Shown here: positions 1-64,000 of the stretch, in pieces | Numbering within the stretch: the stretch's first letter is position 1 | How the letters are laid out: the number at the start of each line of letters is the position of its first letter | NCBI GenBank assembly: GCA_963821235.1 | Contig: CAWGCS010000001.1 | Location: 510,751-574,750 of the forward strand | Length of the DNA stretch: 64,000 nucleotides | From: an uncultured Chloroflexia bacterium | Lineage (GTDB): Bacteria > Chloroflexota > Limnocylindria > Limnocylindrales > CSP1-4 | Direction of reading: 5' to 3' | Notes under the pieces: model-generated | Told to the model about the DNA's origin: nothing | Database searches by the model: none | What the model saw: the letters and a program-made list of their open reading frames with translations, nothing else | Program-made: the position numbers and the translations under genes

Positions 1-212
1 CGCGGCGACGGTCGTCCCGACGTGGGATGCCCCCCCTCTGGCGGCATCCTACCCGTCCGCTCGCCTCCGGACCACCCTCTCGTCCGGGACGTCTCATTCG
101 CGCCCCGGCGGGTGCCCGCGAGCGGCTGCTCGGGACGCGGCGGCGTCCGGGGACGGAGGGCACGGAGATGGTGCGCGCCGGCACCACGGGCCTCCGGGAG
201 TCGGGGGAGGCC

Positions 213-289
213 TGGTACCCCCAACCGGATTCGAACCGGTGATCTCCACCTTGAAAGGGTGGCGTCCTAGGCCTCTAGACGATGGGGGC
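213..289 (-). tRNA. tRNA-Glu (anticodon UUC), CCA encoded
   Basis: Reverse complement reads GCCCCCATCGTCTAGAGGCCTAGGACGCCACCCTTTCAAGGTGG...GGTTCGAATCCGGTTGGGGGTACCA. It has a 7-bp acceptor stem, a GTCTAGAGG D-loop typical of tRNA-Glu, a CTTTCAA anticodon loop with TTC anticodon, a GGTTCGAATCC T-loop and a 3' CCA. Confidence 0.9.
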
Positions 290-344
290 CGGCGGTCCGA
301 GTCTAGCAGGGGCCGAAGGCGCGACGCCGCGGCGGCGAGGCGGC

Positions 345-725
345 TCAGGCCACCCCCCACAGGAGGGAGAGGACCACCGCCGCGGCGAAGCAGCCGAAGG
401 CGATGAGGGCCGCCACTCCGCCCACCACGGCCGCCACGACCGACCGCCCGGGCCGATCGGCCCGGGCCGATCGCACCGTCTCGACCGCGCCGGCGATGGC
501 CAGGGCGGCGAAGACGAGGCCGAGGACGGCCGCTCCCGAGGCGAGCATGGGAATCTGGGTGGCATCCCGGACCGTGATCGCGTAGACGAGGTAGCCGACG
601 GAGCCGACGACGGCGACGAGGAGGACGACCCGTATCGCGGTGACGCGGACCGGCCCGACGAACAGCCCCTCGCGGCGGCTCGTCCCATCCGGGCTGCGCG
701 GCCCCACGTGCCGCTGGTGGCTCAC
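345..725 (-). CDS. small hydrophobic membrane protein (hypothetical)
   Basis: 126-aa ORF with at least 3 predicted TM helices (LLVAVVGSVGYLVYAI, AAVLGLVFAALAIAGAV, VAALIAFGCFAAAVVLSLL). Its start overlaps the upstream methyltransferase stop by 4 bp, suggesting an operon. No recognisable family. Confidence 0.4.
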   Translation of the reverse strand: MSHQRHVGPRSPDGTSRREGLFVGPVRVTAIRVVLLVAVVGSVGYLVYAITVRDATQIPMLASGAAVLGLVFAALAIAGAVETVRSARADRPGRSVVAAVVGGVAALIAFGCFAAAVVLSLLWGVA

Positions 726-1456
726 GACGCGACCCTGACGGGGCTCGCCTCGCCGGTCATCGCCGCGCCTGGAGCCGCGTGGCCCTCAGCCTCCTCGGCC
801 CTGGCGCGGTGATAGACGGCCACGTTCCAGGAGAGCCTGGGCCGCCGGATCGCCCGACCCAGCACGGATCCTCGCTCGCCGAAGGCCTCCGCCAGGAAGG
901 AGCGCGCCTCCTCGACCGAGGAGAACGTCCAGTAGCAGTGGAGGACCCTGATCCGGAAGCCGCCGCGCAGGAACGGGCCGTCGCGCCGGCTCCACCGCGC
1001 GTACTGGGGCGCGTCGGCCGCCTGCAGGGAGCTCACCTCGTCGCGCCCGTAGTCGTGGATGACGAGGAGCCGGCCGCCCGGCCGGAGGACCCGGTCCGCC
1101 TCCGCGAGCGCAGCCAGGTCCACGCCGCGGAACCCCGACCAGGCGAAGACGAGGGCGTCGAGGCTGCCCGGGGCGGCGTCGAGCCGCAGCGGCTCGCTCG
1201 GCGACAGGTGGCGGATCCTGGCGCCGAGATCGCCCAGGGAGCCGGCCAGGCGCCCATCGGGCGCGTCCACGAGGCCGACCTCGCCGTTGGCCAACGAGCC
1301 CAGCGCCACGAGGGCGCGGGGGATCTTACCTTCGACATCGGCGACGGCCTGGAGGCGCGACGCGAGCGCTGCCGGGAGCTGCCTTGCCTGGTCGACCACG
1401 GGGACGAGGATACGCGGGCACCGCTGGGCCCGTCGCGCAAGCCCCGGTGCGGGCAT
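722..1456 (-). CDS. class I SAM-dependent methyltransferase
   Basis: Has a glycine-rich SAM-binding motif I (GLVDAPDGRLAGSLGDLGARI) and a post-II motif (RVLRPGGRLLVIHDYG) typical of Methyltransf_11/25. Codon bias is consistent with coding. Confidence 0.7.
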   Translation of the reverse strand: MPAPGLARRAQRCPRILVPVVDQARQLPAALASRLQAVADVEGKIPRALVALGSLANGEVGLVDAPDGRLAGSLGDLGARIRHLSPSEPLRLDAAPGSLDALVFAWSGFRGVDLAALAEADRVLRPGGRLLVIHDYGRDEVSSLQAADAPQYARWSRRDGPFLRGGFRIRVLHCYWTFSSVEEARSFLAEAFGERGSVLGRAIRRPRLSWNVAVYHRARAEEAEGHAAPGAAMTGEASPVRVAS

Positions 1457-1523
1457 CGGGCGCGGGGCGCCACCGACCGGCGTGTGCGGCCCCGCCCCGG
1501 TCAGCGGCCGCCGGACCGCCTCC

Positions 1524-4500
1524 TCAGCCGCACTGGTCGACGTCGCGCCACCTGGCGACCTCGTCGGGGACCTGCTGCGTCCCGTCCGCGCCGAACGTGA
1601 CGGTGACCGTCCGGTTGGGGATCTCGCCGCAGGCGGCGTCCTTCTCGACCGCCTCCCAGGAGCCGCGGGTGTACTTGTACTGCGGCGTGTCGCCCTCCGT
1701 GAAGGGCAGGGTGATCGTCCACGTCCGCTCGTCGACCCTGGTCATCGGCGTTGCCGCCGGGTCCCATCCCTGGAAGTCGCCGGCGATATGGATCGTGTCG
1801 GCCGCCGGGGTGTTGGCCGGCAGCGACACGGTGAAGGTGACGGCCACCTGCCGCGTCTGGGCCTCGACGCTCGCCTCGGCCGAGAGGGCGGACCGGTTGT
1901 AGCTGCTGTCGACGGCGGCCACGACGTACGCGTAGGTCGCCCCCGTGGCAATCGTGTCGTCGGTGTAGGTGGGGTCGGTGGCCAGGCCGATCTGCTCGTA
2001 CGGGCCGCCGGGGCTGCTGCTCCGCAGGACCGCGTAGCGGTAGAGGTCGCCGGCCGGGACGGGATCCCAGGCCAGGGTGATCGACGAGCCGGCGACCGTC
2101 GCGACGCGCGGCCGGGCCGGGGCTGGCGGCGGCTCGCGGTCGGGTCCCTGGGTGGCCTGCAGCGACAGCGCCTGCTCGGCCCGGTAGGCCCACGGCCGGC
2201 CCTCGCCGGCCACGATGCCGCCACGGTCGGCATAGGACCACGTCAGCCCGCCGTCGGTCGAGATCCGGAGGACCACGCTGAACGTCCCAAGCGCCTCCGG
2301 GCGCACCGTCCCGACGAGGCGGTCCGCGCCGTCGACGTCGGCCTCGAAGGCCATGTCGCTCCACGCGTAGTCCGCGGCGGGGTCGGCGGAGGAGGCCGGC
2401 CCGACCCCGAGCTGGGCGCGCAGCCCGATGCTGGTCCCGGCGGCAGCCGAGACGTCGGAGCGGACGAGGGCCCGGATCGGCGTCCCGGCGGCCACCGCCG
2501 AGAGAGGCTGGCTCAGGCTCGCCTCGTCCTCGAGGCGCGCGTCGGTGATCGCGACCTCCGCCAGGGCGTCCGCCTCGGGCGACCGCGCGCCGGCGTTGCC
2601 GGCCGCGTCCCGGGCCGTCACGACGTAGTGGTAGCGGGTGCCGTTGCGGATCGTGGCATCGACGAAGGTCGCGGCTTTGGCGCTCCCGACGACCTCGTAG
2701 CCGCCGCCCGCCAGGATCGAGCGCCAGACCTCGTAGCCGGCTGCGCCGTTGACCGGCTCCCAGGCGAGCTCGACCCGGCCAGTGGCGGCCGTCGCGATGA
2801 GGGCGCCCGGCGCACCGGGCGCCTGCAGATCCGTCCCCGGAGCCGTCAGCAGGACGGCGAGGCCCCGGGCCGGCAGCTGGACGGTCACGCCGCCGGGCCC
2901 CGCCACCGTCGTGGCGCCGCCGATCGCGTCGCGGAGCCGGGTCCCGACCGGGAGCCGGTCCGCGAGGTCCACCGCCACCGTCCGGGCCTGGTCCGCGAGG
3001 TTGAGGACCACGACCGCGGCCTCGTCGGGGCTCCGCCGCAGGTAGGCCAGGGTGCCCGCCGCGTCGTCGGCGTGGACGAACTGGAGGTCGCCCGTTCGCA
3101 ACGCCTCGTGGTCGCGGCGCAGCTGGCCCAGCGTCCGGTACCAGTCCCGCAGCTCGGTGTCGATCGAGTCCCAGGGGTACGGCCGCCGGTCGTCGGGGTC
3201 GTCGTGGCCGGTCAGCCCGGCCTCGGTGCCGTAGTAGATGGAGGCCATGCCCGGCCAGGTGAGCTGGAGCCCGGAGACGAGCCGCAGCTTCGCCTTCGCC
3301 TCGGCCAGCCCGGCCGACGACTCCTTGACCGCCGGATCGTCCCGGCCGGGTGCGAGGGTCCACAGGATCCTCGTCGTGTCGTGGCTGTCGACGAGGTTGA
3401 GGAGTGCCTCGAAGGCCGGCGCCGGGTAGTCCTCCATGACGCCGCGCATCCGCTCCACGAACTGCGACGGCGCCAGGCCGGCGATCGCCCCGTCGAGGTC
3501 GGCCGTGTCGCCGGCGACGAGGCCGATCACGGCCCGCCGGAAGCGGTAGTTCATCGTGCTGTCCGCCTCGTCGCCGAGGAGCCAGGCGGACGCGTCCCCC
3601 CACTGCTCGCCCAGGACCAGGGCGTCCGGGTCGGTGGCCTTCGCCGCCTCGCGGATGCGGCGCATGAAGCCGGCGCTGAGATTGTCCATGACGTCGAGGC
3701 GCCAGCCGGCAGTCCCGGCCGCCAGCCACCGCCGGACGACCCCGTCCGGGCCCGTGAACAGGTCGTAGACCGCGCCCTGCTCGACGACCTCGGGGATCGT
3801 GTCGAAGCCGAACCAGCCGACGTAGTAGGTGTCCGTCCCGCCTGTCGTCGAGGGCGCGCAGGGGGACGGCTCGTTCGGCTTCGGGGCGCGGAAGGTGAAC
3901 CAGGCGCGATAGGGCGAGCCGGCCGCCTCGCAGGCGCCGACCTGGGCGTACCGCCGCTCCCGGTCGAACCACGGCGAATCCGACGACACGTGGTTGAAGA
4001 CGCCGTCGAGGAGGACCCGGATCCCCCGTGCCTTCGCCTCGTCGACCAGCCGCTCGAAGTCCGCCTGGGTCCCGAGGTCGGGGTCGATGACCTCGTAGCT
4101 GCTCGTGTCGTAGCGGTGATTGGACGGCGCGGCGAAGATCGGGTTGAGGTAGAGGACCGTGACCCCGAGGGCGGCGAGGTCGTCGAGCCTGGCCGTGATC
4201 CCAGCCAGGTCGCCGCCGTAGAAGTCGCGCCCGAGCGGGCTCTCGGTGCAGGCCACGCCCTGGTAGGCCCGACAGTACCCCTCCGGAAGGTCGTCCCAGG
4301 CCTTCTTCAGGATGGGGTTGCCGTAGACGTCGCCGTACCGGTAGACCGCGGCGCCGGTCGTTCCCGGCCGGGCATCGGGGGAGGGGTCGTTCGTCGGGTC
4401 GCCGTTGGCGAAACGGTCCGGGAAGACCTGATAGACGACGGCTCCGTGGGCCCAGGCGGGGGTCGTGAAGTCGGGTCGGTAGACATCGATCTGCCAGGAC

Positions 4501-5096
4501 GCGTCGATGCTCGTCGCATAGACGCGGCCGGCGCCGCCGTCGCTGCCCTCGTTCGCCGCGCCGCCCGCCGCATCCGGCGGATCGTCCTCGACGTATCTCG
4601 TGCTCGGCCCGTCGCGGACGATGAAGCGGTACCACAGGACGGTCGGGCGGGCGGAGGTCCGGATCGTCGCCTGCCAGTAGTCGTAGCCGTGCTCGCCCAG
4701 GGTGCGGTCGCTGGCGACGACGGACATCGGGACCAGAGCCTGGATGCTCTCCCCGGCGTCCCAGACCCGCGCGGTCGCGCCGGTCAGGTCGCCCGCGGTC
4801 GCCCGCAGGCGGAGCGTGACGGCCGTGCCGGCCGGCACGGCCCCGAAGGGGATGCGGTACGTGTCGCTGCGGCTGTCGTGGGCCAGACCGGCCTCGTCGA
4901 TGGCCCCGTCCGGGACGAGGGGGACGCGGTCGGCGACGGCGACCGGCCCGCCCGACGGAGAGGGCGACGGCGTCGGCGTCGGCCCCGGGCGCGTGAGCAC
5001 GAGCGCCACGCCGACCAGGGCGACGGCCGCAACGACCCCGGCGACGGCGAGCGGGCCCCGGCGAGCCGCCGGGCGGGGTTGGGTCGTCGGAGCCAT
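1524..5096 (-). CDS. membrane-anchored multidomain GH13 alpha-amylase/pullulanase-like enzyme with FN3 domains and a C-terminal starch-binding module
   Basis: Has an N-terminal signal anchor (LAVAGVVAAVALVGVALVL) followed by a Pro/Ser/Thr linker. GH13 catalytic regions are present: YQVFPDRFANGDP, VLYLNPIF, GIRVLLDGVFNH, GWRLDV, and DSHDT (conserved region IV). Two or three FN3-like modules follow (ITLAWDPVPAGDLYRY; RVELAWEPVNGAAGYEVWRS). The C-terminus is a CBM20/25-like starch-binding domain (IHIAGDFQGWDP...YKYTRGSWE). Start was moved to the internal ATG (MAPTTQP) because the 5' part of the ORF overlaps the upstream gene. Confidence 0.85.
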   Translation of the reverse strand: MAPTTQPRPAARRGPLAVAGVVAAVALVGVALVLTRPGPTPTPSPSPSGGPVAVADRVPLVPDGAIDEAGLAHDSRSDTYRIPFGAVPAGTAVTLRLRATAGDLTGATARVWDAGESIQALVPMSVVASDRTLGEHGYDYWQATIRTSARPTVLWYRFIVRDGPSTRYVEDDPPDAAGGAANEGSDGGAGRVYATSIDASWQIDVYRPDFTTPAWAHGAVVYQVFPDRFANGDPTNDPSPDARPGTTGAAVYRYGDVYGNPILKKAWDDLPEGYCRAYQGVACTESPLGRDFYGGDLAGITARLDDLAALGVTVLYLNPIFAAPSNHRYDTSSYEVIDPDLGTQADFERLVDEAKARGIRVLLDGVFNHVSSDSPWFDRERRYAQVGACEAAGSPYRAWFTFRAPKPNEPSPCAPSTTGGTDTYYVGWFGFDTIPEVVEQGAVYDLFTGPDGVVRRWLAAGTAGWRLDVMDNLSAGFMRRIREAAKATDPDALVLGEQWGDASAWLLGDEADSTMNYRFRRAVIGLVAGDTADLDGAIAGLAPSQFVERMRGVMEDYPAPAFEALLNLVDSHDTTRILWTLAPGRDDPAVKESSAGLAEAKAKLRLVSGLQLTWPGMASIYYGTEAGLTGHDDPDDRRPYPWDSIDTELRDWYRTLGQLRRDHEALRTGDLQFVHADDAAGTLAYLRRSPDEAAVVVLNLADQARTVAVDLADRLPVGTRLRDAIGGATTVAGPGGVTVQLPARGLAVLLTAPGTDLQAPGAPGALIATAATGRVELAWEPVNGAAGYEVWRSILAGGGYEVVGSAKAATFVDATIRNGTRYHYVVTARDAAGNAGARSPEADALAEVAITDARLEDEASLSQPLSAVAAGTPIRALVRSDVSAAAGTSIGLRAQLGVGPASSADPAADYAWSDMAFEADVDGADRLVGTVRPEALGTFSVVLRISTDGGLTWSYADRGGIVAGEGRPWAYRAEQALSLQATQGPDREPPPAPARPRVATVAGSSITLAWDPVPAGDLYRYAVLRSSSPGGPYEQIGLATDPTYTDDTIATGATYAYVVAAVDSSYNRSALSAEASVEAQTRQVAVTFTVSLPANTPAADTIHIAGDFQGWDPAATPMTRVDERTWTITLPFTEGDTPQYKYTRGSWEAVEKDAACGEIPNRTVTVTFGADGTQQVPDEVARWRDVDQCG

Positions 5097-5103
5097 GGCC
5101 GGA

Positions 5104-6657
5104 TCAGGCCTCCACGCGGAGGGCGAGGCCAGCGCGGGCCGGGACCTCGATGACCGCCCGGCCGTCCGCCACGACCGGGGGCCCGACCGGCTCCGCATCG
5201 CCGGGGAGGGGCACGTGGACGAGCCGGCGCCCGGCCGCCTCGGGCACGTCGACCTCGAGCCGGGCGGCCTCCTCGCCGGCGTTGAGAGCGATGACGAAGG
5301 CTGACTCGCCGTCGCTGCGCAGGTAGGCCATCGCCATCCCCTGCGCCTCCAGGACCCGGAAGGCGCCACGGCGCAGGACTGGGTTCGCCCGACGGAGGGC
5401 CGCGGCGGCGGTCACGTAGGCGAGGAGCTCTCGATCCCACGCCTCCGGCGTGGCCCACGGGAACGCCCCCCGGCAAGCGGGGTCCTGGGCGCCCGCCAGG
5501 CCGATCTCGTCGCCGTAGAAGATCGAGGGCGCGCCGGGCACCGTCATCTGGACGAGCGTCGCGAGGCGCAGCGAGGCTCGATCGCCGCTGCACATCGTGA
5601 TGAAGCGCGGCGTGTCGTGGCTGTCGAGGAGGTTGAGCTGGACCGCCACCACCTCCGGGTCGTACATCGTCAGGACGTGCTCGAGGCGGCGGGCGAAGGC
5701 CGGCCCGTCGTCGCGGGTCACCTGGCGGCGGATCGTGAAGTGCGAGCCGATGACCTCGTCGTCGTGGTGGAGGGCGCCTACGAACGACAGCACGGCGGCC
5801 ATGAACGGGTAGTTCATGAGCGCGTCGTACTGGTCGCCCCTGAGCGCCTCCGGCCGCTCCTCCCAGATCTCGGCCACGATGTAGGCCTCCGGGTTGATGG
5901 CCTTGACCCGGCGCCGGAACTCGCGCCAGAACTCGACGTCGCGGATCTCCTCCGGAACGTCGAGGCGCCAGCCGTCGATGCCGAAGCGGAGCCAGTGCTC
6001 GGCGACCCCGAAGAGGTACTCGCGGACCTCGGGGTTGTCCGTGTTCAGCTTGGGGAGCGCCGGGAGGTCCCACCAGGCCCGGTAGCCCAGCTCGCGCAGG
6101 GAGCTGACGCCGTCGAGGCGCTCGAACGGCGCGTCGGCCAGGTCGAGGACGTCGGTGCGCTCCTCGGGGAATGCGCGGACCTGGCGGCCGGTGTCGAGCG
6201 CCTCCTGGTCGAAGTAGAACCAATACCTGTAGGGCGAATCCCGACCGACCTCCATGACGTGGTTGAAGGGCCAGAAGCCGCGGCTGGCGTGGTTGAAGAC
6301 GCCGTCCAGGACGACCCGGATGCCGCGCGCGTGGCAGGCGTCCAGCAGCTCGCGCAGGGCGGCGTCGCCGCCCAGGAGCGGGTCGACGACCAGGTAGTCG
6401 TAGGTGTGGTAGCGGTGGTTCGAGGCCGACTGGAAGACCGGGTTGAGGTAGATCGCCGTGACCCCCAGCTCGATGAGGTGGTCGAGGTGCTCGACCACGC
6501 CCAGGAGGTCCCCGCCCTTGAACCCCGTCGTCGTCGGAGGCGACTCCCAGGGCTCCAGGGGTCCCGGCTTGTGGACGCGGGCGCTCGACGCGAACCGGTC
6601 TGGGAAGACCTGGTAGAAGACGGCGTCGCGGACCCAGGCGGGGGTTACGATGGACAC
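5104..6657 (-). CDS. cytoplasmic GH13 family glycosidase (neopullulanase/cyclomaltodextrinase/alpha-glucosidase-like)
   Basis: No signal peptide. GH13 motifs are present: AVFYQVFPDRFA, AIYLNPVF, GIRVVLDGVFNH, GWRLDV, IVAEIWEE, LLDSHDTPRF and FYGDEIG. Confidence 0.85.
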   Translation of the reverse strand: MSIVTPAWVRDAVFYQVFPDRFASSARVHKPGPLEPWESPPTTTGFKGGDLLGVVEHLDHLIELGVTAIYLNPVFQSASNHRYHTYDYLVVDPLLGGDAALRELLDACHARGIRVVLDGVFNHASRGFWPFNHVMEVGRDSPYRYWFYFDQEALDTGRQVRAFPEERTDVLDLADAPFERLDGVSSLRELGYRAWWDLPALPKLNTDNPEVREYLFGVAEHWLRFGIDGWRLDVPEEIRDVEFWREFRRRVKAINPEAYIVAEIWEERPEALRGDQYDALMNYPFMAAVLSFVGALHHDDEVIGSHFTIRRQVTRDDGPAFARRLEHVLTMYDPEVVAVQLNLLDSHDTPRFITMCSGDRASLRLATLVQMTVPGAPSIFYGDEIGLAGAQDPACRGAFPWATPEAWDRELLAYVTAAAALRRANPVLRRGAFRVLEAQGMAMAYLRSDGESAFVIALNAGEEAARLEVDVPEAAGRRLVHVPLPGDAEPVGPPVVADGRAVIEVPARAGLALRVEA

Positions 6658-6698
6658 GGGCTGGACCTCAGGCGGGTTGCGGCCAGGAGACTGGGTGC

Positions 6699-7253
6699 AT
6701 GCGGGTGAAGGTGCGGACGGTCGCTCCGCCCACCGACGACACCGGGCTCGACGAGCTCGTCGCGGAGCCGATGCCGGGCCAGGAGCGGCGGGAAGAAGCC
6801 AGGATGGCCGACGGGCCTCGCCCGGCCGGTGGCGACGTCCACCTCGAGACGCGCCGGCGGTCGCTGGCGGCGTCCGACCTCGGACCGAACGGGGACGTCG
6901 TCCTCGATCTGCTCGCCCGGGCCGCGCGGCTGACGCCGGCGGAGTGCCGGGCGCTCGATGGGGCGGCGGCCTGGCGGTGGTGGATGCTGACCCCCCTTCC
7001 CGGCTTCGGCATGCCCGGTGCCCGCGCGCTCGCGCTGCTCCGGGGCCGCGCCGACGGACGCGCGGGCGCGCTCGCGGCGCTGGAGGCGGCGGCCGCCGGG
7101 ATCGCCGTCGGGGTCGGCGGGGCGAAGGCCGGCCGCTCGCGACTGCGCACCGCCATCTCGAACGCCGGCCTGGCCGTCCTCGTCCGCGATCTCATCGAGC
7201 CGGACACCTTCGAGATCCTCTTCGGACCCTGGCGCGAGGTCATGCATCACTGA
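6699..7253 (+). CDS. hypothetical protein
   Basis: 184-aa ORF with strong GC3 codon bias consistent with coding. It sits in a 645-bp gap between minus-strand mal genes. No recognisable domain. The true start may be an internal Met. Confidence 0.4.
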   Translation: MRVKVRTVAPPTDDTGLDELVAEPMPGQERREEARMADGPRPAGGDVHLETRRRSLAASDLGPNGDVVLDLLARAARLTPAECRALDGAAAWRWWMLTPLPGFGMPGARALALLRGRADGRAGALAALEAAAAGIAVGVGGAKAGRSRLRTAISNAGLAVLVRDLIEPDTFEILFGPWREVMHH

Positions 7254-7302
7254 GGGACGCGGTGCCGGCCCGTCCGGATCGGGCGGGCCGGCGACCGGCG
7301 AC

Positions 7303-8208
7303 CTAGCCCTTGACGCCGCCGGCGGTGACGCCTGAGACGAGCCACTTGGACGAATAGAGGAAGAGCGCGATCACGGGGATCGAGATGAGGATGGAGGCCG
7401 CCGCGAGGTCGTTCCACTGGGTCTGGAACTGCTGCTGGAAGCGCTGGAGGCCCAGCGGCCACGTCAGCAGCCCCTCCTTGGAGAGGAGGATGCGGGCCAG
7501 GAAGTAGTCGTTCCAGGCGGCCAGGAAGTTGAACAGGAAGACGATCGCCAGGGCCGGCGTGGAGAGCGGCAGGAGGACCCGGTAGAACGCCTCCAGCTGG
7601 GAGCAGCCGTCGATCCGGGCCGCCTCCTCGAGCTCGACCGGGACCGTGTCGTAGTAGCCCTTCAGGATCCAGATGCTGAACGGCACCGACGTGACGGACA
7701 GGCCGATGACCATGCCCACGTAGGTGTTCGCCAGCTTGAACTGCACGGCGAGGATGTAGATCGGGACCAGCAGCATGGCGGCCGGGATGAGCTGGGTCGC
7801 CAGGAGGGTCGTCAGGCCCACGCCGCGGCCGGGGAACTTGAAGCGGCTGAAGGCGTACGCCGACGTCGCCGCGACGATGACTCCCACGATCGCCGTGCCT
7901 GTCGTCACGACCATGCTGTTGAAGAGCCACAGGGGCAGGTCCGTCTCGCCCAGCACGTGGCGGAACGCGTCGAGCGTGGCCCCGTCGGGAATGAGGGAGA
8001 AGTGGGAGTCCAGCAGCCGGTTCCCGGGCCGCAGGGCGACGCCGAGGACGCGCACGATGGGGAACGCGGCGATGATCGCCGCCCCGCCCAGCAGGAGGTG
8101 GATGGCGAGCCGCTTGAGAGGGCGATCGGTCCGGCCGCTGGCGGTCTTCGCCGGGACGGACCGGCCTGCGACCAGCGGGGTGGGGGGGACGACGTTCGAG
8201 CCGCTCAT
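7303..8208 (-). CDS. ABC sugar (maltose/maltodextrin-type) transporter permease, MalG-like
   Basis: 301 aa with 6 TM helices and the ABC permease EAA-like motif (EEAARIDGCSQLEAFYRVLLPL). Its ATG overlaps the upstream permease stop in an ATGA arrangement. The 699-aa ORF in the track is a 5' extension artefact. Confidence 0.9.
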   Translation of the reverse strand: MSGSNVVPPTPLVAGRSVPAKTASGRTDRPLKRLAIHLLLGGAAIIAAFPIVRVLGVALRPGNRLLDSHFSLIPDGATLDAFRHVLGETDLPLWLFNSMVVTTGTAIVGVIVAATSAYAFSRFKFPGRGVGLTTLLATQLIPAAMLLVPIYILAVQFKLANTYVGMVIGLSVTSVPFSIWILKGYYDTVPVELEEAARIDGCSQLEAFYRVLLPLSTPALAIVFLFNFLAAWNDYFLARILLSKEGLLTWPLGLQRFQQQFQTQWNDLAAASILISIPVIALFLYSSKWLVSGVTAGGVKG

Positions 8209-9230
8209 TCGTAGGCCCCCTTCAGGCTGCCCGTGCGACGGATGTAGACGACGGTGAAGGCCAGCAGGATCAGGAAGACCACGAACGCGAACGCGGCGGC
8301 GTCGCCGTAGCGGTTGTACTGGAAGGCCTGCCGGAAGAGCGCCGTCACCAGGATGTCGCTCGTCTCGAGCTCGTTCTGGTTGATGAAGTACGGGACGTTG
8401 ATGTTGTTGAACGTCCACACGGTGCCGAGGATGATCGCCGGCGTCAGGACCGGTCGCAGCAACGGCAGGGTGATCCGGCGGAACGCCTGGCGGCTGCTCG
8501 CGCCGTCGATCTCCGCCGCCTCGTAGAAGTCGGCCGGGATGCTCTGCAGGCCGCCCAGGATGATCACCATCATGAACGGGACGCCCAGCCAGACGTTCGT
8601 GATGACCATCGCCGCGAAGTTCCAGAACGGGTCGGAGAGCCAGGCGATGGGCCCCAGGCCGACCAGCCCCAGGAGCTGGTTGGCCGCGCCGAACTCGTAG
8701 TTGTACTCGGTCCGCCAGATGAGGAGGGCGATGATCTGGGGGATGGCCCACGGCAGGACGATGAGGGCACGGTAGATCCCCTTCCCCCGCATCTTGCGGT
8801 GGAGGAGGAGGGCGAGCCCCATCCCCAGCGACACGTGGAAGAAGACGTTGATCGACGTCCACAGCACCGTCTGGGCGAAGAGCTGCCAGAAACCCGTCAG
8901 CTTGAGGACGGGCTCGGTGAAGACCTGGACGTAGTTCTCGAGCCCCACGAAGAGCCCGTTGGAGAGCCCCAGGAACCCCGGATCCTTGAAGTTCCGGAGG
9001 CTCATCTTGGTGAACGAGACGTTCAGCTCCCAGAGGAGCGGCCAGCCGATCAGGAGCGCCAGGCCCAGCGCGGCGGGCGCGACGAGCATGATCGGGATGG
9101 CGTACTTCGTCTTGATGAGCCTGACGAGGAGCAGGTAGAGCAGCCCCTCGAGCAGGGCGACGACGACGGCGATGACGATGAGCGTCAGCCCGACCTGCCC
9201 GATGGCGGTCGTGACCGCGTCCAGGTTCAA
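8205..9230 (-). CDS. ABC sugar transporter permease, MalF-like
   Basis: 341 aa, multi-TM, with the permease signature EAAEIDGASSRQAFRRITLPLLRP. Confidence 0.9.
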   Translation of the reverse strand: MNLDAVTTAIGQVGLTLIVIAVVVALLEGLLYLLLVRLIKTKYAIPIMLVAPAALGLALLIGWPLLWELNVSFTKMSLRNFKDPGFLGLSNGLFVGLENYVQVFTEPVLKLTGFWQLFAQTVLWTSINVFFHVSLGMGLALLLHRKMRGKGIYRALIVLPWAIPQIIALLIWRTEYNYEFGAANQLLGLVGLGPIAWLSDPFWNFAAMVITNVWLGVPFMMVIILGGLQSIPADFYEAAEIDGASSRQAFRRITLPLLRPVLTPAIILGTVWTFNNINVPYFINQNELETSDILVTALFRQAFQYNRYGDAAAFAFVVFLILLAFTVVYIRRTGSLKGAYE

Positions 9231-9316
9231 GGGTTCCTCCCTCGGTGCGCAGGTTCCGGGCGTCGACGGGCGGTATGGCGAGGGCCCCGGGGCGGCAGCC
9301 CCGGGGCCCTCTGCCG

Positions 9317-10627
9317 TTACTGCTGGGAGATGCAGGTCTCCGCGGACGACTGCATCGTCTTGGTGATGCCGGCGATGTCGCTGTTGCCCGTGAACAGGTC
9401 ACGGACGCCCGCGGTCATCGAGTCGAACACGCAGCGCATCTCGAGGTTGGTCGGCTGCGGGATGCCCTTCTGCGCGGCCGCCGCGGCGCCGGCGAGCAAC
9501 GTGTCGCCCGTCACGATCGGGTCGGCGATCGCCTCGGCGTTGCCGGGGAGGCGCTTGAGGGCCTTGACCATGGCCACCTGCTGGTCCCTGGCCGTGGCGT
9601 AGTTGATGAAGTCGGTCACGACGGCGAGCTTGTCGGCGTCGTCGCCGACGGCCTTGCCGACCATGAGGAAGGTGCCCGCGATGTAGGGCTTCGGATCCTC
9701 GTGGCCGGTGATCATCGGCAGCGGGCCGACGCCGAGCTTGTCGCCGAGCGCCTCGGCGTAGGCGGCGATGGTCCAGTCGCCGTTGATGATGAAGGCGGCC
9801 TTGCCGTCCTTGAAGAGCCCGTCGGCGACGTTGTAGTCGGCTTCCTTGGGGGTGACCTTGTCCGTGTACTTGAGGTCGTACATGAACTGCAGGGCGCCCT
9901 TCATGGCGTCCGTGTCGAGGGTCGGGGTGACACCGTCGTCGGCGAAGACCCGGCCGCCGAAGCCGCCCAGGAACGGGATGAGCCAGAACGACTCGGTCTG
10001 GTTGAAGACGAGGCCGTAGTTGTCGCCCTTCGTCTGCGCCTTGGCCGTGGCGATCAGCGCGGCGCTGTCCGCCGGAACGGCGTCGCCGGCCAGGGACTTG
10101 TTCCAGAACAGCATCAGCTGGTTGCCGAAGGACGTCGGGGCGCCCCACAGCTTGCCGTCGGCAGTGACGATGTCGGCGGCGGCGGGCACGAAGCTCGCCT
10201 TGTCGACGACGCTGTCGAGCGGCAGGATCAGGTCGGCCGCGGTGAACGGGCCGACGTGGTCGGCGACGGTCCAGAGGAGCTCCGGCGCGTCGCCGGCGAG
10301 GCTCGCAGTCTGGAAGTCCTCGCGGAGCGCCTCCACGTCCTTGTTCACCACGTCGATCGTGACGTTGGAATGCAGGACCTTGTAGTCGTCGGCGAGCTTC
10401 TTGACGAACTGGAAGCTGCCGTCGGCCTCGCCCTCCTTGGTCCAGAGGGTCAGCTTGATGTCGCCCGTGGGGTAGGCGACCGGGGTCGGGGTCGGGGCCT
10501 CGGTCGCTGGCGCGGCCGTCGGCTCCGCGGACGCCGGCGCGGGCGTCGGGGTGGCTCCGCCGCTACACGCGCCGACGACGATGGCGAGCGCGCCGAGCGC
10601 GGTCACCAGCCTGGTCGTTCGCTGCAT
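9317..10627 (-). CDS. extracellular solute-binding lipoprotein of ABC sugar transporter (MalE-like)
   Basis: Has a lipoprotein signal with lipobox (LGALAIVVGAC|SGG) and a Pro/Thr/Ala linker, followed by a family 1 SBP fold. Start was set to the internal ATG (MQRTTRL). Confidence 0.9.
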   Translation of the reverse strand: MQRTTRLVTALGALAIVVGACSGGATPTPAPASAEPTAAPATEAPTPTPVAYPTGDIKLTLWTKEGEADGSFQFVKKLADDYKVLHSNVTIDVVNKDVEALREDFQTASLAGDAPELLWTVADHVGPFTAADLILPLDSVVDKASFVPAAADIVTADGKLWGAPTSFGNQLMLFWNKSLAGDAVPADSAALIATAKAQTKGDNYGLVFNQTESFWLIPFLGGFGGRVFADDGVTPTLDTDAMKGALQFMYDLKYTDKVTPKEADYNVADGLFKDGKAAFIINGDWTIAAYAEALGDKLGVGPLPMITGHEDPKPYIAGTFLMVGKAVGDDADKLAVVTDFINYATARDQQVAMVKALKRLPGNAEAIADPIVTGDTLLAGAAAAAQKGIPQPTNLEMRCVFDSMTAGVRDLFTGNSDIAGITKTMQSSAETCISQQ

Positions 10628-10757
10628 GGGTCTCTGTGCTCCTCCTGCGGCCGGCCGCCACATGGCGCCGGCATCGTCCGGTTCTGCCCGTCGCCCGATG
10701 CGGACGGGTTCCGGCCTCGGATCGCCGCACGCGCGGCGACCCGCTCCTCCGGCTGGG

Positions 10758-11825
10758 TCAGTTCCTCTCGGTCACCTCCTCGCGCCGCACGGGCGCTGGG
10801 CCGCTCGAGGCCCGGACGATGAGCCGGGTCTCCAGGCGGCGATGGACCGGCCGCGTCTCCCGTCGCTCGATCGCCGCGAGCAGGAGGCGGCAGGCCTCCT
10901 CGCCCTTGCGGCGAATCGGCTGGTGCACGGTCGTGAGGGGGGGCTGCACGTAGCTGGCAAGCTCGATGTCGTCGAAGCCGACGACGCTCAGGTCGTCTGG
11001 CACGACGAGGCCGCGCCGGCAGGCGTCCCGGATCGCCCCGATGGCCATCACGTCGCTCATCGCCAGGACGGCGGTCGGGCGGAGGCCGTCCTCCCACGTC
11101 CGCGAGAAGCAGGCCGCCCCGCCGTCGACGCTTGCCGGGCCGACGACGACGCGGTCGTCCGGGAATGCGACGCCGGCATCCTCGAGGGCCGCCCGGAAGC
11201 CGGCAAGCCGGCGTCCGAGGACGCCCCCGAAGTCGGCCTTCGAGCCCGGCGGCGGCGGCTCGACCCCGATGACCAGGAAGTCGCGGTGGCCGAGGGCGAG
11301 CAGGTGCTCGGCCGCGGACCGCGCGCCGCCCTCGTCGTCGACGTCCACGGCGTTGTGCTCCGGGAACGCGGCCGAGTCGACGAGCACGATCGGCAGGTCC
11401 GCCTTGCGGATCTGCCCGACCTCCGGGTGCTCCTCCGAGAGGCCGATGGCCACGAAGCCGTCGACCGTGGCCCGCCCGACGGCCCGCGCGAGCGATCCGT
11501 GGACCGGCGACACGAACAGGAGGCCGTAGCCGGCCTCCTCGGCGGCGGCCGCCACGCCCTCGCTGAACGTCGCGAAGAACGGGTTGGCAAACACGATCGA
11601 AAGGGCCTGCGGGGTGAGGACGCCCAGGGTCCGCGTGCGCCGCTGGGTCAGCATGCGGGCGACCGGGTGCGGCCGGTAGCCGAGCGAATCGGCGACCGCG
11701 CGGATCCGCGTCGCGGTGTCCGGGCTGAGGCGCTCCGGGCTGTTGAAGGCGAACGAGACCGCGGTCTTGGACACGCCCGCCTCCCGGGCGACATCGGCGA
11801 TGCGCGGCCGGCCCCGGTGCTCCAC
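10758..11825 (-). CDS. LacI-family transcriptional repressor of the maltodextrin operon
   Basis: N-terminal HTH (IADVAREAGVSKTAVSFAFN) plus a periplasmic-binding-protein-like sugar-binding core. The ORF-track start at 11891 is a TTG lying inside the operator palindromes, so the start was moved to the GTG (VEHRGRPRIADVA). Confidence 0.8.
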   Translation of the reverse strand: MEHRGRPRIADVAREAGVSKTAVSFAFNSPERLSPDTATRIRAVADSLGYRPHPVARMLTQRRTRTLGVLTPQALSIVFANPFFATFSEGVAAAAEEAGYGLLFVSPVHGSLARAVGRATVDGFVAIGLSEEHPEVGQIRKADLPIVLVDSAAFPEHNAVDVDDEGGARSAAEHLLALGHRDFLVIGVEPPPPGSKADFGGVLGRRLAGFRAALEDAGVAFPDDRVVVGPASVDGGAACFSRTWEDGLRPTAVLAMSDVMAIGAIRDACRRGLVVPDDLSVVGFDDIELASYVQPPLTTVHQPIRRKGEEACRLLLAAIERRETRPVHRRLETRLIVRASSGPAPVRREEVTERN

Positions 11826-11873
11826 GCTGGCCTGCACCTCCTCGTGCCGGCGGCTGGCTCCCGCTTGCCGGCG

Positions 11874-11903
11874 TGCAAACCGGTTTAGCAAACCGGTTTA
11901 GCA
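11874..11903. promoter_or_regulatory. tandem LacI-type operator: two copies of the perfect palindrome AAACCGGTTT within TGCAAACCGGTTTAGCAAACCGGTTTAGCA
   Basis: Direct reading shows two 10-bp perfect palindromes 13 bp apart. The flanks match the LacI-family TGnAAnCGnTTnCA pattern. The site lies about 50 bp upstream of the lacI-family gene and about 140 bp upstream of a divergent membrane-protein gene. Confidence 0.5.
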
Positions 11904-12041
11904 GACGGTACCGGGGCGACCAGATGGTGTCAAGGGGGGAACGTGGGCCTCCGCCCGGCCGCGAAGGACGGCGCTGCGGGAGGCCCGCTGCCCGGGTCGC
12001 GGCCGGCGTCGCAGGCGCCAGGCGCATGGCAGAATCCTTGC

Positions 12042-12419
12042 ATGACGCCTCCGTCCGGCACCCGCCTTCCCCCGCCGGGCCTCCTCCTCTTCCTCGCCTA
12101 CGCCTTCCTCATCCTGGCCGCCATCGGCGTCTCCCTGCCGTGGGTCGTCGACCAGGCGATCTCCGCGCCGGTCAGCCTCCCCGGCATCGTCGGCATGGTC
12201 CTCCTGGCCTACACGATCTTCACCATCACGATGGTGCTCCAGCGCAAGCAGGCGGCCTGGGGCCTGGCCGTCTGGCTGTCCACGCTGACCCTGCCGGCGG
12301 TGCCGCTCCTCCTGCTCGGCCCCGTGCCGGCCGCCGCCGTCGCCCCGGCCGTGCTCGCGATCCTCCTCTTCGCCGGCCTGCGCCGGCCGTCCGCCCGGGC
12401 CTGGCTCTCCGAGCTGTGA
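12042..12419 (+). CDS. small integral membrane protein (hypothetical)
   Basis: Three or four TM helices (LLLFLAYAFLILAAIGVSL, IVGMVLLAYTIFTITMVL, LAVWLSTLTLPAVPLLLLG). Transcribed divergently from the LacI operator region. Confidence 0.4.
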   Translation: MTPPSGTRLPPPGLLLFLAYAFLILAAIGVSLPWVVDQAISAPVSLPGIVGMVLLAYTIFTITMVLQRKQAAWGLAVWLSTLTLPAVPLLLLGPVPAAAVAPAVLAILLFAGLRRPSARAWLSEL

Positions 12420-12521
12420 GCCGCGACGCGGCGCTCGCGGGCCTCCGTCGCGGCCCGATCTCCGGTCCTCCGCTACCCTGTCCGCTCCATCGTCCCCTGT
12501 GACCCTCGAGGACCAACTCCC

Positions 12522-13340
12522 GTGCCCAAGCGCTCCCGGAGCACTCGACCCGCCAGCCCGACGAGCCCGTCGCGCCCGGCCACCTCGCGTCCGTCGGCGC
12601 CGGGCGCAGCGCCGACGGCGCCCGGCGGCCGCATCCGGTCCTCCGCCCCCGCCCGGCGGCCGGGCCTGGAGCGCTACCGTGGCGCGATCATCGGGGCCAT
12701 CGTCGTGACGATCCTCGTCGTCGGCGGCGCGTTCGTCTTCCTGGGGGCGACGCAGCCCGCCTACGCCTGCGACACGCTGCTGACGCCCGAGCCGGCGGCG
12801 ACGCCGGCGGCGGACGCCACGCCGCGCCTGGGGCAGGTGACGCGAGACCTCGGCCGCAGCCACGTGGAGACGGGGAGCCGGGTCACCTATGAGTTCTGCC
12901 CGCCGACGTCCGGCGCGCACTACAACGACGCTCGCTACGGCCCCATCGCCACGCGCTTCTACAGCGCCGACGACCGGACAGAGCCCGAGGGCTGGGTCCA
13001 CAACCTGGAGCACGGCCAGACGGCCGTCCTCTACCGCTGCCCGGAGGGCTGCGACGCGGCCGCCCAGACCGCCCTCGGTGCCCTCCAGCAAGAGCTGCCG
13101 GCGAGCCCGCTCTGCTCCCTGCCACCTGCCTCGTCCGTCGTCGTGACGCGCTTCGACGACCTGCCCACGCCGTACGCCGTCGTCGTCTGGGGTCGGGTCC
13201 TCTTCCTGGACACCCTCGACGTGCCCGCCATCACCACCTTCCGGACCCAGAGTGCCGATCGCGGCCCCGAGCCCCAGTGCCAGAACGCCGTGCCCGGCGC
13301 GAGCCCGTCCGCGGCGCCGTCGGCGACCCCCAGCCCCTAG
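12522..13340 (+). CDS. DUF3105 domain membrane-anchored protein
   Basis: Basic, Pro-rich N-terminus, a single TM (IIGAIVVTILVVGGAFVFL), then the DUF3105-like core with the CPPTSGAHY motif and conserved Cys pairs. Confidence 0.6.
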   Translation: MPKRSRSTRPASPTSPSRPATSRPSAPGAAPTAPGGRIRSSAPARRPGLERYRGAIIGAIVVTILVVGGAFVFLGATQPAYACDTLLTPEPAATPAADATPRLGQVTRDLGRSHVETGSRVTYEFCPPTSGAHYNDARYGPIATRFYSADDRTEPEGWVHNLEHGQTAVLYRCPEGCDAAAQTALGALQQELPASPLCSLPPASSVVVTRFDDLPTPYAVVVWGRVLFLDTLDVPAITTFRTQSADRGPEPQCQNAVPGASPSAAPSATPSP

Positions 13341-13359
13341 GCAGCGCAGGAGCCGGCCG

Positions 13360-14379
13360 ATGCGCCTCGTCGCCCACCTCGACGACCTCGACCTGCCGGT
13401 GGCCGGCATCCTCGCCGACGGCCGGGTCCTGACCCTCGACCTCCTGGCCGCGCGGGCTGGCCTCCGCGAGGAGCTGGCCTTCCTCGATCCCCGCGGCCTG
13501 CTGGCCGAGGACGAGGACCTCGCCGAGACGCGGGCGGCGTTCGAGCGGGCCCGGGATCTCGGCCTGACCGGGGTCGAGCCGGCCAGCCTCCGCCCGACGG
13601 CGCCCCTGGAGCCGGGCAAGGTCATCTGCATCGGCCAGAACTATGCCGGCCACGTCCGCGAGCAGGGCCTGCCCCTGCCGGCTCGGCCGCTCCTCTTCGC
13701 CAAGTTCGCCAATGCCGTCGTCGGCGACGGCGAGCCCGTCATCCGGCCGGCGACCACGCATGCCCTGGACCTCGAGGCGGAGATGGCCGTCGTCATCGGG
13801 CGCCGCGCCCGGCGGGTGACGGTCGCCGACGCGCTCCGGCACGTGGCCGGCTACGCCACCGCCAACGACATCTCGGCCCGCGACCTCCAGGGAAGCCGGC
13901 CGGCCCTCCGCGAGGGCGAGCGCGGGGACGGCCAGTGGCTCCGGGCGAAGGGCTCCGACACGTTCCTGCCGCTGGGCCCGTGCCTCGTCACGGCCGACGA
14001 GCTGGGGGACCCGGGCGACCTGGCGGTGCGGGGCTACCACACCCCGGCCGGCGGTCCCGGTGCCGGGCGCGAGGCCATGGTCCAGGACGGGCGCACCTCC
14101 GACATGATCTTCGCGGTGGCCGAGCTCATCGCCTTCATCTCGGCGAGCATCACCCTGGAACCGGGGGACGTCGTCATCACCGGTACGCCGTCTGGCGTCG
14201 GCGTCTTCCGCGATCCCCCGGTCTTCCTCGAGCCGGGCGACGTCGTGCGGGTCGAGGTGGAGGGGATCGGGTCGGTCCGCAATCCCATCGTCGACGAGGC
14301 CGGGGCGGCGCCCGCCGGGTCGCCGGCCGCCAGCCTGCTTGCCGGACGGGCTGCCGGCGCGGGGGGCGGAGCGGCCTGA
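13360..14379 (+). CDS. fumarylacetoacetate hydrolase (FAH) family protein
   Basis: FAH-fold motifs are present ([28 protein letters not shown]-like region, GTPSGVG). Start was set at MRLVAHL. Confidence 0.8.
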
Positions 14380-14506
14380 CGCGCCGCGGGCGCCGGTCCG
14401 GTGGAGGGCGCAGAATCGCGGCGCTGACGACGACGTCGGTGAGAGCCGCCCTCGCCTCGTCGCGTCGGCGCGACAGGCCGCGACAGGCACTGCAGAGGAG
14501 GCGTCG

Positions 14507-15535
14507 ATGCTCGCCCTCGTGAAGACGGCGCCGGGTCCCGGGCTGGAGCTGCGCGACGTGCCGGTCCCGGAGATCGGGATCAACGACGTCCTCGTCCGGG
14601 TCCGGCGGACCGGCATCTGCGGCACCGACCTCCACATCGCCGGCTGGGACGCGTGGGCGGCGCGGACCATCGTCCCGCCCCTCGTCGTCGGCCACGAGTT
14701 CGTCGGCCAGATCGTGGCGGTCGGCTCGAACGTCGCCGACTTCCACCCGGGGGACCTGGTGAGCGGCGAGGGCCACGTCGTGTGCGGACGCTGCCGGCAC
14801 TGCCTGGCCGGGCGGCGGCACCTCTGCGCCCGGACGATCGGCCTGGGCGTCGGCCGGGACGGGGCGTTCGCCGAGTACGTGACCCTCCCGATGACCAACA
14901 TCTGGCACCACTGGCCGGGGATCGACGAGGAGGTCGCCGCGATCTTCGACCCGTTCGGGAACGCCGTCCACACGGCCCTGGCCTTCCCCCTCCTCGGCGA
15001 GGACGTCCTCGTCTCGGGGGCGGGTCCCATCGGCCTGATGGCGACGGCCGTGGCCAGGCACGCGGGCGCCCGCTGCATCGTCGTCTCCGAGCCGAACCCG
15101 GTCCGCCGCGAGATCGCCCTCCGCATGGGCGCCACGGCGGCCGTCGACCCTCGCGAGCGCGACCTCCGCGAGGTCGGGCGCGAGCTCGGCCTGGTGGAGG
15201 GCTACGACGTTGCCCTCGAGATGTCCGGCAACCCGGCCGCGTTGCGGGCCGCAATCGGCAGCATGGCCCACGGCGGCGGCATCGCCATCCTCGGCATCCC
15301 GACCGAGGAGCTCGCGATCGACGTCAACGAGATCGTCTTCAAGATGCTCACCCTGCGGGGCATCTACGGCCGCGAGATGTACGAGACCTGGTACAAGATG
15401 ACCGTGATGCTCCAGTCCGGCCTGGACATCACCCCGGCGATCACCCATCGCTTCTCGTTCCGCGACCACGAGGCGGCGTTCGCGGCGGCGCGCTCCGGGG
15501 ACGCCGGCAAGGTGATCATGGACTGGACGTCGTGA
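14507..15535 (+). CDS. tdh: L-threonine 3-dehydrogenase
   Basis: Zn-dependent MDR with GHEFVG, a C-x2-C-x2-C-x7-C structural zinc cluster ([15 protein letters not shown]) and the Tdh-type C-terminus. It lies immediately upstream of kbl. Confidence 0.9.
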
Positions 15536-15563
15536 GCCGCTTCCCAGCACGAGGACGGAGGCC

Positions 15564-16777
<1,214 letters not shown>

Positions 16778-16781
<4 letters not shown>

Positions 16782-17689
16782 GCAACGCCGTCGACGGGCT
16801 GCCCGCGCCGGGACGCGAGGTGGACCGCGACCTTCCCCTCGACGCCCACCTGCACACGGACCAGTCGGCGGACAGTGACGTGCCCATCGACCGCTACTGC
16901 GCCTCGGCCGTGGAGCGCGGCGTCGCCGAGATCGTGATCACGGACCACCTCGACTTCGATCCCCGGGCGCCCGCCTTCGCCTTCGCCTGCTTCGCGGCCC
17001 GGGAGCGATCCGTGCGCGAGGCCGCGGCGCGCTGGGCCGACCGCGGCCTCGCCATCCGCTTCGGCGTCGAGATCAGCTACGAGGCCCATCGCGAGGCGGA
17101 GATCCGCGATCACCTCGCCCGCCACCCGTACGACTACGCCATCGGCTCCGTCCACGTCATGTCGTACTCGCCGTACACCGGGCGTCGCGTCGCCGCGTGG
17201 GTCGCCGGCAAGTCGTTCGAAGAGATCGTGGCGCCCTACTTCGCCGAGGTCCGGGCCGCCATCGAGAGCGAGCTGTTCGACGTCGTGGGGCACCTCGACT
17301 ACGTGAAGAAGTACCTGGCCGCCCACGTCCCGCCGTCGGCCTTCGCCGCCGCGCCGGACGTCTACGAGCCGGTCCTGCGGGCGCTCGTGGAGAGCGGCAC
17401 GGGCCTCGAGGTCAATGCGTCCGGGCTCCGCCAGGTTCCCGGAGAGACGTACCCGCCGCCGTGGGTGGTGGCCCGCTACCGCGAGCTCGGAGGGTCGATC
17501 GTGACGGTCGGCTCGGACGCCCACCGGGCTGGGGCCTTCGCCTATGGGATCGCCCACGCCTACGGGATCGCCGCGGGGGCTGGCTTCGAGGAGGTCGCCG
17601 TCCGTCGCGCTCCAGGGGTCCCGCGGGCGGGATCCCGGGCGGCCATCCCCGACCGGATTCGCAGGGCCCGGCTGATCGGCGCACCCTAA
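16778..17689 (+). CDS. PHP-family metal-dependent phosphoesterase (histidinol-phosphatase-like)
   Basis: PHP motifs are present: an N-terminal HxH (DAHLHTDQS), ITDHLDFD, and GSVHV. Confidence 0.6.
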
Positions 17690-17710
17690 CGGCATGGGCC
17701 CGGGCTCGTT

Positions 17711-18301
17711 ATGACACCCGACGACGACGCGATCGAATGGCTCGTGGGGGCGGCGAAGGCAGGTGACGCGGAAGCGTTCGGCCGGCTCTTCGACCGCTAT
17801 CACGAACCCGTCTACCGCTACGTCGCCGCCCGGATACGCCGCCCGAGCGACGCAGAGGACCTGGCGCAGCTCGTCTTCGTCAAGGCCCTGGAGGCGCTCC
17901 CGCGATATGAGCAGCGGGGCATCCCCTTCGGGGGCTGGCTCTTTCGGCTGGCCAGGAACGTGGTGATCGATCATCTTCGGACGAACCGCGAGCACGTCGA
18001 GCTGGACGCGCTTGCGGAGCGGCCGGATCTGGGGGCCGGGCCGGAGGCGCAGATCCTCGCTCGACAGGAGATGGACGCCGTGGCCGAGGCGCTCGACCTC
18101 CTGACCGACGAGCAGCGCGACGCGATCGCGCTGCGATTCTTCGCAGGGCTCTCCGCTCGCGAGGCGGCGGAGGCGATGGGCAAGCAGGAAGGAACGGTGC
18201 GGGGGCTCCAGTTCCGGGCGATCGCGGCGCTTCGACGCCACCTCGGCCGGGACATCGCAGCCGGCGTCGAGGCGCCGAGCGACGAGGACAGCGGGAAATG
18301 A
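17711..18301 (+). CDS. ECF-type RNA polymerase sigma-70 factor
   Basis: Has a sigma-70 region 2 (YHEPVYRYVAARI...DAEDLAQLVFVKA) and a region 4 HTH (LSAREAAEAMGKQEGTVRGLQFRA). Confidence 0.85.
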   Translation: MTPDDDAIEWLVGAAKAGDAEAFGRLFDRYHEPVYRYVAARIRRPSDAEDLAQLVFVKALEALPRYEQRGIPFGGWLFRLARNVVIDHLRTNREHVELDALAERPDLGAGPEAQILARQEMDAVAEALDLLTDEQRDAIALRFFAGLSAREAAEAMGKQEGTVRGLQFRAIAALRRHLGRDIAAGVEAPSDEDSGK

Positions 18302-19335
18302 GCGACCACGAGCGCGACGAGCGGGGCAAGGACTGGGGCGACGACGGCGAGCTGGGCCCGCTGCTCGACGCCTATGCCGCGGCGCGCCTGCGGTCCGACC
18401 CCGAGCGCACCGGCGTCGCGCGCGCCAGGGTGATGGCGGAGGCCCGCCGCCAGCTGGATGCCCGCGGGCGAGGCGCGGAGCAGCCGGAGGGGGCCGCGCT
18501 CCCGACGGCCGCGGCAGGCGCTCCCGGGCCGCGGGGCGGGGCTGCGACCGATGGCTCCCGCGAGCGCTGGCGCCTCCCCTGGATCCGACCGCTCCGGGGA
18601 TCGTTCGCGGCCGTCGCCTTCCTGGTTGTCGCCCTGGCCGTGGCGGGTGGGGTCGCCGCGGGCAGTGGCCCTGGCGGCCCGTTCTACGAGCCCAGGCTCT
18701 GGTTCGAGGACCTGACCCTGCCGTCGGATCCGGTCGCCCGCGAGGCTGCGCAGCTTGCGCACCTGGAGGCGCGGCTCGACGAGGCGAGGGAGGCGGCCGC
18801 ATCGGGCAACGGCCCCGCGGTCACCGCCGCACTGGACGCATACCAGCGGACGGCCGACGCCGCGATGGAGGCTGCCGGCTCCGACCTGAGTCGCCGGGAG
18901 CACGTCGCCGCGGCGCTCGGAAGGCACGTGGCGGTCCTCCGGGCGCTCGTGTCCAGCGTGCCGGCGCGGGCCAGCGACGCGATCCGCCAGGCCGTGGAGC
19001 GCACGGAGATCCGGATCGAGCAGATCCTGGCGTCGCCGCCCCCCAACCCGCCCAAGCCGGAGGCGACGCCCAAGCCGACGAAGTCGCCCAAGCCGGAGGC
19101 GACGCCCAAGCCGACGAAGTCGCCCAAGCCGGAGGCGACGCCCAAGCCGACGCCGCCCGGCAAGCCGGAGGCGACGCCCAAGCCGACGAAGTCGCCCAAG
19201 CCGGAGGCGACGCCCAAGCCGACGAAGTCGCCCAAGCCGGAGGCGACGCCCAAGCCGACGAAGTCGCCCAAGCCGACGAAGTCGCCCCGGCCCACGAAGT
19301 CGCCGCCGCCGAACCGCCCCACTCCGGCGCCCTGA
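18298..19335 (+). CDS. putative anti-sigma factor (single-pass membrane protein with C-terminal Pro/Lys/Thr tandem repeats)
   Basis: Overlaps the sigma factor stop by 4 bp. One TM helix (FAAVAFLVVALAVAGGVAAG). The C-terminus carries about six perfect repeats of PEATPKPTKSPK. Confidence 0.6.
   Translation: MSDHERDERGKDWGDDGELGPLLDAYAAARLRSDPERTGVARARVMAEARRQLDARGRGAEQPEGAALPTAAAGAPGPRGGAATDGSRERWRLPWIRPLRGSFAAVAFLVVALAVAGGVAAGSGPGGPFYEPRLWFEDLTLPSDPVAREAAQLAHLEARLDEAREAAASGNGPAVTAALDAYQRTADAAMEAAGSDLSRREHVAAALGRHVAVLRALVSSVPARASDAIRQAVERTEIRIEQILASPPPNPPKPEATPKPTKSPKPEATPKPTKSPKPEATPKPTPPGKPEATPKPTKSPKPEATPKPTKSPKPEATPKPTKSPKPTKSPRPTKSPPPNRPTPAP
19048..19310 (+). repeat. perfect 36-bp tandem repeat array (about 6-7 units, CCCAAGCCGGAGGCGACGCCCAAGCCGACGAAGTCG)
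   Basis: Read directly from the sequence. The units are identical or nearly so and encode PKPEATPKPTKS. Boundaries are approximate. Confidence 0.8.
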
Positions 19336-19519
19336 CGGGTCGCCCGCCCGAGGCATCCTCGAGGGCCTCGCGCCGCATCGCTCGACCCGGTACGCTCCGG
19401 TGAGTGTCATCGTCTGTTGCGTCTTCCGGCTTGGCTCCTACGCTCCTTGCCCACCCGCAAGGTGTGGCTTCCATGCGTTGTGCCGGCCGGGAGACACGAC
19501 AGACCGGCCGGCGTGACTT

Positions 19520-20650
19520 GATAGGAGCGTGGCTGCGCCCCAACTCAGCCGTGTCCGCCGACCGGTCCTCGGTCACCTCACACGAGGAGGAGACGGTGGA
19601 CATGGTGATCCTCGGTGCCGACCTGCACAAGCGCTGGCACACGGTCGTGGCCGTCAGCGAGACCGGCCGCAAGCTCGGCGAGCTGACGATCCCGGCAACC
19701 CCGGACGGGCACCTCGAGCTCCGCCGCTGGGCGGCGCGCTTCCCTGGCCGGCGCTGGGCTCTCAAGGACTGCCGGCACCTGAGCCGCCGGCTCGAGGTCG
19801 ACCTGCTCCGCTCGGGCGAGGCGGTCGTCCGGGTCCCGCCCAAGCTCATGGCCGGCGTCCGGCGCTCGGTGCGTGAGCCCGGCAAGAGCGACCCGATCGA
19901 TGCCCTCGCCGTCGCCCAGGCCGCGCTGCGCGAGCCCGGCCTCCCGGTCGCCACGCTCGACGGCCCCGAGCGCGCGCTCCGGCTGCTCGTCGATCACCGC
20001 GAGGACCTCGTCGCCGAGCGCACCCGGCACATGCAGCGGTTGCGCTGGCACCTGCTCGACCTCGGCATCGCGGAGCCCGGTCCCCGATCGCTCGACCGGG
20101 CGGTCGTCCTGGCGGATCTCGAGGGCCGGCTGGCCGGCCGCACCGAGCCTGCCGCGCGCCTGGCCCGCGACCTCCTCGGCCGGGTGCGCGACCTGACGGC
20201 GGCGATCCGGCCGCTCGAGCGCGAGGTCGAGACCTTGGTCGCGGCCCTCGCCCCGACCCTGCTCGCCCTGCCGGGCTGCGGTCCGCTGACCGCGGGCAAG
20301 ATCGTGGGCGAGACGGCGGGCATGCGCCGCTTCCGCTCCAAGGAGGCCTTCGCCCGCCACAACGGCAGTGCCCCCGTCCCGGTCTGGTCGGGCAACGTCA
20401 CCCGGTTCCGCCTTTCACGGGGCGGCAACCGACAGCTCAACCTCGCCCTTCACCGGATCGCCATCACCCAGATGCGGATCGACGAGCGCGGCCGGGCCTA
20501 CCTTGAGCACCGACGGGCCGTCGGCGACACGAAGACCGAGGCCATCCGGGCGCTGCGGAGGAGGATCAGCGACGAGGTGTTCCGGCGCCTGCGAGCCGAC
20601 GAGGCAGCCCGGGTGACGCCCCTGGCCGTCGCGGCTTGACATAGGAGCAA
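19520..20650 (+). mobile_element. IS110-family insertion sequence (ends approximate)
   Basis: The transposase is wedged between the anti-sigma factor stop (19335) and the MBL-fold gene start (20654). A shared motif TTGA(C)ATAGGAGC occurs at about 19519-19531 and about 20637-20650. IS110 elements lack terminal inverted repeats, so the boundaries are inferred only. Confidence 0.45.
19602..20639 (+). CDS. IS110-family transposase
   Basis: N-terminal DEDD/RuvC-like region (MVILGADLHKRWHTVVAV) and a C-terminal IS110 Transposase_20 region (LLALPGCGPLTAGKIVGE). A strong RBS (GAGGAGGAGACGGTGGAC) precedes the ATG. Confidence 0.9.
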   Translation: MVILGADLHKRWHTVVAVSETGRKLGELTIPATPDGHLELRRWAARFPGRRWALKDCRHLSRRLEVDLLRSGEAVVRVPPKLMAGVRRSVREPGKSDPIDALAVAQAALREPGLPVATLDGPERALRLLVDHREDLVAERTRHMQRLRWHLLDLGIAEPGPRSLDRAVVLADLEGRLAGRTEPAARLARDLLGRVRDLTAAIRPLEREVETLVAALAPTLLALPGCGPLTAGKIVGETAGMRRFRSKEAFARHNGSAPVPVWSGNVTRFRLSRGGNRQLNLALHRIAITQMRIDERGRAYLEHRRAVGDTKTEAIRALRRRISDEVFRRLRADEAARVTPLAVAA

Positions 20651-20653
20651 CCC

Positions 20654-21406
20654 ATGGAGCTCCTCGTCGTCGGGTCGGGCTCGGCCTATCCGGACCGGCC
20701 CGGCACGGCCTCCAGCGCCTACGTCGTCGCCATCGGGGAGGAGTGCATCTGCCTGGATCTCGGCCAGGGCGCCTTCGCCGGCCTGGCGGGGCGCCTGGAG
20801 CCGAGCTCGCTCCTGGCCGTCGTCGTCAGCCACCTCCACCCCGACCACTTCGTGGACCTGGTGGCCCTCCGGCACTACCTTCGCTACGAGTTCTCGCCGC
20901 CGCGCCGCGTGCGCGTCGTCGCCCCAGCGGGCCTTGCCGGCCGGCTGGACGCCCTCCTGGCCGAGCCCGGATTCGCCTCCCAGGCGCTCGATGTCGAGCC
21001 GCGTCGCGCCGGGCGGATGCGGGTCGGGCCGTTCGACCTCGAGAGCGTCCTCGTCCGGCACACGAACGAGAGCTACGCCGTCCGGATCTCACCCGCGAGC
21101 GATCCCGAGGCGCCCGCCCTCGTCTTCTCCGGCGATTGCGGGCGGGCCGCCGACCTGGTGCCGCTCGTGCGGGCCGGCGACACGCTCCTGAGCGAGGTCG
21201 CCTTCGGGGCCGGGCCGGTTCCCGTCGGCGATCTCCACCTCGACGGGCCGTCGGTGGGCGCGCTCGCGGCGGCGACGCGACCCGGCCGCGTCCTGCTCAC
21301 CCACCTCCAGCTTGGACGCGACCCGGCAGCCACGGTCGCCACTGTCCGAGCTGCCTATGAGGGCCCGGTCGCACTCGTCGCGGACGGCGACCGCTTCACG
21401 ATCTGA
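20654..21406 (+). CDS. MBL-fold metallo-hydrolase
   Basis: Carries the HxHxDH motif (VVVSHLHPDHFVD) and downstream conserved His/Asp residues. Confidence 0.75.
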   Translation: MELLVVGSGSAYPDRPGTASSAYVVAIGEECICLDLGQGAFAGLAGRLEPSSLLAVVVSHLHPDHFVDLVALRHYLRYEFSPPRRVRVVAPAGLAGRLDALLAEPGFASQALDVEPRRAGRMRVGPFDLESVLVRHTNESYAVRISPASDPEAPALVFSGDCGRAADLVPLVRAGDTLLSEVAFGAGPVPVGDLHLDGPSVGALAAATRPGRVLLTHLQLGRDPAATVATVRAAYEGPVALVADGDRFTI

Positions 21407-21535
21407 GTCGGGTCCGCGTCCCATTCCTTCGCCTCCGGTCCGGGCTCTCGTGTCCGGGCCCTGGACACGGAGAAGCCGGGACCCGAAGGTCCCGGCTTCT
21501 GCCTCCGTCTCGGGGACGGCGAACGTGGGGCCGGC

Positions 21536-22810
21536 CTAGCTGCGGCGGCGAGCCCGTGCCGGGGAGGCCGGGGTCAGGAGCAGGACCGTGGCGAGGAGTC
21601 CCGCCAGGGCCAGGAGGGCGATCCGCCAGGCCCCCGCATCGGGACCGGCCGGGCTGCCCGGCACGGTCGCGGTGGGCGGCGGGGTGATGTGCGGGCGGCT
21701 GGTGACGGCCTCGACGATTCCCGTCGGGCTGGCCGTGGCGGCCTCGACGGTTGCGGTCGGGGTCGCCGTCGGCGGCTCCGTGGGCGGGGTGGTCGGCGGG
21801 GTGGTCGGCGGGGTCGTGGGCGGGGTCGTCGGGGGCTCCGTGGGTGGCGGGGGCTCCGTGGGCGGGGTCGTGGGCGGCTCGGTTGGCGGGGTCGTCGGGG
21901 GCTCCGTGGGCGGCGGGGGCTCGGCGACGTTGTAGGCGATGCAGGTGATGGCGTCCTCACCATTCCAGCCGAAGACGCCCTCGAGGTTGTCGCCGTTGAG
22001 GATGTCGCTGTAGCAGCGCAGGGCGCCGAAGTCGTAGCCGGCCTGGACCTCCTCGAGCACGACGACGCCGGTGTCCCAGGTCCCGTTCTTGACGAGGTCG
22101 GCGTTGGCGCCGCTGAGGTTGACGACGACCGAGCCGTCGGGGCCCGTCGTCGGCGAGGTGATGACGGCGCCCTGGTACTGGGCGGTCAAGGTGAACTGCC
22201 AGCCCGGCTGGGCGGTGCAGCTCGCGGGCACATCCGTGGCGTGGTCCACGAGGCTGATCCCGTACGAGGTGTCGAGCTCGCCGCCATGGCCGCCCGTGTC
22301 GTCCTGGCTGGTCGGCGCCTGGTTGGCCGGGATGACGTCGTACGACGGGCAGATGTACTTCCAGAGGGTGATGTCGACGCTCGACGGCGGGGTCGTCGGC
22401 GGGGTCGTCGGTTGCTCGCAGGCGTCGATCGCCAGGTTGAAGGTCCTGCTCCAGCTCGGGTTCGAGGGGGCGTCCCAGGCGACCACGGTGACCGTGGCCG
22501 TGTGCGCGACGGTCTTGTCGGCGATGGGATACGTCTGCGTGAACGAGCTGCCGAAGTGGAACGGCGAGCCGGCCAGCTCCACGCCGTCGATCCAGATGGC
22601 GACCGTGTTGTCGGCGGGGTGATCGGCGTTCGTCACGTAGGCGGTCAGGTTGACCCACAGCCCGCTCTGGCAGGTGAGGGTCGCCTGCGGCGTGTGGCCG
22701 AGGACGGTGGCCGGCGAGGCGAAGAGCGCGGACAGGGTGAGCGCCGCAACGGCAAGCCAGCCGAGACGGCGGAACGTGGAGGCGCGTCGTCGCGCCCGCT
22801 GTGCGTGCAT
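21536..22810 (-). CDS. secreted Pro/Thr-repeat protein with C-terminal hydrophobic anchor
   Basis: Signal peptide (LGWLAVAALTLSALFASPATVLG), a beta-rich N-domain, a long (PTTPPTEPPTT)n linker, and a C-terminal hydrophobic segment (IALLALAGLLATVLLL) followed by a basic tail. Start was set at the internal ATG (MHAQRA). Confidence 0.55.
   Translation of the reverse strand: MHAQRARRRASTFRRLGWLAVAALTLSALFASPATVLGHTPQATLTCQSGLWVNLTAYVTNADHPADNTVAIWIDGVELAGSPFHFGSSFTQTYPIADKTVAHTATVTVVAWDAPSNPSWSRTFNLAIDACEQPTTPPTTPPSSVDITLWKYICPSYDVIPANQAPTSQDDTGGHGGELDTSYGISLVDHATDVPASCTAQPGWQFTLTAQYQGAVITSPTTGPDGSVVVNLSGANADLVKNGTWDTGVVVLEEVQAGYDFGALRCYSDILNGDNLEGVFGWNGEDAITCIAYNVAEPPPPTEPPTTPPTEPPTTPPTEPPPPTEPPTTPPTTPPTTPPTTPPTEPPTATPTATVEAATASPTGIVEAVTSRPHITPPPTATVPGSPAGPDAGAWRIALLALAGLLATVLLLTPASPARARRRS
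21750..21930 (-). repeat. low-complexity tandem repeats encoding a PTTPPTEPP linker
   Basis: On the plus strand this reads as repeated GGGGTCGTGGGCGG/GGTGGTCGGCGG units. Boundaries are approximate. Confidence 0.6.
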
Positions 22811-23138
22811 CGATCCATACCCCGAGACGTGCGGCTGGGAGATGTGCCGCGGATGATTCCGTGCGTCTCGGGTTCCCCGCGACCAGATGAGTCGGTCGCC
22901 CCCGGACGGCCATCCCATCCTCTTGGAGGCGCCAGTACTCGTCCAGTACCGCTGCTCGCGCCTATCCGTACCGGACCCCACCAGACCGTCGCCACGGTTC
23001 GGGATGCGGTGCGAGATCGCACCGGATGAGGGTGGTACCTGCCCGGACCGACGGGGGATGCACGCCAGGTACTTCCGTCCGGGCCGTCTGACGCCGGGGC
23101 CCGGGACCTGCCCGTCGGCCGGTCGGTGCTCCGCTAGG

Positions 23139-24863
23139 ATGGGCTCGATGGATGAGCGCGCCCCCGGCCCGACCTCCCTGCGAGCCCGTGCCCGCGACGC
23201 GGTGGCCGCCGCCTGGGCGCGCGCCGTCGCCTCCAGCTCGCTCCCCGCCGCGAGCGGCGCGATGGAGCTGCCCGCGGTGGAGATCGAGCGGCCGGCGAAT
23301 CCCGATCACGGGGACCTGGCGACCGGCCTGGCGATGAAGCTGGCGCGGCCCTACCGGATGCCGCCCCTCCGGATCGCGGAGGCGATCGCGGCCGAGCTGG
23401 CGGCCGCGGCGGGCGCCGATCGCTCGCCCATCGCCTCGGTCGAGGTGGCGCCCCCGGGCTTCCTGAACCTGCAGCTCGCCGACGCTGCCCTGGAGGGTGT
23501 CGTGGCCGGCGTGCTGGCCGAGCCCGCGGCCTGGGGCCGCGTCCGGGCCGCGCATCCACGGCGCGTCAACGTGGAGTTCGTCTCCGCCAATCCGACCGGG
23601 CCCCTCCACATCGGCAACGCCCGGGGCGCGTTCGTCGGCGACCTGCTCTGTCGCGTCCTCGAGGCGGCCGGCCACGAGGTGACCCGCGAGTACTACTTCA
23701 ACGACTTCGGGGCCCAGGTGCGGAACCTCGGCGCGTCGGTCGTGGCCATCCGCCGTGGCACGGAGGTCCCCGAGGACGGCTATCGGGGCGCGTATGTCCA
23801 CGACCTGGCCCACGAGATCCCGGCCGACGTGGCGGCGGCCGCGGAGGCGGCCGGCGAGGGCGGGGAGCGTGATGCGGCCTGGATCGTCGGCGAGTGGGCC
23901 TCAGAGCGAGTCCGAGCCGGGATCGAGGCCTCGCTCGCGACGCTCGGCGTCCGCTTCGACGTCTGGAAGAGCGAGGGCTCCCTCTATCGCGAGGGCTGGG
24001 TCGAGCGTGCCGTCGGCCGCCTGCGCGCGTCGGGCCATCTCTACGAGCAGGATGGCGCCCTCTGGTTCCGCTCGACCGACTTCGGGGACGACAAGGACCG
24101 GGTGGTCCGCAAGTCGAACGGCGACTACACCTACTTCGGCTCGGACATCGGCTACGTCGTGGAGAAGTTCAGCCGCGGCTTCGACCACCTCGTCTACATC
24201 TGGGGCGCCGACCACCACGGGACGGTGGCCCGGCTGCGGAACGCCGCCGAGGCGATGGGCTTCGACCGGGCGGCGGTCCAGATGGTCCTCATGGCCTGGG
24301 TCCGCTTCGTCCGCGACGGCGTCGAGGTCTCGATGTCGAAGCGGGCCGGCGAGTTCATCACCCTCGACGAGCTCCTGGCCGAGATCGGCGTGGACGCGGC
24401 GCGCTGGTTCTTCGCCGCCCGCGGCCACACCGTCGGCATCGACTTCGACATCGAGCTGGCCAAGAAGCAGTCGAACGAGAACCCCGTCTACTACGTCCAG
24501 TACGCCCACGCCCGGATCGCCTCCATCCTGCGCAAGGCGGCCGAGGCGGGCCTGGCGCCGGACGCCGGCGTGACGGCCGGCTCCCTGGGCGACTCGGCGA
24601 CGCCGGAGGGGGCGCTGGGCCGGGTGCTGGCCCGCTACCCGGACGTCATCGAGGACGCCGCGGCGGCCGAAGAGACCCAGGGCGTGACCGCCTTCGCGAC
24701 CGAGCTGGCCACGCAGTTCCACGCCTTCTACCGGGACGCGCGGGTGGTGGACCCCGGCGAGCCGGCCCGCTCGCGGTCGCGCCTCGCCCTCGTGCGGGCG
24801 ACTCAGCTCACCCTGGCAAGCGCGCTCGCCCTGCTCGGGATCTCGGCCCCGGAAGCGATGTAG
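23139..24863 (+). CDS. argS: arginine--tRNA ligase
   Basis: Class I aaRS with the HIGN motif (PTGPLHIGNARGAFVGD) and an ArgRS-type KMSK-like region (SMSKRAGEF), plus a DALR anticodon-binding C-terminus. Confidence 0.9.
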   Translation: MGSMDERAPGPTSLRARARDAVAAAWARAVASSSLPAASGAMELPAVEIERPANPDHGDLATGLAMKLARPYRMPPLRIAEAIAAELAAAAGADRSPIASVEVAPPGFLNLQLADAALEGVVAGVLAEPAAWGRVRAAHPRRVNVEFVSANPTGPLHIGNARGAFVGDLLCRVLEAAGHEVTREYYFNDFGAQVRNLGASVVAIRRGTEVPEDGYRGAYVHDLAHEIPADVAAAAEAAGEGGERDAAWIVGEWASERVRAGIEASLATLGVRFDVWKSEGSLYREGWVERAVGRLRASGHLYEQDGALWFRSTDFGDDKDRVVRKSNGDYTYFGSDIGYVVEKFSRGFDHLVYIWGADHHGTVARLRNAAEAMGFDRAAVQMVLMAWVRFVRDGVEVSMSKRAGEFITLDELLAEIGVDAARWFFAARGHTVGIDFDIELAKKQSNENPVYYVQYAHARIASILRKAAEAGLAPDAGVTAGSLGDSATPEGALGRVLARYPDVIEDAAAAEETQGVTAFATELATQFHAFYRDARVVDPGEPARSRSRLALVRATQLTLASALALLGISAPEAM

Positions 24864-24913
24864 GAGCGGGCCGGTCGCCCGCGCCCGCCTACCATCGGGC
24901 CCGGCGGCGATCG

Positions 24914-26245
24914 TCAGGGCAGGGCGCGGATCGCCGCCTCCAGCGTATCGAGCGTGGTTGCGTCGCTCGCCGCCAGGACGACCACCCGGTCGGCCTGCGC
25001 CGCGGCACTCGCCTGCTGGACGACCACGCGTGCCGCGCCGGGGAGGCTCGCCGCCGCCTTCGTGGCCGCCGCCTGGAACGCGTCCGCGTCGGCCTGCGTG
25101 TCCCAGGACGTCACGAGCGCGAGGGCGTGCTTCCCGTCCGGGCCCCGCAGGTAGGCCAGCCGGTCACCGCCCCAGCCCGCGGCCGCCGCCGACGCGTCGA
25201 GCGCAAGCACGCCGTTCTGGCGGAGCCAGACCGAGAGCTGGAACTCGCCGAGGGTGTCCTCCGGCGTCCCGCTCCAGCCCGCGCCGAGCGCCGAGACGAT
25301 CGGGTCCTCGTCGAGCGCGACGGCGACCGGCTTCTCGTCGGCCTGGTACTTCGCGGGATGGAGGACCTGCTCCGTCGAATCGGGCAGCCGCCCGTAGGCC
25401 CGATCGACCGCCTCCCAGCCGCCGCTGGCCCACAGGCTGTTCACGAAGATCACGCCCTGCTGGTAGGGGAAGAGCAAGGTCTCGCGGAGGATCGCCGGCA
25501 GGGCCTCCAGCTGGGCCTGCGCCGCCGGATCGACCTTGAGCAGCTCCTGGAGGTCGGCGGCCGTGAGATTCTGGCTCAGCCAGCGGGTCATGAGGAGCGT
25601 CGCATCGCCCTCGACGAGGGCGAGCCGACCGAGCGAGCGGTCGCCCTGGCCGACGGCGTCGACGTCGATCCCCTGCAGCCCGAGGTCCTGGTCCTGGAGG
25701 GCGTGGGTGAACTCGTGGGCGAAGGTGACCTTCTCGGTCGCCCCGATCGTGCCCGACCGGGAGACCACGAAGAGCTGCTTGGCCTCGGGATCGTAGAAGC
25801 CGGCCACCTGCGAGCCGAGCATGTCGACATACAGCTGCCCCAGCGAGGCGCCGGCCGGGAGGAGCCCGAGCGCCTGGAGCGTCTCCTCGGCGACGGCGAC
25901 CTCGTCGGGCGGGTTGTCCTTCTCGAACTGCGCCTTGAGCCGCGCCTTGACCTGGTCCTCGGTCAGGATGGTCGGCTCGAGACGCTGCTTCGCCTGCAGG
26001 CCCCGCTCGGCGATGACCTGGTCCTCGATCTCGCGGTAGAGGGCGGCCTGGTCGACGCTGGCCGCGGGCGTGGCCGAGGGCGACGCGGTGGGGGTCGGGC
26101 GGGCCGTGGAGGTCGGCATGGGGGCGGCGCTGGCGGTGGTCGTGGCCGAGGGCGCGGTGTTGCCGCACCCGGCGACGAGGACCAGGGTCGCCGCGATCGC
26201 CGCGAGGGTGGAGGCACGCCGGATCGGTCGGCTCATGGCGGCCAT
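24914..26245 (-). CDS. lipoprotein with HExxH zinc-metallopeptidase motif (putative secreted metalloprotease)
   Basis: Lipobox (LVLVAGC|GN), a Pro/Thr/Ala/Ser linker, and an HEFTHALQD zinc-binding motif with a downstream E. Confidence 0.6.
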   Translation of the reverse strand: MAAMSRPIRRASTLAAIAATLVLVAGCGNTAPSATTTASAAPMPTSTARPTPTASPSATPAASVDQAALYREIEDQVIAERGLQAKQRLEPTILTEDQVKARLKAQFEKDNPPDEVAVAEETLQALGLLPAGASLGQLYVDMLGSQVAGFYDPEAKQLFVVSRSGTIGATEKVTFAHEFTHALQDQDLGLQGIDVDAVGQGDRSLGRLALVEGDATLLMTRWLSQNLTAADLQELLKVDPAAQAQLEALPAILRETLLFPYQQGVIFVNSLWASGGWEAVDRAYGRLPDSTEQVLHPAKYQADEKPVAVALDEDPIVSALGAGWSGTPEDTLGEFQLSVWLRQNGVLALDASAAAAGWGGDRLAYLRGPDGKHALALVTSWDTQADADAFQAAATKAAASLPGAARVVVQQASAAAQADRVVVLAASDATTLDTLEAAIRALP

Positions 26246-26534
26246 TCTGGCACGAGGCTCGCGGATGGCGGTTTCTTAACCTCGCCCAGCATTGCTCCTG
26301 AACACGCGCCGCCTACTCTCTTCCGCAGGACCTGCGGGATCGAGTCGATCCCTCCGACTCCCACAGATCCGCCCTCCCTCCCTCAGACCGGGGGCGCCAA
26401 TGGGCAGGCGCCCCCGGTCTCCTCGTCTCCGGGGCGTCGGCCCGTCGGCAGTCGCGTGGCGGGCCGGCGATGGCGGCGCCGGGACGCTCGGGACGGGAAG
26501 GCCGGGTGCAGCCGCCCGTGGCAGAATCCTCGTC

Positions 26535-27209
26535 ATGGAACTCACGTGGTACGGGCGCACCTGCATCCGCCTCAAGGGCCGGGATGCCGTCGTGGTCGCG
26601 GATCCCTACCAGGCGGTCGTCGGGCCGACCGGCCGCGGCATCACCGGCGACATCGTGACCTACAGCCACCCTGACGACGCCCCGCTGCCCAGGGCGAAGG
26701 GGCGGACGACCCGCGACGGGGCGACCCACCTCCCCTCGAGCCTCGACGACGCCTTCGTCCTCGACGGCCCCGGTGAGTACGAGATCAAGCACGTCCTCGT
26801 CAACGGGGTGCGGACCTTCCGCGACGAGAAGCGGGGGGTGGAGCGGGGACGCAACGTGGCGTTCGTGACCGAGCTCGACGGCGTGCACGTGATCCATCTC
26901 GGCGACATCGCCCACACGCTGACCGAGGAGAAGCTCGGCGAGATCGGCAGCGTGGACGTGGCCTGCGTGCCGGTCGGGGGCCAGCTGTCCCCGACCAAGG
27001 CCGCCGCCCTCGTCGCCCAGCTCGACCCGAAGATCGTCGTGCCGATGCCGGTCTGCGATGACGACGCAGCCTGCGACGCGATCCTCGCCAAGTTCTTCCA
27101 CGAGATGGGCACCACGGCGAGCGAGCCGCAGCCGCGCCTCTCCATCACGTCGAGCGGCCTTCCCGAAGAGACGACGACCGTCCTTCTCGAGTCGCGCGGC
27201 AAGGTCTAG
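26535..27209 (+). CDS. MBL-fold metal-dependent hydrolase (UPF0173/UlaG-like)
   Basis: Begins MELTWYGRTCIRL. Has the DIVTYSHPDD and HLGDIAH beta-lactamase-fold motifs. Confidence 0.7.
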   Translation: MELTWYGRTCIRLKGRDAVVVADPYQAVVGPTGRGITGDIVTYSHPDDAPLPRAKGRTTRDGATHLPSSLDDAFVLDGPGEYEIKHVLVNGVRTFRDEKRGVERGRNVAFVTELDGVHVIHLGDIAHTLTEEKLGEIGSVDVACVPVGGQLSPTKAAALVAQLDPKIVVPMPVCDDDAACDAILAKFFHEMGTTASEPQPRLSITSSGLPEETTTVLLESRGKV

Positions 27210-28543
27210 CCGCCGGCGACGATCCGCCCGCCGGCGACGACCACCCGCACGAGGTCCGCGCCGGCCCAGTACGGGATCTGCCCGAGCGTCGGCACGTCCC
27301 AGACGACGAGATCGGCCCGCAGCCCCGGGGCGATGGCTCCCCGGTCGGCCAGGCCCAGGGCCGCTGCGGCGTTGACCGTCGTTGCGGCGAGCGCCTCGGC
27401 GGGGTCCAGGCGAAGGGTCACCACGGCCGAGGCCATCGCCAGGGGCAGGCTCGTCACGGGCGAGGTCCCCGGGTTGAAGTCCGTGCCGAGCGCGACGGGC
27501 ACGCCGGCCCGGATGAGCTCGCGGGCGGGCTCGCGCGCCGCGAGGCCCAGGAACCACGGCACGGTCGGCAGGAGGACCGCGACGACCGGCCTGCCGCCGT
27601 CCGCGACGCGGGCCAGCGCCTCGATCCCCCGCGCTGACGGCGCGCCGAGGTGGTCGACCGAGAGTGCGCCCAGCTCCGCCGCGAGCTCGGCACCGCCGGA
27701 GGGTGACAGCTCGTCTGCGTGGAGCCGGACCGCGAGGCCGAGCTGCCTGGCGGCCAGCAGGATCCGGCGCGACTGCTCGACGGAGAAGACCCCGGTCTCG
27801 CAGAAGACATCGCAGGAACGGGCGATCCCCTGGGCCGCCACGGCCGGGAGCTGCTCCCCGATCACCGCGGCCACGTACGCCTCGGTCGCGGCCGCCGGAT
27901 CGCCCGGGTGGGCCGCCCGGACCTCGGGCGGGACGGCATGGGCGCCGAGGAAGGTCGGGATCACGTCGACGGGGCCACCGGCGGCGAGCCGGCCGGCGAT
28001 GGCCAGCAGGCGCAGCTCCGTCGCGACGTCGAGGCCATAGCCGGACTTCGCCTCGACCGTCGTCGTCCCGGTCCGCAGCATCTGGCCGAGCCAGTGCCGC
28101 CCGCGCTCGTAGAGGGCCGCGTCCGGGGCGGCGCGGGTGGCGCGGACGGTCGAGAGGATGCCGCCGCCGGCGGCGAGGATCTCCAGGTAGGTGGCGCCGC
28201 GGGCCCGCATCGCCACCTCGTCCTCGCGCGATCCGGCGAAGACGAGGTGTGTATGGGGGTCGACGAGGCCGGGCGTGACGGTGGCCCCCGTCGCGTCGAG
28301 GCGCTCGATCCCGGCGGGATCGCGGCCCGCCCCCTCGAGCGCGGCGGCCAGGGCGCCGGCGACCTCGCCGGCCGGCCCGACGGCGACGATGCGGCCGTCG
28401 AGGCAGGCCACCGCCGTCCCCGGCGGGGCGACGGCCGGCTCTGCCTGCCCGGGCCCCCGGCGAAGCCCGCCGCCGAGGGTCGCGACCTCGGCCGCGCCGA
28501 GGACGAGGAGCCCGCGCCGAGCGGCGTCGCCGGCGTGGGCCAT
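27206..28543 (-). CDS. hutI: imidazolonepropionase
   Basis: Amidohydrolase-fold HutI motifs (GLVDPHTHLVFAG, the TTVEAKSGYGLD region, RLHADE, GTDFNPG). Confidence 0.9.
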   Translation of the reverse strand: MAHAGDAARRGLLVLGAAEVATLGGGLRRGPGQAEPAVAPPGTAVACLDGRIVAVGPAGEVAGALAAALEGAGRDPAGIERLDATGATVTPGLVDPHTHLVFAGSREDEVAMRARGATYLEILAAGGGILSTVRATRAAPDAALYERGRHWLGQMLRTGTTTVEAKSGYGLDVATELRLLAIAGRLAAGGPVDVIPTFLGAHAVPPEVRAAHPGDPAAATEAYVAAVIGEQLPAVAAQGIARSCDVFCETGVFSVEQSRRILLAARQLGLAVRLHADELSPSGGAELAAELGALSVDHLGAPSARGIEALARVADGGRPVVAVLLPTVPWFLGLAAREPARELIRAGVPVALGTDFNPGTSPVTSLPLAMASAVVTLRLDPAEALAATTVNAAAALGLADRGAIAPGLRADLVVWDVPTLGQIPYWAGADLVRVVVAGGRIVAGG

Positions 28544-29502
28544 CAGTCGCCGGCCGCCCGCGCCAGGCGGAGCTCGAGGGCCATGAGCGGCGACGCGTCG
28601 CGCAGCCTCAGGAATCGACCGGCCGCCAGGACGCGCTCCGCGGGAGCCGCGTCGGCCGGCGCGCCGGCGTGCTCCGCGACGGCGTCGAGCGCCGCCAGCG
28701 GCGCCAGCCCGATCAGCTCCGACTCGGCGAGCTCGACGCGGTCGGCCTGCGCCTCCGCCCGAACCGTCTCCCAGACCAGCCAGAGCGGGGTACGCCCGAA
28801 GTCCAGGACGTTCATCGAGACCTGGGCGCAGCCGAGCTCGTCGATGAAGAAGCCTTTCGCCTGGATCGCCGGGAGCCCGCCCGACGACTCGCGGATTCGA
28901 TGGGCGATCCGCCTCGCCAGGTCGACGTCGGGCGAGGCGAGGTTGATGTTGTAGGCGATGAGGAAGGGGCGCGCCCCGACGCAGGTCGCCCCTCCCCGCG
29001 GATGGGTGCGCGCCGGCCCGAAGTCGGGCTCGCGGCCGCGGGTGGCGATCTCGGTCCGGAGGCCCTCGTACTGGCCGCGCCGCAGGTCGGCCAGCTTCAC
29101 CCGGTCGGGTCGGGTCGCTGCTGCGGCGTAGAGGTAGATGGGGAGGTCGAAGCGCGCTGCGATGCGCCGGCCGAAGGCCCGCGCGTACCCGACGCACTCC
29201 TCGAGGGTCGTCTCGCCGAGCGGCACGAAGGGGACGACGTCGACGGCCCCGATCCGCGGATGCTCCCCGACCTGCTGCTCCATGTCGATCTCGCGGAGGG
29301 CGACGCCGACGAGCCGCTCCAGGGCGTCCGCGACCGCGTCGCTCTCCCCGGCGACGGTGAAGACGCTGCGGTTGTGGCTGGCATCGCTGGTCCGGTCGAG
29401 GAGCTGGGCGCCGGGCACCGATTCGAGGGCCGTGGCCAGGCGGTCGACGACCTCGGGCCGGCGGCCCTCCGACACGTTGGGGACAGACTCGACGAGCGCC
29501 AC
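28543..29502 (-). CDS. ftcD: glutamate formimidoyltransferase (stand-alone transferase domain of FtcD)
   Basis: N-terminus VESVPNVSEGRR is the hallmark of the formiminotransferase domain. The start overlaps the hutI stop in an ATGA arrangement. Start was set at the GTG (VALVES) to avoid a head-on overlap with the divergent MFS gene start. Confidence 0.8.
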   Translation of the reverse strand: MALVESVPNVSEGRRPEVVDRLATALESVPGAQLLDRTSDASHNRSVFTVAGESDAVADALERLVGVALREIDMEQQVGEHPRIGAVDVVPFVPLGETTLEECVGYARAFGRRIAARFDLPIYLYAAAATRPDRVKLADLRRGQYEGLRTEIATRGREPDFGPARTHPRGGATCVGARPFLIAYNINLASPDVDLARRIAHRIRESSGGLPAIQAKGFFIDELGCAQVSMNVLDFGRTPLWLVWETVRAEAQADRVELAESELIGLAPLAALDAVAEHAGAPADAAPAERVLAAGRFLRLRDASPLMALELRLARAAGD

Positions 29503-29542
29503 CTCGCTATCGTGGCACACCGATCCGGTATCGTGGCCGACC

Positions 29543-30844
29543 ATGCCGGGACCGCCGCCGACGCCCGCCACGAGCCTCGTCCGCCACCCCGACTTCGTGC
29601 GCCTCTGGACGGCCGAGACGATCAGCCAGCTCGGGACGCAGGTCAGCGCGCTCGCCATCCCGTTCGTGGCGATCGACATCCTTGGCGCCTCGACCTTCGA
29701 GGTGGCCCTCCTCAACGTCGTCGACTTTCTGCCCTTCCTCCTCATCGGGTTGCCGGCCGGCGTGTGGGTCGACCGGCTGCGGCGGCGCCCGGTGATGATC
29801 GTCGGGGACCTGGGCCGGGCAGCCGCCCTGGCCACGATCCCGCTGGCCTTCGTGGCCGGCGTCCTGACGGTCGCCCAGCTCTACGTCGTCGGGTTCGTCG
29901 TCGGCACCCTGACGGTCTTCTTCGACGTCGCCTACCAGAGCTACCTCCCCTCGATCGTCGCGCGCGAACAGCTGCAGGAGGGGAACGCCAAGCTCGAGAT
30001 CAGCCGGGCCGGTGCCCAGGTGGTCGGGCCGGGGCTCGCCGGCGTCTTGATCGGGATCGTCCGGGCGCCGTTCGCGGTGGCCCTGGACGCGGCCTCGTTC
30101 GTCGGGTCGGCGCTCTTCCTGTTCCTCATCCGGCGCCCCGAGCCGCCGCCCGAGCCGCGCCACCCGGGCGGGCAGGCCGGGCCGGGGATGCGCCGCGAGA
30201 TCACCGAGGGGCTGCGCTACGTCTTCGGCCACCCGTACCTCAAGAACATCGCCGCCTGCACGGCGATGTCGAACCTCTTCTCCAACGAGGCCGGGGCCGT
30301 GCTCCTCATCTTCGCGATCCGCGAGCTGGGGATGACGGCCGAGACGATCGGCGCCGGCATCTCCATCGGCGCGACGGGGGCGCTCCTGGGGGCCCTGGTG
30401 GCGAACCGGGTCTCGGCGCGCCTGGGCGTGGGGCGGACGATCATCGTCTTCGCCCCGATCGTGGGCCCCGCCCTCCTCCCACTCGCCCTCGCGCCCGTCG
30501 GGACGTCGTCCCTCGTCCTCGTCGCCTTCGTCGCCCTCTTCGGCTTCGTCGGGGGCCTCTCGTCGGTCGTCTACAACGTCGCCCAGGTGAGCCTCCGCCA
30601 GGCGATCACGCCGTCCCGGATGCAGGGCCGGATGAACGCCACGATGCGCTGGTTCGTGTGGGGGACGATCCCCATCGGGGGCCTGCTGGGCGGCGTGCTG
30701 GGCTCGCTGCTCGGCGTGCGGACGGCGATCGTGATCGGGTCGGTCGGGATGACCGCGGCACTCCTGCCCGTCCTCTTCAGCCAGGTCCGCGGGATCCGGG
30801 AGATCCCCGCCCAGGCCGCCGACGAGCCGGCTCTCCGACCCTAG
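29543..30844 (+). CDS. MFS transporter
   Basis: 12-TM topology with an MFS_1-like pattern (GLPAGVWVDRLRRRPVMI). Confidence 0.8.
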   Translation: MPGPPPTPATSLVRHPDFVRLWTAETISQLGTQVSALAIPFVAIDILGASTFEVALLNVVDFLPFLLIGLPAGVWVDRLRRRPVMIVGDLGRAAALATIPLAFVAGVLTVAQLYVVGFVVGTLTVFFDVAYQSYLPSIVAREQLQEGNAKLEISRAGAQVVGPGLAGVLIGIVRAPFAVALDAASFVGSALFLFLIRRPEPPPEPRHPGGQAGPGMRREITEGLRYVFGHPYLKNIAACTAMSNLFSNEAGAVLLIFAIRELGMTAETIGAGISIGATGALLGALVANRVSARLGVGRTIIVFAPIVGPALLPLALAPVGTSSLVLVAFVALFGFVGGLSSVVYNVAQVSLRQAITPSRMQGRMNATMRWFVWGTIPIGGLLGGVLGSLLGVRTAIVIGSVGMTAALLPVLFSQVRGIREIPAQAADEPALRP

Positions 30845-30957
30845 GCGGCTGCCCAGCGAGCCCAACGGAGCGCCGCCCGACGGCTCGTCGTTCGTCCATG
30901 CCGGGCCTGGACGCGAGCCAGTGGGGACGACGGTGGCCGGCCCGCGACCATGCAGCC

Positions 30958-31515
30958 ATGGATGCCGCGTGGACGCACCCCGATCTCTCCCGGGAGGCCG
31001 TCGCCTGGCTCGGCACGACCGGGCCGGACGGGCAGGCAGCGCTCGTCCCCACCTGGTTCGCCTGGGACGGCGAGGCGTTCCTCGTGGCCTCCAAGCCCGG
31101 CGCCCGCAAGGTGCGCAACGTCCTGGCCAACCCGCGGGTCATGGTGGGCGTCGCCGCCGTCGGCACCGGGATGCGGGCCCAGCTCGTGGAGGGCCGGGCG
31201 GAGCTCCTCCAGGCCCCCTCGGCCGAGGCGTTCCGCGGCCTCGACCTGGCGAAGTACGACGCGCTCCTGGCCGCCGACGGCCTGACCTGGGATGGCTACT
31301 TCGCCCGGTACCCGGCGGCGATCCGGATCGTCCCCACCCGCTTCCTGCCGTGGCAGGGGCCCGCGCTGGCACGGGCCGACCTGGCGCCCAAGGCTGGCCG
31401 GAAGGGGATCCGGGCAAGCCTCGCGGAGGCCCTCCGGCGGCTCGACCCGCGACCTGCGGCGAGACCGGTGCCGCGACCGGCGGCGCTCCTGGCCCCGCGG
31501 CCGGCGGCGGCCTAG
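30958..31515 (+). CDS. pyridoxamine 5'-phosphate oxidase family / PPOX-class F420-dependent enzyme
   Basis: Has the PNPOx-like split-barrel N-terminus ([53 protein letters not shown]). Confidence 0.6.
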
Positions 31516-33218
31516 CCTCCGCCCTCCCCCATCGGGATCCGGATCCCGCGCTCGCGAGCGACCTCGTGCGCACGCTCGTAGCCCGCGTCGGCATGGCGGA
31601 TCACGCCCATCCCCGGATCCGTCGTGAGGACCCGCTCCAGCTTCGCCGCCGCCAGGTCCGTCCCGTCAGCCACCACGACCATCCCGGCGTGCTGGCTGTA
31701 CCCGATCCCCACGCCGCCCCCGTGGTGGATGCTCACCCACGTCGCCCCGGCCGCCGTGTTCACGAGAGCGTTGAGGAGCGGCCAGTCGGCCACCGCGTCC
31801 GTCCCATCGGCCATCGCCTCCGTCTCGCGGTTCGGCGAGGCGACCGAGCCCGAGTCCAGGTGGTCGCGACCGATGACGATCGGGGCGCTGACGACCCCCG
31901 AGCGCACCAGCTCGTTGAAGGCGAGGCCGGCCCGCGCCCGCTCGCCATAGCCCAGCCAGCAGATCCGGGCCGGCAGCCCCTGGAACGGCACCCTGGCCTC
32001 GGCCATCTCGATCCAGCGCCGGAGGCCGGCGTCGTCCGGGAAGAGGCGCAGGATCTCCGCGTCGGTCGCCAGGATGTCGGCCGGGTCGCCGGAGAGCGCG
32101 GCCCAGCGGAAGGGGCCTCGCCCCTCGCAGAACTGGGGCCGGATGAAGAGCGGCACGAACCCGGCGAAGTCGAACGCGTTCGCCACCCCCGCCTGCTGGG
32201 CCTGGGCCCGGATGTTGTTGCCGTAGTCGAAGACGACGGCGCCCCGCTCCCCGAAGGCGAGCATCGCCCGGACGTGGGCGGCCATCCCCTCCATCGCCCG
32301 CCGCTGGTAGACGTCCGGCCGGGTGGTCCGCAGGACGAGCGCGTCGGCCAGGGTGATCTCGGGCGGGACGTAGCCGCCGAGGGCGTCGTGGGCCGACGTC
32401 TGGTCCGTGACCGCATCGAAGCGCTCGCCCGACCTCGCCCACGCCGGCGCGATCTCGGCCGCGTTGCCGACGAGGGCGATCGACAGCGGCTCGCCGCGCG
32501 AGGCGGAGTGGCGAGCCATCGCCAGCGCGGCCTCGGGTGAATCGGTGAGATGGTCGACGTAGCCGATCTCGTGCCGGCGGCGGGCCCGCTCCCCGTCGAC
32601 CTCGATGGCGATGCAGACGCCATCGTTCATGGTGACGGCGAGCGGCTGGGCGCCGCCCATCCCACCCAGGCCGGCCGTCAGGACCAGCCGCCCGCGCAGC
32701 GTCCCCCCGAAGTGCTGGCGTGCCAGCTCGGCGAAGGTCTCGAAGGTGCCCTGCAGGATCCCCTGGGTCCCGATGTAGATCCAGGAGCCGGCCGTCATCT
32801 GGCCGTACATCATCAGGCCCTTCCACTCCAGCTCCCGGAAGTGCTCCCAGGTTGCCCAGCGGCCGACGAGGTTCGAGTTGGCGATGAGGACCCGCGGCGC
32901 CCAGGGATGGGTGCGGAAGACGCCGACCGGCTTGCCGGACTGGACGAGCAGCGTCTCGTCGTCGGCGAGGGCGCGCAGCTCGCGGACGATGGCGTCGAAG
33001 GCCGCCCAGGAGCGGACGGCTCGACCCGTGCCGCCGTAGACGACGAGGGCGTCGGGGTTCTCGGCGACCTCGGGGTCGAGGTTGTTCATGAGCATCCGGA
33101 GGACCGCCTCCTGCTGCCAGCCGCGACAGGAGATCTCCGTGCCCCGGGGAGCGCGTACGGGGCGGGCGCCCGGCAGCGGCGGGGCGTCGTGGGCGCCGGG
33201 GGTCGTCGTCATGGCCAC
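31512..33218 (-). CDS. hutU: urocanate hydratase
   Basis: Full-length urocanase with signature regions ([41 protein letters not shown]-binding [12 protein letters not shown]). Confidence 0.95.
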
Positions 33219-33304
33219 AGTGTCGCGCCGCCGAGGTGCGGTGTCACGCCGGCGTGGTGCGGTGTCGCGTCGCCGGGACCCCCCGATCGGCTACCCTCGG
33301 GGCC

Positions 33305-34630
33305 ATGGGAATCCTCGCCGTCCGTCGCTGGGCCGACCTCGACGTCGCGGAGCAGGCCCGCCTCTGCGCCCGCTCGACGGCCGCTGTCTTCGAGCCCGGC
33401 CTGCAGCGCTCGATCGAGGCTCTCTTCGAGGACGTCCGCGCCCGGGGTGACGCCGCCGTCATCGAGGCGACCGAGCGCTTCGACGGCGTCCGGTTCGCCG
33501 CCGAGGACCTCCGAGTCCGGCCCGACGAGCTGGCCGCCGCCCACGAGGCCTGCGACCCGCCGCTCCTGGCGGGGATCCGCGAGGCGATCCGCAACAGCCG
33601 GCTCTTCAACGAGGCCCAGGTCCGGGCGACGGCGAGCGGCTGGCATGAAGAGGTGCGGCCGGGGTTCGTCCTCGGCGAGCAGGTCGCCCCCATCCCCTCC
33701 GCCGGCCTGTACGTCCCGGCCGGCAAGGGCAGCTTCCCGTCCGTCCTGGTCCAGGTCGGGGTGCCGGCGCTCGTGGCCGGCGTGCCCGAGATCGCGGTGC
33801 TCGTGCCGCCCATGCCGGGGACGGGCGCCGTGGACGGCGCCACCCTGGCGACGGCCCGGGAGCTCGGCCTGGCGAACGTCTTCCGGGCGAACGGCCCGGC
33901 CGGGATCGCCGCCCTCACCTTCGGCACGGCGACCCTCCCGCGGGTCCGCAAGATCGTCGGCCCGGGCAGCCCCGCCGTGACCGCCGCGCAGGTGCTGGCC
34001 CAGCGCTTCGGCACGGCGACGAACATGCTCTGCGGCCCGTCCGAGAGCCTCCTCCTCGCCGACGCGACGGCCGATCCGTGGCGCCTCGCCCTGGACCTCG
34101 TCAACGAGGCCGAGCATGGGACGGATTCGGCGGCCCTCGTCATCACCGACGCGCCCGGCCTGGTGGCGTCGCTCGAGGCCGCCGTCGCCGAGCAGGTGGC
34201 CGCGCTTCCGGAGCCGCGCCGCGGCTACGCGAGCGCCGTCCTCGGCGACCTCGGCGGGGTCCTCCTCTTCGACACGATGGACGGCGTCATCGCCTTCGCC
34301 AACGACTACGCGGCGGAGCACGTCCAGGTCGCGACCGCCGACCCGGAGGCGACCCGGCGCCGTCTCCGCTACGCCGGCGAGATCCTGCTCGGCCAGGACA
34401 CGCCGATCGGGGCCAGCAGCTACTCGATCGGGATCCCGGCGACCCTCCCGACCGGCGGCTACGCCCAGCTCAACGGCGGCGTGACGGCCCGCACCTTCCA
34501 GACGACGAGCTCGCTGGCCACGCTGACGCCGGACGCCCTGGCCGGCCTCGCCGGCCCGACGACCGCGCTCGCCGACCACGAGGGTTTCCCGGCCCACGCC
34601 AACGCCTTCCGCGGCCGCGGGCTGGGCTGA
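33305..34630 (+). CDS. histidinol dehydrogenase family protein (HisD paralog)
   Basis: HisD-like motifs are present (AGPSEsLLLADataDp region, NEAEHGTDSAAL, HVQV). Confidence 0.75.
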   Translation: MGILAVRRWADLDVAEQARLCARSTAAVFEPGLQRSIEALFEDVRARGDAAVIEATERFDGVRFAAEDLRVRPDELAAAHEACDPPLLAGIREAIRNSRLFNEAQVRATASGWHEEVRPGFVLGEQVAPIPSAGLYVPAGKGSFPSVLVQVGVPALVAGVPEIAVLVPPMPGTGAVDGATLATARELGLANVFRANGPAGIAALTFGTATLPRVRKIVGPGSPAVTAAQVLAQRFGTATNMLCGPSESLLLADATADPWRLALDLVNEAEHGTDSAALVITDAPGLVASLEAAVAEQVAALPEPRRGYASAVLGDLGGVLLFDTMDGVIAFANDYAAEHVQVATADPEATRRRLRYAGEILLGQDTPIGASSYSIGIPATLPTGGYAQLNGGVTARTFQTTSSLATLTPDALAGLAGPTTALADHEGFPAHANAFRGRGLG

Positions 34631-34633
34631 CCG

Positions 34634-34957
34634 ATGGCGGCGATGGTGACCCCGGACCCCGTCCTCGCGCTTCCCGCCCGGGCGGTCGCCGCGGCCACCG
34701 GAGCCAGCCAGCGCACCGCCCAGCGATGGCGCGCCGGCAGCCGACCCCGCCGACGCACGTACGTAGAGCGGCTGGCCGATCTCGCCGTGGTCGTGGGGAT
34801 CCTCGGCGCGTCGCTGGCCCCGCGGGGGACGGCGGCGTGGCTCACCGCGCCCAACGCCTACCTCGGCTGGGAGCGCCCGGCCGACCTGCTGGCCCGCGGC
34901 GAGACCGAGCGGGTCCGCGGGGCCGCCCTCGCCTACGCCGCGGGCGACGCGACCTGA
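34634..34957 (+). CDS. Xre-like antitoxin of RES-Xre toxin-antitoxin system (DUF2384/MbcA-ParS-like)
   Basis: 107 aa. C-terminal motif GWERPADLLARGETERVRGAALAYAAG is typical of DUF2384 antitoxins. The gene lies immediately upstream of a RES-domain gene. Confidence 0.7.
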   Translation: MAAMVTPDPVLALPARAVAAATGASQRTAQRWRAGSRPRRRTYVERLADLAVVVGILGASLAPRGTAAWLTAPNAYLGWERPADLLARGETERVRGAALAYAAGDAT

Positions 34958-35553
34958 GCGCCCGGCCGCGCCCGCACCCGTCGCCCGGCGTCGCTTCCGG
35001 ACCGCCCCTCGGCCGGTTCGCCGGGCGCATCTACCGGCAGACCGCTCTCCGGGTGCCGGCCTGCACGCCCCCGGCCGAACAGGCGACCCACCCGGGCCGC
35101 TACCACGGGCCCGGCGATCCCTGGCCGCTGTACGCCGCCCTCGACGAGCCGACGGTCTGGGCGGAGTGGGCCCACGCGACGGGCGGTGCCGTGCGCCCCG
35201 AGGACGACCGCCGCTGGCGTTGCGCCTTCGAGGCCGACCTCGCCGTCCTGGACCTCCGCGACGAAGGCACGCGGAGGGCCCTCGGCGTGGCCCTCGACGC
35301 CCTCACCGGCGCGTGGTCGCCGGACCGCCCGAACGGAGCCTGCCGCCGGGTGATGGCGGCCGCGATCGAGGCCGGCGCGGACGCGATCATCGTGCCGTCC
35401 GCGGCGCGGCCGGGCGGCTGGTCGATCGACGTCCTGCCGCGAGCGTTCGGGCGCCTGCGCCTCGTCTCCCGCGAGGAGATGGCCCCGGCCCCGCCGCACG
35501 GCGACCGGCCGAGCACCGAGGTCGGTCAGAGCTCGCGGCGGACCACGGGGTAG
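34954..35553 (+). CDS. RES-domain toxin (MbcT/ParT-like NAD+-targeting toxin)
   Basis: Has the RES signature: GRYHGPGDPWPLYAALDEPTVWAEW (R...E) and the IIVPSAARPGGWSIDVLP S-motif. The N-terminus is unresolved: there is no in-frame ATG or GTG between the antitoxin stop and the conserved core. A CTG overlaps the antitoxin TGA. Confidence 0.65.
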   Translation: MSARPRPHPSPGVASGPPLGRFAGRIYRQTALRVPACTPPAEQATHPGRYHGPGDPWPLYAALDEPTVWAEWAHATGGAVRPEDDRRWRCAFEADLAVLDLRDEGTRRALGVALDALTGAWSPDRPNGACRRVMAAAIEAGADAIIVPSAARPGGWSIDVLPRAFGRLRLVSREEMAPAPPHGDRPSTEVGQSSRRTTG

Positions 35554-36314
35554 CGCTCGTCGTCGACGACGACGGCGAAGCCAGCCTGCTCCCAGAACGC
35601 GGGCGTGGCCGCGGAGGTGGCGTCAGCCTTCTTGCCGACCTCGGGGTAGGCCTCCACGGCGGTGAAGCCACGACCCGCGAGGTCCTCGCAGACGGCTTCG
35701 ACGAGGCGCAGGCCAAGGTTGCGTCCGCGATCGGCGGCCGTGACGGCCACGCAGGTGACGACCGCCGGCAGGGGCGCCCGGGGGAGCTTCGGGTAGAGCT
35801 CGCGCAGCCGCAGGGCGCGCGGATAGGCGGACAGGGGCCCGAACTGCGTGTAGGCGGCCGGTCGCTCGCCGTCCTCGTCCACGACGAGCAGCACCTTCGC
35901 GTAGCTGCCGAAGACCGCCAGGCCGCGCCCGAGGAGCGCGAGCTTCGGCGGCGCCCCGGGACCGACCGCGGGGCGGGCGGCGCGCCTCGGTGCGAACGGG
36001 TTGTCGGCCAGGGCGTCATCGTCCGCGTCGAGCGCGAACGGGTTGAGCGGGGCGGCCCGCTTCGGCGCGAACGGGTTGTCGCGCTCCTCGAGGTCGGCGA
36101 GGAATGGGTTGACGGGGGCACGACGGGCCGGCGACGGGGCGCTCCCGGACCCGGCCTCGCCCATGCGCAGCCAGCTGGCCCGGTGGGCCCTGGAGCCCCG
36201 GTCGGCGTCCTCCCAGTAGTCACAGGTGCGATGATCGAACGTGGCGTCGGCGCACGGGGGCAGGAGGCCGAAGGCCTCGGCGTCGGTCACGTCGACGATG
36301 CGAATCCGATCCAT
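35526..36314 (-). CDS. GNAT-family N-acetyltransferase with internal NPF-repeat insertion
   Basis: GNAT motifs (RGRNLGLRLVEAVCEDLAGRGFTAVEAY). Unusual NPF x4 repeats (VNPFLADLEERDNPFAPKRAAPLNPFALD...DNPFAPRR) are inserted in the middle. The 3' end overlaps the RES gene 3' end by about 28 bp. Confidence 0.55.
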   Translation of the reverse strand: MDRIRIVDVTDAEAFGLLPPCADATFDHRTCDYWEDADRGSRAHRASWLRMGEAGSGSAPSPARRAPVNPFLADLEERDNPFAPKRAAPLNPFALDADDDALADNPFAPRRAARPAVGPGAPPKLALLGRGLAVFGSYAKVLLVVDEDGERPAAYTQFGPLSAYPRALRLRELYPKLPRAPLPAVVTCVAVTAADRGRNLGLRLVEAVCEDLAGRGFTAVEAYPEVGKKADATSAATPAFWEQAGFAVVVDDERYPVVRREL

Positions 36315-36432
36315 GGGCAGAGGGTAGCGCGGCGCCGCGACGGCGCGGGCGCGGTCACGGCGCGGTGGCCACCGCTCCCGGCCGGATCGGGACGCCCGGC
36401 ACTGGCGAATCCGCCGCTCCACGGGCGACGCT

Positions 36433-37134
36433 GTGTCCATGAGCACCGTCGTCGCCACGCCACCGACCCCCCTCGACGCCAGCGAGGATCCCGCATCGGG
36501 CCCGGCCCTGGCCCCGCCGCCCGCCATGTCGAGCCTGGTCCAGGCCCTCAGCGACGCCAGCGTGACCCTCTTCCGCTACGGCAACCGGTACGCGATGGTG
36601 CCGTTCCATCGCGCCGGGCTGGCGGCCTGGCTCGGCACTCCCCTGACCGGCTGGCAGTGCCTGGTCACCACCACGGGCCGCCGCTCCGGCCTGCCGCGCC
36701 ACACGCCGCTGGGCTACATGGTCGCCGACGGCGCGGTGTGGGTCATGGCCGGCTACGGCCCGAAGACGCTGTGGTTCCGGAACCTCCTCGACGAGCCGCG
36801 GACGACGCTCCTGCTCCCCGGCCGGCCGCCGATCGCCACGATCGCCAGCGAGGAGCGCGACCCGAGCGTCCGGGCCCGGATCCTGCCGCCCCTCGTGCGG
36901 TCGATGAAGCTGCCCGGGTCGTTGATCGGGAGCTACCCCCCGGCCACCAGCGACGAGCGGATCCTCGAGCTGGTGGCATGGATTCCCCTCGTCCGCCTCG
37001 AGGCGGCGGACGGAGCGCCGATCGCGGCCGGCCCGGACGATCCCGGTGGGCTGGGCTGGACCTGGCGCCAGGCGCTGGCCGTGGGAGCCACGCTCCTCGG
37101 TTGCCGGGCCCTCTGGCGCGCCGTCCGTCGCTGA
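36433..37134 (+). CDS. deazaflavin (F420H2)-dependent nitroreductase family protein (DDN/DUF385)
   Basis: Core motif TTTGRRSGLPRHTPLGYMVADGAVWVMAGYGPKTLWFRNL matches the DDN split-barrel family. Confidence 0.7.
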   Translation: MSMSTVVATPPTPLDASEDPASGPALAPPPAMSSLVQALSDASVTLFRYGNRYAMVPFHRAGLAAWLGTPLTGWQCLVTTTGRRSGLPRHTPLGYMVADGAVWVMAGYGPKTLWFRNLLDEPRTTLLLPGRPPIATIASEERDPSVRARILPPLVRSMKLPGSLIGSYPPATSDERILELVAWIPLVRLEAADGAPIAAGPDDPGGLGWTWRQALAVGATLLGCRALWRAVRR

Positions 37135-37254
37135 CGGCGGCGGCACCGCGCTCCGTTCGTCACGCCTGACAGTGCGCCGCGGCGCACGGTCAGGCCGGGC
37201 ACGCGCGAGAGCGAACCCGCGAGGCAGCACCGGCGCCCGGAGCCCGCGAGCCGG

Positions 37255-38940
37255 TCAGGCCTCGACGAGGTCGGCCAGCGCGCCGGCGTGGACGAGGTGG
37301 GTGACCGCCGCGATGTCGCCGCCCATCTCGCGGTCGTCGTCGAGGGCCGGCACGACGGCCCGGATCCGGCGGTGGGCCTCCGCCACCCCGGCTCCCGGCG
37401 CCGGCGCCTCGGAGGCGGGGAGGCCGAGGGCGGCCGCCACGGCAGCCCGCCGCAGGTCGAGCGCCTGCGCCCCGACGAGCAGCTCGAGGGCCACGATGCT
37501 CTCCACGCCGTCGAGGACCTGCCGGGCGTGGCGTGCCGCCGTCGCGCCCATCGAGACGTGGTCCTCCTGGTTGGCGGAGGTCGGGATGGAGTCGACGGAC
37601 GACGGGTGGGCCAGGACCTTGTTCTCGGACGCCAGGGCTGCCGCCGTGTACTGCAGGAGCATCATCCCCGAGTTGAGGCCCGGAGCCGGCGCCAGGAAGG
37701 CGGGCAGGCCGCCATTGAGGCGCGCGTCGAGCAGGAGGGCGATGCGCCGCTCGCTGATCGCTCCCAGCTCGGCGAGGGCGAGCTTGGCGAAGTCGAGGGC
37801 CAGCGCGATCGGCTCGCCGTGGAAGTTGCCGCCGGAGATCACGAGCCCGCCGCCGGTCGCGGCCGTCCCCGTGTCGGCGACGCCGCCCTCCGGGAAGACG
37901 AGCGGGTTGTCGGTCGCCGCGTTCATCTCCACGTCGAGGACCCGCCGGAGGTGATCGAGGGCGTCGCGCACGGCGCCGTGGACCTGCGGCACGCAGCGGA
38001 GGGAATACGGGTCCTGGACCTTGTGCGACGAGGCGTGGTGGTGGGCCATGAGCCCGGAATCGCGCAGGACGTGACGCATCTCGGCGGCGACCGCGACCTG
38101 CCCGGGATGCGGACGGGCGAGCTGGTACGCCGCGGCGTAGGCAACGTCGGTCCCGAGGAACGCCTCCAGCGACTGGCCGGCCGCGAGGGACGCCGTGCGG
38201 GCCAGCCGGTCCGCGTCGGCCAGCAGCAGCGCCCCGAAGGCGCTCATGAGCTGGGTCCCGTTGAGGAGCGCCAGCCCCTCCTTCGCCTCGAGGACGAGCG
38301 GCTGCAGGCCCATCTCGCGGAGGGCCAGCAGGGCCGGCATCAGGCGGCCGTCCAGCTCCACCTCGCCCCGGCCGATGAGGGGCAGCGCGAGGTGGGCCAG
38401 CGGCGCCAGGTCTCCCGATGCGCCCACGCTCCCCTGCGCCGGCACGGCCGGGTGGATGCCGAGCTCGAGGAATTGCAGGAGGCGATCGACGATCTCCGGC
38501 CGGCAGCCCGAATGGCCGAGGGCCAGCGTGTTCGCCCGCAGCAGCAGCATGGCCCGCACGACGTCGCGCGGCAGCGGCGGGCCCACGCCGACGGCGTGGC
38601 TGGCCAGGAGGTTCTCCTGGAGGCGGCGCGCGTCGGCGGGCGGGATGAACGTCGTCGCCAGGTCGCCGAACCCGGTCGTGATGCCGTACACGATCTCGCC
38701 CGCCGCGACGAGGCGCTCGACGACGGCCCGAGCCTCGTTCATCCGCGCCCGGGCATGGCGGTCGAGGGAGGCCCGGGCGCCGCCGCGGGCCACCGCCTCG
38801 ACGGCCGCGATCGTCAGGTCGGCGCCCGTCAGCACGACCACGTCGCGCTCCGCGTCCGGCGCGGGAAGACCCGGCTCGAACTGCGGCCCGCTCGCGTGGT
38901 CGACGGGCGGGACGGTCGGCTCAGTCACGCCGCCGAGCAT
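37255..38940 (-). CDS. hutH: histidine ammonia-lyase
   Basis: Carries the ASG triad for the MIO prosthetic group (SVGASGDLAPLAHL) and HAL motifs (GGNFHGEPIALALD, SANQEDHVSMG). Confidence 0.9.
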   Translation of the reverse strand: MLGGVTEPTVPPVDHASGPQFEPGLPAPDAERDVVVLTGADLTIAAVEAVARGGARASLDRHARARMNEARAVVERLVAAGEIVYGITTGFGDLATTFIPPADARRLQENLLASHAVGVGPPLPRDVVRAMLLLRANTLALGHSGCRPEIVDRLLQFLELGIHPAVPAQGSVGASGDLAPLAHLALPLIGRGEVELDGRLMPALLALREMGLQPLVLEAKEGLALLNGTQLMSAFGALLLADADRLARTASLAAGQSLEAFLGTDVAYAAAYQLARPHPGQVAVAAEMRHVLRDSGLMAHHHASSHKVQDPYSLRCVPQVHGAVRDALDHLRRVLDVEMNAATDNPLVFPEGGVADTGTAATGGGLVISGGNFHGEPIALALDFAKLALAELGAISERRIALLLDARLNGGLPAFLAPAPGLNSGMMLLQYTAAALASENKVLAHPSSVDSIPTSANQEDHVSMGATAARHARQVLDGVESIVALELLVGAQALDLRRAAVAAALGLPASEAPAPGAGVAEAHRRIRAVVPALDDDREMGGDIAAVTHLVHAGALADLVEA

Positions 38941-39014
38941 AGCCCCGCGGGACCACGCTCGACCGGACGATCGGCGGGAGGTCGCGCGTCGCCGCCTCGC
39001 GTATCCTCCGGGCA

Positions 39015-39692
39015 ATGCTCGCCTTCATCGACCAGATCGTCATCCCCTTCCTCGGGAACCTCTACGGTGCGGTCGGCTATCTCGGCGTGACGCTCGCCAT
39101 GGCCATCGAATTGGCCATGATCCCCCTCCCGTCGGAGCTGATCCTCCCGTTCGCCGGCTTCCTCATCTCCGACCCGGCGCAGGCGGAGCCGCTCACCGGC
39201 CAGCCGTGGAGCTTCTGGCTCGTCGTCGTGGTGGGGACGATCGGGAACACGCTCGGTTCGCTCATCGCCTACGCCATCGGCGCATACGGCGGGCGGCCGT
39301 TCCTGGAGCGCTACGGCAAGTACCTCCTCATCCGGCAGCACGAGATCGAGATCGCCGACCACTTCTTCGCCCGCTGGGGTGCCCAGACGGCGTTCTTCAG
39401 CCGCCTCCTGCCGATCGTCCGGACCTTCATCAGCTTCCCGGCCGGGGTCGCCCGGATGGACCTCCGGAAGTTCATCGCCTACTCGACCGCCGGTGCCTTC
39501 CTGTGGTCGACCGCCCTCGTCTGGGCCGGCGTCCAGCTCGGCGCGAACTGGGTGGAGATCCGGGAGATGCTGCAGCCGTTCGACCTGGCGATCGCCGTCG
39601 CGGTGGTGGTCGGCCTCGTGGTCCTCCTCTGGCTTCGCCTGGGTCGGCCGATCCCGGGCCGTCGAGGGGCGCCCGGTCCGGGGGCCGAATAG
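39015..39692 (+). CDS. DedA-family membrane protein
   Basis: SNARE_assoc/DedA motifs (LPFAGFLIS, GNTLGSLIAYAIG, FFSRLLPIVRTFISFPAG). Confidence 0.85.
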   Translation: MLAFIDQIVIPFLGNLYGAVGYLGVTLAMAIELAMIPLPSELILPFAGFLISDPAQAEPLTGQPWSFWLVVVVGTIGNTLGSLIAYAIGAYGGRPFLERYGKYLLIRQHEIEIADHFFARWGAQTAFFSRLLPIVRTFISFPAGVARMDLRKFIAYSTAGAFLWSTALVWAGVQLGANWVEIREMLQPFDLAIAVAVVVGLVVLLWLRLGRPIPGRRGAPGPGAE

Positions 39693-39741
39693 CGGCGCCG
39701 CGAGTCGGGGCCTCGACTCCGCGAGCCCGGGGTGACTCCGC

Positions 39742-40431
39742 TCAGGCGCCGGGCGACGGCTCCCAGGGCGCCTGGCCCGGAGCCGCGACGTGCGACGTGT
39801 CGTTGACCGCCAGCACGCGGGCCTCGTCCGGCGACGCGCCGGGCGGCCAGCGCAGGACGGTCAGGTTGGCCTGGCCCTGGGTGAACCGGCGGCGGTACTC
39901 GCCGACCGGGACGCGGATCGCGACGCACAGCAGGATCCGATTGAACGTGCTGTGGGCGACGGCGAGGGCCACCCCGTCGACGCCGGCCCCCGCGGCCGCG
40001 CCTGGGCGGGCGGCGGCCCAGGCCAGGAGGTCGACGAGGAACGAACGGGCCCGGACCGCGACGTCGGCGCCCGATTCGCCGCCCGGGCACGGGGTCGCCC
40101 CAAGATCCCCGAGCCAGCGCGCCCGCAGGGCGGCATCGCGAGCGTCGATCTCCTCGTAGGTGAGGCCCTCCCAGGCGCCGTAGTCCATCTCCATGAGCCG
40201 CCCGTCTGCCTCGACGGGCCGTCCGCGGGCGACGGCCGAGGCCGTCTCCATGGCCCGCCGGAGCGGGCTGCTGACGATCCGGTCGAAGCGCTCGTCGGCG
40301 ATGCGCGCGGCGAGGGCGGCCGCCTGGGCGACGCCCGCGGCCGAGAGGCCGAGGTCGATCCCCTGGCCGAGGTGCTGCTCGGGCTCCGATCGCGCGGTCA
40401 GCCCGTGGCGGGTCAGGACGAGCGTCAGCAT
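39742..40431 (-). CDS. histidine phosphatase family protein (phosphoglycerate-mutase-like)
   Basis: Has the LTRHG catalytic motif (LVLTRHGLTA) and a downstream His (VAHSTFNR). Confidence 0.8.
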   Translation of the reverse strand: MLTLVLTRHGLTARSEPEQHLGQGIDLGLSAAGVAQAAALAARIADERFDRIVSSPLRRAMETASAVARGRPVEADGRLMEMDYGAWEGLTYEEIDARDAALRARWLGDLGATPCPGGESGADVAVRARSFLVDLLAWAAARPGAAAGAGVDGVALAVAHSTFNRILLCVAIRVPVGEYRRRFTQGQANLTVLRWPPGASPDEARVLAVNDTSHVAAPGQAPWEPSPGA

Positions 40432-40515
40432 CGCCGGCCGAGTGTACCGGCCGTTGGTACGATGCCGCCATCCGGCCGGGGAACGTCACCCGAAGCCGGC
40501 AGCCAGGCGAGGACC

Positions 40516-40722
40516 ATGAGCGACCCGACGAGCGCCGCCGCCGACGCGCACGGCGACCACGAGCCCGACGACGCAGGCCACGGCCACGCTGGCCATGACG
40601 AGCACGGCGACCACGCCCAGGCGCTCGGCCCGGTCGACTGGCTCGCCTGGGGGGCCGGCATCCTGGGCGTGGCGGCCGGCCTCGCCGTCGCCTTCTGCCT
40701 CCTCGTCGCGACGAACCTGTAG
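40516..40722 (+). CDS. small His-rich membrane-anchored protein (hypothetical)
   Basis: 68 aa. The N-terminal 35 aa are His/Asp/Glu-rich (HGDHEPDDAGHGHAGHDEHGDH), followed by one TM helix. A plausible RBS (AGGCGAGGA) precedes the ATG. Confidence 0.35.
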   Translation: MSDPTSAAADAHGDHEPDDAGHGHAGHDEHGDHAQALGPVDWLAWGAGILGVAAGLAVAFCLLVATNL

Positions 40723-40727
40723 GACCG

Positions 40728-41252
40728 GTGGCTTCCCCCTTCGGACCCAACGCGAGCGCCGCCGAGCGGCTGCTCGACGCCCTCGATCGCCTGCCGCCCG
40801 GCGCGGTGGTGGCCCTCGCGGCCGCCGGCAGCGAGCTGGGGACGGCCGACGACGACCCGGCGGTGGCCGCCCGGGCCGAGCTGCGCGGTCGCCTCCGCGC
40901 GGTGGCGAAGAGCGCCCGCCGGCTGGAGGCGGTGCGCGCGATCGGCGACGAGGTCGCGGCGTGGGCCTCCAGCGCCTCCCACTGGTTCCCCGCCGGCATC
41001 GCCGGCACCGGGGACAGCACGGCGGAGATCGCGCCGCGAATGGCGGCCGTGCCCGTCGTCCTGGACGCCGCCTATGCGGTGATCCTGGAGGACCTCCTCT
41101 CCGACGACGAGCTGGACCTCCTCCTGGGACCGTGGGAGGAGGTCGTCGGCTCGCCCTTCGACGAGCCCGGGGAAGGCGGCGACGACACGCGGGACGGCTG
41201 GGACGATCGGCTCGACGACGCCCAGCCCCTGCCCGTGGACGACGAGGGCTAG
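40728..41252 (+). CDS. hypothetical acidic protein
   Basis: 174 aa, GTG start, Asp/Glu-rich C-terminus. No recognisable domain, but the codon bias is coding-like. Confidence 0.35.
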   Translation: MASPFGPNASAAERLLDALDRLPPGAVVALAAAGSELGTADDDPAVAARAELRGRLRAVAKSARRLEAVRAIGDEVAAWASSASHWFPAGIAGTGDSTAEIAPRMAAVPVVLDAAYAVILEDLLSDDELDLLLGPWEEVVGSPFDEPGEGGDDTRDGWDDRLDDAQPLPVDDEG

Positions 41253-42955
41253 AAGAGCCCGACGACGTTCCCGTCGGCGTCGATGTCGATCTTCTCGCCG
41301 GCGGGCCGCGAGGGGAGCCCCGGCATCGTCCGCATGTCGCCCGCGAGCGGGTAGATGAAGCCGGCCCCGGCCGCCAGGCGCACGTCGCGGACCGGCAGGC
41401 GGAAGCCCGTCGGGCGACCCTTGAGGGCCGGGTCGTGGGACAGCGAGAGGTGGGTCTTGGCGACGCAGACGGGGAGGTGGCCGAATCCCAGGCCCTCGTA
41501 CTCGGCGAGGGCCTTCGTCGCCGCGGGCGCGAAGTCGACCCCGTCGGCCCCGTAGACGCGGGTCGCGATCATCTCGATCTTCGCCCGCAGCGGCATCTCG
41601 TCGGGGTAGAGGAAGCGGAACGCGCCGCCGTCGGCCGCGGCCGCCTCCCAGACCGCCGCCGCCAGCGCCTCGGCGCCCCTGCCGCCCTCGGCGAAGTTCG
41701 TGGTGACCACCGCGTCGCGGGCGCCGGCGGCGACCGCGATCTCGCGGACGGCCTCGAGCTCGGCCGGCGTGTCGGTCGGGAAGGCGTTCATGGCCACGAC
41801 CACCGGCACGCCGTAGGAGCGGACGATCTCGACCTGTGCCGCCAGGTTGGCGCCGCCGGCCCGGACCGCCTCGACGTTCTCCGTGGTGAGGGCCGGGTCG
41901 AGCGGCTTGCCGGCCACGATCCGGCCCACCCCGCCGTGCATCTTGAGGGCCCGGATGGTGGCCACCACGACGGCGGCGTCGGGGCGCAGCCCCGAGGCCC
42001 GGCACTTGATGTCGAAGAACTTCTCGGCCCCCATGTCGGCCCCGAAGCCGGCCTCCGTGACGACGATGTCGGAGGTGGCCAGGGCGACCCGGTCGGCCAG
42101 GATCGAGCTGTTGCCGTGGGCGATGTTGGCGAAGGGGCCGCAGTGGACGTAGGCCGGGCCGCCCTCGAGCGTCTGGAGGAGGTTGGGCTTGATGGCGTCG
42201 CGGAGGAGGACGGTCATCGCGCCGGCGACGCCGAGGTCCTCGGTCGTGACCGCCTTGCCTTCGCGCGAGGTCGCCACGACGATGCGGCCGAGGCGCGCCC
42301 GCAGGTCCCGCAGGTCCTTCGAGAGGGCCAGGATCGCCATCACCTCGGAGGCGACCGTGATCACCCACTCGGCCTCGCGGGGGACGCCGTTCTCCTTGCC
42401 GCCGAGGCCGATGATCGCCCGCCGGATGGCCCGGTCGCTGATGTCGACGACGCGCGGCCAGCGGATGGAGAAGGGGTCGATCCCGAGGGCGTTGCCGTGA
42501 TGGAGGTGGTTGTCGAGGAAGGCGGACGCCAGGTTGTGGGCGGCGCTGATGGCGTGCACGTCGCCGGTCAGGTGGAGGTTGAAGTCCTCCATCGGGATGA
42601 TCTGGGAGTAGCCGCCCCCGGCGGCGCCGCCCTTGATCCCGAAGACGGGCCCCAGCGACGGCTGGCGGATGGCGACGGCCGCCTTGCGGCCGATCCGGGT
42701 GAGGCCCTGGGCCAGGCCCACGGTGGTCGTCGTCTTGCCCTCGCCCAGGGGCGTCGGGGTGATGGCCGTCACGACGACGTACCTGCCCCGCGGTCGCTCG
42801 CGCTCGACGCGCTCCACCCCGGCGAGGGTCACCTTGGCCTTCGTCGGGCCGTACAGCTCGATCTCGTCGGGCCGCAGGCCGAGGTCGGCGGCCACGTCGC
42901 CGATGGGCCGCGGGGTGACGGAGCGCGCGATCTCGAGATCGGACGGGAACGACAT
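41249..42955 (-). CDS. fhs: formate--tetrahydrofolate ligase
   Basis: Full-length FTHFS with the P-loop region (PTPLGEGKTTTTVGLAQ) and conserved core. Confidence 0.95.
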   Translation of the reverse strand: MSFPSDLEIARSVTPRPIGDVAADLGLRPDEIELYGPTKAKVTLAGVERVERERPRGRYVVVTAITPTPLGEGKTTTTVGLAQGLTRIGRKAAVAIRQPSLGPVFGIKGGAAGGGYSQIIPMEDFNLHLTGDVHAISAAHNLASAFLDNHLHHGNALGIDPFSIRWPRVVDISDRAIRRAIIGLGGKENGVPREAEWVITVASEVMAILALSKDLRDLRARLGRIVVATSREGKAVTTEDLGVAGAMTVLLRDAIKPNLLQTLEGGPAYVHCGPFANIAHGNSSILADRVALATSDIVVTEAGFGADMGAEKFFDIKCRASGLRPDAAVVVATIRALKMHGGVGRIVAGKPLDPALTTENVEAVRAGGANLAAQVEIVRSYGVPVVVAMNAFPTDTPAELEAVREIAVAAGARDAVVTTNFAEGGRGAEALAAAVWEAAAADGGAFRFLYPDEMPLRAKIEMIATRVYGADGVDFAPAATKALAEYEGLGFGHLPVCVAKTHLSLSHDPALKGRPTGFRLPVRDVRLAAGAGFIYPLAGDMRTMPGLPSRPAGEKIDIDADGNVVGLF

Positions 42956-42985
42956 CGGCAGGGCCTCCGCCGCGCTCGTGCGCGG

Positions 42986-43933
42986 CTACGACGTGGGGGT
43001 GGACGGCGGGGGGCTCGAGGTGGGGATCGGCTGGCGGAGCGAGACGGCGCCCGGGGCAGTCAGGCCCTCGGCCTGGTTGCGGGCGGCCCGGACGAGGTGG
43101 GTGAGGAGGATGGCGTTCGTCAGGGGGCCGACGCCGCCCGGCACCGGCGCGATCGCCGCCGCGACCCGAGCCGCGGACTCGAAGTCGACGTCACCCACCA
43201 GGCGGCCATCGACGACGTTGATCCCGACGTCGACGACCACCGCCCCGGGCTTCAGCATCTCGCCGGTGATGAGCCCGGGCCGTCCCGCCGCGACGACCAC
43301 GACGTCCGCCTCCCGGACCTGGGCCGCGAGATCGCGGGTCCGCGAGTGGCAGATGGTCACCGTCGCGTGCTCGCGGAGGAGGAGGAGGGCGGCCGGCTTG
43401 CCGACCACGTTGGAGCGGCCGACGACCACGGCCCGGGCGCCGGCCAGCGGCACGCCCGAGCGGCGCAGGAGCTCCACCGCGGCGTGGGCGGTCGCCGGCA
43501 GGAAGCCGTCGTAGCCGAGGGCCAGGAGCCCCGCGTTGAGCGGGTGGATCCCGTCGATGTCCTTGGCCGGGTCGAGAGTGTCGATCACGACGCGGAGGGG
43601 GATCGTGGCCGGCAGCGGCTGCTGGACGATGATCCCGGCCACGGTCCGCTCGGCGCCGAGGGCCGCGATCTCGCGGCCGAGGGCCTCCGCGGTGCAGTCG
43701 TCGCCCAGCTCCACGAGGCGATCCTGGATGCCGACCAGGCGGCAGCCGTCGAGGATCTTGTGGAGGTAGACGGTGGAGGGGGCGTCGCGACCGACGATGA
43801 CGACGGCCAGCTCCGGCGTGTACGCGTGGCGGGCCTTGAAGGCGGCGACGTCGGCCGCGACCGTGGTGCGAACCTCCGCCGCGACCGGCCCGCCGCGCAG
43901 GAGGCGCGGGCCTTCGTCGTTGAGGAGCGTCAC
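42986..43933 (-). CDS. folD: bifunctional methylenetetrahydrofolate dehydrogenase / methenyltetrahydrofolate cyclohydrolase
   Basis: FolD motifs (VIVGRDAPSTVYLHKI, GRSNVVGKPAALLLL, PVPGGVGPLT). The GTG start overlaps the upstream gene stop in a GTGA arrangement. Confidence 0.9.
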   Translation of the reverse strand: MTLLNDEGPRLLRGGPVAAEVRTTVAADVAAFKARHAYTPELAVVIVGRDAPSTVYLHKILDGCRLVGIQDRLVELGDDCTAEALGREIAALGAERTVAGIIVQQPLPATIPLRVVIDTLDPAKDIDGIHPLNAGLLALGYDGFLPATAHAAVELLRRSGVPLAGARAVVVGRSNVVGKPAALLLLREHATVTICHSRTRDLAAQVREADVVVVAAGRPGLITGEMLKPGAVVVDVGINVVDGRLVGDVDFESAARVAAAIAPVPGGVGPLTNAILLTHLVRAARNQAEGLTAPGAVSLRQPIPTSSPPPSTPTS

Positions 43934-44598
43934 GCGCCGGCCTCGGGCTCGCGGAGCTCGCGACGCTCGACGTGGGCCCGGGTGGCCTCGGCGAGGTCCT
44001 CGATCTCGGCGAGGAGCTCCCCGACCCGGCCGCGCATCCCGTCGGCGAGGCCCTCGTCGCCGAGCGAGGGGAGGTTGACGAGGACGTTCTCGGCGGCCCC
44101 GTGGGCGGAGGCCTCGGCGAGGCGCGAGGCGACGGCGAGGTCGCTGGCGGCGTTGAGGTTGCTGCGCCCCGCCAGCCCCTCCGACGCGCGGACCACGTCG
44201 CGGCACGCCTCGAGGGTCCGCAGGGGGGCCTCCGCGGCGACGCGGGCCGAGGCCCGGATGGCGGCCGCCCGGGCCACCCGCTCCCCGTCCGACTCGCGAG
44301 GCAGCTTGAGCGCGGCGGCGAACGCGGCGTAGGCGTCGGCGTCCTCGTCGGCCAGGGCAAGGAGCCGGGCCGCGAGCTCGCGACCCGCCGCGCCGTGACG
44401 AGCGTGGCTCGCCTCGTGCGCGGCGTACCTGGGGCGGCCCTCGGAGAGCGCCGCGACCATCGCGACGAGCGCGGCGCCGCACGAGGCGGCCACGGCCGAG
44501 GCCGCCCCTCCGCCGGGGCTGGGGGTCGCCGACGCGAGGCTGTCGATGAACCCGTCGAGGGTCATCGACCCGAAACGAGCCGGGGGTGTCTCGGACAT
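43930..44598 (-). CDS. formimidoyltetrahydrofolate cyclodeaminase (stand-alone FtcD cyclodeaminase domain)
   Basis: The N-terminus (TLDGFIDSLASATPSPGGGAASAVAASCGAALVAMVAAL) is the signature of the cyclodeaminase domain. The 839-aa ORF in the track is a 5' extension artefact. Confidence 0.85.
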   Translation of the reverse strand: MSETPPARFGSMTLDGFIDSLASATPSPGGGAASAVAASCGAALVAMVAALSEGRPRYAAHEASHARHGAAGRELAARLLALADEDADAYAAFAAALKLPRESDGERVARAAAIRASARVAAEAPLRTLEACRDVVRASEGLAGRSNLNAASDLAVASRLAEASAHGAAENVLVNLPSLGDEGLADGMRGRVGELLAEIEDLAEATRAHVERRELREPEAGA

Positions 44599-44891
44599 GG
44601 GCTCGATTGTATGAGGCGAGTGACCCACCGACAGAGCCGTCCCGCCCGGACGGCCGGGCCGCGGGAACCGGCCCTGGATGACGGGCGGCTGCGCAGGGTG
44701 CCCGGCGCGGAGGCCCGCTGCCGGCCGGTCTGGTGCGATGGGACCTGAGGTCCAGGACGTGGCCGGGCCCGAGGCGAGCGCGGTACCGGTCGCGTTCACC
44801 CCGGGCCCGAGGAGATGGCCCGCCGGGAGGACGGCGGGCCGTGGCGCCGGGCGGAGGTCCGGCGCGGTAGATGCGGGCGGGTCGCCTCGCC

Positions 44892-45164
44892 TCAGGCGGC
44901 CCGGGCGACGTCGGTGTCCAGGCCCTCGACCAGCCAGCGCCGGCCGCGATGCCGGAAGGTCAGGGCGAGGCGAACCTCGGGCGTCTCGACCTCGAACGTC
45001 GTGCGCGGGCCGATCTCCGTCGGGTAGGCGGCGGTCTCGCGGCGCACCGCCGCGATGGCGGTCACCTGGATCGTCCGTTCGCCCCAGCGGATCTCCCGGG
45101 GGCGGCCGGAGAGCCAGTCGGTCCGGACCCGGACTTCGACCGGCTCGACGCGGGTCATGGCCAT
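44892..45164 (-). CDS. small hypothetical protein with LexA (Cheo) boxes in its promoter
   Basis: About 90 aa (MAMTRVEPVEVRV...). Its only upstream intergenic region contains two GAAC-N4-GTTC boxes. Start was chosen at the ATG downstream of the boxes. No recognisable family. Confidence 0.4.
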   Translation of the reverse strand: MAMTRVEPVEVRVRTDWLSGRPREIRWGERTIQVTAIAAVRRETAAYPTEIGPRTTFEVETPEVRLALTFRHRGRRWLVEGLDTDVARAA

Positions 45165-45215
45165 CGATCTGCTCCTTCTCGGCGGCTCGTCGTCGCCCGG
45201 GGCACTCGGGAGACA

Positions 45216-45261
45216 GAACACCTGTTCGACTCAAACGACACTCTAGATCGAACGTCCGTTC
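45216..45261. promoter_or_regulatory. two LexA-binding Cheo boxes (CAGAACACCTGTTCGA and TCGAACGTCCGTTCGA)
   Basis: Two direct matches to the Gram-positive SOS box consensus (T)CGAAC-N4-GTTCG(A), spaced 34 bp apart, between the dinB 3' end and the small ORF 5' end. Confidence 0.6.
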
Positions 45262-45362
45262 GATGTCAAGACCCCCGCTCGACGGGGATGGCGGGAGCGT
45301 CGCCGGTGGCGGTGCCAGCTTGAATGGCACAGGCGTTCGACGGTCGCGGGGCTGCCAGCGAC

Positions 45363-46652
45363 TCAGGCGTCGGCGTCGTCGGCGCTGTCGGGGGGCGGAC
45401 GATCGCCGTCTGGCGCCGTCGGCGCCGGGCGGGCGCGTCCCACCCGCCGCGGCTGCAGCGGCTGCATCGGGTCGCGGCCGGCCGGGTCGGCGAGGCGGTC
45501 GCCGAGCAGGCGCGCCTTCGTGAGGGAGCGGCTGCCGTACTTGCGCCGGATCGCGTCCTGCGCCTCCGCCGCCCTGCGCCGTCGCGGATCCTCGCTCGCG
45601 AAGAGCCCCAGCTGGGCCGGCTCTCCGAGGCCGTGCGCGCCCACCCCCAGCAGGCGAATCTTGCGGCCTCGGACCTCCGGCCGGACCAGGTCGAGGGCCG
45701 TCCGGAAGATGGGCTCGGCAAGATCGGTCGGCTCGGCCAGGGTGCGCTGGCGGGTGACGGTGTGGAACGCGCTGTCGCGGACCTTCACCTGGACCGTCGA
45801 CGCCCGGACCTCGCCGGCGCGCAGGCGCGAGGCAACCCCCTCGGAGAGGGCGAGGAGCGTGCGCTCGATGACCTCCGGGTCGGAGGTGTCGAGGTCGAAG
45901 GTATGCTCGTGGCTGACCGACTTGGCGGCGATCTCCCCGACGACGGGCGACGGGTCGATCCCCAGGGCCCGCTCGTGGAGCGTCGCCCCGTGCGCCCCGA
46001 GCCGACGGACCAGCACGTCGACCGGGAGCGCCGCGAGGTCGCCGATCGTGGCCACTCCGTGCTCGGCGAGGACCAGCCGCGTCTGCTCGCCCACGCCCCA
46101 CAGGCGGCGGATGGGGAGCGGCGCCAGGAACGCCGCCTCCCGGCCGGGCGGCACGACGACGAGGCCGTCGGGCTTGCGCAGGTCGGAGGCCACCTTGGCG
46201 ACGAGCTTCGTGGTGGCCGCGCCGACGCTCGCCGTCAGGCCCACCTCGCCCCGGACGTCGGCCTTGATCCGGCGGGCGATCTCCTCCGGCGGGCCGAAGA
46301 GCGCCTCGCTGCCGGCCACGTCGAGGAAGGCCTCGTCGATCGAGACCTGCTCGAGGAGCGGGGTGAAGCGGCCGAGGATCTCCATGACCCGCCGGCTCTC
46401 GCGGCGGTACGACGCCCCGTCGACCGGCAGGAAGACCCCCTGCGGACACAGCGCGGCCGCCGTCCGCAGGGGCATCGCCGATCGCACGCCGAACGCCCGC
46501 GCCTCGTAGCTGGCGGCCGAGACGACGCCGCGGGCGCCCGGGTCGCCGCCGACGATCACGGGCCGGCCCCGCAGCTCCGGCCGGTCGCGCTGCTCGACCG
46601 CCGCGAAGAAGGCGTCGAGGTCGACGTGGAGGATCGTGGGGCTGCTTCGCAC
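45363..46652 (-). CDS. dinB: DNA polymerase IV (Y-family translesion polymerase)
   Basis: Catalytic motifs (ILHVDLDAFFAAVE, SIDEAFLDV), palm/fingers, and the little-finger domain. Start was set at the GTG (VRSSPTILHVD). Confidence 0.9.
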   Translation of the reverse strand: MRSSPTILHVDLDAFFAAVEQRDRPELRGRPVIVGGDPGARGVVSAASYEARAFGVRSAMPLRTAAALCPQGVFLPVDGASYRRESRRVMEILGRFTPLLEQVSIDEAFLDVAGSEALFGPPEEIARRIKADVRGEVGLTASVGAATTKLVAKVASDLRKPDGLVVVPPGREAAFLAPLPIRRLWGVGEQTRLVLAEHGVATIGDLAALPVDVLVRRLGAHGATLHERALGIDPSPVVGEIAAKSVSHEHTFDLDTSDPEVIERTLLALSEGVASRLRAGEVRASTVQVKVRDSAFHTVTRQRTLAEPTDLAEPIFRTALDLVRPEVRGRKIRLLGVGAHGLGEPAQLGLFASEDPRRRRAAEAQDAIRRKYGSRSLTKARLLGDRLADPAGRDPMQPLQPRRVGRARPAPTAPDGDRPPPDSADDADA

Positions 46653-46672
46653 CCCTCTATCATCGCGGCGAC

Positions 46673-48679
46673 GTGAGTCCCGCCGATAGCCCCCTCCGCG
46701 CCGCCCCGTCGCTCGTGGCGGGCCGCCCGCTCGAGGTCGGGGCGGTCGGCGCGATCGGCTTCCTGCTCGCCTGGTTCGCACCGCCCCTGGCGGTCGCCGT
46801 CGCCTGGCCGTTCCTCTTCTTCGTCCCTGGGTGGCTGCTGGTCAGCCGGGTCGTGCCGAGGCTCGGGCCGGCCGGTCGCCTCGGCGTCGGCGTCGTCACC
46901 TCGACGTTCGTGGCCGCCCACCTCGGGAACGTGGTCGGCCTGGCAGCCGGGGGCTTCGACCGGCCGGTCGCCTTCGCGGTGGCGGCGATCCTCGCGGTGG
47001 CCAGCCTCGTCCTCGCGGTCGTGCCGATCCCGGGCCTGGCCCGGCCGCCATCGCTCGATCCGCGGGACGGCCTCGCCGCCGTCCGCCGCGAGCCGGCGCC
47101 GTTCGCGCTCGCCGCGCTCGCGGCCCTCGGGGTGGGGGGAGTCCTGGCCGCGAACGCGTGGCACGAGATCCCGGGCGGCTGGGTCTCAGGCGGGTGGAAC
47201 TGGAGCGACTTCCTCGTCCACGTGGCGATCGGCCAGAGCATCGTCGAGGGCAACTTCCCGCCCCAGGTCCCCTACTTCGCGGGCGTCCCGCTGACCTACC
47301 ACTGGTTCGCCGACTTCCACGGCGCGATCGCGGCGACGGTCGCCGGCTCGCACGTGATCCCGGTCTTCATCGCCTCCAGCGCGCTCCTGGCGGGCACCCT
47401 GGCCCTCGTGGCCTGGGAGCTGGCCCTGCGCCTCTTCGGGAGCCGCCGCGCGGCCACGATCGCGACGCTCCTCGTCTTCCTGGCCGGCGGGATGGGCTGG
47501 CTCCGCCTCGTCCTCGACCTCGGGGCGGGCGACGGGACGCCCTGGGACCTCATCCGGACGCGGGCCTACGACAACAGCTGGGACGACGGCTGGCCGTACT
47601 TCAGGATCGCCTCGATCCTCGGCACCGGGCTGTTCCCCCACCGGGCCACCACCTTCGGGCTGCCGGGGCTCCTGGCGGTCCTGTTGCTGGTCCGGGTCTC
47701 CCTGGGCCGGCGCCCCGCCGGCACCGCCCTGGCCGGCGTCCTGGCCGCCCTCCTGGCGCCCTTCCACTTCTACTTCTTCCCGACGACCTACCTGCTGGTC
47801 GGGCTCTACGCCGTCGCCCACCGCGCCTGGCGCCGCCGGGGCTGGCTCCGCGACGCGGCCCTCTTCCTGGCGCCGATCGTGCTGGCCCTGCCGTTCGTCG
47901 TCGGCCCCGCCCTCCTCCAGCGGGATCGGGGCGCCATTCGCTTCGTCCTCGGCTGGGAGGAGGCCCGCATCGAGGACGGGCCGGCGGCCGTCCTCTTCTT
48001 CTACCTCACCAACATCGGGCTGCCGCTGGTCCTGGGGGTCGTCGCGCTGATCGCCAGCCGGCCACCCGGGCGGGCGTACCTGGCGGCCTGGGCGGTGGCC
48101 TTCTTCATGATCCCCAACCTCGTCATGGCCGGCGCCGTGGCCTTCGACATGAACAAGTACTTCCAGCTCATGTCGGTCGCCCTCGCTCTCCTCGGCGGGT
48201 GGCTGCTCCACCGGCGGCGGACCGCCGTCGTCGCGATCGTGATCGCCGCGACGGCCGTGTCACCCGTGCTCGTCGCGACCTGGCACCTCGTGTCGGAGAC
48301 GGTCGCCCTCAGCACGGGCCAGGAGAAGGCCGCGCGCTGGATCGAGCAGAACACGCCGCAGCTGGCGGTCTTCGTGACCGACGCCTACATCAACAGCCCG
48401 GCCGACTACGCCGGCCGCCTGCGGGTCACGACGTTCTCGACGTACGCCGCCAACCTCGGCTACGACCCGTGGCCACGCGAAGCTGCCGTCCAGGTGGCCT
48501 ACTGCGACGGCCCCGAGGCGGCGGCGGGCGTGATGGCCCAGTACGGCGCGACGTACGTCCTGTCCTCGGGCGGGCAGCCCGACTGTGGCGGGGGGCCGCT
48601 CACGGACTTCTCGGGAAGCCCGCTCTTCGAGACGGTCTACGACGCCGACGGCGTCCAGATCTGGCGGCTGCGCGGCTGA
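46673..48679 (+). CDS. large polytopic membrane protein, GT-C-like glycosyltransferase fold (hypothetical)
   Basis: 668 aa with about 12 or more TM helices, large loops, and a C-terminal soluble domain. The N-terminal loop motif (NWSDFLVHVAIGQSIVEGNFPPQVPYFAGVPLTYHWFADF) resembles the lipid-linked sugar transferase (GT-C / DUF2029-type) architecture. The assignment is tentative. Confidence 0.5.
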   Translation: MSPADSPLRAAPSLVAGRPLEVGAVGAIGFLLAWFAPPLAVAVAWPFLFFVPGWLLVSRVVPRLGPAGRLGVGVVTSTFVAAHLGNVVGLAAGGFDRPVAFAVAAILAVASLVLAVVPIPGLARPPSLDPRDGLAAVRREPAPFALAALAALGVGGVLAANAWHEIPGGWVSGGWNWSDFLVHVAIGQSIVEGNFPPQVPYFAGVPLTYHWFADFHGAIAATVAGSHVIPVFIASSALLAGTLALVAWELALRLFGSRRAATIATLLVFLAGGMGWLRLVLDLGAGDGTPWDLIRTRAYDNSWDDGWPYFRIASILGTGLFPHRATTFGLPGLLAVLLLVRVSLGRRPAGTALAGVLAALLAPFHFYFFPTTYLLVGLYAVAHRAWRRRGWLRDAALFLAPIVLALPFVVGPALLQRDRGAIRFVLGWEEARIEDGPAAVLFFYLTNIGLPLVLGVVALIASRPPGRAYLAAWAVAFFMIPNLVMAGAVAFDMNKYFQLMSVALALLGGWLLHRRRTAVVAIVIAATAVSPVLVATWHLVSETVALSTGQEKAARWIEQNTPQLAVFVTDAYINSPADYAGRLRVTTFSTYAANLGYDPWPREAAVQVAYCDGPEAAAGVMAQYGATYVLSSGGQPDCGGGPLTDFSGSPLFETVYDADGVQIWRLRG

Positions 48680-48703
48680 CCGGGCCTCGGGCAGGCGGCC
48701 GGA

Positions 48704-49150
48704 TCAGCCCTTGGGCTCGACGACGACCGTCACCTCGGGCGTCATCCCCGCGTAGACCTTCACGGCGACCTTGTAGGTGCCCAGCGACTTGAGCGGCTGG
48801 TCCAGGTCGACCTTGTGCTTGTCGACGGTGATCCCCCGGCGACCGAGGGCGTCGGCGATGTCCTGGGCCGTGATCGAGCCGTAGAGCTTGCCGCCCTCGC
48901 CGACCTTGACCCCCATCGTGAGGGTGGTCGACCCGATCCGGTTGGCCGCGATCTCCGCCTCGCCGCGCTCGCGCTGGCGCTTCTCCTCGCGGCTCGCGAT
49001 GTCGTGCTGCCAGGCGCGGTAGGCGCCTCCGGCGGCGGGCACGGCGAGCTTGTGCGGGATCAGGAAGTTGCGGGCGTACCCATCGGTGACGTCCTTGAGC
49101 TCGCCGCTCTTGCCGAGCTTGGCGACATCGGTGGTCAGGATGACCTTCAC
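48704..49150 (-). CDS. rplI: 50S ribosomal protein L9
   Basis: MKVILTTDVAKLGKSGELKDVTDGYARNFLIPHKLAV is a canonical L9 N-domain. A C-domain is also present. Confidence 0.95.
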   Translation of the reverse strand: MKVILTTDVAKLGKSGELKDVTDGYARNFLIPHKLAVPAAGGAYRAWQHDIASREEKRQRERGEAEIAANRIGSTTLTMGVKVGEGGKLYGSITAQDIADALGRRGITVDKHKVDLDQPLKSLGTYKVAVKVYAGMTPEVTVVVEPKG

Positions 49151-49710
49151 GCGGGAGAACCCTCCTTGTTGAGCAGGTCCCGCACGCGCGGACCGAGCTT
49201 CGCCCGGCGGGCCACGCGGCCCCCGAGCTCCAGCGCAGCGGGCAGTCGATGGACGAGGCGGCGGAGCGGTCGCGGGACGAGGCGGCGGATCCGCTGGACG
49301 TCCTCGTCGAATGCCGCCCGGGGCAGGCCGGCAGCCCCGAGCTGCTCCTCGAGCACGTCGTCGGGCACGCCGTCGATGAACGTGTCGAAGGCGAGCGCGG
49401 CGATCACCAAGTCGTCGAGGACCCCCAGGAGCGGGACCCGGTCGGGGATGACGTCGAGCGGCGAGACGGCGTAGCCGAAGGCCCCGGCCAGGAGCGCCTT
49501 GCGCGCCGCCGGAACGCGAGGATCGCCCAGCAGGCCGACGAGGATCCGGGCGTGGACGGGCAGGCGGCCGGCAAGCGGGAGCAGGGCCAGGAGCGCGATC
49601 GTGCGCCCGATCATCGCCCGCCGGCGGTTGCCCCGCCGGCGCCGCCTCGGGGCCGTCTTCTCCGTCGCCGATTCCGCCATCCCTGGTTCGCGTGCTCCGT
49701 TGCTCTGCAT
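49147..49710 (-). CDS. DUF1232 (YkvA-like) membrane protein
   Basis: Basic N-terminus, then TM helices and the DUF1232 core (LLAGAFGYAVSPLDVIPDRVPLLGVLDDLVIAALAF). Confidence 0.55.
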   Translation of the reverse strand: MQSNGAREPGMAESATEKTAPRRRRRGNRRRAMIGRTIALLALLPLAGRLPVHARILVGLLGDPRVPAARKALLAGAFGYAVSPLDVIPDRVPLLGVLDDLVIAALAFDTFIDGVPDDVLEEQLGAAGLPRAAFDEDVQRIRRLVPRPLRRLVHRLPAALELGGRVARRAKLGPRVRDLLNKEGSPA

Positions 49711-49776
49711 CCCGCGCGTCGCGCTCGGGCGAAGGGAGAGTCTAGCAGTCCCGATCGGCGGCGCCGATCGCCACGC

Positions 49777-50196
49777 TCAGGCCCCGGGCGCGGCGGGCGG
49801 GCGGCTCTCGCCGCGGGCTGCGAGCGCCGCCTCGATCGCCGCCGCCAGGCGCTCGCCCGACGGCCGCCCGACGAGGGGGGTCACCCCGTGGAGGCCGGCC
49901 GTCTCCATCCAGGCCGGCTCCATGCCCGAGGCCACGAGGACGATGGGGACATCCGGGTGGATCTCGCGCATGCCTTCGATCAGGGCCTGGGCGCCGTCCG
50001 GCTCGCCGGTCACGAAGGCGTCGTAGACGAGCACGTCGGCGTCGGCCGCCAGGTCGCACTCGAGGCCGGAGAGGATCGGGCAGGAGGAGCCGATCGGGCC
50101 CAGGCACTGGCGGGCCTCGTAGCCCCGCCGGCGGAGGCTGTCCACCTCCTGGTCGGACAGGTCGATGTCGTGGTGGATGACGAGGACGCGGGTCAT
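49777..50196 (-). CDS. stand-alone response-regulator receiver-like domain protein
   Basis: 139 aa with a CheY-like pattern (MTRVLVIHHDIDL...DVLVYD...PIVLVASG). The phospho-acceptor Asp context is degenerate. The 632-aa ORF in the track is an artefact. Confidence 0.5.
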   Translation of the reverse strand: MTRVLVIHHDIDLSDQEVDSLRRRGYEARQCLGPIGSSCPILSGLECDLAADADVLVYDAFVTGEPDGAQALIEGMREIHPDVPIVLVASGMEPAWMETAGLHGVTPLVGRPSGERLAAAIEAALAARGESRPPAAPGA

Positions 50197-50290
50197 GACG
50201 CCACCTCTGCCGTGGAGCTTGGATTGCGGATGGTCGCCCGGACCGCGACCCGGCGCCAGTGCCGAACGTCCCCGCGGGCGCCCTTGACAT

Positions 50291-50306
50291 TCGAACGGGT
50301 GTTCTG
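50291..50306. promoter_or_regulatory. LexA (Cheo) box TCGAACGGGTGTTCTG upstream of lexA, overlapping a TTGACA -35-like hexamer
   Basis: GAAC-N4-GTTC match 35-50 bp upstream of the lexA GTG start, with TTGACAT directly adjacent at about 50284. This is the classic autoregulatory arrangement. Confidence 0.6.
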
Positions 50307-50340
50307 TACGCTGCTGCCAACGGCTCGGAAAGGAGCACGC

Positions 50341-50991
50341 GTGACCAGGCACGATGCCGAGCGCAAGCGCAGGATCCTCGACTACATCGCGGCGATGATC
50401 CGGGCCAACGGGGTTCCGCCCTCCGTCCGCGAGATCGCCCGCGCGGTCGGGCTCGCCTCCACGTCGGCCGTCCACCACCACCTGCGGGCCCTCGAGGAGG
50501 ACGGCTTCCTCGACCGAGGTGCTTCCCAGTCGCGGATGATCCGCCTGACGCCCAAGGCCGCCCTCCAGCTGAGCCTCTCGTCGGAGCTGACGCCGCAGTC
50601 GATGCCGGTCGAGGCCCACATGCTGCCGGTGATCGGCGAGATCGCGGCCGGCGGGCCCATCGAGGCATACGCCACGGCGGACGAGTACCGGGCCATCCCT
50701 GACATCCTCGCCCCGTCGGGCGACGCCTACCTCCTCCGCGTCCGCGGCGACTCGATGATCGAGGCGCTCATCGCGGACGGCGACTACGTCGTGATCCGGC
50801 CGCAGCAGACGGCCCGCAACGGCGACATCGTGGTGGCCCAGGTCGAGGAGAACGCGGTCACCCTGAAGCGCTTCTTCAAGGAGGATGGCCGGATCAGGCT
50901 CCAGCCGGCCAACCCGCAGTACCCGGCCCAGTTCTACGACGACGTCCGAATCCAGGGCAAGCTCATCGGGGTCATCCGCCGCCTCGACTGA
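50341..50991 (+). CDS. lexA: LexA repressor
   Basis: N-terminal wHTH (SVREIARAVGLASTSAVHHHLRALEEDGFL), the Ala-Gly cleavage site (EIAAGGPIEA), and the S24 peptidase Ser/Lys dyad (VRGDSMIEA...TLKRF). Confidence 0.9.
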   Translation: MTRHDAERKRRILDYIAAMIRANGVPPSVREIARAVGLASTSAVHHHLRALEEDGFLDRGASQSRMIRLTPKAALQLSLSSELTPQSMPVEAHMLPVIGEIAAGGPIEAYATADEYRAIPDILAPSGDAYLLRVRGDSMIEALIADGDYVVIRPQQTARNGDIVVAQVEENAVTLKRFFKEDGRIRLQPANPQYPAQFYDDVRIQGKLIGVIRRLD

Positions 50992-51000
50992 CGATCCGGC

Positions 51001-53775
51001 GTGATCGTCCACAGCCCGTCCACAGGATGGGCAATGGACTGCACGCTCGCGGGCGACCTGGGGGACCTCCTCGTGGACAACCCCCTCGCGCCGCGCGCCG
51101 CCAGCGGGCACGATGGCAGCGAACCCAGAGCCCCAGCCGGAGTGCCCGTGTCCGTCGATCGCCTTCCGCCGCAGAGCCTCGAGGCCGAGCAGTCGGTCCT
51201 GGGCGCCGTCCTCATCGATCGCGACGCCATCATCGAGGTGGCCGACATCCTCCGGCCGGCCGACTTCTACCGGCAGGCGAACGCCACCATCTACGGGGCC
51301 ATGCTCGAGCTGTGGGAGCGCCGCGAGCCGATCGACATCGTCACGGTCGCCGAGGCGCTCGAGCGCGCCGCCAGCCTCGACGGGATCGGGGGCCGGGCCT
51401 ACCTCTCGTCGCTCGCGGAGCAGACGCCGACCGCCGTCTTCGCGGCGCAGTACGCCCGCATCGTGGAGCGCAAGGCCGTCCTGCGGAACCTGATCGCGGC
51501 CGCCGGCCGGATCGCCGGCATCGGCTACGAGGACTCGCCGGAGGTCCAGGAGGCGATCGATCGCGCCGAGGCGGAGCTGTACGCCGTCTCGGAGCGGCGG
51601 CTCGCCGCCGGGTTCAGCCCGCTGCGCGAGCTGCTCCACGAGGCCTTCGATCGGCTCGACTACCTCCACACCCACCGCGGGGAGATCAGCGGCGTGCGGA
51701 CGGGCTTCCCCGATCTCGACGCCCTGACGACGGGCCTCCAGCCCTCGGACCTCGTGATCCTCGCGGCGCGGCCGTCGGTCGGCAAGACGAGCCTCGCCCT
51801 GAACATCGCCGAGTTCGCGGCGATCGGTAACTCCCCGCCGCGCTCGGTCGGCATCTTCAGCCTCGAGATGAGCAAGGAGCAGCTCGTCCTCCGGCTCCTC
51901 TCGTCGGTCGGCGGCATCGACAGCCAGCGGCTGCGGACCGGCTTCCTCGACGAGATGGATTTCGTCGGCGTCTCGAAGGCGATGACGGCGCTCTCCGAGG
52001 CTCCCATCTACATCGACGACACGCCGAACATCAGCACGATGGAGCTCCGCACGAAGGCTCGCCGGCTCCAGGCCGAGACCGGCCTCGATCTCGTGATCGT
52101 GGACTACCTCCAGCTCATGCAGTCCTCGACGACGTCGAAGGACGCCAACCGGGTCCAGGAGGTCTCCGAGATCAGCCGCGGCCTCAAGGCGCTGGCGCGC
52201 GAGCTGAAGGTCCCGGTGCTCGCCCTGTCGCAGCTCTCACGCCAGCCGGAAGCCCGCACCACGCCCGAGCCGCGCCTGTCCGACCTTCGGGAGTGCGTCA
52301 CAGGGGAAACGCCGGTCGTCCTCGCAGACGGTCGCCGCGTGCCGATCCGGGACCTCGTCGGCACCACGCCGTGGATCCTGGCATGGCACGAGGATGGCCG
52401 GCTCGCACCTGCCGAGTCGGACCTCATCTGGTCCGTCGGGCGGAAGTGCGTAGTCACCGTCCGTCTCGCGAGTGGCCGGATGATCCGGGCGACCCCGAAG
52501 CATCAGCTGTTGACCGGGTTCGGCTGGCGACGTGTCGAGGAGATGGAAGCCGGCGACCGCGTCGCGTTGGCACGGCCACTCCCGGAGCCGCTAGAGGCGG
52601 AGCGGTGGCCCGACCAGCACGTGGTGCTGCTCGGCCACCTCGTCGGGGACGGCAGCTACCTCTCCAATCGACCGATGCGCTACACGACGGCCAGCGAGGC
52701 CAACTCCGCGGCGGTGGCGAGCGCAGCCACCTCGGCGTTCGGCGCGAACGTGACGCGAATGGCTGGCCGGGGGAGCTGGCACCAACTCCTGATCTCGGGC
52801 AACGGGAATCGATGGCACCCGGCCGGCGTGAACAAGTGGCTTCGGGACCTTGGGGTCTTCGGGCAGCGCTCGCCTGAGAAGCGCCTGCCGGAGTCGGTCT
52901 TCCGCCTCCGGAACGAGCAGCTCGTGCTGCTGCTCCGCCATCTCTGGGCCACCGATGGCACGATTTGCGCAGCGCCCGTCGGATCGCGCACGACGCACAA
53001 GGTGATGTACTCCACGAGCAGTCCCGGCCTGGCCGCCGACGTTGCCGCGGCACTCCTGCGCCTCGGGATCGTCGCCCGCATCAAGACGGCGACGAAGGCC
53101 GGTTACCGGCCTAGCTACCACGTCAACGTGTCCGGCGCGGCCGACCAGCACGCGTTCCTTGAACTCGTCGGCGGGTTCGGGCCGCGCGCGCCACAGGCTG
53201 AGCGGCTGGCCGCGGCACTCGCGGCCATTCGACCGAACACTAACGTGGACACCCTCCCGGCGGCCTTCTTCAACCGAGTCCGCGACAGGGCAGAGGAGCT
53301 CGGACTGTCGATGCGCAAGATCGCTGCCCTGCGCGAGACCGCGTACGCGGGATCTGCCCACACCGCCTTCCGGCCGTCGCGAGCCGTCGCCGCCGACTAC
53401 GCGACTCTGCTCGATGATCCGGATCTCGATCGCATGATCAATGAGCCGCTCTTCTGGGATCGGGTGGTCGCAATCGAGCCGGCGGGGATCGAGGAGGTCT
53501 TCGACCTGACTGTTCCGGGCCCCTCCAGCTGGCTTGCCGATGGCTTGGTGAGCCATAACTCGGGCGCGCTTGAGCAGGATGCGGACCTCGTCGTCTTCCT
53601 GTGGCGCGAGAAGGAGCGGGGATCCGAGGACCACGACGCCGATGGCGAGGTGGTGAAGCTGCGGCTGGCAAAGCACCGCAACGGCCCGACCGGCGAGATC
53701 GACCTCTGGTTCAAGAAGACCCAGACGCGCTTCGTGAGCTACGCCGGCGAGCGCTTCAGCGGCGCCGCGCCGTAG
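51001..53775 (+). CDS. dnaB: replicative DNA helicase DnaB, interrupted by an intein
   Basis: DnaB N-domain (QSLEAEQSVLGAVLID), Walker A (AARPSVGKTSLALNIA), Walker B (DLVIVDYLQLM), and the RecA-like C-domain. The conserved DLRE|SGALEQDADLV motif is split by a 422-aa insertion. The N-terminal start is uncertain: GTG at 51001 or ATG at 51034. Confidence 0.9.
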   Translation: MIVHSPSTGWAMDCTLAGDLGDLLVDNPLAPRAASGHDGSEPRAPAGVPVSVDRLPPQSLEAEQSVLGAVLIDRDAIIEVADILRPADFYRQANATIYGAMLELWERREPIDIVTVAEALERAASLDGIGGRAYLSSLAEQTPTAVFAAQYARIVERKAVLRNLIAAAGRIAGIGYEDSPEVQEAIDRAEAELYAVSERRLAAGFSPLRELLHEAFDRLDYLHTHRGEISGVRTGFPDLDALTTGLQPSDLVILAARPSVGKTSLALNIAEFAAIGNSPPRSVGIFSLEMSKEQLVLRLLSSVGGIDSQRLRTGFLDEMDFVGVSKAMTALSEAPIYIDDTPNISTMELRTKARRLQAETGLDLVIVDYLQLMQSSTTSKDANRVQEVSEISRGLKALARELKVPVLALSQLSRQPEARTTPEPRLSDLRECVTGETPVVLADGRRVPIRDLVGTTPWILAWHEDGRLAPAESDLIWSVGRKCVVTVRLASGRMIRATPKHQLLTGFGWRRVEEMEAGDRVALARPLPEPLEAERWPDQHVVLLGHLVGDGSYLSNRPMRYTTASEANSAAVASAATSAFGANVTRMAGRGSWHQLLISGNGNRWHPAGVNKWLRDLGVFGQRSPEKRLPESVFRLRNEQLVLLLRHLWATDGTICAAPVGSRTTHKVMYSTSSPGLAADVAAALLRLGIVARIKTATKAGYRPSYHVNVSGAADQHAFLELVGGFGPRAPQAERLAAALAAIRPNTNVDTLPAAFFNRVRDRAEELGLSMRKIAALRETAYAGSAHTAFRPSRAVAADYATLLDDPDLDRMINEPLFWDRVVAIEPAGIEEVFDLTVPGPSSWLADGLVSHNSGALEQDADLVVFLWREKERGSEDHDADGEVVKLRLAKHRNGPTGEIDLWFKKTQTRFVSYAGERFSGAAP
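52294..53559 (+). other. DnaB intein (422 aa) with embedded LAGLIDADG homing-endonuclease domain
   Basis: Begins with Cys1 (CVTGETPVVLADG, block A), carries block B (TPKHQLLT), LAGLIDADG motifs (LLGHLVGDGSY and LLRHLWATDGTI), and ends with VSHN followed by the Ser +1 extein nucleophile. It is inserted in the DnaB H4/RESG site. Confidence 0.85.
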
Positions 53776-53832
53776 GGCGAGCGGCGCCGCGGTCGGGCGG
53801 CTGGCGACTCCCGTCAGAGCCGCCGACTCCCG

Positions 53833-54780
53833 TCAGAGCTGCTCGTCGGGCAGGAGCGGCCGGAGGCCCAGCACGTAGGTCTTGCCGTCCGGCCCAAGGA
53901 GCGCGATCCCGGAGACGCCGCCCTCGGGGTTCTCCAGGCCGAGGACCGACATCTCCAGGCCGCTCAGGACCTTCGAGGCGAATCCGAACCCACTGTCCTG
54001 GTCCACGACGGTGAAGGCGTCGGGACCGAACGTCGGCCAGGGCCACGACCGGGCCGGCCCCTCGGCGAAGCCGCCTTCGAGCAGCGAAGCGCGGAATCGG
54101 TCCGGGCGGTAGAGCCCGACATCCGTCGCGTTGCCCTTCACGACCTCCTGATCGAAGTTGCGGAGGCGCTCGGCGAAGGCGGCCATCGCCTCCAGGATCG
54201 CGTCGTCCGGCTTCGGGTTGGCAGGATCGCTGCCGAACCCCAGGGCGTAGGCGGTCACCTGCTTCTGGCGGCCGTCGGCGTTGACCACGAAGACTGCGGT
54301 CGGGGCGTCGGCGACCATGCCGTTGTCGTAGCGCGGCTTCGCCACGCCCAGGCCGCCGGCGCCCAGCCCATCGGCGAGGAGCGCCTGGACCTGGGCCTCG
54401 GTCATCGTCGCCACCTGGAGCGGGGGGAAGCGCATCGGCTGGCCCTGCTTCTGCTCCGGGAAGGCCGCCGAGACCGGCCGATAGATGACGGTGCCGTCGC
54501 CGTACAGGGAGAAGTACGGGGTCTGCACGAGCGCGAAGTTCGGGGCGACGAAGCCGCCTCCCTCGGAGAATCTCAGGACCAGCTCGTTGGCGCCCCTCGG
54601 ATGGGCGATCTGGCCGGTCGGGGAGCTCGGCGACGGCGCTGGGGACCCGCCGGCGCTCGTGGGCGCCGCGCTCCCGGACGGAGCGGTCGGAGACGGAGAG
54701 GCGCCGCCCGTGCAGGCGGCCACGGCGAAGGCGGTCGCGAGGCCCGCGACCAGGAGTCGGCGATCAGCTGGCTTCCACAT
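53833..54780 (-). CDS. secreted lipoprotein (hypothetical)
   Basis: Lipobox (AFAVAAC|TGG), a Pro/Ser/Ala-rich linker, and a globular domain of unknown function. The longer ORF in the track is a 5' artefact. Confidence 0.5.
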   Translation of the reverse strand: MWKPADRRLLVAGLATAFAVAACTGGASPSPTAPSGSAAPTSAGGSPAPSPSSPTGQIAHPRGANELVLRFSEGGGFVAPNFALVQTPYFSLYGDGTVIYRPVSAAFPEQKQGQPMRFPPLQVATMTEAQVQALLADGLGAGGLGVAKPRYDNGMVADAPTAVFVVNADGRQKQVTAYALGFGSDPANPKPDDAILEAMAAFAERLRNFDQEVVKGNATDVGLYRPDRFRASLLEGGFAEGPARSWPWPTFGPDAFTVVDQDSGFGFASKVLSGLEMSVLGLENPEGGVSGIALLGPDGKTYVLGLRPLLPDEQL

Positions 54781-54915
54781 GGCAACCCTGACGGCGGTCC
54801 GGCCCCGCCGGTTCCGCGCCACCGGCGGTTCGGGCCCGCGATCCTGCCCGTTGCCACGGTCGATTCGGTCCAGTATCGTCCCGCAATCCAGCGCGGAACG
54901 GTTGCGAGGGGAACC

Positions 54916-55212
54916 GTGTACGAGGATCGAGAGCTGACCTGCCGCGACTGCGGCGTGTCGTTCACCTTCACCCAGGGGGAGCAGGCGTTCTACGCCAGCA
55001 AGGGCCTCCTCAACGATCCCCAGCGATGCTCGGGATGCCGCGCAGCGGCCAAGCAGGCCCGGACGAACGCCGGCCCGCGCGAGCTCCATGCCGCCGTCTG
55101 CCACGGCTGCGGGGGCCAGGCGCTCGTCCCCTTTGCGCCCCGCGCCGACAAGCCCGTCTATTGCAGCGCCTGCTTCGAGCGAGTCCGGCCCGCGCCGCCG
55201 TCGCTCGTGTGA
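54916..55212 (+). CDS. small Cys4/Cys4 zinc-ribbon protein
   Basis: 98 aa, GTG start. Two CxxC...CxxC knuckle pairs (CRDCGVSF...CSGCR and CHGCGGQ...CSACF). Confidence 0.5.
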   Translation: MYEDRELTCRDCGVSFTFTQGEQAFYASKGLLNDPQRCSGCRAAAKQARTNAGPRELHAAVCHGCGGQALVPFAPRADKPVYCSACFERVRPAPPSLV

Positions 55213-55280
55213 GCGCGCCCCTCGCCTAGACTTCCGGCGACGGCCGGCGCGAGCGTGCGGCCCAGCTGGGAGGGTCTGCA

Positions 55281-55484
55281 ATGGGCGTCATCATCATCCG
55301 CGAGATGGTCGGCACGAGCCCGACGTCCTGGAGCGACGCGGCGCGGCAGGCGGTTGCCACCGCATCGCGCACCGTCCGCAACATCCGCAGCGTCGAGGTC
55401 GTGAAGTCGACCGCGACGGTCGAGAACGGCGAGATCGTCGAGTATCGGGTGGACCTGAAGATCGGGTTCGAATACGACGGCTGA
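55281..55484 (+). CDS. dodecin-family flavin-binding protein
   Basis: 67 aa. An RBS (GGGAGGG) precedes the ATG. Dodecin-like beta-alpha-beta-beta pattern (VEVVKSTATVENGEIVEYRVDLKIGFEY). Confidence 0.65.
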   Translation: MGVIIIREMVGTSPTSWSDAARQAVATASRTVRNIRSVEVVKSTATVENGEIVEYRVDLKIGFEYDG

Positions 55485-55573
55485 CCCGCCCTTCGGGACC
55501 GGTGGGCGTGCCCGTTGCGTGCTCCGGGGCACGCGTGGGACAGATAAGTGGGCGATGAGCGACCTGCGGCAGC

Positions 55574-58282
55574 ATGCACCGCATGCCACGTCCCCTCTCG
55601 GACCTCGCTCCTCAGCGCGCGCGCCATGCGGGCGGCCTCGTCGCCGTCGGGCCCGGGCGGGTCGAGCGCCCGAGCACCCCGACATCGCCGCCGGACGCGC
55701 CCGCCGCCCCCGATCCGGACGTCACCCTGATGGCTGAGCAGGCCTCCGGCGAGCTCGACGTCTTCGGCTTTCCCGTCCAGCTCGGCAAGGTCCAGCCGCC
55801 TCTGCTCCCGACGGAGACCCTAGAGCGCGAGCGCCTGCTCGGCTGGATGGCGGCGAAGGTTCACTCCCGGCTCGTGCTGATCGTCGCGGACGCCGGGTAC
55901 GGGAAGACCACCCTGCTGGCCGACTGGAGCCGCCGGACGCGGATCCAGACGCTCTGGTATCGCCTCGACGAGGCGGACCGGGACTGGGTCGTCTTCGTCA
56001 ACCACGTGGTCGCGGCCGGGCGCGAGATCGACCCGGGCTTCGCCCCCAACACGATGTCGCTCATCCGGGAGCTCGGTGCCGGCATGGGCGACCGGGCCTC
56101 CATCGTCCGGACGCTGCTGACCGAGATCCGGCGCTGGGTGACCGGCGGGACAGCGATGATCCTCGACGACTACCACCTCGTCGACGACGTCCCCGAAGTC
56201 CGCGAGATCGTGCGCGAGCTGCTCGTTCGCGGCCCGGAGCGGCTGGCCGTGGTCATCTCGACGCGACGGACGCCCACGCTGCCCCTCGCCCGCCTGCGCG
56301 CCCTCGGCGAGATCGCCGAGCTCTTCACGGCGGACCTGCGGTTCGACCGCGACGAGATGGAGCGCCTCTTCCGGGAGACGTATCGCCATCCCCTCGATGC
56401 GGACCTGCTCGAGGCCCTGGCGCGAACGACGGAAGGCTGGGCGGCAACGCTCCGTCTCGTGGAGACCGCCGTGCGGGGACGCCCGCGCGAGGAGGTGCGG
56501 GCGGTCATCCAGGGCCTCTCGGCGCGACACGGCGACCTCCACGACTACCTGGCCGAGGAGGTCGTCGGCCGGATGCCGACGGAGCTCCAGGACTTCCTCG
56601 AACGCTGCGCGCTCCTGCACGTGGCCACGCCCCAGCTCGCCAGTGCCGCAGCCGCCGTCTCGATCGTCGACGCCCGCCGCCTGCTGGACGTCACGGAGGA
56701 GGCCGGCCTCCTCTCGCGGCGGGGTCGCACGGGCCAGGCCGGGCGCCTCCTCCACCCGCTGGTGCGAAGCTTCCTCGAGGGCCGCCTCCTCGAGGCCGTC
56801 GGACCGGACGGCGTCGCCGAGATCCACGTGCGCATCGCCATCGCCGCGGAGCTCAACAGCTGGTGGCTGGCCGCCCACCACTACGCCGCCGCCGGTCGTC
56901 ACGACGACGTGGCCCGGGTCCTCTCCGGCTCCCTCGAGGCGATCCTCGGATCGGGTGGTGCCCAGGCCGCCGTCGACCTCATGGCGGCTGGGGTTGAGCC
57001 GGATCGCGCGTGGCACCGAGTCCTGATTGCCCGTCGACACCTCGGAGAGGGACGGTTCCGCGATGGTGCCCAAGAGGCCAACCTCGCATGGCAGGCGGTG
57101 AGGAGCGGGGACGACATCGGGGCGGATTGGGTCCTGTTAACCCTGATCGCCGCGTGCTTTGCGCAAGGCGACTACGCCGGCGGGTCCTCATGGGGCCTCG
57201 GCTCTCACTGGCTCGGCGCAGGGCTCAATGGCCCGGTCAGTCGCCAAAGCCGTCCTAGCCTTGGCTGACTCGACCGTAGACGGGTCGCTTGATCTGACTG
57301 CGGATCTCATTGCTGACACAGCGCGGCTCGCGGCCGAACTCGGACACCGACACTTCTACGGCATCTCGATGCTCAACCTCGGTTGGGTTGACCGCTACAG
57401 AGGTCTCACACCAGAGGTGGCCGACCACGCCCGCGCCGCCGAACGCGCCTTGAGTGAGACTTCAGCCGGTCCGGAATTGTCGACGGTCCACACGCTCCTC
57501 GCCTGGTCGCACGCACAAGCATGCGAGATCGGTCGCGCGCGCGAGGAACTCCAACTCGCGAGAGGCCTCTCGCGTGAGGCCACGCGCTACGAGACGCTCG
57601 TCGAGGCCGCGGACATCGTTGGTGCGTACTCAGACACCGAAGAGGCTCATGAGCTCCTCCTGGCGGCAGCCTCCTCCCAGCCAAGACTCCGCCGCCGACG
57701 AAGCCCTCTACGCGCTGACGTGCGCGGAGAACGAGCTCCGACGGGGCGATGTCACAACCGCCGCTGAGGCGCTCGCCCGGACACCCGACGGCATAGTCGC
57801 TGGTCACCCGGCGTTTCGTGCGCGCCGGATGCTCGCAAGGCTGACGATCGAGCTCGAAAGCGGGTTGATCAGAGACGAAGCGGTCGTTCATGCCGCCATC
57901 GAGCGCGCCCAGAGCCAGGGGGCGGGCGCGGTTGTCCCGGGACTGCAACTCGTGCTTGGCGCGATTGGCGGCTCTGACGCCCTCAGCCGATCTGTGAAGC
58001 GGGTTGGCGAGCGCGGCGACCGGGCGGTCCTCAGCGTTCATGCAGAACTCCTCGTTTCCCGACTGGACCAGCTGGATGAATCGCGCCGCCAGACTCGTCC
58101 GTACCGAGGCTCAGAGACGACCGACGAGGTGGCGCCCCGCGTTGCGGCGCGCGCTCGCCGGCCGACCTGCCTTGGCACTGCAGGCGGCTCAAGTCCTCGA
58201 GCTGATCGGTGATGCCAGCGACGTAGTCGTGCTCCGGCGATTGAGCAAGGATTTGCGCGGAGCTCTCGAAGGCCTGACCTAG
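55574..58282 (+). pseudogene. STAND-type (MalT/AfsR-like) P-loop ATPase with TPR/helical C-terminal region, disrupted by about 3 frameshifts
   Basis: Walker A (LVLIVADAGYGKTTLLADW) and an NB-ARC-like domain are intact in one frame to about 57.2 kb. The helical TPR-like continuation is readable only by switching frames at about 57.2, 57.67 and 58.08 kb. Codon usage here has lower GC3 than the rest of the window. Sequencing indels cannot be excluded. Confidence 0.5.
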
Positions 58283-58314
58283 GTCGGGCACTCGCGCGCC
58301 GGATCGCACCGCGC

Positions 58315-59023
58315 GTGTGGGTGGAAGATCAAGGGCGGGTAGTCCTCCGCGTCGGTGCCAACGAGATACCGGGCACGTCGGTCCGTCGCAAGGCGCTGGC
58401 ACTGCTCTGCTACCTGCTGACGAGGCCCGGCTTCTCTGCCTCGCGAGACCAGGTTCTCGACGCATTGTGGCCGGAGCAGGATCCCGACCAGTCGGTCAAC
58501 TCCCTCCATCAGACCGCGTACTTCCTGCGCCGCGTGTTCGAACCACAGTACGCGGACGATTTGTCGCCGGGATACCTCAACCACAACCCGGAGCTGCTCT
58601 GGCTCGACCCTGAGCTTGTTGACAGCCGAAGCAGCGCATGCCGTCGCCTTCTCGACTCATGTGGCCGACCCCCGAGTCCAGCGAGGTCGACGCGCTCTCG
58701 ATCACCTACCGAGGGGCCTTCGCGCTGGACTTCGCCTACGAGGAGTGGGCGTCGCCGTATCGGGAGACTCTGCACGCCCGCTACCTCGAAACCCTGGAAA
58801 TGGCATCCAGGCGGATATCGCCGGTGGCCACCTCGATCGAGCGATTGTCTTGGCGCGTCGCTTGCTGGAGGTCGATCCCGACGTCGATGAGGTAGAGCGA
58901 ACGCTCCTGCGTCTATACCGCGCTGCAGGAGCACACGCCGCGGCGGCTGAGCAGTACACGCACTACGCGGTAACCGTTCGCCGGGACCTTGGCCTTGATC
59001 CTCCGAGTCTCGCGGACGTGTGA
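58315..59023 (+). pseudogene. SARP-type regulator (OmpR-like winged helix + BTAD), disrupted by about 2 frameshifts
   Basis: The N-terminal wHTH (RRKALALLCYLLTRPGFSASRDQVLDALWP) is in one frame. BTAD segments (DFAYEEWASPYRETLHARYLETLEM; RLLEVDPDVDEVERTLLRLYRAAG) lie in two other frames. Confidence 0.45.
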
Positions 59024-59512
59024 TCAGGCAACCGGATTCGGACGGGCGGTCGAGGGCCATTAGGTAAGGTTCGGTATTGACCGGTTCGCCGCGACCGGCC
59101 TAGAGTCCCACCTGCTTCTGGTACGAAGGTACTAGTAAGCAATGTCAATCTCGGGACGCGCTGATACTCCGCCTGAAATGGGCACTTAGGGCGGAGTGGA
59201 GCGACTAGTGCAACCGACCGGTTCAAGGTCGGTTTCCGTGCTCAGGATGAGCGCGGAAACCCATTGGAGGGCACACGATGGGTCCCGAATTCGGCTCGAA
59301 GGGCTTCTAGCGGCCGGGATGAGGCAGTCCGGGGTATCGAGTGATGAAGCACCGACTCCTGCGCCTCTTGGCGGCGGTCAGCACGCTGGCCGCTGCCGTC
59401 CTCGCCGGTGGCGCCTCCCTGAAGGGGTTCTAGGTACTTAGGTCCCACTACAGGTCGCCCAATCGGCACGGTAGAGTCTGTCTGCCGAGTGGAAGCAGCG
59501 ACCTGAGGTCTA

Positions 59513-61057
59513 ATGCCTCGTAGCCTCAAGATCTACATCGCTGGGCTCGTCGCGGTCAGCGCATTTGCGTTGGTTGCGACGAGCCTTGTGATTCCCATCG
59601 ACACCCGGATTGCTCTCGGCCTAACGGGCAACGAGCCCGTGGACACTCTGGTCGGCATTGCGTTCTGGACCGTCATGACGCTGCTTGCGTCGGCCTTTCC
59701 GGTCCAGATGCCACGAGGCTCGTTGATCAACACGTCGATTGCGACACTCGTGGCTGCATTGAGTCTCGGCGGGCCAACTGCCGCGGGTTGGGTCGCGCTC
59801 ATTGGCACCACGGAACTGCGTGAGCTCTCTGGGCGGGTGCCCTGGTACGGGACGCTGGCAAACCATGCTGGCTTGGTCCTCCCCGCGGTCGTCGGAGGTG
59901 CGGTCAGTTCGGCTTTGGCTGGCAGCGCGGGCATGGACGCACCACCCCTGTGGAGCTTCATCGCGTCGATGGCCGGTGCGTCTGCCTTCTTTGCCTTGAA
60001 CGTGTCCTTCACGTCGGTGACGGTTGCCCTCAAGTCGGGGCAATCAATGAGAGTGGTCGTCTTCGGGGACCTGCCCACGTTCTTCGCCAACTGGGTCGCA
60101 CTCTCACCGCTCGCGTGGTTGATGGCTTTCGCGACGCTCAGGGTCGGATGGTGGGCGACTCTCCTGTTTGCGCTCCCCGTCTGGATCATGAGGGGGGCGC
60201 TTGACCAGATCATCGAGATGCGGGAGATGTTCACGCAGACGGTGCGGAGTCTGGCGGGGGCTGTCGACGCGAGGGATACGTTCACGGCGGGCCACAGCCG
60301 GCGCGTACAGCAGATCTCCGTGGACATCGGGCGCGTGCTGAGGCTGTCGGAGAGCGACCTGGAGGCCCTGGAATGGGGCGGGCTCCTGCACGACATCGGC
60401 AAGATCGGCGTGCGGGACGACGTGCTGAACAAGCCGGACAAGCTGACGAAGGAAGAGCGGGCGCTGATGAACGCCCACCCGGTGATCGGCGCGAACATCA
60501 TCGCCCCGGTCACGAAGCTGGCCCCGGAGCTGCCGCTCATCCGCCATCACCACGAGTGGTTCAACGGCTCGGGCTACCCGGATCGGCTGATCGGGGACGA
60601 GATCCCCAGGCTCGCCCGCATCCTGCACGTCGCGGACGCCTTCGAGGCCATGACCACGGCGCGCCCCTATCGGATGACGCCGCTCACCAACGACCAGGCG
60701 ATGGACGAGCTGCGGCGGTTCGCCGGCATCCAGTTCGACCCGGCGATGGTGGACGCCTTCGCCCGCACGCACTGGGCGGCCGGCGCCAGCGACCCTGGGC
60801 GACCCTCCGAGCTGAGGCCGCCGGTGCCGCTCCTGGCCCAGGCGGCCAGCCGGATGGCCCAGGCGCGCGGCAGGACCGACGCCGGCGACCCGGGGACGCC
60901 CGGATCGGCGATGGCCGGCTCGGCGGTCGCCGCCCTCATGCCGCCGACCCTCGTCCCGCCGGCCCTCGTGCCGCCGACCCTCGTGCCGCCGGTGCGCGTG
61001 CCCACGGCGATCGCTCCGCCCGGCACGTCCGGCCCCGCTTCCGACCCCGCGTCCTGA
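59513..61057 (+). CDS. HD-GYP domain c-di-GMP phosphodiesterase with N-terminal polytopic membrane sensor domain
   Basis: About 7 N-terminal TM helices, then the HD-GYP catalytic domain (TAGHSRRVQQISVDI; LLHDIGKIGV; HHEWFNGSGYPDRL; ILHVADAFEAMTTARPYR). The C-terminus has a Pro-rich tail with a (L/V)VPP(A/T)L repeat. Confidence 0.85.
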   Translation: MPRSLKIYIAGLVAVSAFALVATSLVIPIDTRIALGLTGNEPVDTLVGIAFWTVMTLLASAFPVQMPRGSLINTSIATLVAALSLGGPTAAGWVALIGTTELRELSGRVPWYGTLANHAGLVLPAVVGGAVSSALAGSAGMDAPPLWSFIASMAGASAFFALNVSFTSVTVALKSGQSMRVVVFGDLPTFFANWVALSPLAWLMAFATLRVGWWATLLFALPVWIMRGALDQIIEMREMFTQTVRSLAGAVDARDTFTAGHSRRVQQISVDIGRVLRLSESDLEALEWGGLLHDIGKIGVRDDVLNKPDKLTKEERALMNAHPVIGANIIAPVTKLAPELPLIRHHHEWFNGSGYPDRLIGDEIPRLARILHVADAFEAMTTARPYRMTPLTNDQAMDELRRFAGIQFDPAMVDAFARTHWAAGASDPGRPSELRPPVPLLAQAASRMAQARGRTDAGDPGTPGSAMAGSAVAALMPPTLVPPALVPPTLVPPVRVPTAIAPPGTSGPASDPAS

Positions 61058-61069
61058 CACAATCCCGGG

Positions 61070-63088
61070 ATGCTCCTCTCAGGGATCGTCCTGGGCCTCG
61101 TCGTCGGGCTCGCCGCGGGCGGCCGATTCGACAACCTCCTCGCGGTCCGCCTCCGCTGGACGCTGCTGCTCTTCCTGGCGGTCGCCCTTCGCCTGGGAAC
61201 GGAAGCGGCGCTGCAGCGCAACGTCGCCCTCGCGGACCAGTTCCGGATGCCCCTCCTCGCCCTGGCCTACGGGATCCTCATCGTGGCGCTGTGGGTCAAC
61301 CGGACGCGGCCGGGAATCAGCATGGCGCTCGTGGGATCGGTGCTGAACGCCACGGCGATCCTGGCCAACGGCGGCTTCATGCCGGTCTGGGACCAGGCCC
61401 TGCGGGGCGCCGAGCTCTCCCCCTCGGACATCCTCTCGCCGATCCACTTCCTGCTGGCGACCACGGACGCGTCCGAGTTCCTCCTCCGGGCGGGCCCGCT
61501 GGGGGACGTGATCCCGATCCCGATCCCCGTGTTCCGGAACGTCCTCTCGATCGGCGACGTCCTCCTGGCGCTCGGCCTCGCCTTCTTCGCCTTCGCCAGC
61601 CTCCTCCGCGAGCCGCCCACCGTCGACGCCGCTGGCAGGCCGATCGGCGGCGACATCGCGGTCGCCGGCGGGCTGGGCAGTCGCCACCGCGTCCGTCCGG
61701 CCACCGGGCTGTCGTCGAGCCTGACGGCGACGATCGCCCTCGAGCGGCCCGTCGTCCTGGGCGGCTCCGGCGCCGGCATCGCGATCCCCGCCCCCACCCC
61801 CTCCCCGGGGGCGCCCGGAGGCCTGGATGCGCGGACGAGGGGGATCCTTGCCCGGGCGCTCGGCCACCCCTACGTCCGCCTCGCCCAGAACGGCTCGTTC
61901 GGCGCGCTCTGGGTCGGCCAGCTGATCTCCCTCTTCGGCGACCGGGTCCACCAGATCGCCCTGGCATTCCTCGTCCTCCACACCACCGACTCGCTCATCG
62001 CGGTGGCCCTGACGTTCATGGCCGCGACCCTGCCGAACATCGTCTTCGGGCCCATCGCCGGCGCCCTCGTCGATCGCTGGGACCAGAAGCGGGTGATGAT
62101 CCTCTCCGACCTCCTGCGGGCCGCGATCGTGCTCCTGCTGCCGGTCGCAGCGGGGGCGAACGTGCTGCTCGTCTATCCCCTCGTCTTCAGCCTGACGACC
62201 GTCTCCCTCTTCTTCCGCCCCGCCCGGACGGCGGTCATCCCGCGAATCGTCCGCGACGACGAGCTCGTCGCGGCCAACTCGGCGACGTGGCTGGGGGAGA
62301 CGATCGCCGATGTCATCGGCTATCCGCTGGCGACCCTCTTCGTGGCCTTCCTCGGCGGCGCCCTGGCCCTCGCCTTCTGGATCGACGCCGCCTCCTACGT
62401 CGCCTCCGCGCTCCTGCTCCTGACGATGACCGTCCCGGCCGTGGTGCGGACGGTCGCCCAGTCGGTGCCGGGCCTGCGGGGCCTCCGTGACGACCTGCTC
62501 ACCGGCTGGCGGTTCCTGCGCGGGGAGCCCGTCCTCCTGGCGAACACCCTCCAGGCGGTCGTCGGCCAGTTCTCGATCGGGGTGACCATCGCGATCATGG
62601 CCGGCTACGCGCGGGACGCCCTGACCTCGGTCGCCTTCGACGACATCGCGCGCTACGGGTTCATCGAAGCGGCGATCGGGATCGGCAACCTGGCCGGCGG
62701 CTTCGTCATCGGCCTCATCGGCAACCGGATCGCCCGCGGCCGCCTCGTGATCGTCGGCTACGTCGGCTACGGGGCGTGCGTCGCGGGGCTGGCCCTGACC
62801 GGCAACCTGGAGGCCGCCCTGGGGCTGGCCCTGGGCATGGGCGTGGCGAACATGGTGTTCGTCATCCCGACGCAGACGCTCTTCATGGAGCGGACGCCGG
62901 GCGACATGATCGGGCGGGTCGTCGGCTTCCGCTTCGCCGCGGTGTTCGGCTCCATGACGCTGGCGATGGGCATCGGCGGGTTGCTGGGCGAGGCCTTCGG
63001 GGCCCCGGCGGTCTTCGGCGTCTTCGGAATCGTGACCGTCGCGGCGGGGCTGGCAGGCCTGTTGAGCCGTCCGCTGCGCGAGGCATGA
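61070..63088 (+). CDS. fusion of DUF5317-like membrane domain and MFS transporter
   Basis: The first ~230 aa are 5-6 TM helices resembling DUF5317. The remainder is a 12-TM MFS_1 transporter (GALWVGQLISLFGDRVHQIALAFLVL). A single uninterrupted ORF. Confidence 0.65.
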   Translation: MLLSGIVLGLVVGLAAGGRFDNLLAVRLRWTLLLFLAVALRLGTEAALQRNVALADQFRMPLLALAYGILIVALWVNRTRPGISMALVGSVLNATAILANGGFMPVWDQALRGAELSPSDILSPIHFLLATTDASEFLLRAGPLGDVIPIPIPVFRNVLSIGDVLLALGLAFFAFASLLREPPTVDAAGRPIGGDIAVAGGLGSRHRVRPATGLSSSLTATIALERPVVLGGSGAGIAIPAPTPSPGAPGGLDARTRGILARALGHPYVRLAQNGSFGALWVGQLISLFGDRVHQIALAFLVLHTTDSLIAVALTFMAATLPNIVFGPIAGALVDRWDQKRVMILSDLLRAAIVLLLPVAAGANVLLVYPLVFSLTTVSLFFRPARTAVIPRIVRDDELVAANSATWLGETIADVIGYPLATLFVAFLGGALALAFWIDAASYVASALLLLTMTVPAVVRTVAQSVPGLRGLRDDLLTGWRFLRGEPVLLANTLQAVVGQFSIGVTIAIMAGYARDALTSVAFDDIARYGFIEAAIGIGNLAGGFVIGLIGNRIARGRLVIVGYVGYGACVAGLALTGNLEAALGLALGMGVANMVFVIPTQTLFMERTPGDMIGRVVGFRFAAVFGSMTLAMGIGGLLGEAFGAPAVFGVFGIVTVAAGLAGLLSRPLREA

Positions 63089-63223
63089 GGCCGGCTGGGC
63101 CGGAATCCGCACGCCCGGCCCGGGCCCTCGGCTACACTCGCGGCGGAGCGCAGGTTCGGGGCGGCAATCGGCCCCTCGCGCTCGCCGCCCGTCGTGGCGG
63201 CACCAGGGAGTGACGACGCAACG

Positions 63224-63790
63224 ATGACCGAGCGGGACGGACGCGCCGCCGACGAGACGACCGAGATCGATGCCGACGAGGCGGCCGACGCAGCGGCTGC
63301 CGGGCTCGAAGGGGTCGAAGGCGAGGACGAGGCGGCCGCCGCGGCCGAGGAAGCCGACTTCGAGGACGCTGCCGCGCGGGAGGCCGGGTTCGACGAGACC
63401 GACCTCCTGGAAGAGGAGCCGGCGCCGGTCGGAGGGCCTGGCCGTGTCGAAGCGGCGCCCGGTCGCCGGCCCGCCCGTCGGGGACCGGCCGGCCCGGAGC
63501 GCGCGCCGTCCCTCTCCGAGATCGCGGTCCACATCGACGACCGCATCTCGAAGGTGTTCGTCATCGCCGTCACGGCGGTCTTCGCCCTGATCTTCCTCAA
63601 CGCGCTGCTCCTGGGCAAGGGCGGCCTCTTCTCGCCGGTCCCGACGCCCACGCCGGTCCCCAGCGCCACCGCGGCCCCGTCGGCGACCCCGGCGCCGTCG
63701 CTGACGGCGGCGCCCAGCGGCTCTCCCGGCGCATCCGCGACACCTGCGGCCAGCGCCACGCCCGTCCCCAGCGCGTCCGCCACGCCCTAG
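63224..63790 (+). CDS. hypothetical membrane-anchored protein with acidic N-terminus and Pro/Thr/Ala/Ser tail
   Basis: An Asp/Glu/Ala-rich N-terminal 100 aa, one TM helix (VFVIAVTAVFALIFLNALLL), then a low-complexity PTPVPSATAAPSATP tail. Confidence 0.35.
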   Translation: MTERDGRAADETTEIDADEAADAAAAGLEGVEGEDEAAAAAEEADFEDAAAREAGFDETDLLEEEPAPVGGPGRVEAAPGRRPARRGPAGPERAPSLSEIAVHIDDRISKVFVIAVTAVFALIFLNALLLGKGGLFSPVPTPTPVPSATAAPSATPAPSLTAAPSGSPGASATPAASATPVPSASATP

Positions 63791-63951
63791 CCGTCGCGAG
63801 CCGGCGGCCCGAGCTCCGCGCTCCGGGGGAGGCGTATCCTCGGCGCGTGGCTCCGCCCCGCGACAGCGCTCCTCCCGGCACCGCCCCGTCGGCGGGCCGC
63901 GACCGGTGGCGATCGGGCAATGGCGACCCATTCGCGGCCGCCCGGACGGCG

Positions 63952-64000
63952 ATGCTGCAGGGCCAGCTGCGCGCCCGCGGCATCCACGACGAGCGCGTCC
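63952..64000 (+). CDS. pcm: protein-L-isoaspartate O-methyltransferase, 5' fragment running off the window end
   Basis: MLQGQLRARGIHDERV matches the PCMT N-terminal consensus (..QLRARGI.DERVL). Only about 16 codons are visible. Confidence 0.45.
   Translation, partial: MLQGQLRARGIHDERV

Follow-up and report, generated by a model that had tools for sequence, protein, structure and literature searches.

Does a stretch of DNA that carries genes for histidine breakdown, both halves of a formiminotransferase-cyclodeaminase and two further folate enzymes encode one dedicated route from histidine to formate and ATP? The original prediction for this locus proposed such a route. To answer the question we analysed the surrounding 64 kb (hereafter the window), which comes from an uncultured soil-type lineage of Chloroflexota (Limnocylindria) with approximately 74% GC. 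The window's nearest genomic relatives are MAGs of Candidatus Limnocylindria (Chloroflexota) rather than Actinobacteria. Our reading, which we hold with good confidence, is that the region is the hut locus of Candidatus Limnocylindria, that it uses the folate-dependent branch of histidine degradation, and that the nearby folate operon is a general FchA/FolD/Fhs module fed by the hut genes.

Gene content and layout of the hut locus

Essentially all GC3-supported open reading frames of the window were scanned against Pfam or NCBIfam profiles. The seven genes named in the original prediction are borne out, all on the minus strand and all with strong family matches (by Pfam in the case of folD). 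They are listed here with three other genes of the locus.

27206-28543, minus strand: hutI, imidazolonepropionase, 445 aa (TIGR01224)
28543-29502, minus strand: stand-alone glutamate formimidoyltransferase (FT), 319 aa (TIGR02024)
29543-30844 (start approximate), plus strand: MFS_3/EntS-like transporter, divergent from FT (PF07690, PF05977)
31512-33218, minus strand: hutU, urocanate hydratase, 568 aa (TIGR01228)
33305-34630, plus strand: HisD-family dehydrogenase, 441 aa, divergent from hutU (TIGR00069)
35526-36314, minus strand: GNAT-fold acetyltransferase-like protein, 262 aa (predicted structure)
37255-38940, minus strand: hutH, histidine ammonia-lyase, 561 aa (TIGR01225, PF00221)
41249-42955, minus strand: fhs, formate--tetrahydrofolate ligase, 568 aa (PF01268)
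42986-43933, minus strand: FolD homologue without the YxxxK lysine, 315 aa (both Pfam domains)
43930-44598, minus strand: FTCD_C-family protein, 222 aa, first gene of the folate operon (PF04961)

HutH, HutU and HutI are all present, as judged by equivalog models above cutoff: TIGR01225 for HutH (640 bits, cutoff 539), TIGR01228 for HutU (936 bits, cutoff 375) and TIGR01224 for HutI (423 bits, cutoff 298). HutH also matches PF00221 at 636 bits and retains both the MIO motif GSVGASGDL, with ASG at residue 174, and the Ser-His pair in SHAVG at residue 114; HutU matches all three urocanase Pfam domains. FT scores 320 bits against TIGR02024 (cutoff 221), with the Pfam domains FTCD_N and FTCD both matched. 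Its residues 3-277 align with rat and pig FTCD (PDB 1TT9, 2PFD and 1QD1; 218 bits), the GEHPR histidine motif is conserved, and homologues of about 319 aa number in the thousands. The FT stop and the hutI start share one base (TGATG), so that the two genes are translationally coupled; FT precedes hutI in every relative, and the two are adjacent in other phyla too.

Taken together, HutH would deaminate histidine to urocanate, HutU would hydrate the urocanate, HutI would open the ring to give N-formimino-L-glutamate, and the stand-alone FT would pass the formimino group to THF and release glutamate. Strong homology supports these four predicted steps. This core of the reading holds because of the equivalog-level matches, the coupling of FT to hutI, and the occurrence of the same gene set in compact operons of other phyla. 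Neither an arginase-family hutG nor a hutF deiminase was found among the scanned frames of the 64 kb window, or in the gene lists within ±10 kb of the hut genes of relatives, and to that extent the proposal that both are missing is upheld. The scanned frames of the window also yielded no HutC-type or GntR/IclR-type regulator, and in a tblastn search of the window each cluster gene appeared only once. A second FTCD_C gene, a canonical FolD or a hutG or hutF could be encoded elsewhere in the genome.

The splitting of FtcD into two genes had been put forward as a peculiarity. It is not one: separate FT and cyclodeaminase (CD) genes are the bacterial norm, with at least 16 hut operons of this kind, and the same folate route is described in Fusobacterium nucleatum, where FT and CD are encoded separately and deliver to FolD (PMC12288474). 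This bacterial branch is the counterpart of the mammalian FTCD route. The F. nucleatum genes FN1404-FN1407 comprise the same set of HutH, HutU, HutI, stand-alone FT and FTCD_C protein, without hutG or hutF. Compact hutH-hutU-FT-hutI-CD operons occur at loci of Bacillota, Gemmatimonadota, Nitrospirota, Synergistota and Fusobacteriota, with the addition of fhs in one (L046) and of a lysine-less folD in another (L078). What differs from F. nucleatum is the arrangement: the window's genes fall into four or more transcription units spread over 17 kb rather than one operon, and its FTCD_C gene is followed by folD and fhs in a separate operon instead of lying beside FT and hutI. With each FTCD domain encoded on its own and 14 kb between the two genes, the fused enzyme's octameric channelling architecture should not be assumed here.

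The clustering itself is as predicted, with a seven-gene span of 17.4 kb and 14.4 kb from FT to the FTCD_C gene. The order CD-folD-fhs ... hutH-GNAT-hutU-FT-hutI is kept in 10 Limnocylindria-type species, and since the same gene order persists in relatives whose proteins are only about 55-65% identical, the co-location is not due to chance. The entire argS-to-dinB stretch is syntenic across the lineage, so the position of the folate operon near hutH may reflect inherited synteny only. The hutH-GNAT-hutU-FT-hutI array has loosened specifically in this lineage, giving the scattered layout. An ancestral same-strand array would have been dispersed over 17 kb by insertions, among them a RES/Xre toxin-antitoxin pair, F420-type oxidoreductases, the MFS transporter and the HisD-like gene. 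The transporter also lies between hutU and FT in six relatives (L001, L005, L009, L011, L012 and L095). The original description of the cluster as interleaved with unrelated genes does not fit every intervening gene, two of them being conserved members of the locus.

The FTCD_C protein, the FolD homologue and Fhs

The next step, from 5-formimino-THF to 5,10-methenyl-THF and ammonia, would fall to the FTCD_C-family protein, the sole candidate in the locus. This protein scores 164 bits against PF04961 and 143 bits against the NCBIfam FchA model NF045657, below that model's cutoff of 275. Its best PDB match is the FchA structure 7VG4 (109 bits, 37% identity over 196 residues), followed by the CD domain of mammalian FTCD, which in the rat enzyme scores 90 bits with residues 12-212 aligned, and by the Thermotoga maritima CD (59 bits). 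By these matches the protein resembles the solved FchA no less than it resembles cyclodeaminases. We found no alignment column that separates FchA from cyclodeaminases, and FchA nests among hut-embedded CDs. The cyclodeaminase assignment is thus one that rests on context, not sequence. The closest relatives outside Limnocylindria with which the protein clusters (L079 and L053) are hut-embedded, which favours a plain cyclodeaminase function. Judged from sequence, it may be a cyclodeaminase, a cyclohydrolase or both.

Downstream, the FolD homologue matches both THF_DHG_CYH Pfam domains, and it falls below the cutoff of every specific NCBIfam FolD model. Positions Tyr52, Gln100 and Asp125 (human numbering) and the PGGVGP motif are conserved in alignments. 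The canonical YxxxK motif reads YLHKI, with Ile in the lysine column; this Ile is found in the window and in nine of nine Limnocylindria relatives, which read Y[LV]xxI. The window protein has a Lys one residue before the motif column, where relatives have R or Q, and Leu101 is replaced as well, by Gln. In the human enzyme the lysine in question is Lys56, part of a strictly conserved YXXXK motif (PMC3368264), and a role in the cyclohydrolase step has been proposed for it (PMC3368264, PMC9173628). In the 150 closest FolD cluster representatives, this column holds Lys in 85 cases and a different residue in about 57. Loss of the lysine suggests that the protein acts mainly as a methylene/methenyl-THF dehydrogenase, and it is probably a methylene-THF dehydrogenase without cyclohydrolase activity. 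The original prediction had FolD convert methenyl-THF to 10-formyl-THF. With Ile in place of the lysine and an overlapping FTCD_C neighbour that resembles FchA, this part of the proposed route is doubtful; the part that leads from histidine to N-formimino-glutamate, and by FT to THF, is supported.

The folD start codon (GTG) overlaps the FTCD_C stop (GTGA), and fhs follows, with a GGAGG site 9 nt before its ATG. Fhs is assigned by PF01268 (843 bits) and NF010030 (798 bits, cutoff 652). An FchA-like FTCD_C gene that overlaps a lysine-less folD and is followed by fhs makes the operon resemble the known FchA/FolD/Fhs module. Modules of fhs, fchA and folD are documented in acetogens and syntrophic acetate oxidisers (PMC3584212), and the pairing of a monofunctional FolD with FchA in Clostridium perfringens is reported by Aluri et al. 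(2016), as cited in PMC7219735. The window shares with these modules the adjacency of an FTCD_C gene, a FolD homologue and fhs, and the missing lysine fits a dehydrogenase-only enzyme. It differs from them in that its FTCD_C protein is also the only cyclodeaminase candidate at the locus. The window holds no metF, acs or coo genes that would indicate a Wood-Ljungdahl context. By analogy with C. perfringens and acetogens, we infer that the FTCD_C protein could supply methenyl-THF cyclohydrolase (FchA) activity. Further afield, lysine-less FolDs of unrelated bacteria can have an FTCD_C gene immediately upstream, and the contig stretch shown there carries no hut genes. This neighbour is absent at two of four informative lysine-less FolDs, and it is not found beside two canonical FolDs, a very small control sample.

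Dedicated route or general one-carbon module

The Fhs reaction is reversible, and the sequence does not reveal its direction. Fhs may release the one-carbon unit as formate, with a gain of ATP, or the unit may stay for biosynthesis. The proposed end point, formate plus ATP, goes beyond the genes in this respect, given that the trio may equally be the cell's general one-carbon module. This is how we would interpret the FTCD_C-folD-fhs operon: as a general module rather than the dedicated end of a hut pathway.

Were the FTCD_C protein purely a cyclodeaminase and FolD a normal bifunctional enzyme making 10-formyl-THF, the seven genes would form one dedicated pathway to formate and ATP. FT does need a cyclodeaminase, and there is a single FTCD_C gene in the window. 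In favour of such a pathway, the protein's closest relatives outside the lineage adjoin FT-hutI, its score is short of the FchA cutoff, and in L046 fhs directly follows a hut-embedded CD. Counter to this, the strictly conserved FolD lysine is missing in every relative, among solved structures the FTCD_C protein best matches a cyclohydrolase, its pairing with a lysine-less FolD recurs away from hut genes in unrelated bacteria, the C. perfringens report provides a precedent for a dehydrogenase-only FolD with FchA, and the direction of Fhs is not given by the sequence. We therefore regard a dedicated pathway as unlikely. The opposite extreme, in which FTCD_C-folD-fhs is a housekeeping one-carbon module with FchA acting only as a cyclohydrolase, has no link to histidine, and formimino-THF goes to an unseen paralogue or is handled otherwise. 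Proximity weighs little where the argS-dinB region is wholly syntenic, variable and unrelated genes separate the trio from hutH, the trio fits the known fhs-fchA-folD module, and a separate promoter-like TACAAT box, with its end 8 nt from the ATG, precedes the FTCD_C gene, which has no motif in common with the hut promoters. Yet none of 10 relatives has a second FTCD_C gene within ±10 kb of hutH, FT is never without an FTCD_C gene in the compact operons of other phyla, 5-formimino-THF must go somewhere in an organism that retains FT, and the window's protein groups with hut-embedded ones. Complete independence from histidine appears still less probable than a dedicated pathway.

It is also conceivable that FT serves folate salvage (for example, of 5-formyl-THF or N-formylglutamate) and that the hut genes stop at N-formimino-glutamate or use an unseen hydrolase. 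Some sources do name close FT homologues 'glutamate formiminotransferase / 5-formyltetrahydrofolate cyclo-ligase'. The one-base overlap with hutI, the invariable position of FT before hutI in relatives, the FT-hutI adjacency in other phyla and an FT score above the FtcD equivalog cutoff all argue against salvage, which we consider highly improbable.

HisD-family and GNAT-like residents of the hut locus

Two genes of the locus had not been counted as part of it. The HisD-family protein is above the cutoff of TIGR00069 (341 bits) and has the PF00815 fold of HisD and HpsN (216 bits to 6AN0), and it retains the catalytic Glu-His pair as well as the C-terminal His ligand. The zinc site of HisD consists of an axial Gln, an equatorial Asp and two His, and the enzyme carries a GSAPL motif (PMC11382572). 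Where canonical HisD reads SQAEHG, GDY.SGTNH.LPT and GSAPL, the window protein reads NEAEHG, ASSYSIGIPATLPT and GKGSF. In its metal site Glu takes the place of the axial Gln and Ser that of the equatorial Asp, while both His are kept. These variant motifs are common to 120 of 120 homologues among the matches listed. The discriminating motif is GKGSF here, GSAPL in HisD and GRY[AS]H in HpsN (sulfopropanediol dehydrogenase). The replaced zinc-site Gln and Asp, and GKGSF instead of GSAPL, set the 33305-34630 product apart from HisD. Unlike hisD, the gene sits in a catabolic hut locus, not a his operon, and it is still inside the hut locus at 60-72% identity.

The GNAT-like protein has no Pfam or NCBIfam match, although its homologues number more than 4500. 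It has a disordered insert with four invariant NPF motifs and, in the alignment, an invariant PPCAD..FDHR.CDYWE motif. The core of the AF2 model has a pLDDT of about 70-93, and the top Foldseek matches are all GNAT (E = 2e-6, TM-score of about 0.5 on the target); the model thus predicts a GNAT fold for the 35526-36314 product. All relatives compared (L001 and L003-L014) have the gene, always in the orientation of hutH and hutU, and it lies directly between these two in L007, L008 and L011.

The histidine route of this lineage is real but ordinary, apart from the doubtful FolD step and these two extra conserved genes, and the HisD-family protein and the GNAT-like protein hold more novelty than the route itself. 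As a tentative and less than likely joint reading, the FTCD_C protein would act as both cyclodeaminase and cyclohydrolase alongside a dehydrogenase-only FolD and Fhs, and the hut locus would have recruited the HisD-like and GNAT genes. Under this joint reading, the HisD-like enzyme may oxidise histidinol or another imidazole alcohol and so feed the pathway.

Histidine degradation genes and their arrangement in Limnocylindria

G+C content is ~74% across the whole window, and we chose genes by third-position GC first and by family searches second. The seven minus-strand genes that the original prediction had assigned to a folate-coupled histidine pathway are all borne out by family matches, at the coordinates first given.

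Genes of the histidine and folate cluster in the window, with their family matches
27206-28543, minus strand: hutI (TIGR01224, 423 bits)
28543-29502, minus strand: stand-alone glutamate formimidoyltransferase, FT (TIGR02024, 320 bits against a cutoff of 221; FTCD_N and FTCD)
31512-33218, minus strand: hutU (TIGR01228, 936 bits)
37255-38940, minus strand: hutH (TIGR01225, 640 bits)
41249-42955, minus strand: fhs (PF01268, 843 bits)
42986-43933, minus strand: folD homologue (both Pfam domains)
43930-44598, minus strand: FTCD_C-family protein (PF04961, 164 bits)

In HutH the ASG motif that forms MIO is present, as is the Ser-His pair characteristic of lyases specific for histidine. The alignment of FT with rat and pig FTCD spans the entire transferase domain and keeps the GEHPR histidine motif, whose histidine was reportedly proposed as the catalytic base in the 1QD1 paper. 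Family searches of essentially all ORFs of the 64 kb supported by third-position GC found no hutG, hutF or HutC/IclR-type regulator, and each cluster gene is present only once within the 64-kb window. A 94-nt tRNA-Gly(ccc) called by ARAGORN inside hutH (38707-38800, minus strand) lacks Rfam support and is probably a false positive.

HutH is most similar (63-85%) to proteins from MAGs that carry the labels Candidatus Limnocylindria, uncultured Chloroflexia or Chloroflexota; an actinobacterial origin, considered at first in view of the 74% G+C, is rejected on these matches. A protein encoded in GCA_040960625.1, where the gene order is the same, shares 98% identity with FT. We assessed conservation with a tblastn matrix of the window proteins against 84 loci, together with gene maps. 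Ten Limnocylindria-type species keep one order on one strand: the FTCD_C gene, folD, fhs, variable genes, hutH, a GNAT-like gene, hutU, FT and hutI, with a VTT/DedA gene divergent from hutH and, past hutI, a metallo-beta-lactamase-fold gene, DUF8575 and argS. In three of the loci (L007, L008 and L011), hutH-GNAT-hutU-FT-hutI forms a nearly unbroken same-strand array. Several genes break up the window's array: a HisD-family gene, an MFS transporter gene, two F420-type oxidoreductase-like genes and the genes of a RES/Xre toxin-antitoxin pair. The overlap between FT and hutI is a single base (TGATG) and that between the FTCD_C gene and folD is four bases (GTGA); fhs follows folD, preceded by a GGAGG site. 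Taken together, the overlaps and interruptions indicate at least four units in the window: hutH; hutU; FT-hutI; and FTCD_C-folD-fhs.

The Xre-family antitoxin and RES-domain toxin genes (34634-35553, plus strand) are inserted between the HisD-like and GNAT-like genes; at this place relatives have different toxin-antitoxin modules, such as PemK in L003 and L004. An IS110-family transposase (19431-20639, plus strand) lies between ECF sigma/anti-sigma genes and a metallo-beta-lactamase-fold gene.

The same 84-locus scan recovered compact hutH-hutU-FT-hutI-CD operons (CD, formimino-THF cyclodeaminase) in Bacillota, Gemmatimonadota, Nitrospirota, Synergistota, Fusobacteriota and other loci, with an extra gene in L046 (fhs) and in L078 (a folD homologue). 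The hut cluster of F. nucleatum encodes the two activities separately, as transferase FN1407 and cyclodeaminase FN1405, which feed FolD (PMC12288474). In mammals, by contrast, it is a fused FTCD that has been characterised, whereas FT and the FTCD_C protein are products of separate genes in the window. Given the compact operons elsewhere and the F. nucleatum genes, split FtcD is the ordinary bacterial state, and the emphasis originally placed on the split concerns an unremarkable feature. The pathway is already known, and the window is a new lineage-level instance of it with a loosened layout.

FolD, its FTCD_C neighbour and the fate of the carbon

In an alignment with solved FolDs, the Y-x-x-x-K of bifunctional enzymes is replaced by Y-L-H-K-I in the window homologue. 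This protein keeps Tyr52, Gln100, Asp125 and the GG motif, and Leu101 is replaced by Gln. All nine FolDs of Limnocylindria relatives have Y-[LV]-x-x-I, the residue before the isoleucine being K, R or Q. In the human enzyme the YXXXK lysine is Lys56; it ranks among seven key residues with strict conservation and has been implicated in cyclohydrolase activity (PMC3368264), and K56 mutants keep measurable dehydrogenase kinetics (PMC9173628). Among the nearest 150 FolD cluster representatives at 50% identity (P0241-P0390), this column holds Lys in 85 and I, L, V or Q in ~57. Sequence comparison suggests that the lysine-less FolDs are a large, probably dehydrogenase-only subclass that is automatically labelled bifunctional. 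In small samples of unrelated bacteria, an FTCD_C gene lies directly upstream of a lysine-less FolD in two of four informative cases and beside a canonical FolD in neither of two.

The best PDB match of the FTCD_C protein (the 43930-44598 product) is the methenyl-THF cyclohydrolase (FchA) structure 7VG4 (109 bits), followed by the cyclodeaminase domain of rat FTCD (90 bits) and a Thermotoga cyclodeaminase (59 bits); against the NCBIfam FchA model the FTCD_C protein scores 143 bits, under the cutoff of 275. Group-specific columns and neighbour-joining trees gave no clean split between cyclodeaminases and cyclohydrolases, FchA nesting among hut-embedded proteins. The trees and column comparisons place the window's FTCD_C clade nearer to FchA and FolD-adjacent proteins, and the closest relatives outside the clade, L079 and L053, adjoin FT-hutI. 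FT needs a cyclodeaminase, a lysine-less FolD needs a cyclohydrolase, and both the window and the ±10 kb around hutH in relatives show a single FTCD_C gene. Thus, one FTCD_C protein may plausibly serve as both cyclodeaminase and cyclohydrolase. Alternatively, a second FTCD_C paralogue may lie elsewhere in the genome.

The C. perfringens FolD is reportedly, according to the Aluri abstract, a monofunctional dehydrogenase for which FchA supplies the cyclohydrolase. Some organisms are described as having FolD and Fhs together with FchA as a separate cyclohydrolase (Aluri et al. 2016, cited in PMC7219735), and fhs-fchA-folD clusters are on record (PMC3584212). Where those organisms have a separate cyclohydrolase gene near folD and fhs, the window has an FTCD_C gene, a lysine-less folD and fhs. 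This trio probably serves the cell as a general one-carbon module.

These results bear unevenly on the pathway first proposed, which ran from the hut genes and FT through FolD and Fhs to formate plus ATP. The core hut/FT route stands. The FolD step is questionable, given the isoleucine in place of the YxxxK lysine and a neighbour that best matches the 7VG4 cyclohydrolase. The end point is likewise questionable: with Fhs reversible and the trio probably a general module, formate plus ATP is just one possible fate of the carbon.

Intergenic DNA and candidate regulatory sites

A promoter scan of 26000-45500 returned one sigma-70-like site, TTGACA-18-TAGAGT (45269-45240, minus strand), which is flanked by dinB (45363-46652, minus strand) and a conserved ORF of 109 codons (44892-45221, minus strand). 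Within it lies a perfect palindrome, TCGAAC-N4-GTTCGA (45248-45263), which we take to be a Gram-positive-type LexA box. Weaker copies occur at 45214-45229, 45325-45340 and 50291-50306; the last of these, with two mismatches, overlaps the place where a lexA-like gene (50284-50991) begins. We rejected the site as the folate-operon promoter, as it belongs to the SOS-box gene and is not upstream of the folate genes. Elsewhere in the window, a DnaB replicative helicase gene (51073-53775, plus strand) is split by an intein that carries a LAGLIDADG homing-endonuclease domain.

A TACAAT box ends 8 nt upstream of the ATG of the FTCD_C gene, a spacing which suggests that its transcript is leaderless. 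The GC-rich 293 nt upstream of this gene (44599-44891, minus strand) fold at -176 kcal/mol (z = -5.0 against shuffled controls) and have no Rfam match. We set this fold aside as a regulatory leader because the region is probably upstream of the leaderless start; the sequence may correspond to the 3' region of the SOS gene that precedes it. Terminator-like sites in 26000-45500 were at chance level only, and searches at gathering and at permissive thresholds returned no riboswitch close to the hut or folate genes. A c-di-GMP-II riboswitch (RF01786, 59145-59228, plus strand; 63.5 bits, gathering score 53.5) precedes by ~700 nt a gene (59933-61057) for an HD-domain, NosR-like protein of the c-di-GMP phosphodiesterase type.

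Two perfect direct repeats are candidate operator sites. The FT/MFS intergenic region (29503-29542), upstream of FT, has two copies of GCCACGATA at 21-nt spacing, and the region between hutU and the HisD-like gene (33219-33304) has two copies of GGTGCGGTGTC, also at 21-nt spacing. GCCACGATA also precedes FT in L005, where GGTGCGGTGTC does not recur. The two sequences differ, with no common operator across both divergent intergenic regions, and no regulator of the hut or folate genes was identified in the window.

Conserved hut-linked genes and implications

Two further genes are conserved at the hut locus. All Limnocylindria relatives examined have the GNAT-like gene (35526-36314, minus strand, 262 aa) between hutH and hutU. 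Its protein has no family match and >4500 homologues; a Cys/His motif, PPCAD..FDHR.CDYWE, is invariant in it, as are four NPF motifs within an otherwise variable, predicted-disordered insert. The predicted structure contains a GNAT core, and a fold search gave generic GNAT matches only.

The HisD-like gene (33305-34630, plus strand), divergent from hutU and also found in L001, L003-L005, L095 and L096, exceeds the TIGR00069 cutoff and is labelled histidinol dehydrogenase in the sources. Canonical HisD has a zinc site formed by an axial Gln, an equatorial Asp and two His, and a GSAPL motif (PMC11382572). The window protein has Glu for the axial Gln, Ser for the equatorial Asp, 'IPA' for 'TNH' and GKGSF for GSAPL, a zinc and substrate site that fits neither HisD nor HpsN. 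This remodelled site is present in all 120 listed homologues, and copies down to 60-72% identity are still within the hut locus. The 'histidinol dehydrogenase' label is doubtful for this hut-linked variant, which may be the sole HisD of the lineage or a paralogue with a catabolic or salvage role.

Another locus with a histidine-related annotation (14507-17689, plus strand) comprises tdh (L-threonine 3-dehydrogenase), kbl (glycine C-acetyltransferase) and, overlapping and following kbl, a PHP-domain HisJ-family histidinol-phosphatase gene (TIGR01856, 129 bits; cutoff 90), after which comes an ECF sigma/anti-sigma pair. A class I/II aminotransferase gene (15564-16781) considered as hisC is kbl, paired with tdh.

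Knowledge of the histidine pathway itself is unchanged by the window, the main value of which lies in the FolD/FTCD_C annotation problem and the two uncharacterised hut-linked genes. The labels 'FolD' and 'formimino-THF cyclodeaminase' in such genomes should not be trusted at face value. Since lysine-less FolDs often adjoin an FTCD_C gene, the cyclohydrolase step may be misassigned in automated pathway maps. Looking across the lineage, an abundant uncultured class of soil and freshwater Chloroflexota probably breaks down histidine via a folate-coupled route, which ties the release of amino-acid nitrogen to one-carbon supply and is useful for metabolic reconstructions from MAGs.

Follow-up and report, generated by a model that had tools for sequence, protein, structure and literature searches.

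How a toxin gene can be expressed when it has no canonical start codon is the question raised by one locus in the window, by which we mean the whole stretch of 64,000 nucleotides analysed here. An Xre/MbcA-like antitoxin gene is followed by a RES toxin gene on the same strand (Table 1), and there is no in-frame ATG, GTG or TTG in the window from the antitoxin stop to the first RES strand (GRIYRQ, 35023-35040). Other genes in the window start at canonical codons. The initial annotation had offered three explanations, namely that the toxin is translated from a non-canonical start by coupling, that it is N-terminally truncated, or that it is inactivated; our analysis supports the first and speaks against the other two. 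From the comparison of related loci, we consider, with a probability of roughly 0.72, that the RES toxin is made by weak CUG initiation on the cCUGa sequence at the end of the antitoxin gene, probably coupled to antitoxin termination.

The pair itself is real, as had been recognised before. The single antitoxin sequence scores 22.6 bits against Pfam PF09722, below the cut-off of 24.5, and is also under the curated cut-off of NCBIfam Xre_ParS (E 3e-7). A profile of the antitoxin family (A4, 23 sequences) matches MbcA (6fkg_C) with an E value of 1.5e-11 over nearly its full length (residues 15-104 against 23-112); PF09722 is matched by 17 of the 23 family members and an HTH model by nine. An ATG start is present in 20 of 23 antitoxin relatives, and dN/dS is 0.14-0.31. 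By these comparisons, the gene encodes an antitoxin with an HTH and an Xre/MbcA/ParS C-terminal toxin-binding domain.

The RES domain, which lies in the −1 frame relative to the antitoxin, matches Pfam PF08808 with an E value of 2.3e-12 (47.6 bits; the cut-off of 23.2 is exceeded). The AlphaFold2 model of the toxin (pLDDT 92.3) has MbcT (6fkg) as its best Foldseek match (E 3.9e-8, TM 0.64-0.69, 22% identity), with further matches to NatT, the P. putida RES protein and ParT. Searching the PDB with the RES sequence alone yielded no meaningful match; in a PDB profile search the match to MbcT was confined to the C-terminal half, hhalign aligned the C-terminal half alone, and a global pairwise alignment of the two proteins mis-aligned the N-terminus. 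The R49-Y60-E71 spacing is identical to that of R47-Y58-E69 in MbcT, whose S126 has its counterpart in S149, the Ser of the triad. In an alignment of 49 sequences, Y60, E71 and S149 are invariant and R49 is nearly so (at least 90% of the sequences). In RES-Xre modules, the Tyr is required to bind NAD+, which the toxin presumably degrades. Together, on the grounds of sequence and structural modelling, the gene pair belongs to the type II MbcA/MbcT-like (Xre-RES) toxin-antitoxin modules, here carried by a high-GC Chloroflexota genome.

Table 1. Features of the toxin-antitoxin locus, in window coordinates
Feature	Position	Strand	Details and evidence
Histidinol-dehydrogenase-family gene, directly upstream	33236..34630	+	Pfam PF00815, E 2.6e-104
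Xre/MbcA-type antitoxin gene, 107 aa	34634..34957	+	ATG start; TGA stop 34955-34957
cCTGa stop/start overlap	34954..34957	+	CTG 34954-34956 over antitoxin TGA 34955-34957; proposed RES start
RES (MbcT-like) toxin gene, redefined	34954..35553	+	199 codons, CTG to TAG (35551-35553); Pfam, AlphaFold2, Foldseek, dN/dS
Pro/Arg/Gly-rich N-terminal tail, codons 2-19	34957..35010	+	Variable in length and sequence among relatives, always in frame
First β-strand of RES fold, residues 20-31, GRFAGRIYRQTA	35011..35046	+	Arg28 at 35035-35037
Internal in-frame GTG, Val34 of RVPAC	35053..35055	+	Gene callers' start for close homologues
RES triad codons, plus Tyr60	35098..35400	+	Arg49 35098-35100, Glu71 35164-35166, Ser149 35398-35400
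Convergent gene, overlaps RES 3′ end by 28 nt	35526..36314	-	Weak GNAT similarity

The genomic surroundings were also only partly as first described. The antitoxin does adjoin a HisD-family gene, its ATG lying 3 nt past the TGA of that gene on the same strand; the upstream gene scores 340.9 bits against TIGR00069, exceeding the cut-off of 243.8, and is kept beside hutU at 83-96% identity in L001-L008. The location within a histidine-utilisation cluster holds for the closest clade (L001-L008, L048-L050) but not for more distant relatives, where the pair sits in other contexts and none of the hut-cluster neighbours is present. A functional link of the pair to the hut cluster was rejected because the location holds for the closest clade only, and the most plausible reading of the arrangement is an old insertion followed by vertical retention. 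The downstream gene, previously called GNAT, is indeed convergent, with an acetyltransferase similarity that is weak (Pfam Acetyltransf_1, E 0.017, under the cut-off); it is called as 262 aa in L005. A promoter and terminator scan of 33000-36700 gave no match, a result that is uninformative given the GC-rich genome.

Between the antitoxin stop and the first RES strand, the sole start candidate is the CTG that overlaps the antitoxin TGA, in agreement with the initial annotation. We compared this junction over a systematic set of 43 related loci (35 distinct at 95% nucleotide identity, 24 clusters at 85%), which we collected by means of peptide patterns taken from RES alone, no pattern spanning the junction. 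All 43 have cTGA with the CTG in the RES frame, although the loci are not phylogenetically independent and naive probabilities are overstated; the same sequence in the RES frame was read by eye in L049, L051 and L052. The 4-nt overlap geometry is thus found in 43 of 43 loci, with a codon that lies outside the ATG/GTG/TTG set defining coupled pairs. The spacers from the CTG to the RQT motif are 45, 48, 51, 54, 57, 60, 63, 69, 72, 75, 78, 81, 87, 90, 117 and 303 nt long, and all 16 lengths are multiples of 3. The last antitoxin codon ends in C in 24 of 24 clusters, compared with a background of 46% in the same genes. Furthermore, 16 of 24 clusters use GGG for the Gly codon at −4 (21% background), which creates an SD-like GGGGA 6 nt upstream of the CTG in most relatives; the window's own clade is without this motif and has GGC GAC instead. 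C before TGA is generally common in the window's genome, at 8 of 13 gene junctions, so the conserved C counts for less as evidence than the conserved frame.

In 19 loci, the stretch from the preceding RES-frame stop to strand 1 contains no ATG, GTG or TTG. In L016, this stop lies 6 nt ahead of the CTG, and L001, L002 and L044 offer no start candidate other than the CTG. Those canonical codons that do occur within the tail of some relatives are at non-homologous positions, from +5 to +59. A 491-aa open reading frame (34078-35553) in the mechanical list was rejected as a GC-rich open frame. In a crude GC3-based scan of the window for other CTGA-coupled genes or CTG usage, which is too coarse for short genes, all starts found near upstream stops were canonical. 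The junction is identical in three independent assemblies (L005-L007) and, judged from these data, the missing canonical start is neither a sequencing error nor decay. Together, the cCTGa, the frame kept over 16 spacers, the SD-like GGGGA and the homologous GTGA of MbcT-type modules strongly support the suggestion of a non-canonical start used by coupling.

We propose that the antitoxin would be translated from its normal ATG, its UGA stop overlapping the CUG by 3 nt, and that a small fraction of ribosomes may then initiate RES on the CUG with initiator tRNA. These would most likely be ribosomes that have just terminated on the antitoxin (termination-reinitiation), probably assisted by the GGGGA in most family members. 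The product would be a 199-aa RES protein comprising a ~19-residue Pro/Arg-rich tail, strand 1 with Arg28, and the R49-E71-S149 triad. CUG is normally a very inefficient start in bacteria and is treated as a non-start in mycobacteria; because it is so poor a start codon, the toxin would be made only alongside the antitoxin and in much smaller amounts, and the CTG layout is probably a way to hold toxin synthesis very low. Presumably, selection holds the base before TGA as C because A, G or T would give a stronger start and more toxin. The actual use of the CUG, its coupling to antitoxin termination and its low efficiency are what we infer from the conserved junction.

The same junction could be used differently, although we regard this as unlikely. 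A −1 shift or stop bypass at ACC-UGA, with the CUG read as leucine, would yield a single-chain antitoxin-linker-RES fusion in which the toxin has no start of its own. Such an event would explain equally well the frame conservation over all spacers and the missing canonical starts, the tail resembles a flexible linker, and in M. tuberculosis the uPPE2-PPE2 AUGA overlap is reported to give a stop-suppression frameshifted fusion alongside termination-reinitiation (PMC11260477). However, the last 51 nt of the antitoxin gene contain no slippery heptamer of the form X XXY YYZ in the window or its relatives, the P-site codon (ACC, GTC, ATC, GCC) and the preceding base both vary, and −1 re-pairing would leave a central mismatch. 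When six junctions were folded, no stimulatory downstream RNA structure was found (z-scores versus shuffles of −0.41 to +1.11), and neither the sequence downstream of the junction nor its length is conserved. Furthermore, a fixed C over A, G or T would go unexplained, unless it serves to avoid creating a start, and at the homologous GTGA of MbcT-type modules the GUG is a true start codon. It is doubtful, then, that cCUGa is a heptamer-independent recoding site giving a tethered single chain, with a linker of 15 to ~100 residues, that is later cleaved or autoinhibits in cis; if true, recoding at cCUGa would be a new way to build or regulate a toxin-antitoxin system and a new frameshift type. 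A prfB-like +1 shift was rejected, since the RES frame is −1/+2 relative to the antitoxin, not +1.

Where the RES protein begins can also be approached through the segment downstream of the CTG. The tail evolves fast (dN/dS 0.3-0.8) and is without secondary structure in the AlphaFold2 model. Its GC3 of 0.866 is higher than GC1 (0.78) and GC2 (0.77), and substitutions at codon positions 1, 2 and 3 number 24, 32 and 56, respectively. Ahead of the RQT Arg codon, the window and L005 differ twice within the tail and strand 1, both times synonymously, and a further difference in strand 1, just downstream of this codon, is synonymous too. By these three measures (highest GC3, third-position substitution bias and synonymous L005 differences), the tail carries a coding signal. 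The strand that follows is predicted at residues 20-31, with pLDDT 98 for the block of residues 21-30. Judging from motif spacing and the fold match, its YRQT would correspond to Y26-R27-Y28-T29 of MbcT, so that Arg28 would be the counterpart of R27, which is essential in MbcT (PMC6436930). Read from the CTG, the RES protein is 199 aa long with the strand-1 Arg at residue 28, compared with residue 27 in the 186-aa MbcT, and the earlier estimate of a toxin about 20 aa shorter than MbcT would hold only if GTG 35053 were the start.

An actual start at GTG 35053, which would produce a 166-aa, truncated and probably inactive or altered toxin without strand 1 and Arg28, is highly improbable. This codon is the first canonical one in frame past the antitoxin stop, and the database annotation of the closest homologues uses it: gene callers start P0001, a 94%-identical homologue, and similar proteins there. 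It also precedes the GRYHG motif, so that the earlier statement that no in-frame ATG or GTG precedes the RES core stands for the first strand but not for that motif. However, the 15 codons upstream of it are under constraint as strong as that on the core, with a dN/dS of 0.08-0.2 in most pairs, which points to purifying selection on the strand-1 segment; they form a strand of a confident fold and hold the Arg matching the essential R27; L008 and L002 have GTC in place of the GTG, and many relatives have a codon other than GTG; and the in-frame spacer would be left unexplained. At the position of the 'M/V' of called homologues, the aligned codon is CTC, ATC, GTC or GTG, so the residue there is an internal hydrophobic one. 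We conclude that GTG 35053 is not the real start; the constraint on strand 1 and the presence of Arg28 contradict an N-terminally truncated toxin.

Decay of the toxin gene, with the start lost, expression gone and an orphan antitoxin or regulator left, is less probable still. The window is without a canonical start, and in a pair vertically retained inside a metabolic cluster the toxin might be dispensable, but the RES core, with a dN/dS of 0.17-0.33, is free of stops and frameshifts in short-read assemblies, across lineages between which dS reaches ~0.8. The catalytic residues are all invariant or nearly so, and the start-less layout is family-wide, with no private lesion; the purifying selection on the core contradicts an inactivated toxin. 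A RES start at GTG 34837, inside the antitoxin gene 118 nt upstream of its stop and giving a 238-aa overlapping protein, is barely credible: several relatives also have a GTG at −118, and the RES frame of the window is open at this point, but the codon derives from the antitoxin's conserved Trp codon (GCG-TGG), other relatives have a CTG instead or lack the codon, and in many loci it is cut off by a stop that closes the RES frame 6-70 nt upstream of the CTG. Overall, the first description of the locus was right about the gene pair and the CTG overlap, and was not upheld on the missing GTG, the short N-terminus and the strength of the GNAT assignment.

Weak CUG initiation at the overlap, our preferred reading, has consequences for annotation. 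Of 120 database homologues, just 23 contain the strand-1 Arg; the called start of 48 lies within the catalytic domain, and ~80% are called N-terminally truncated. Because homologues are mis-called in this way, Chloroflexota family models and toxin censuses rest on truncated proteins, and gene finders limited to ATG, GTG and TTG will go on missing such genes. Furthermore, a CUG start inside a stop/start overlap that is backed by evolution and family-wide offers a test system for the relaxation of start-codon choice by termination-reinitiation.

While the MbcA/MbcT-type module itself is already known, the CTGA-type Xre-RES junction is new; the literature searched contains neither a RES-Xre module reported to have a CTG start nor a description of a family-wide CUGA overlap. 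MbcA/MbcT (Rv1990c/Rv1989c) of M. tuberculosis and its plasmid orthologues form an antitoxin-first operon, as in the window. Where the window has CTGA, the actinobacterial MbcT-type modules of Mycobacterium, Mycolicibacterium and Clavibacter plasmids carry GTGA, the MbcT start codon being GUG, and an AGC codon follows the overlap in the window and in two of three MbcT-type modules (M. avium, Clavibacter). In contrast, the overlap start codon is CTG in every member of the window family examined, and a variable Pro/Arg-rich tail stands where MbcT has its own N-terminal sequence. Sequence identity between the two toxins is low, and NAD+ phosphorylase activity is putative in the window toxin.

The RES-Xre modules of Pseudomonas and Photorhabdus have a fold in common with the window RES (matches to 6gw6 and 9r35) but are more distant (TM 0.48-0.50). 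Known res genes have a conserved GTG start, whose replacement by ATG increases both protein level and toxicity (PMC8065639). The modules of Pseudomonas putida, P. aeruginosa PA14 (PA14_51010/51020) and Photorhabdus luminescens use this weak canonical GTG, whereas the window has a much weaker, non-canonical CTG. The CTG takes the weak GTG habit of RES toxins to an extreme, which lends support to the view that the start codon sets toxin dosage.

Termination-reinitiation coupling has been described at the NUGA overlaps ATGA and GTGA (Huber et al., 2019, PMC6728339; uPPE2-PPE2, PMC11260477). These pairs and the window pair have in common a 4-nt stop/start overlap, co-directional genes and a downstream gene without an independent strong ribosome-binding site, but the described pairs use AUG, GUG or UUG, whereas the window has CUG at a presumably coupled junction. 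Documented bacterial CTG starts include those of E. coli hda and yfjD and of the Salmonella Rhs-CT internal toxins. As in the window RES, where this is presumed, the CTG start gives low expression, and in one known case the product is a toxin. These are, however, isolated genes driven by an SD, whereas the window CTG lies inside a stop overlap and is conserved across a toxin family.

The antitoxin and RES genes at 34634-35553 lie in a genome of high GC, and the nearest relatives of this region are found in metagenome-assembled Chloroflexota genomes that carry the label 'uncultured Chloroflexia' or Limnocylindria. A RES-domain toxin does stand beside an antitoxin, as the initial annotation proposed. 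The single antitoxin sequence scores slightly below the curated cut-offs of Xre/MbcA/ParS antitoxin models; a 23-orthologue antitoxin profile matched MbcA (PDB 6fkg_C) at E 1.5e-11 over nearly its full length. Among solved structures, the AlphaFold2 model of the RES protein (input, a 49-sequence alignment; pLDDT 92.3) best matches MbcT, an NAD+ phosphorylase toxin (Foldseek E 3.9e-8, TM 0.64-0.69); NatT, the P. putida RES toxin and ParT come next. Since the antitoxin profile matches MbcA and the RES model best matches MbcT, the pair is an MbcA/MbcT-like Xre-RES module.

Features of the toxin-antitoxin region and its neighbours (window positions)
Feature	Position	Strand	Remarks
hutU	31512-33218		
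Histidinol-dehydrogenase-family gene	33236-34630		Between hutU and the toxin-antitoxin pair; above TIGR00069 hisD cut-off
Antitoxin gene	34634 (ATG) to 34955-34957 (TGA)	+	107 codons
RES domain gene	End, TAG 35551-35553	+	-1 frame relative to antitoxin; Pfam E 2.3e-12
Convergent ORF	3' overlap with RES 35526-35553 (28 nt)		262 aa as called in related locus L005; up to 333 aa mechanically
hutH	37255-39015		

The RES gene had been described as lacking a canonical start. In the window there is indeed no ATG, GTG or TTG in the RES frame from the antitoxin stop to the first RES strand, but an in-frame GTG at 35053 precedes GRYHG, and gene callers use it as the start of the 94%-identical homologue P0001. 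The CTG said to overlap the antitoxin TGA is present at 34954-34956 (cCTGa). Related loci were gathered from metagenome contigs and species-representative genomes and through look-ups of exact proteins. The search patterns all derive from the RES protein and none spans the junction, so the collection is not biased towards it. A first strand could be recognised in 43 loci (35 distinct at 95% nucleotide identity, 24 clusters at 85%); every one of them has a C directly before the antitoxin's TGA stop and the CTG in frame with RES, and L049, L051 and L052, read directly, have the same layout. The distance from the CTG to the strand-1 Arg codon takes 16 values (45, 48, 51, 54, 57, 60, 63, 69, 72, 75, 78, 81, 87, 90, 117 and 303 nt), all divisible by 3; were the spacer untranslated, about two thirds of indels would be expected to break this rule. 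Nineteen loci are without any canonical start from the upstream RES-frame stop to strand 1, and such canonical codons as the spacers contain stand at non-homologous positions across loci. That upstream stop lies just 6 nt before the CTG in L016, and the CTG is the sole candidate start in L001, L002 and L044. The site often chosen by gene callers ('MGRF', 'VARL') is CTC, ATC, GTC or GTG by lineage; it is an internal hydrophobic residue and comes after a conserved 'LAP' motif. In L051 the spacer from CTGA to strand 1 (51-354) comprises ~100 Pro/Arg/Ala-rich codons, still in frame and stop-free, so the N-terminal tail can grow very long.

The last antitoxin codon (ACC, GTC, ATC or GCC) ends in C in 24 of 24 clusters, against 46% of Thr/Val/Ala codons in the same genes; because C before TGA is generally common in the window's genome, we weight conservation of the frame above that of the C. 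Of the 24 clusters, 16 use GGG for the Gly four codons ahead of the antitoxin stop (21% elsewhere), which places an SD-like GGGGA 6 nt before the CTG; this element is not universal, the window's own clade having GGC. Within the spacer, GC is highest at the third position of RES-frame codons (0.866 versus 0.78 and 0.77), the same pattern as in the RES core, and substitutions among close relatives at codon positions 1/2/3 number 24/32/56. Between the CTG and the conserved Arg28 codon (35035-35037), across tail and strand 1, the window and L005 differ at two sites, and a third difference lies just downstream in strand 1 (GCT/GCC, Ala31); all three are synonymous. Among members of the hut-cluster clade, the RES core has a dN/dS of 0.17-0.33 and the antitoxin one of 0.14-0.31; for the 19 codons around strand 1, most of which precede GTG 35053, most pairs give 0.08-0.2, and the variable tail gives 0.3-0.8.

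From the conserved junction and frame we infer, with a probability of roughly 0.7, that the RES toxin is translated from the CUG in the stop/start overlap. The initiator tRNA would initiate weakly on CUG, and the initiating ribosomes would most likely be those just terminated on the overlapping UGA, for which termination-reinitiation at NUGA overlaps is the model (PMC6728339, PMC11260477). Toxin synthesis would thereby be tied to antitoxin synthesis at a low ratio, and selection against A, G or T before TGA would account for the C being fixed. An antitoxin-RES fusion, made by a -1 shift or stop bypass, is the chief alternative and the less probable one; an M. tuberculosis AUGA overlap has yielded such a fusion (PMC11260477). 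Against it, no slippery heptamer was found at the junction, the P-site codon is variable, RNA structure is not unusual in the six junctions folded (z-scores -0.4 to +1.1), and MbcT-type modules genuinely start at the homologous GTGA.

Truncation and inactivation, which had been offered beside a coupled non-canonical start, do not survive. Counted from the CTG, residues 20-31 (GRFAGRIYRQTA) form a long first strand in the model (pLDDT 98 at residues 21-30), and R27 on the corresponding strand of MbcT, whose RES motif is R47-E69-S126, is essential for NAD+ phosphorolysis (PMC6436930). By motif spacing, Y27-R28-Q-T, then R49, Y60 and E71 in the window correspond to Y26-R27-Y-T, then R47, Y58 and E69 in MbcT (sequence verified against 6fkg), at near-equal positions. 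A protein begun at GTG 35053 would be without strand 1 and its Arg, and the N-terminus from the CTG is of MbcT-like length, the reported shortness holding only for a late start. We therefore reject truncation, as the CTG start retains strand 1 and Arg28, and pseudogenisation, as the RES core and strand 1 are under purifying selection with the MbcT-matching residues kept. A RES start within the antitoxin gene, at GTG 34837, lacks conservation, and in relatives stops shut it off. Stops in relatives also close the RES frame, which in the window stays open over 1.3 kb upstream; this opening is a GC artefact, as is a mechanical, stop-poor 491-aa ORF (34078-35553) running through the hisD-like 3' part, antitoxin and RES in one frame and likewise interrupted in relatives.

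Among 120 homologue clusters in databases, 23 include the strand-1 Arg, 49 begin between it and the RES Arg, and 48 begin within the catalytic domain, usually at the 'TMWAEW' Met, although some of these may be contig-end fragments. Such a distribution is consistent with a family whose starts gene finders are unable to call properly; in contrast, the antitoxin starts with ATG in 20 of 23 lineages.

The reported embedding in a histidine-utilisation cluster applies to the closest clade (L001-L008), which keeps the order hutU, hisD-like gene, xre, RES, convergent gene, F420H2-reductase-like gene and hutH; L048-L050 keep its upstream part, and more distant relatives carry the pair elsewhere. In the closest clade the toxin-antitoxin proteins share 65-80% identity and their neighbours 83-98%. 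The pair looks like an old, vertically retained insertion rather than a functional part of histidine catabolism. The histidinol-dehydrogenase-family gene is 83-96% identical in relatives, its role in a catabolic cluster unexplained; in L005, formiminotransferase-cyclodeaminase and FTHFS genes lie near it. The neighbour described as a convergent GNAT gene is convergent, but its GNAT similarity is sub-threshold (E 0.017) and its long N-terminal part is of low complexity. In the clade of homologue P0002 (L048 2974-3653; L049 3573-4252; L050 1766-2445), a convergent PemK/MazF-type toxin gene and a small partner gene directly follow RES in its place, which suggests that this spot accumulates toxin-antitoxin modules. 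Broken frames in the Microflora Danica ('MFD') loci L002 (3605-3860), L004 (4001-4500) and L008 (4266-5598 and 8922-10689) hit antitoxin, RES, hisD-like and hutH genes and look like assembly indels, not biology; these loci were used for junction reading only.

The 4-nt overlap recurs, but with a canonical codon, in MbcT-type modules of actinobacterial plasmids: M. avium pHP17a reads tGTGAgcgat where the window reads cCTGAgcgcc, M. chubuense pMYCCH.02 and Clavibacter have GTGA, and the second codon AGC is common to the window, M. avium and Clavibacter. On the Clavibacter plasmid (L055, NZ_CP083440.1), NCBI places the toxin start at a later GTG (561), whereas the tblastn match to MbcT already begins at position 501, in the GTGA overlap; the call seems to be a further RES annotation cut short at the N-terminus, despite an available canonical start. 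The MbcT start codon is known to be GUG. GTG opens res in each of P. aeruginosa, P. putida, P. luminescens and M. tuberculosis, and a GTG to ATG swap in res genes raises protein level and toxicity (PMC8065639). Given these GTGA overlaps and GTG-started res genes, the Chloroflexota family would thus take a known theme of weak toxin starts one step further: the module is real and MbcTA-like, and the probable start codon in its stop/start overlap is, family-wide, CTG in place of GTG.

Follow-up and report, generated by a model that had tools for sequence, protein, structure and literature searches.

This locus raises the question of which gene is controlled by a pair of perfect LexA boxes lying beside dinB, and what the product of that gene might do. 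The stretch of Chloroflexota DNA that was analysed (64,000 nucleotides, hereafter the window) had been described in a first-pass annotation as holding two GAAC-N4-GTTC boxes 34 bp apart upstream of a small ORF, one of them a perfect palindrome, and the pair was proposed to serve this ORF rather than the polymerase. GAAC-N4-GTTC has been established by experiment as the motif that LexA recognises in Firmicutes and Actinobacteria, and variants of it are reported from Chloroflexi (PMC4951493). Both boxes were confirmed in the sequence at the coordinates given below, the palindrome being the 16-mer of box 1. In the direction of transcription, the features of the locus are as follows.

45363-46652, minus strand: dinB, encoding a Y-family DNA polymerase IV (Pfam IMS, IMS_C and IMS_HHH), likely GTG start at 46652
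45311-45329, minus strand: upstream inverted repeat GTGCCA-N7-TGGCAC, ~40 bp 5' of the -35 hexamer
45264-45269, minus strand: -35 hexamer TTGACA, from the promoter scan and relatives
45248-45263, minus strand: LexA box 1, a 16-nt perfect palindrome TCGAACGTCCGTTCGA, core GAACGTCCGTTC at 45250-45261
45240-45245, minus strand: -10 hexamer TAGAGT, from the promoter scan; TAnnnT is kept in 82 of 86 relatives
45214-45229, minus strand: LexA box 2, reading TCGAACAGGTGTTCTG, core 45216-45227 (GAACACCTGTTC), at predicted positions of about +5 to +20
45191-45215, minus strand: possible 5'-UTR stem-loop UGUC-CCCG-(AGUGCCC)-CGGG-GACG, with a conserved GUGCCC loop motif
45172-45177, minus strand: Shine-Dalgarno sequence AAGGAG, 7 nt ahead of the ATG, from the sequence
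44892-45164, minus strand: gene of the 90-aa protein, ATG at 45164, stop codon 44892-44894

The small gene immediately follows dinB and shares its strand, and both boxes sit between the dinB stop codon and the start of the small ORF, their cores starting 34 bp apart with 22 bp from edge to edge. A consensus scan of positions 44500-45500 found a single sigma-70-type promoter on the minus strand, TTGACA-18-TAGAGT, which agrees with the consensus at 10 of 12 positions (0.0 such sites were expected in the scanned region). Box 1 occupies 16 of the 18 nt between the -35 and -10 hexamers, while the core of box 2 begins about 11-12 nt past the -10 hexamer, transcription being predicted to start at ~45233.

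Perfect boxes are rare in the window. Three GAAC-N4-GTTC sites were found against 0.41 expected, and at least three occurred in none of 100 dinucleotide-preserving shuffles of the window; the motif with one mismatch was not above chance (14 found, 15.5 expected). Two of the three perfect sites are those at the small gene, and the third (50293-50304) lies in the promoter of lexA.

50284-50991, plus strand: lexA and its promoter, GTG start at 50341 (Pfam LexA_DNA_bind and Peptidase_S24)

The lexA promoter reads TTGACA (50284-50289)-T-TCGAACGGGTGTTCTG (50291-50306)-TACGCT (50307-50312), with its single box in the spacer. It is 5 kb from the small gene, with dinB, a GT-C membrane-protein gene, rplI and a DUF1232 gene between. 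Between lexA and the DUF1232-rplI pair, a 139-aa ORF (49777-50196, minus strand) is divergent from lexA and starts ~95 bp from the lexA box; it matches no Pfam family, and an assignment as a response-regulator receiver was left without Pfam support. Beyond lexA, dnaB (51001-53775) owes its length of 924 aa to an intein that contains a LAGLIDADG homing-endonuclease domain (Pfam Intein_splicing, LAGLIDADG_3).

Although the small ORF had been labelled an orphan, hundreds of homologues were found. A homologue search returned 128 clusters (57-89% identity, 86-93 aa), all unnamed or annotated as hypothetical and all from metagenome-assembled genomes (MAGs) of Chloroflexi, and a profile built from diverged members extended this to 876 clusters. 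When 1.84 billion representatives were searched exhaustively with a profile, only 162 clusters at 50% identity came up, so the family is narrow. In a collection with one genome per species, 397 stretches encode a relative, and the relatives that carry names belong mostly to Candidatus Limnocylindria or Limnocylindrales. Against close relatives, dN was ~0.05-0.08 and dS ~0.38-0.53 (Nei-Gojobori), a dN/dS of about 0.1-0.2, which indicates that the small ORF is a real gene under purifying selection. No paralogue was found in the window. One MAG contig (L024) carries two tail-to-tail copies of the small gene (335-607 and 824-1096) as an inverted duplication next to dinB, which is either real or an assembly artefact.

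The arrangement of boxes and promoter is shared by these relatives. Two perfect boxes stand upstream of the small gene in all 80 of the best related loci, with starts 29-36 bp apart (mode 34), and dinB, the small gene, FTCD_C, folD and fhs follow one another in each of these 80 loci. Across 955 kb of related DNA, 212 perfect boxes were counted: 181 at the small gene, 28 at lexA and 3 elsewhere. The parsed promoters of relatives have a fixed geometry, with a -35 hexamer TTGAC[AG], a spacer of 17-18 nt that contains box 1, a -10 hexamer TAnnnT and, in 73 of 82, a box 2 core 11-13 nt past the -10 hexamer. The two-box promoter is kept in diverged subfamilies of ~40-60% protein identity (L081-84, L091, L093-96). 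In two further diverged loci (L085, L086) box 1 has 1-2 mismatches and box 2 is perfect; the lone exception without boxes is a diverged member on a 1.2-kb contig (L090). Every related genome examined with enough upstream sequence, that one short contig apart, keeps the arrangement, and we therefore regard the small gene as a DNA-damage-response gene that is almost certainly real and has not been described before.

The proposal that the operator pair controls the small ORF and not dinB is supported by the overlap and orientation of the promoter, the same motif at lexA, the 80 related loci and the diverged subfamilies. It is very improbable that the boxes are not LexA operators of this gene, whether through chance, another regulator or service to the other strand. 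In favour of such a view it can be said that LexA action on the small gene is something that we infer, and that the second conserved repeat upstream, GTGnCA...TGnCAC, suggests that another factor may act too. Against it stand a chance expectation of just 0.41 perfect sites per 64 kb, the conservation of both boxes in 80 of 80 loci at fixed distances from the -35 and -10 hexamers, and the presence of the same motif in lexA promoters. In addition, the promoter faces the ORF, and the opposite strand there holds only the antisense 3' end of dinB. The first-pass annotation had allowed for boxes serving a transcript on that strand beside an ORF that relatives lack; the ORF is conserved, and the orientation of the promoter excludes such a transcript.

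Reading the two boxes as LexA operators of the small gene, we infer from the promoter anatomy and from the established biology of LexA that it binds there and that damage induces transcription. It is highly probable that two LexA dimers occlude the promoter and start region and that damage frees a strong promoter. In undamaged cells the two dimers would block both RNA polymerase binding and initiation, and would probably also stop read-through from dinB. Upon DNA damage, RecA-stimulated self-cleavage of LexA would free the promoter, and an mRNA with a strong ribosome-binding site would give a burst of a 90-aa soluble, all-beta protein. Its terminal Ala-Ala would then probably lead to ClpXP-type degradation, so that the pulse would be over once LexA returns.

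The leader itself shows further conservation. The A/GAAGGAG Shine-Dalgarno sequence is nearly invariant across 46 aligned 5' UTRs, and a hairpin just past box 2 was predicted in most of these UTRs of relatives, with 74% of positions paired against 26-55% in shifted controls; covariation of this hairpin was not significant over the 46 UTRs, its score being equal to that of shuffles. An alternative RNAalifold pairing joins UGCC with the GGCA of AUG-GCA. At the other end of the gene, no conserved terminator was found 3' of the stop codon. A perfect 9-bp GC hairpin lies 51 nt past it (44818-44841, minus strand, GGCCCGCCG-TCCTCC-CGGCGGGCC); it has no T-tract, and its position is not kept among relatives.

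Upstream of the promoter, the inverted repeat takes the form GTGnCA...TGnCAC in the clade of 89-90-aa proteins, with variable spacing. It is not present in the deep clade with the order lexA-dinB-small gene, and locus L093 has four copies (about 4840-4885) near the small-gene promoter despite an ORF between that promoter and dinB. Because the repeat thus accompanies the small-gene promoter and not dinB, a role as dinB terminator was rejected; a second regulator may bind there. In the window, a one-mismatch LexA-like box (45327-45338, minus strand, GAACGCCTGTGC preceded by TC) overlaps the left arm of the repeat and is limited to the window genome and its closest relatives (L001, L002, L010).

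The absence of a box at dinB requires a distinction between clades. The likely GTG start of dinB at 46652, taken from the sequence, is ~20 bp from the divergent membrane-protein gene that starts at 46673, and no LexA box with up to one mismatch was found near it in the window genome. The earlier statement that dinB has a spacer of about 20 bp and no box therefore holds for the window genome; it does not extend to the sister clade, where dinB lies inside what is probably a LexA-boxed lexA-dinB operon. In this deep sister clade (L081-L084; positions 5985-8270 in L081) the order lexA-dinB-small gene occurs on one strand, with lexA and dinB ~40 bp apart behind a promoter that has a single LexA box. 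The two genes probably form an operon, and since the promoter of lexA has one box, dinB is probably SOS-controlled there. In this clade the small gene, which lies within 1.3 kb of lexA, still has two boxes in a promoter of its own and is followed by a convergent formyltransferase gene. We take the lexA-dinB-small gene cluster as ancestral and the operator of dinB as lost in the clade of the window.

Adjacency to dinB is the most persistent feature of the neighbourhood among the loci compared: it persists while lexA, the GT-C membrane-protein gene and the formyltransferase gene shift position around it. In all related loci with enough flank dinB adjoins the small gene, with the exception of two from one subfamily (L093 and L094) in which a 153-aa ORF on the opposite strand (4257-4718 in L093, 2615-3076 in L094) is inserted between them. 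This ORF has an N-terminal hydrophobic stretch and no Pfam hit. However, the region of rplI, lexA, dinB, FTCD_C, folD and fhs is syntenic in the class, and the adjacency may thus be inherited rather than functional.

The product of the small gene begins MAMTRVEP. Its AlphaFold2 model, built on a 39-sequence alignment, is confident (pLDDT 88.9, pTM 0.79) and predicts an all-beta fold of seven strands with a short C-terminal helix. The protein is predicted to be soluble, no membrane segment being found: the maximum Kyte-Doolittle value over 19 residues was 0.26 for the window protein and 1.35 among 64 members. The window protein is basic (pI 10.9). Net charge spans -5 to +9 across the family, and this variation weakens an argument for nucleic-acid binding.

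Database comparisons placed the protein in no characterised family. The window protein had no match in Pfam (E up to 0.1), NCBIfam, PHROGs or PADLOC, and comparison of family members (39 or 26) with profile libraries gave only a sub-threshold match to DUF6504 (PF20114), itself an uncharacterised family. This match was made by two of the 26 diverged members and not by the window protein; one of them, P0147, scored 22.3 bits (E 1.7e-4, model positions 24-100 of 103), below the Pfam gathering threshold of 24.2 bits. A homologue search with the DUF6504-matching member returned just further members in a dinB context, and a literature search on DUF6504 found no paper. A sequence-profile search found no relative in the PDB. 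Foldseek matches were weak, the best having an E of 0.58 against the PDB and, against BFVD, an E of 0.024 and a TM of 0.62 to an uncharacterised siphovirus protein; no relatives of the small protein were found on viral contigs.

A C-terminal Ala-Ala is present in 229 of 253 full-length members, and the tail that precedes it varies in length and sequence. A carboxy-terminal -AA resembles the ssrA tag and the ClpX signal that is exposed on cleaved LexA. By this analogy, the conserved Ala-Ala probably marks the small protein for ClpXP-type degradation: regulated proteolysis is suggested by the conservation of the two residues, by their likeness to ssrA and LexA, and by the precedent of SOS proteins such as RecN, which are ClpXP substrates (PMC10165496).

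What the protein does can be stated only tentatively. It is possible, and well short of probable, that it acts with or on the neighbouring DinB (Pol IV), a role hinted at by the persistent adjacency, the cluster of lexA, dinB and small gene, the lost operator of dinB and known cases of small LexA-controlled partners of Y-family polymerases. If so, translesion synthesis would come under SOS control where dinB has no operator of its own. The more specific form of this proposal, that the small protein is a structurally unprecedented, SOS-induced and short-lived subunit or regulator of Pol IV, exerting post-translational damage control in lineages where dinB has lost its operator, and so serving a DinB-type polymerase in the way that UmuD or ImuA serves others, we regard as somewhat less likely again. 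Against a Pol IV role, the small gene is positioned behind the polymerase gene and has a separate promoter, which sets it apart from umuD-umuC and imuA-imuB, and the ORF of L093 and L094 separates it from dinB. No homology to UmuD/Peptidase_S24, YolD or ImuA was found in the window protein (E up to 0.1) or in the 26 diverged members (E up to 10), and no clamp-binding motif was found in the small protein. The first-pass suggestion of a mutasome accessory factor has the conserved adjacency to dinB in its favour but no homology to UmuD or YolD. Within DinB itself, the 3' part of the gene (45363-45600) encodes an internal clamp-binding-like motif, QLGLF, followed by a tail of ~75 aa (…AIRRKYGSRSLTKARLLG…DPMQPLQPRRVGR) that is conserved in relatives too. 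This tail could be a partner-binding region.

A different function, as an SOS checkpoint protein, must be weighed against the same evidence. The product would then hold up cell division or replication as a cytosolic inhibitor, synthesised in a pulse once damage occurs and afterwards removed by proteolysis, with an outcome like that of SulA but unrelated to it. Repression by two operators and a putative degradation tag would suit a product that is harmful at the wrong time. As a rule, SOS division inhibitors are small proteins specific to a lineage, unrelated from one phylum to the next, and encoded near lexA (PMC6851548); the small gene of the deep clade is within 1.3 kb of lexA, and no other LexA-boxed candidate for an inhibitor was seen in the flanks. 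On the other hand, all characterised inhibitors of the Gram-positive type span the membrane once, with an extracellular C-terminus, and most of them contain a LysM domain (PMC6851548), and the family has neither such a segment nor the domain; its constant neighbour is dinB rather than lexA, and the small gene is not divergent from lexA. An inhibitor of the YneA/ChiZ/SosA type, which had been suggested for this ORF, is not supported in view of the membrane segment, the LysM domain and the orientation. The likewise suggested analogy to SulA finds no basis in sequence, as searches of Pfam and NCBIfam (E up to 0.1-1) gave no match. We consider a checkpoint function a rather unlikely explanation on balance.

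Another kind of SOS effector, such as a growth-arresting toxin or a protein that modulates RecA or LexA as DinI or RecX does, seems unlikely. Very tight repression, the small size, a fold without assignment and a best structural match to an uncharacterised phage protein (E 0.024, TM 0.62) would each be consistent with it. E. coli has SOS-induced small genes downstream of dinB, and the position of the gene is comparable to that of yafNOP. For a toxin, however, neither an antitoxin gene as partner nor an antisense feature was seen, and there was no match to PADLOC defence or toxin models, phage families or viral contigs; for a modulator, no DinI or RecX homology was found in Pfam or NCBIfam. Returning to the reading that we prefer, namely that the small gene is a true SOS gene of Limnocylindria with the mechanism proposed above and a role with DinB, we give it a probability of roughly 0.55.

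Limnocylindria are abundant soil and freshwater bacteria, most of them uncultured, and the SOS response of Chloroflexota has hardly been studied; a literature search linking Limnocylindria with LexA found no paper. Within the sequence examined, the small gene has the most LexA operators, with two perfect boxes against one at lexA. It therefore offers a defined target, which may prove to be the DNA-damage checkpoint of the lineage or a new mode of Pol IV control. The conserved promoter could also guide the design of a damage-inducible reporter, and the 210-odd sites would provide a clean LexA motif for regulon prediction in Limnocylindria. LexA-repressed, lineage-specific small SOS genes are already well known as a kind; the protein family and its fold are not.

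Several known systems come close to the small gene. A small gene beside a Y-family polymerase under LexA control is likewise found in umuD-umuC, in yqjW of B. subtilis with its small neighbour, and in YolD-UvrX, and tandem LexA sites have been reported for the B. subtilis yqjW-yqzH operon (PMC4951493). In contrast to these polymerase-partner systems, the small gene follows the polymerase gene and has a separate promoter, instead of preceding it in a shared transcript, and the polymerase is of the DinB type and has no box in the window genome.

A second group comprises YneA, ChiZ, DivS and SosA, which are small, lineage-restricted, LexA-repressed, encoded near lexA and removed by proteolysis (PMC6851548); the small protein differs from them in being soluble and, in its model, all-beta, with no transmembrane segment or LysM domain. 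SulA, which is cytosolic, SOS-induced, strongly repressed by LexA and unstable, may be likened to it in these respects. Yet SulA has an alpha/beta fold, whereas the small protein is modelled as all-beta and is half the size, and its putative degradation signal is the C-terminal Ala-Ala, ClpXP-like rather than Lon-dependent. The likeness to the ClpXP substrates RecN and the N-terminal fragment of LexA extends to the two terminal residues only. Finally, the small-gene promoter resembles the multi-operator SOS promoters of E. coli lexA, recN, ydjM and the colicin genes, and two LexA sites per promoter give tighter, probably cooperative repression (PMC4951493). Its boxes differ from the E. coli examples in being 22 bp apart, one in the spacer and one at the start, rather than abutting or overlapping.

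What the first reader, a model, noticed from the sequence alone, without database searches (positions are those of the whole stretch)
51001..53775. Replicative helicase DnaB interrupted by a 422-aa intein with LAGLIDADG homing endonuclease, sitting 10 bp downstream of lexA
The conserved DnaB motif DLRE-SGALEQDAD is split exactly at the classical DnaB intein insertion site. The insert starts with Cys, ends with His-Asn, and is followed by a Ser +1 nucleophile. It contains both dodecapeptide motifs (LLGHLVGDGSY and LLRHLWATDGTI), so the homing endonuclease may still be functional. The dnaB start (GTG 51001 or ATG 51034) follows the lexA stop (50991) with no room for a promoter. The essential, intein-containing helicase therefore appears to be co-transcribed from the LexA-repressed lexA promoter. 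Conditional protein splicing of a replicative helicase placed under SOS control would be an unusual coupling of replication to DNA damage.
Basis: partly seen in the sequence, partly recalled or inferred. Interest (0 to 1): 0.6.

Follow-up and report, generated by a model that had tools for sequence, protein, structure and literature searches.

The report
Intein-split dnaB downstream of lexA
The replicative helicase gene of this uncultured Chloroflexota bacterium carries an ordinary, widespread mobile intein, and it starts 156 bases (not 10) after lexA, behind a conserved cluster of DnaA-box-like sites, so the proposed obligatory SOS control of the helicase is not established.

Summary
The ORF 51001-53775 and the 422-aa intein (nt 52294-53559; Cys1, TPKH, His-Asn|Ser+1, two LAGLIDADG motifs with their Asp) are real. 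It is a common intein. More than 1,100 homologues were found, and all 20 whose sequences were read are DnaB proteins with the same RE|SG junction. A curated NCBI family covers the whole architecture. The predicted fold matches intein homing endonucleases. A 92%-identical relative lacks the intein.

The "10 bp after lexA" premise is wrong. In six of ten related Limnocylindria-like genomes the upstream frame is closed by stop codons. The only conserved start is GTG 51148, preceded by GGAG. This gives an 875-aa precursor and a 453-aa mature DnaB. The real lexA-dnaB spacer is 156 nt (151-320 nt in relatives).

The spacer holds a conserved double DnaA-box-like site (51005-51013 and 51016-51024, 2-bp gap) and an inverted box (51072-51080). 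They sit at a fixed distance from dnaB, and no LexA box is present. I could not detect a sigma-70-like promoter or a terminator in the spacer. Read-through from the LexA-repressed lexA promoter (50284-50312) therefore remains possible but unproven.

The lexA-dnaB adjacency looks like the product of an inversion of the ancestral rplI-dnaB arrangement. Nothing supports conditional splicing. Overall: a known kind of element with a mildly interesting, lineage-specific regulatory context.

The parts
50284..50312 (+). lexA promoter: -35 TTGACA (50284-50289), LexA (Cheo-type) box GAACGGGTGTTC (50293-50304) in the 17-nt spacer, -10 TACGCT (50307-50312)
   Evidence: Coordinates. The box is one of only 3 exact GAAC-N4-GTTC matches in 64 kb (0.41 expected). 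The whole TTGACA / box / TAnnnT arrangement is conserved upstream of lexA in L001, L002 and L004-L010.
50341..50991 (+). lexA (216 aa, GTG start, RBS AAGGAG 50330-50335)
   Evidence: Pfam LexA_DNA_bind + Peptidase_S24. NCBIfam TIGR00498, 199.6 bits against a cutoff of 110.95.
50992..51147 (+).
   Evidence: The frame is closed by stops in 6 of 10 relatives. Spacer lengths are 151-320 nt. Codon-position GC is atypical for coding sequence. There is no Rfam match.
51005..51024 (+). Double DnaA-box-like site: TCGTCCACA (51005-51013) and CCGTCCACA (51016-51024), direct repeats with a 2-bp gap
   Evidence: The TCCAC cores are invariant in all 11 aligned spacers. In relatives the boxes read TTGTCCACA / TTATCCACA. 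A 2-3 bp gap is the architecture preferred by E. coli DnaA (PMC11317965).
51072..51080 (-). Third DnaA-box-like site, inverted (TTGTCCACG on the minus strand)
   Evidence: Conserved as TTCGTGGACAAC in most relatives. With the double box it forms the only cluster of at least 3 boxes within 150 nt in the 64-kb window.
51109..51114 (+). CACGAT, a weakly conserved nAnnAT hexamer and candidate -10 element (speculative)
   Evidence: A CAC(G/C)AT, GACAAT or TACGCT hexamer lies 31-54 nt upstream of the start codon in the relatives (sequences). It does not meet the promoter scan criteria.
51139..51150 (+). dnaB ribosome-binding site GGAG (51139-51142) and true start codon GTG (51148-51150)
   Evidence: This is the only start codon conserved in the window and in L001-L010, always preceded by GGAG/GAGG. 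L011 DnaB starts at the equivalent position (MSIDKLAPQ). NF005852 aligns from residue 3.
51148..52293 (+). dnaB N-extein (382 aa: DnaB_N and most of the DnaB_C ATPase domain), ending ...SDLRE
   Evidence: Pfam. NCBIfam NF005852, 912 bits against a cutoff of 780, and TIGR00665. 92% identical to L001 and L002.
52294..53559 (+). Intein, 422 aa. Cys1; block B TPKH (aa 67-70); LAGLIDADG motifs at aa 112-122 and 213-224 (Asp119, Asp221); block F VFDLTV (aa 402-407); C-terminal His421-Asn422. The homing endonuclease domain is roughly aa 106-385 (nt 52609-53448).
   Evidence: The catalytic residues are invariant in 21 homologues. AlphaFold model has pLDDT 90.2 and pTM 0.90. It matches the TliVMA intein, PI-PfuI, PI-SceI and I-DmoI.
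53560..53775 (+). dnaB C-extein (71 aa + stop), beginning with the Ser+1 nucleophile (SGALEQDAD...)
   Evidence: The in-silico spliced sequence DLRESGALEQDAD is colinear with the intein-less alleles of relatives.

Best explanation
Shown:
- dnaB (51148-53775) encodes an 875-aa precursor. A standard class-1, bifunctional intein (Hint splicing domain plus a two-motif LAGLIDADG homing endonuclease) sits in the DNA-binding motif H4 of the ATPase domain, between Glu and Ser of DLRE|SG.

Inferred from motifs:
- After translation the intein excises itself. Cys1 performs the N-S acyl shift, Ser+1 the trans-esterification and Asn422 the cyclisation. The product is a normal 453-aa DnaB.

Inferred from distribution, flank differences and purifying selection:
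- The element is a selfish, horizontally spreading homing element. It is not a regulatory device.

The gene is not fused to lexA. It is a separate cistron 156 nt downstream. Its upstream region carries a conserved double DnaA box plus an inverted box, kept at a fixed distance from the dnaB start.

My best guess (inference) is that this is dnaB's own regulatory region. DnaA bound there would tune helicase expression from a weak, non-consensus promoter. Some read-through from the LexA-repressed lexA promoter may add an SOS-responsive component.

The lexA-dnaB adjacency arose in this Limnocylindria-like clade by inversion of a [lexA-DUF1232-rplI] block. That inversion removed dnaB from its ancestral position behind rplI.
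For: Intein:
- Boundaries and nucleophiles.
- Pfam Intein_splicing and LAGLIDADG_3.
- The splicing halves align with the Ssp and Npu DnaB mini-inteins.
- 1,188 homologues were found. All 20 whose sequences I read have the junction RE|CVTG...SHN|SG, and those with a source name come from Planctomycetota, Proteobacteria and Actinomycetota.
- T67, H70, D119, D221, D404, H421 and N422 are invariant.
- NCBIfam equivalog NF005852 (886-position model) matches in one stretch, above its cutoff.
- A confident model matches intein endonucleases.
- dN/dS of the endonuclease domain between the window and L002 is 0.18.
- The intein is absent from L001 (92% identical DnaB). L001 has a locally divergent flank: 0.70-0.72 identity in the 60 nt upstream of the site, against 0.87 overall.
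- Intein GC3 is 0.84 against 0.96 in the exteins.

Start codon and spacer.

DnaA boxes:
- The cores are invariant, and this is the only such cluster in 64 kb.
- The boxes lie at -145 to -170 nt from the first codon of the conserved DnaB core (PPQS) in L001-L010, whatever the spacer length. The exception is L004, where only the inverted box matches the 9-mer pattern (at -108).
- Neither nearest outgroup (L011, L012) has them. Among L011-L080 only scattered single or paired matches occur, and no cluster of three.
- The 2-bp gap matches the E. coli double-box rule.

No LexA box lies in the spacer of any relative.

Inversion: gene orders. rplI lies upstream of dnaB on the same strand in 16 of 80 loci, including the nearest outgroups L011 and L012.
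Against: No sigma-70-like promoter could be found in the spacer of the window or of most relatives, even with relaxed criteria. The window's spacer contains no TA dinucleotide at all. No terminator-like hairpin follows lexA. A bicistronic lexA-dnaB transcript could therefore be the main or only source of dnaB mRNA.

DnaA binding, splicing and endonuclease activity are all untested. The organism is uncultured, and no transcript data were available.
Confidence: 0.6

Rival explanations
1. lexA and dnaB form one SOS-regulated operon transcribed from the LexA-repressed promoter at 50284-50312. The 156-nt spacer is an intercistronic region. DnaA bound to its boxes acts as a roadblock or attenuator on read-through transcription. 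Helicase supply would then respond to both DNA damage and initiator status.
For: The only recognisable sigma-70-type promoter upstream of dnaB on this strand is PlexA. No promoter-like or terminator-like site lies in the spacer or in the 3' end of lexA. The tandem lexA-dnaB order is conserved in all ten close relatives.
Against: Spacers of 151-320 nt are long for an operon junction. The conserved elements keep their distance to dnaB, not to lexA. More distant relatives show TTGACN and CAnnAT elements in the spacer. The simple scans miss non-canonical promoters and the T-poor terminators of high-GC genomes.
Confidence: 0.35
2. The DnaA-box cluster does not regulate dnaB transcription. It would instead be a chromosomal DnaA-management site (a titration site like datA, or a DARS-like reactivation site), or part of the replication origin, that merely lies next to dnaB.
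For: There are three conserved DnaA-box-like 9-mers in mixed orientation. E. coli DARS1 also lies in the promoter region of an SOS gene (reference list; own knowledge).
Against: The DARS cores need head-to-head boxes about 5 bp apart (PMC6868365). Here the inverted box is 47 bp from the pair. There are only three boxes. There is no AT-rich stretch: the lowest 30-nt GC in the spacer is 0.60. There is no GC-skew switch in the window. The fixed distance to the dnaB start fits a promoter-proximal role.
Confidence: 0.1
3. The intein is a decaying or inactive remnant (splicing-impaired or endonuclease-dead), or a regulated 'conditional' intein that gates helicase activity.
For: L002 carries the same intein with a +1 frameshift. 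Redox-sensitive DnaB inteins have been described in mycobacteria (own knowledge, not checked here).
Against: All splicing and endonuclease catalytic residues are intact and invariant in the family. dN/dS is 0.07-0.22 across the intein. dnaB is essential, so a non-splicing intein would normally be lethal (established knowledge). The extra cysteines C52 and C225 are not conserved. The L002 frameshift may be an assembly error.
Confidence: 0.05

Closest known systems
Intein-containing DnaB helicases with the intein in motif H4 (DnaB insertion sites 'a' and 'c' of Novikova et al. 2016, PMC4760082; NCBIfam NF005852 / PRK07773)
   Same: Same host protein and same motif. The junction RE|C...HN|SG is shared with all 20 close homologues I read. 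The bifunctional Hint + LAGLIDADG architecture is the same. Chloroflexi are already listed among the phyla with DnaB inteins.
   Different: Nothing substantive. It is about 60% identical to its nearest database relatives. I could not determine whether this site carries the letter a or c.
Synechocystis sp. PCC 6803 and Nostoc punctiforme DnaB mini-inteins (PDB 1MI8, 6FRH, 4O1R)
   Same: Homologous splicing domain: 31-37% identity, rmsd about 1 A over about 96 residues. Same region of DnaB.
   Different: Those solved structures lack the endonuclease domain. Their site is two residues downstream (RESG|SIEQ), the position used by the inteins of L011 and L024.
Intein homing endonucleases PI-PfuI, PI-SceI and the TliVMA intein
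   Same: Same overall two-domain fold (Foldseek E 1e-20 to 1e-11, TM up to 0.70). Two LAGLIDADG helices with catalytic Asp.
   Different: Different host genes (RNR, VMA). Only 12-17% sequence identity.
E. coli DnaA-regulated promoters with double DnaA boxes (nrdA, purH, dnaA, polA; Stringer et al. 2024, PMC11317965)
   Same: Two direct 9-mers matching TT(A/G)TCCACA with a 2-bp gap, upstream of a replication gene.
   Different: The target gene is dnaB, which that paper does not list as a DnaA-bound region. Binding is untested. The organism is a Chloroflexota MAG. A third, inverted box lies 47 bp away.
LexA operons with a downstream cistron (for example lexA-imuA-imuB-dnaE2 in Opitutus, PMC4951493)
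   Same: An autoregulated lexA promoter with a LexA box is followed by a same-strand DNA-metabolism gene.
   Different: Here the downstream gene is the essential replicative helicase. The spacer is 156 nt and carries its own conserved sites. Co-transcription is not shown.

Membership tests
Class-1 intein (Hint domain) | N-terminal Cys/Ser nucleophile, block B TxxH, C-terminal His-Asn, and a Ser/Thr/Cys +1 residue in the C-extein | tested here: met
   C1, T67-P-K-H70, H421-N422 and Ser+1. All are invariant or nearly so in 21 homologues. Pfam PF14890, 56-59 bits against a cutoff of 35.8.
Class-1 intein (Hint domain) | Hint fold, and an extein sequence that is colinear with intein-less homologues once the insert is removed | tested here: met
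   The model has pLDDT 90, and its splicing halves superpose on the Ssp, Npu DnaB and Mtu RecA mini-inteins. The spliced sequence DLRESGALEQDAD aligns without gaps to L001 and L003-L010.
Class-1 intein (Hint domain) | Autocatalytic protein splicing | not testable with these tools
   Needs expression of an extein-intein-extein construct.
LAGLIDADG homing endonuclease (two-motif, monomeric) | Two LAGLIDADG helices, each ending in a catalytic Asp/Glu, and the alpha-beta-beta-alpha-beta-beta-alpha core fold | tested here: met
   LLGHLVGDG (D119) and LRHLWATDG (D221), both Asp invariant. Pfam PF14528, 62-64 bits. Fold matches to PI-PfuI, the TliVMA intein, I-DmoI and I-Tsp061I.
LAGLIDADG homing endonuclease (two-motif, monomeric) | Site-specific cleavage of the intein-less allele, and evidence of mobility | tested here: inconclusive
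   Cleavage cannot be tested. Indirect signs of mobility are a presence/absence polymorphism between genomes with 92% identical DnaB, a divergent flank in the empty allele, lower GC3, and dN/dS 0.18.
Replicative helicase DnaB | DnaB_N plus the RecA-type DnaB_C ATPase domain, scoring above curated equivalog cutoffs | tested here: met
   NF005852, 912 bits (cutoff 780). TIGR00665, 508 bits (cutoff 385). Pfam PF00772 and PF03796.
Known DnaB intein insertion site (a/c, motif H4) | Insertion within the H4 motif ...DLRESG(S/A)(I/L)EQDAD... | tested here: met
   The junction is RE|SG, two residues from the RESG|S site seen in Ssp DnaB, L011 and L024. The literature describes sites a and c as two residues apart in H4. 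The same junction occurs in 20 of 20 homologues read.
LexA repressor / SOS autoregulation | LexA DNA-binding domain plus S24 peptidase domain, and a LexA box in its own promoter | tested here: met
   TIGR00498 and Pfam. GAACGGGTGTTC lies between -35 and -10, conserved in nine relatives. The motif is reported for Firmicutes and Actinobacteria, with variations in Chloroflexi.
   The true spacer is 156 nt (151-320 nt in relatives) and carries conserved protein-binding-like sites.
   Simple scans find neither. There are no transcript data.
DnaA-regulated promoter / double DnaA box | 9-mers matching TT(A/T/G)TNCACA as a direct pair 2-3 bp apart, conserved upstream of the gene | tested here: met
   The boxes are at 51005-51013 and 51016-51024 with a 2-bp gap. 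In the seven relatives where both boxes match the pattern the gap is 2 bp in four, 3 bp in one and 4 bp in two. L004, L006 and L010 have only one matching box. The boxes reach perfect TTATCCACA or TTGTCCACA in L005 and L008.
DnaA-regulated promoter / double DnaA box | DnaA binding and an effect on transcription | not testable with these tools
   Needs EMSA, footprinting or ChIP, and reporter assays.
DARS (DnaA-reactivating sequence) | Three boxes, with boxes I and II head-to-head about 5 bp apart | tested here: not met
   The inverted box is 47 bp from the tandem pair, against the 5-bp space in DARS1.
Chromosomal origin oriC | Many DnaA boxes, an AT-rich unwinding element, and a GC-skew switch | tested here: not met
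   Three boxes only. The lowest 30-nt GC in the spacer is 0.60. There is no skew inflection near 51 kb.

The most novel reading that the evidence does not exclude
In this Limnocylindria-like clade an inversion placed the essential, intein-interrupted replicative helicase directly behind lexA. dnaB is now transcribed mainly from the LexA-repressed promoter, and a conserved double DnaA box in the 156-nt intercistronic spacer gates the read-through. That would make a dual SOS/initiator control circuit for helicase supply, which I did not find described for any bacterium in a limited literature search.
Probability: 0.2. Interest if true: 0.55.

Novelty: new member of a known kind. Interest (0 to 1): 0.3.

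Why it matters
The intein is one more member of the commonest bacterial intein family. It matters mainly for correct annotation: the precursor is 875 aa, not 924, and mature DnaB is 453 aa.

The part worth remembering is the context. A whole clade of uncultured soil and freshwater Chloroflexota keeps lexA, a DnaA-box cluster and dnaB in a row. If transcript mapping showed that helicase expression responds to LexA, DnaA or both, it would be a new example of coupling replisome supply to damage and initiation signals. Without that, it remains a gene-order curiosity.

Tried and rejected
- oriC hypothesis for the DnaA boxes. Rejected: no skew switch, only three boxes, no AT-rich element.
- DARS-like site. 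Rejected on box spacing.
- A second LexA box controlling dnaB. None was found in the spacer of the window or of nine relatives, even allowing edge mismatches.
- A structured RNA or riboswitch in the spacer. There is no Rfam hit. The fold z-score is -2.76, but the hairpins are built from the box sequences and no U-tract follows.
- An internal promoter in the last 250 nt of lexA or in the spacer. None was found with the tool or with a relaxed scan, while the control recovered PlexA.
- Terminators after lexA in relatives with long spacers. None on the + strand.
- Looking up the window's DnaB by exact sequence, with four alternative N-termini, to see how others called the start. It is not on record.
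- Pfam and NCBIfam on the divergent 140-aa neighbour (49777-50197, minus strand). No hits.
- Pfam on the ORFs next to the paired LexA boxes. No hits.
- I did not determine whether the RE|SG site is called DnaB-a or DnaB-c.
Full report
**What is there**

The window has 73% G+C. Its closest relatives in the species-representative genome collection are metagenome-assembled Chloroflexota labelled Chloroflexia, Limnocylindrales or Limnocylindria. L001 and L002 have 92% DnaB identity to the window, and L003-L010 have 73-81%.

An open frame runs from GTG 51001 to the stop at 53775. Pfam finds DnaB_N, a split DnaB_C, Intein_splicing and LAGLIDADG_3 in it. The preceding gene, 50341-50991, is LexA.

It is bounded by ...SDLRE|CVTGET and LVSHN|SGALEQDAD.

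**The intein**

All class-1 splicing hallmarks are present:
- Cys1
- block B T67-P-K-H70
- block F VFDLTV
- His421-Asn422
- Ser+1

Both LAGLIDADG motifs keep their catalytic Asp (D119 and D221). In an alignment with 20 homologues these residues are invariant.

The two splicing halves align to the Synechocystis and Nostoc DnaB mini-inteins and to the Mtu RecA intein. An AlphaFold model built on that alignment is confident (pLDDT 90.2, pTM 0.90). As a whole it matches the TliVMA intein, PI-PfuI and PI-SceI. In its central part it matches I-DmoI and I-Tsp061I. It is therefore a bifunctional Hint plus two-motif LAGLIDADG element.

**The insertion site**

The Synechocystis intein, and the inteins I found in L011 and L024, sit at RESG|SIEQ. 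The window's intein, and that of L002, sits two residues upstream at RE|SG.

This is not new. [quoted passage not shown]

A search with the intein alone returned 1,188 proteins at E<=1e-10. All 20 whose sequences I read have the junction DLRE|CVTG...SHN|SG. The named ones come from Planctomycetota, Beta- and Deltaproteobacteria, Rubrobacter and Solirubrobacteraceae.

NCBI's curated equivalog NF005852 (886 positions) matches the 875-aa protein end to end, at 912 bits against a cutoff of 780.

**Is it mobile and active?**

- L001 has 92% DnaB identity to the window and lacks the intein. L002 is equally close and has it.
- The intein-bearing alleles share a flank (EARTTPEP...SGALEQ). It differs from the empty alleles (EMRESKEP...SGSIEQ in L001, L003, L006, L007).
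- Nucleotide identity between L001 and the two intein alleles drops to 0.70-0.72 in the 60 nt upstream of the site, against about 0.87 overall. This looks like a co-conversion tract or an allele replacement.
- Intein GC3 is 0.84 against 0.96 in the exteins.
- Between the window and L002, intein dS (0.66) is similar to extein dS (0.55). dN/dS is 0.18 for the endonuclease domain. The domain has therefore been under purifying selection.

I conclude, by inference, that this is a functional selfish homing element.

Nothing indicates conditional splicing. The only non-catalytic cysteines (C52 and C225) are replaced in L002 and are not conserved in the family.

**The dnaB start and the '10 bp' claim**

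I extracted the region between the lexA stop and the conserved DnaB core (PPQS(L/I)EAEQ) from the window and ten relatives.

- In L001, L003, L006, L008, L009 and L010 the dnaB frame is closed by a stop 27-63 nt upstream of the core.
- L001's spacer differs from the window's by 2 nt.
- The 'leader' peptide is only 54-59% identical in genomes whose DnaB is 92% identical.
- The only start codon shared by all eleven sequences is the one equivalent to GTG 51148 (V/M-S/I-I/V-D-R-L-P-P-Q). It is always preceded by GGAG or GAGG.
- L011's DnaB starts at the same place.
- NF005852 aligns from residue 3 of the 875-aa protein.
- Codon-position GC of 51001-51147 is 0.76/0.59/0.84, unlike the 0.70/0.45/0.96 of lexA and dnaB.

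So dnaB is 51148-53775. The mature DnaB is 453 aa, and the lexA-dnaB spacer is 156 nt (151-320 nt in relatives). There is room for a promoter.

**What the spacer contains**

The alignment of the eleven spacers averages 50% column identity. Even so, it has two invariant TCCAC cores 11 nt apart and a conserved TTCGTGGACAAC further on.

In window coordinates these are:
- TCGTCCACA, 51005-51013
- CCGTCCACA, 51016-51024
- the inverted TTGTCCACG, 51072-51080

In relatives they read TTGTCCACA and TTATCCACA, which are the DnaA-box consensus.

With a tolerant 9-mer pattern this is the only place in the 64-kb window with three matches within 150 nt.

The boxes sit at -145 to -170 nt from the first codon of the conserved DnaB core (PPQS) in L001-L010. 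This holds even where the spacer is twice as long. The exception is L004, where only the inverted box matches the pattern, at -108. Neither nearest outgroup (L011, L012) has such boxes. Among the 70 more distant loci only scattered single or paired matches occur, and no cluster of three.

The 2-bp gap between the direct boxes is the 'double DnaA box' architecture that predicts DnaA binding in E. coli (PMC11317965).

- There is no LexA box in the spacer of any relative.
- There is no Rfam match.
- It is not an origin: three boxes, minimum 30-nt GC of 0.60, no skew switch.
- It is not DARS-like, because the inverted box is 47 bp away from the pair rather than 5 bp.

**Transcription**

The lexA promoter is textbook: TTGACA, a 17-nt spacer containing GAACGGGTGTTC, then TACGCT. 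It is conserved in nine relatives.

By contrast I found no sigma-70-like promoter in the spacer or in the last 250 nt of lexA, even with relaxed criteria that recover PlexA. I found no terminator-like hairpin after lexA either.

A conserved nAnnAT hexamer (CACGAT, 51109-51114) is a weak candidate -10. Some distant relatives have TTGACN about 20 nt upstream of it. This is suggestive at best.

I favour a separate, DnaA-responsive dnaB control region for two reasons: the spacer is long, and its sites keep a fixed register to dnaB. I cannot exclude that read-through from PlexA supplies much of the dnaB mRNA. I put that rival at about 0.35.

**Origin of the arrangement**

In the nearest outgroup, L011, the order is lexA(-) | DUF1232(+) rplI(+) x(+) dnaB(+). 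In 16 of the 80 loci rplI lies directly upstream of dnaB on the same strand.

In the window and in L001, L002 and L004-L010 the order is rplI(-) ... lexA(+) dnaB(+), with rplI not detected in the stretch held for L009. The window itself reads rplI(-) DUF1232(-) orf140(-) | lexA(+) dnaB(+). The short L003 contig shows only lexA-dnaB.

A single inversion of the lexA-to-rplI block explains this. The DnaA-box cluster is seen only in the inverted clade.

**Verdict**

The intein is real and ordinary. The claimed physical fusion to lexA is an ORF-calling artefact. The SOS-helicase coupling is an open but unproven possibility. The conserved DnaA-box cluster in front of dnaB is the one feature that deserves an experiment.

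Noticed in passing
window 45216-45227 and 45250-45261: Two exact LexA boxes (GAACACCTGTTC and GAACGTCCGTTC) lie 34 nt apart. They flank a minus-strand promoter-like TTGACA...TAGAGT. Downstream on the minus strand is a 90-aa ORF (44892-45164) with no Pfam hit. Similar paired boxes lie 2.4-4.5 kb upstream of lexA in L004, L005, L007, L008 and L010, so this is probably a conserved SOS gene of unknown function.
   Followed up: partly
L002 about 7419 (intein nt about 273): The orthologous intein in the 92%-identical relative L002 has a +1 frameshift: the insert is 1267 nt instead of 1266. Removing one base restores 80% identity over all 422 aa. This is either a long-read assembly error or an inactivated allele of an essential gene.
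   Followed up: partly
L011 4070-5332 and L024 7132-8394: Homologous LAGLIDADG inteins (39% and 32% identical) occupy the neighbouring DnaB site two codons downstream (RESG|C...HN|SIEQ). Related inteins therefore use both H4 sites within one phylum.
   Followed up: partly
window 48704-50197 (minus strand) compared with L011 1-2100: The block rplI-DUF1232-orf140 is inverted relative to the outgroup, where DUF1232 and rplI precede dnaB. The 140-aa protein divergent from lexA (49777-50197) has no Pfam or NCBIfam hit.
   Followed up: partly
window 56001-62000: G+C drops to 0.67-0.68, against a window mean of 0.73. This may be an acquired segment.
   Followed up: no
L003 (contig DASSPT010000033.1): A 3.6-kb contig binned as 'Gemmatimonadota' carries the same lexA-spacer-dnaB arrangement, with 81% DnaB identity to this Chloroflexota window. 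It is probably a mis-binned contig.
   Followed up: no
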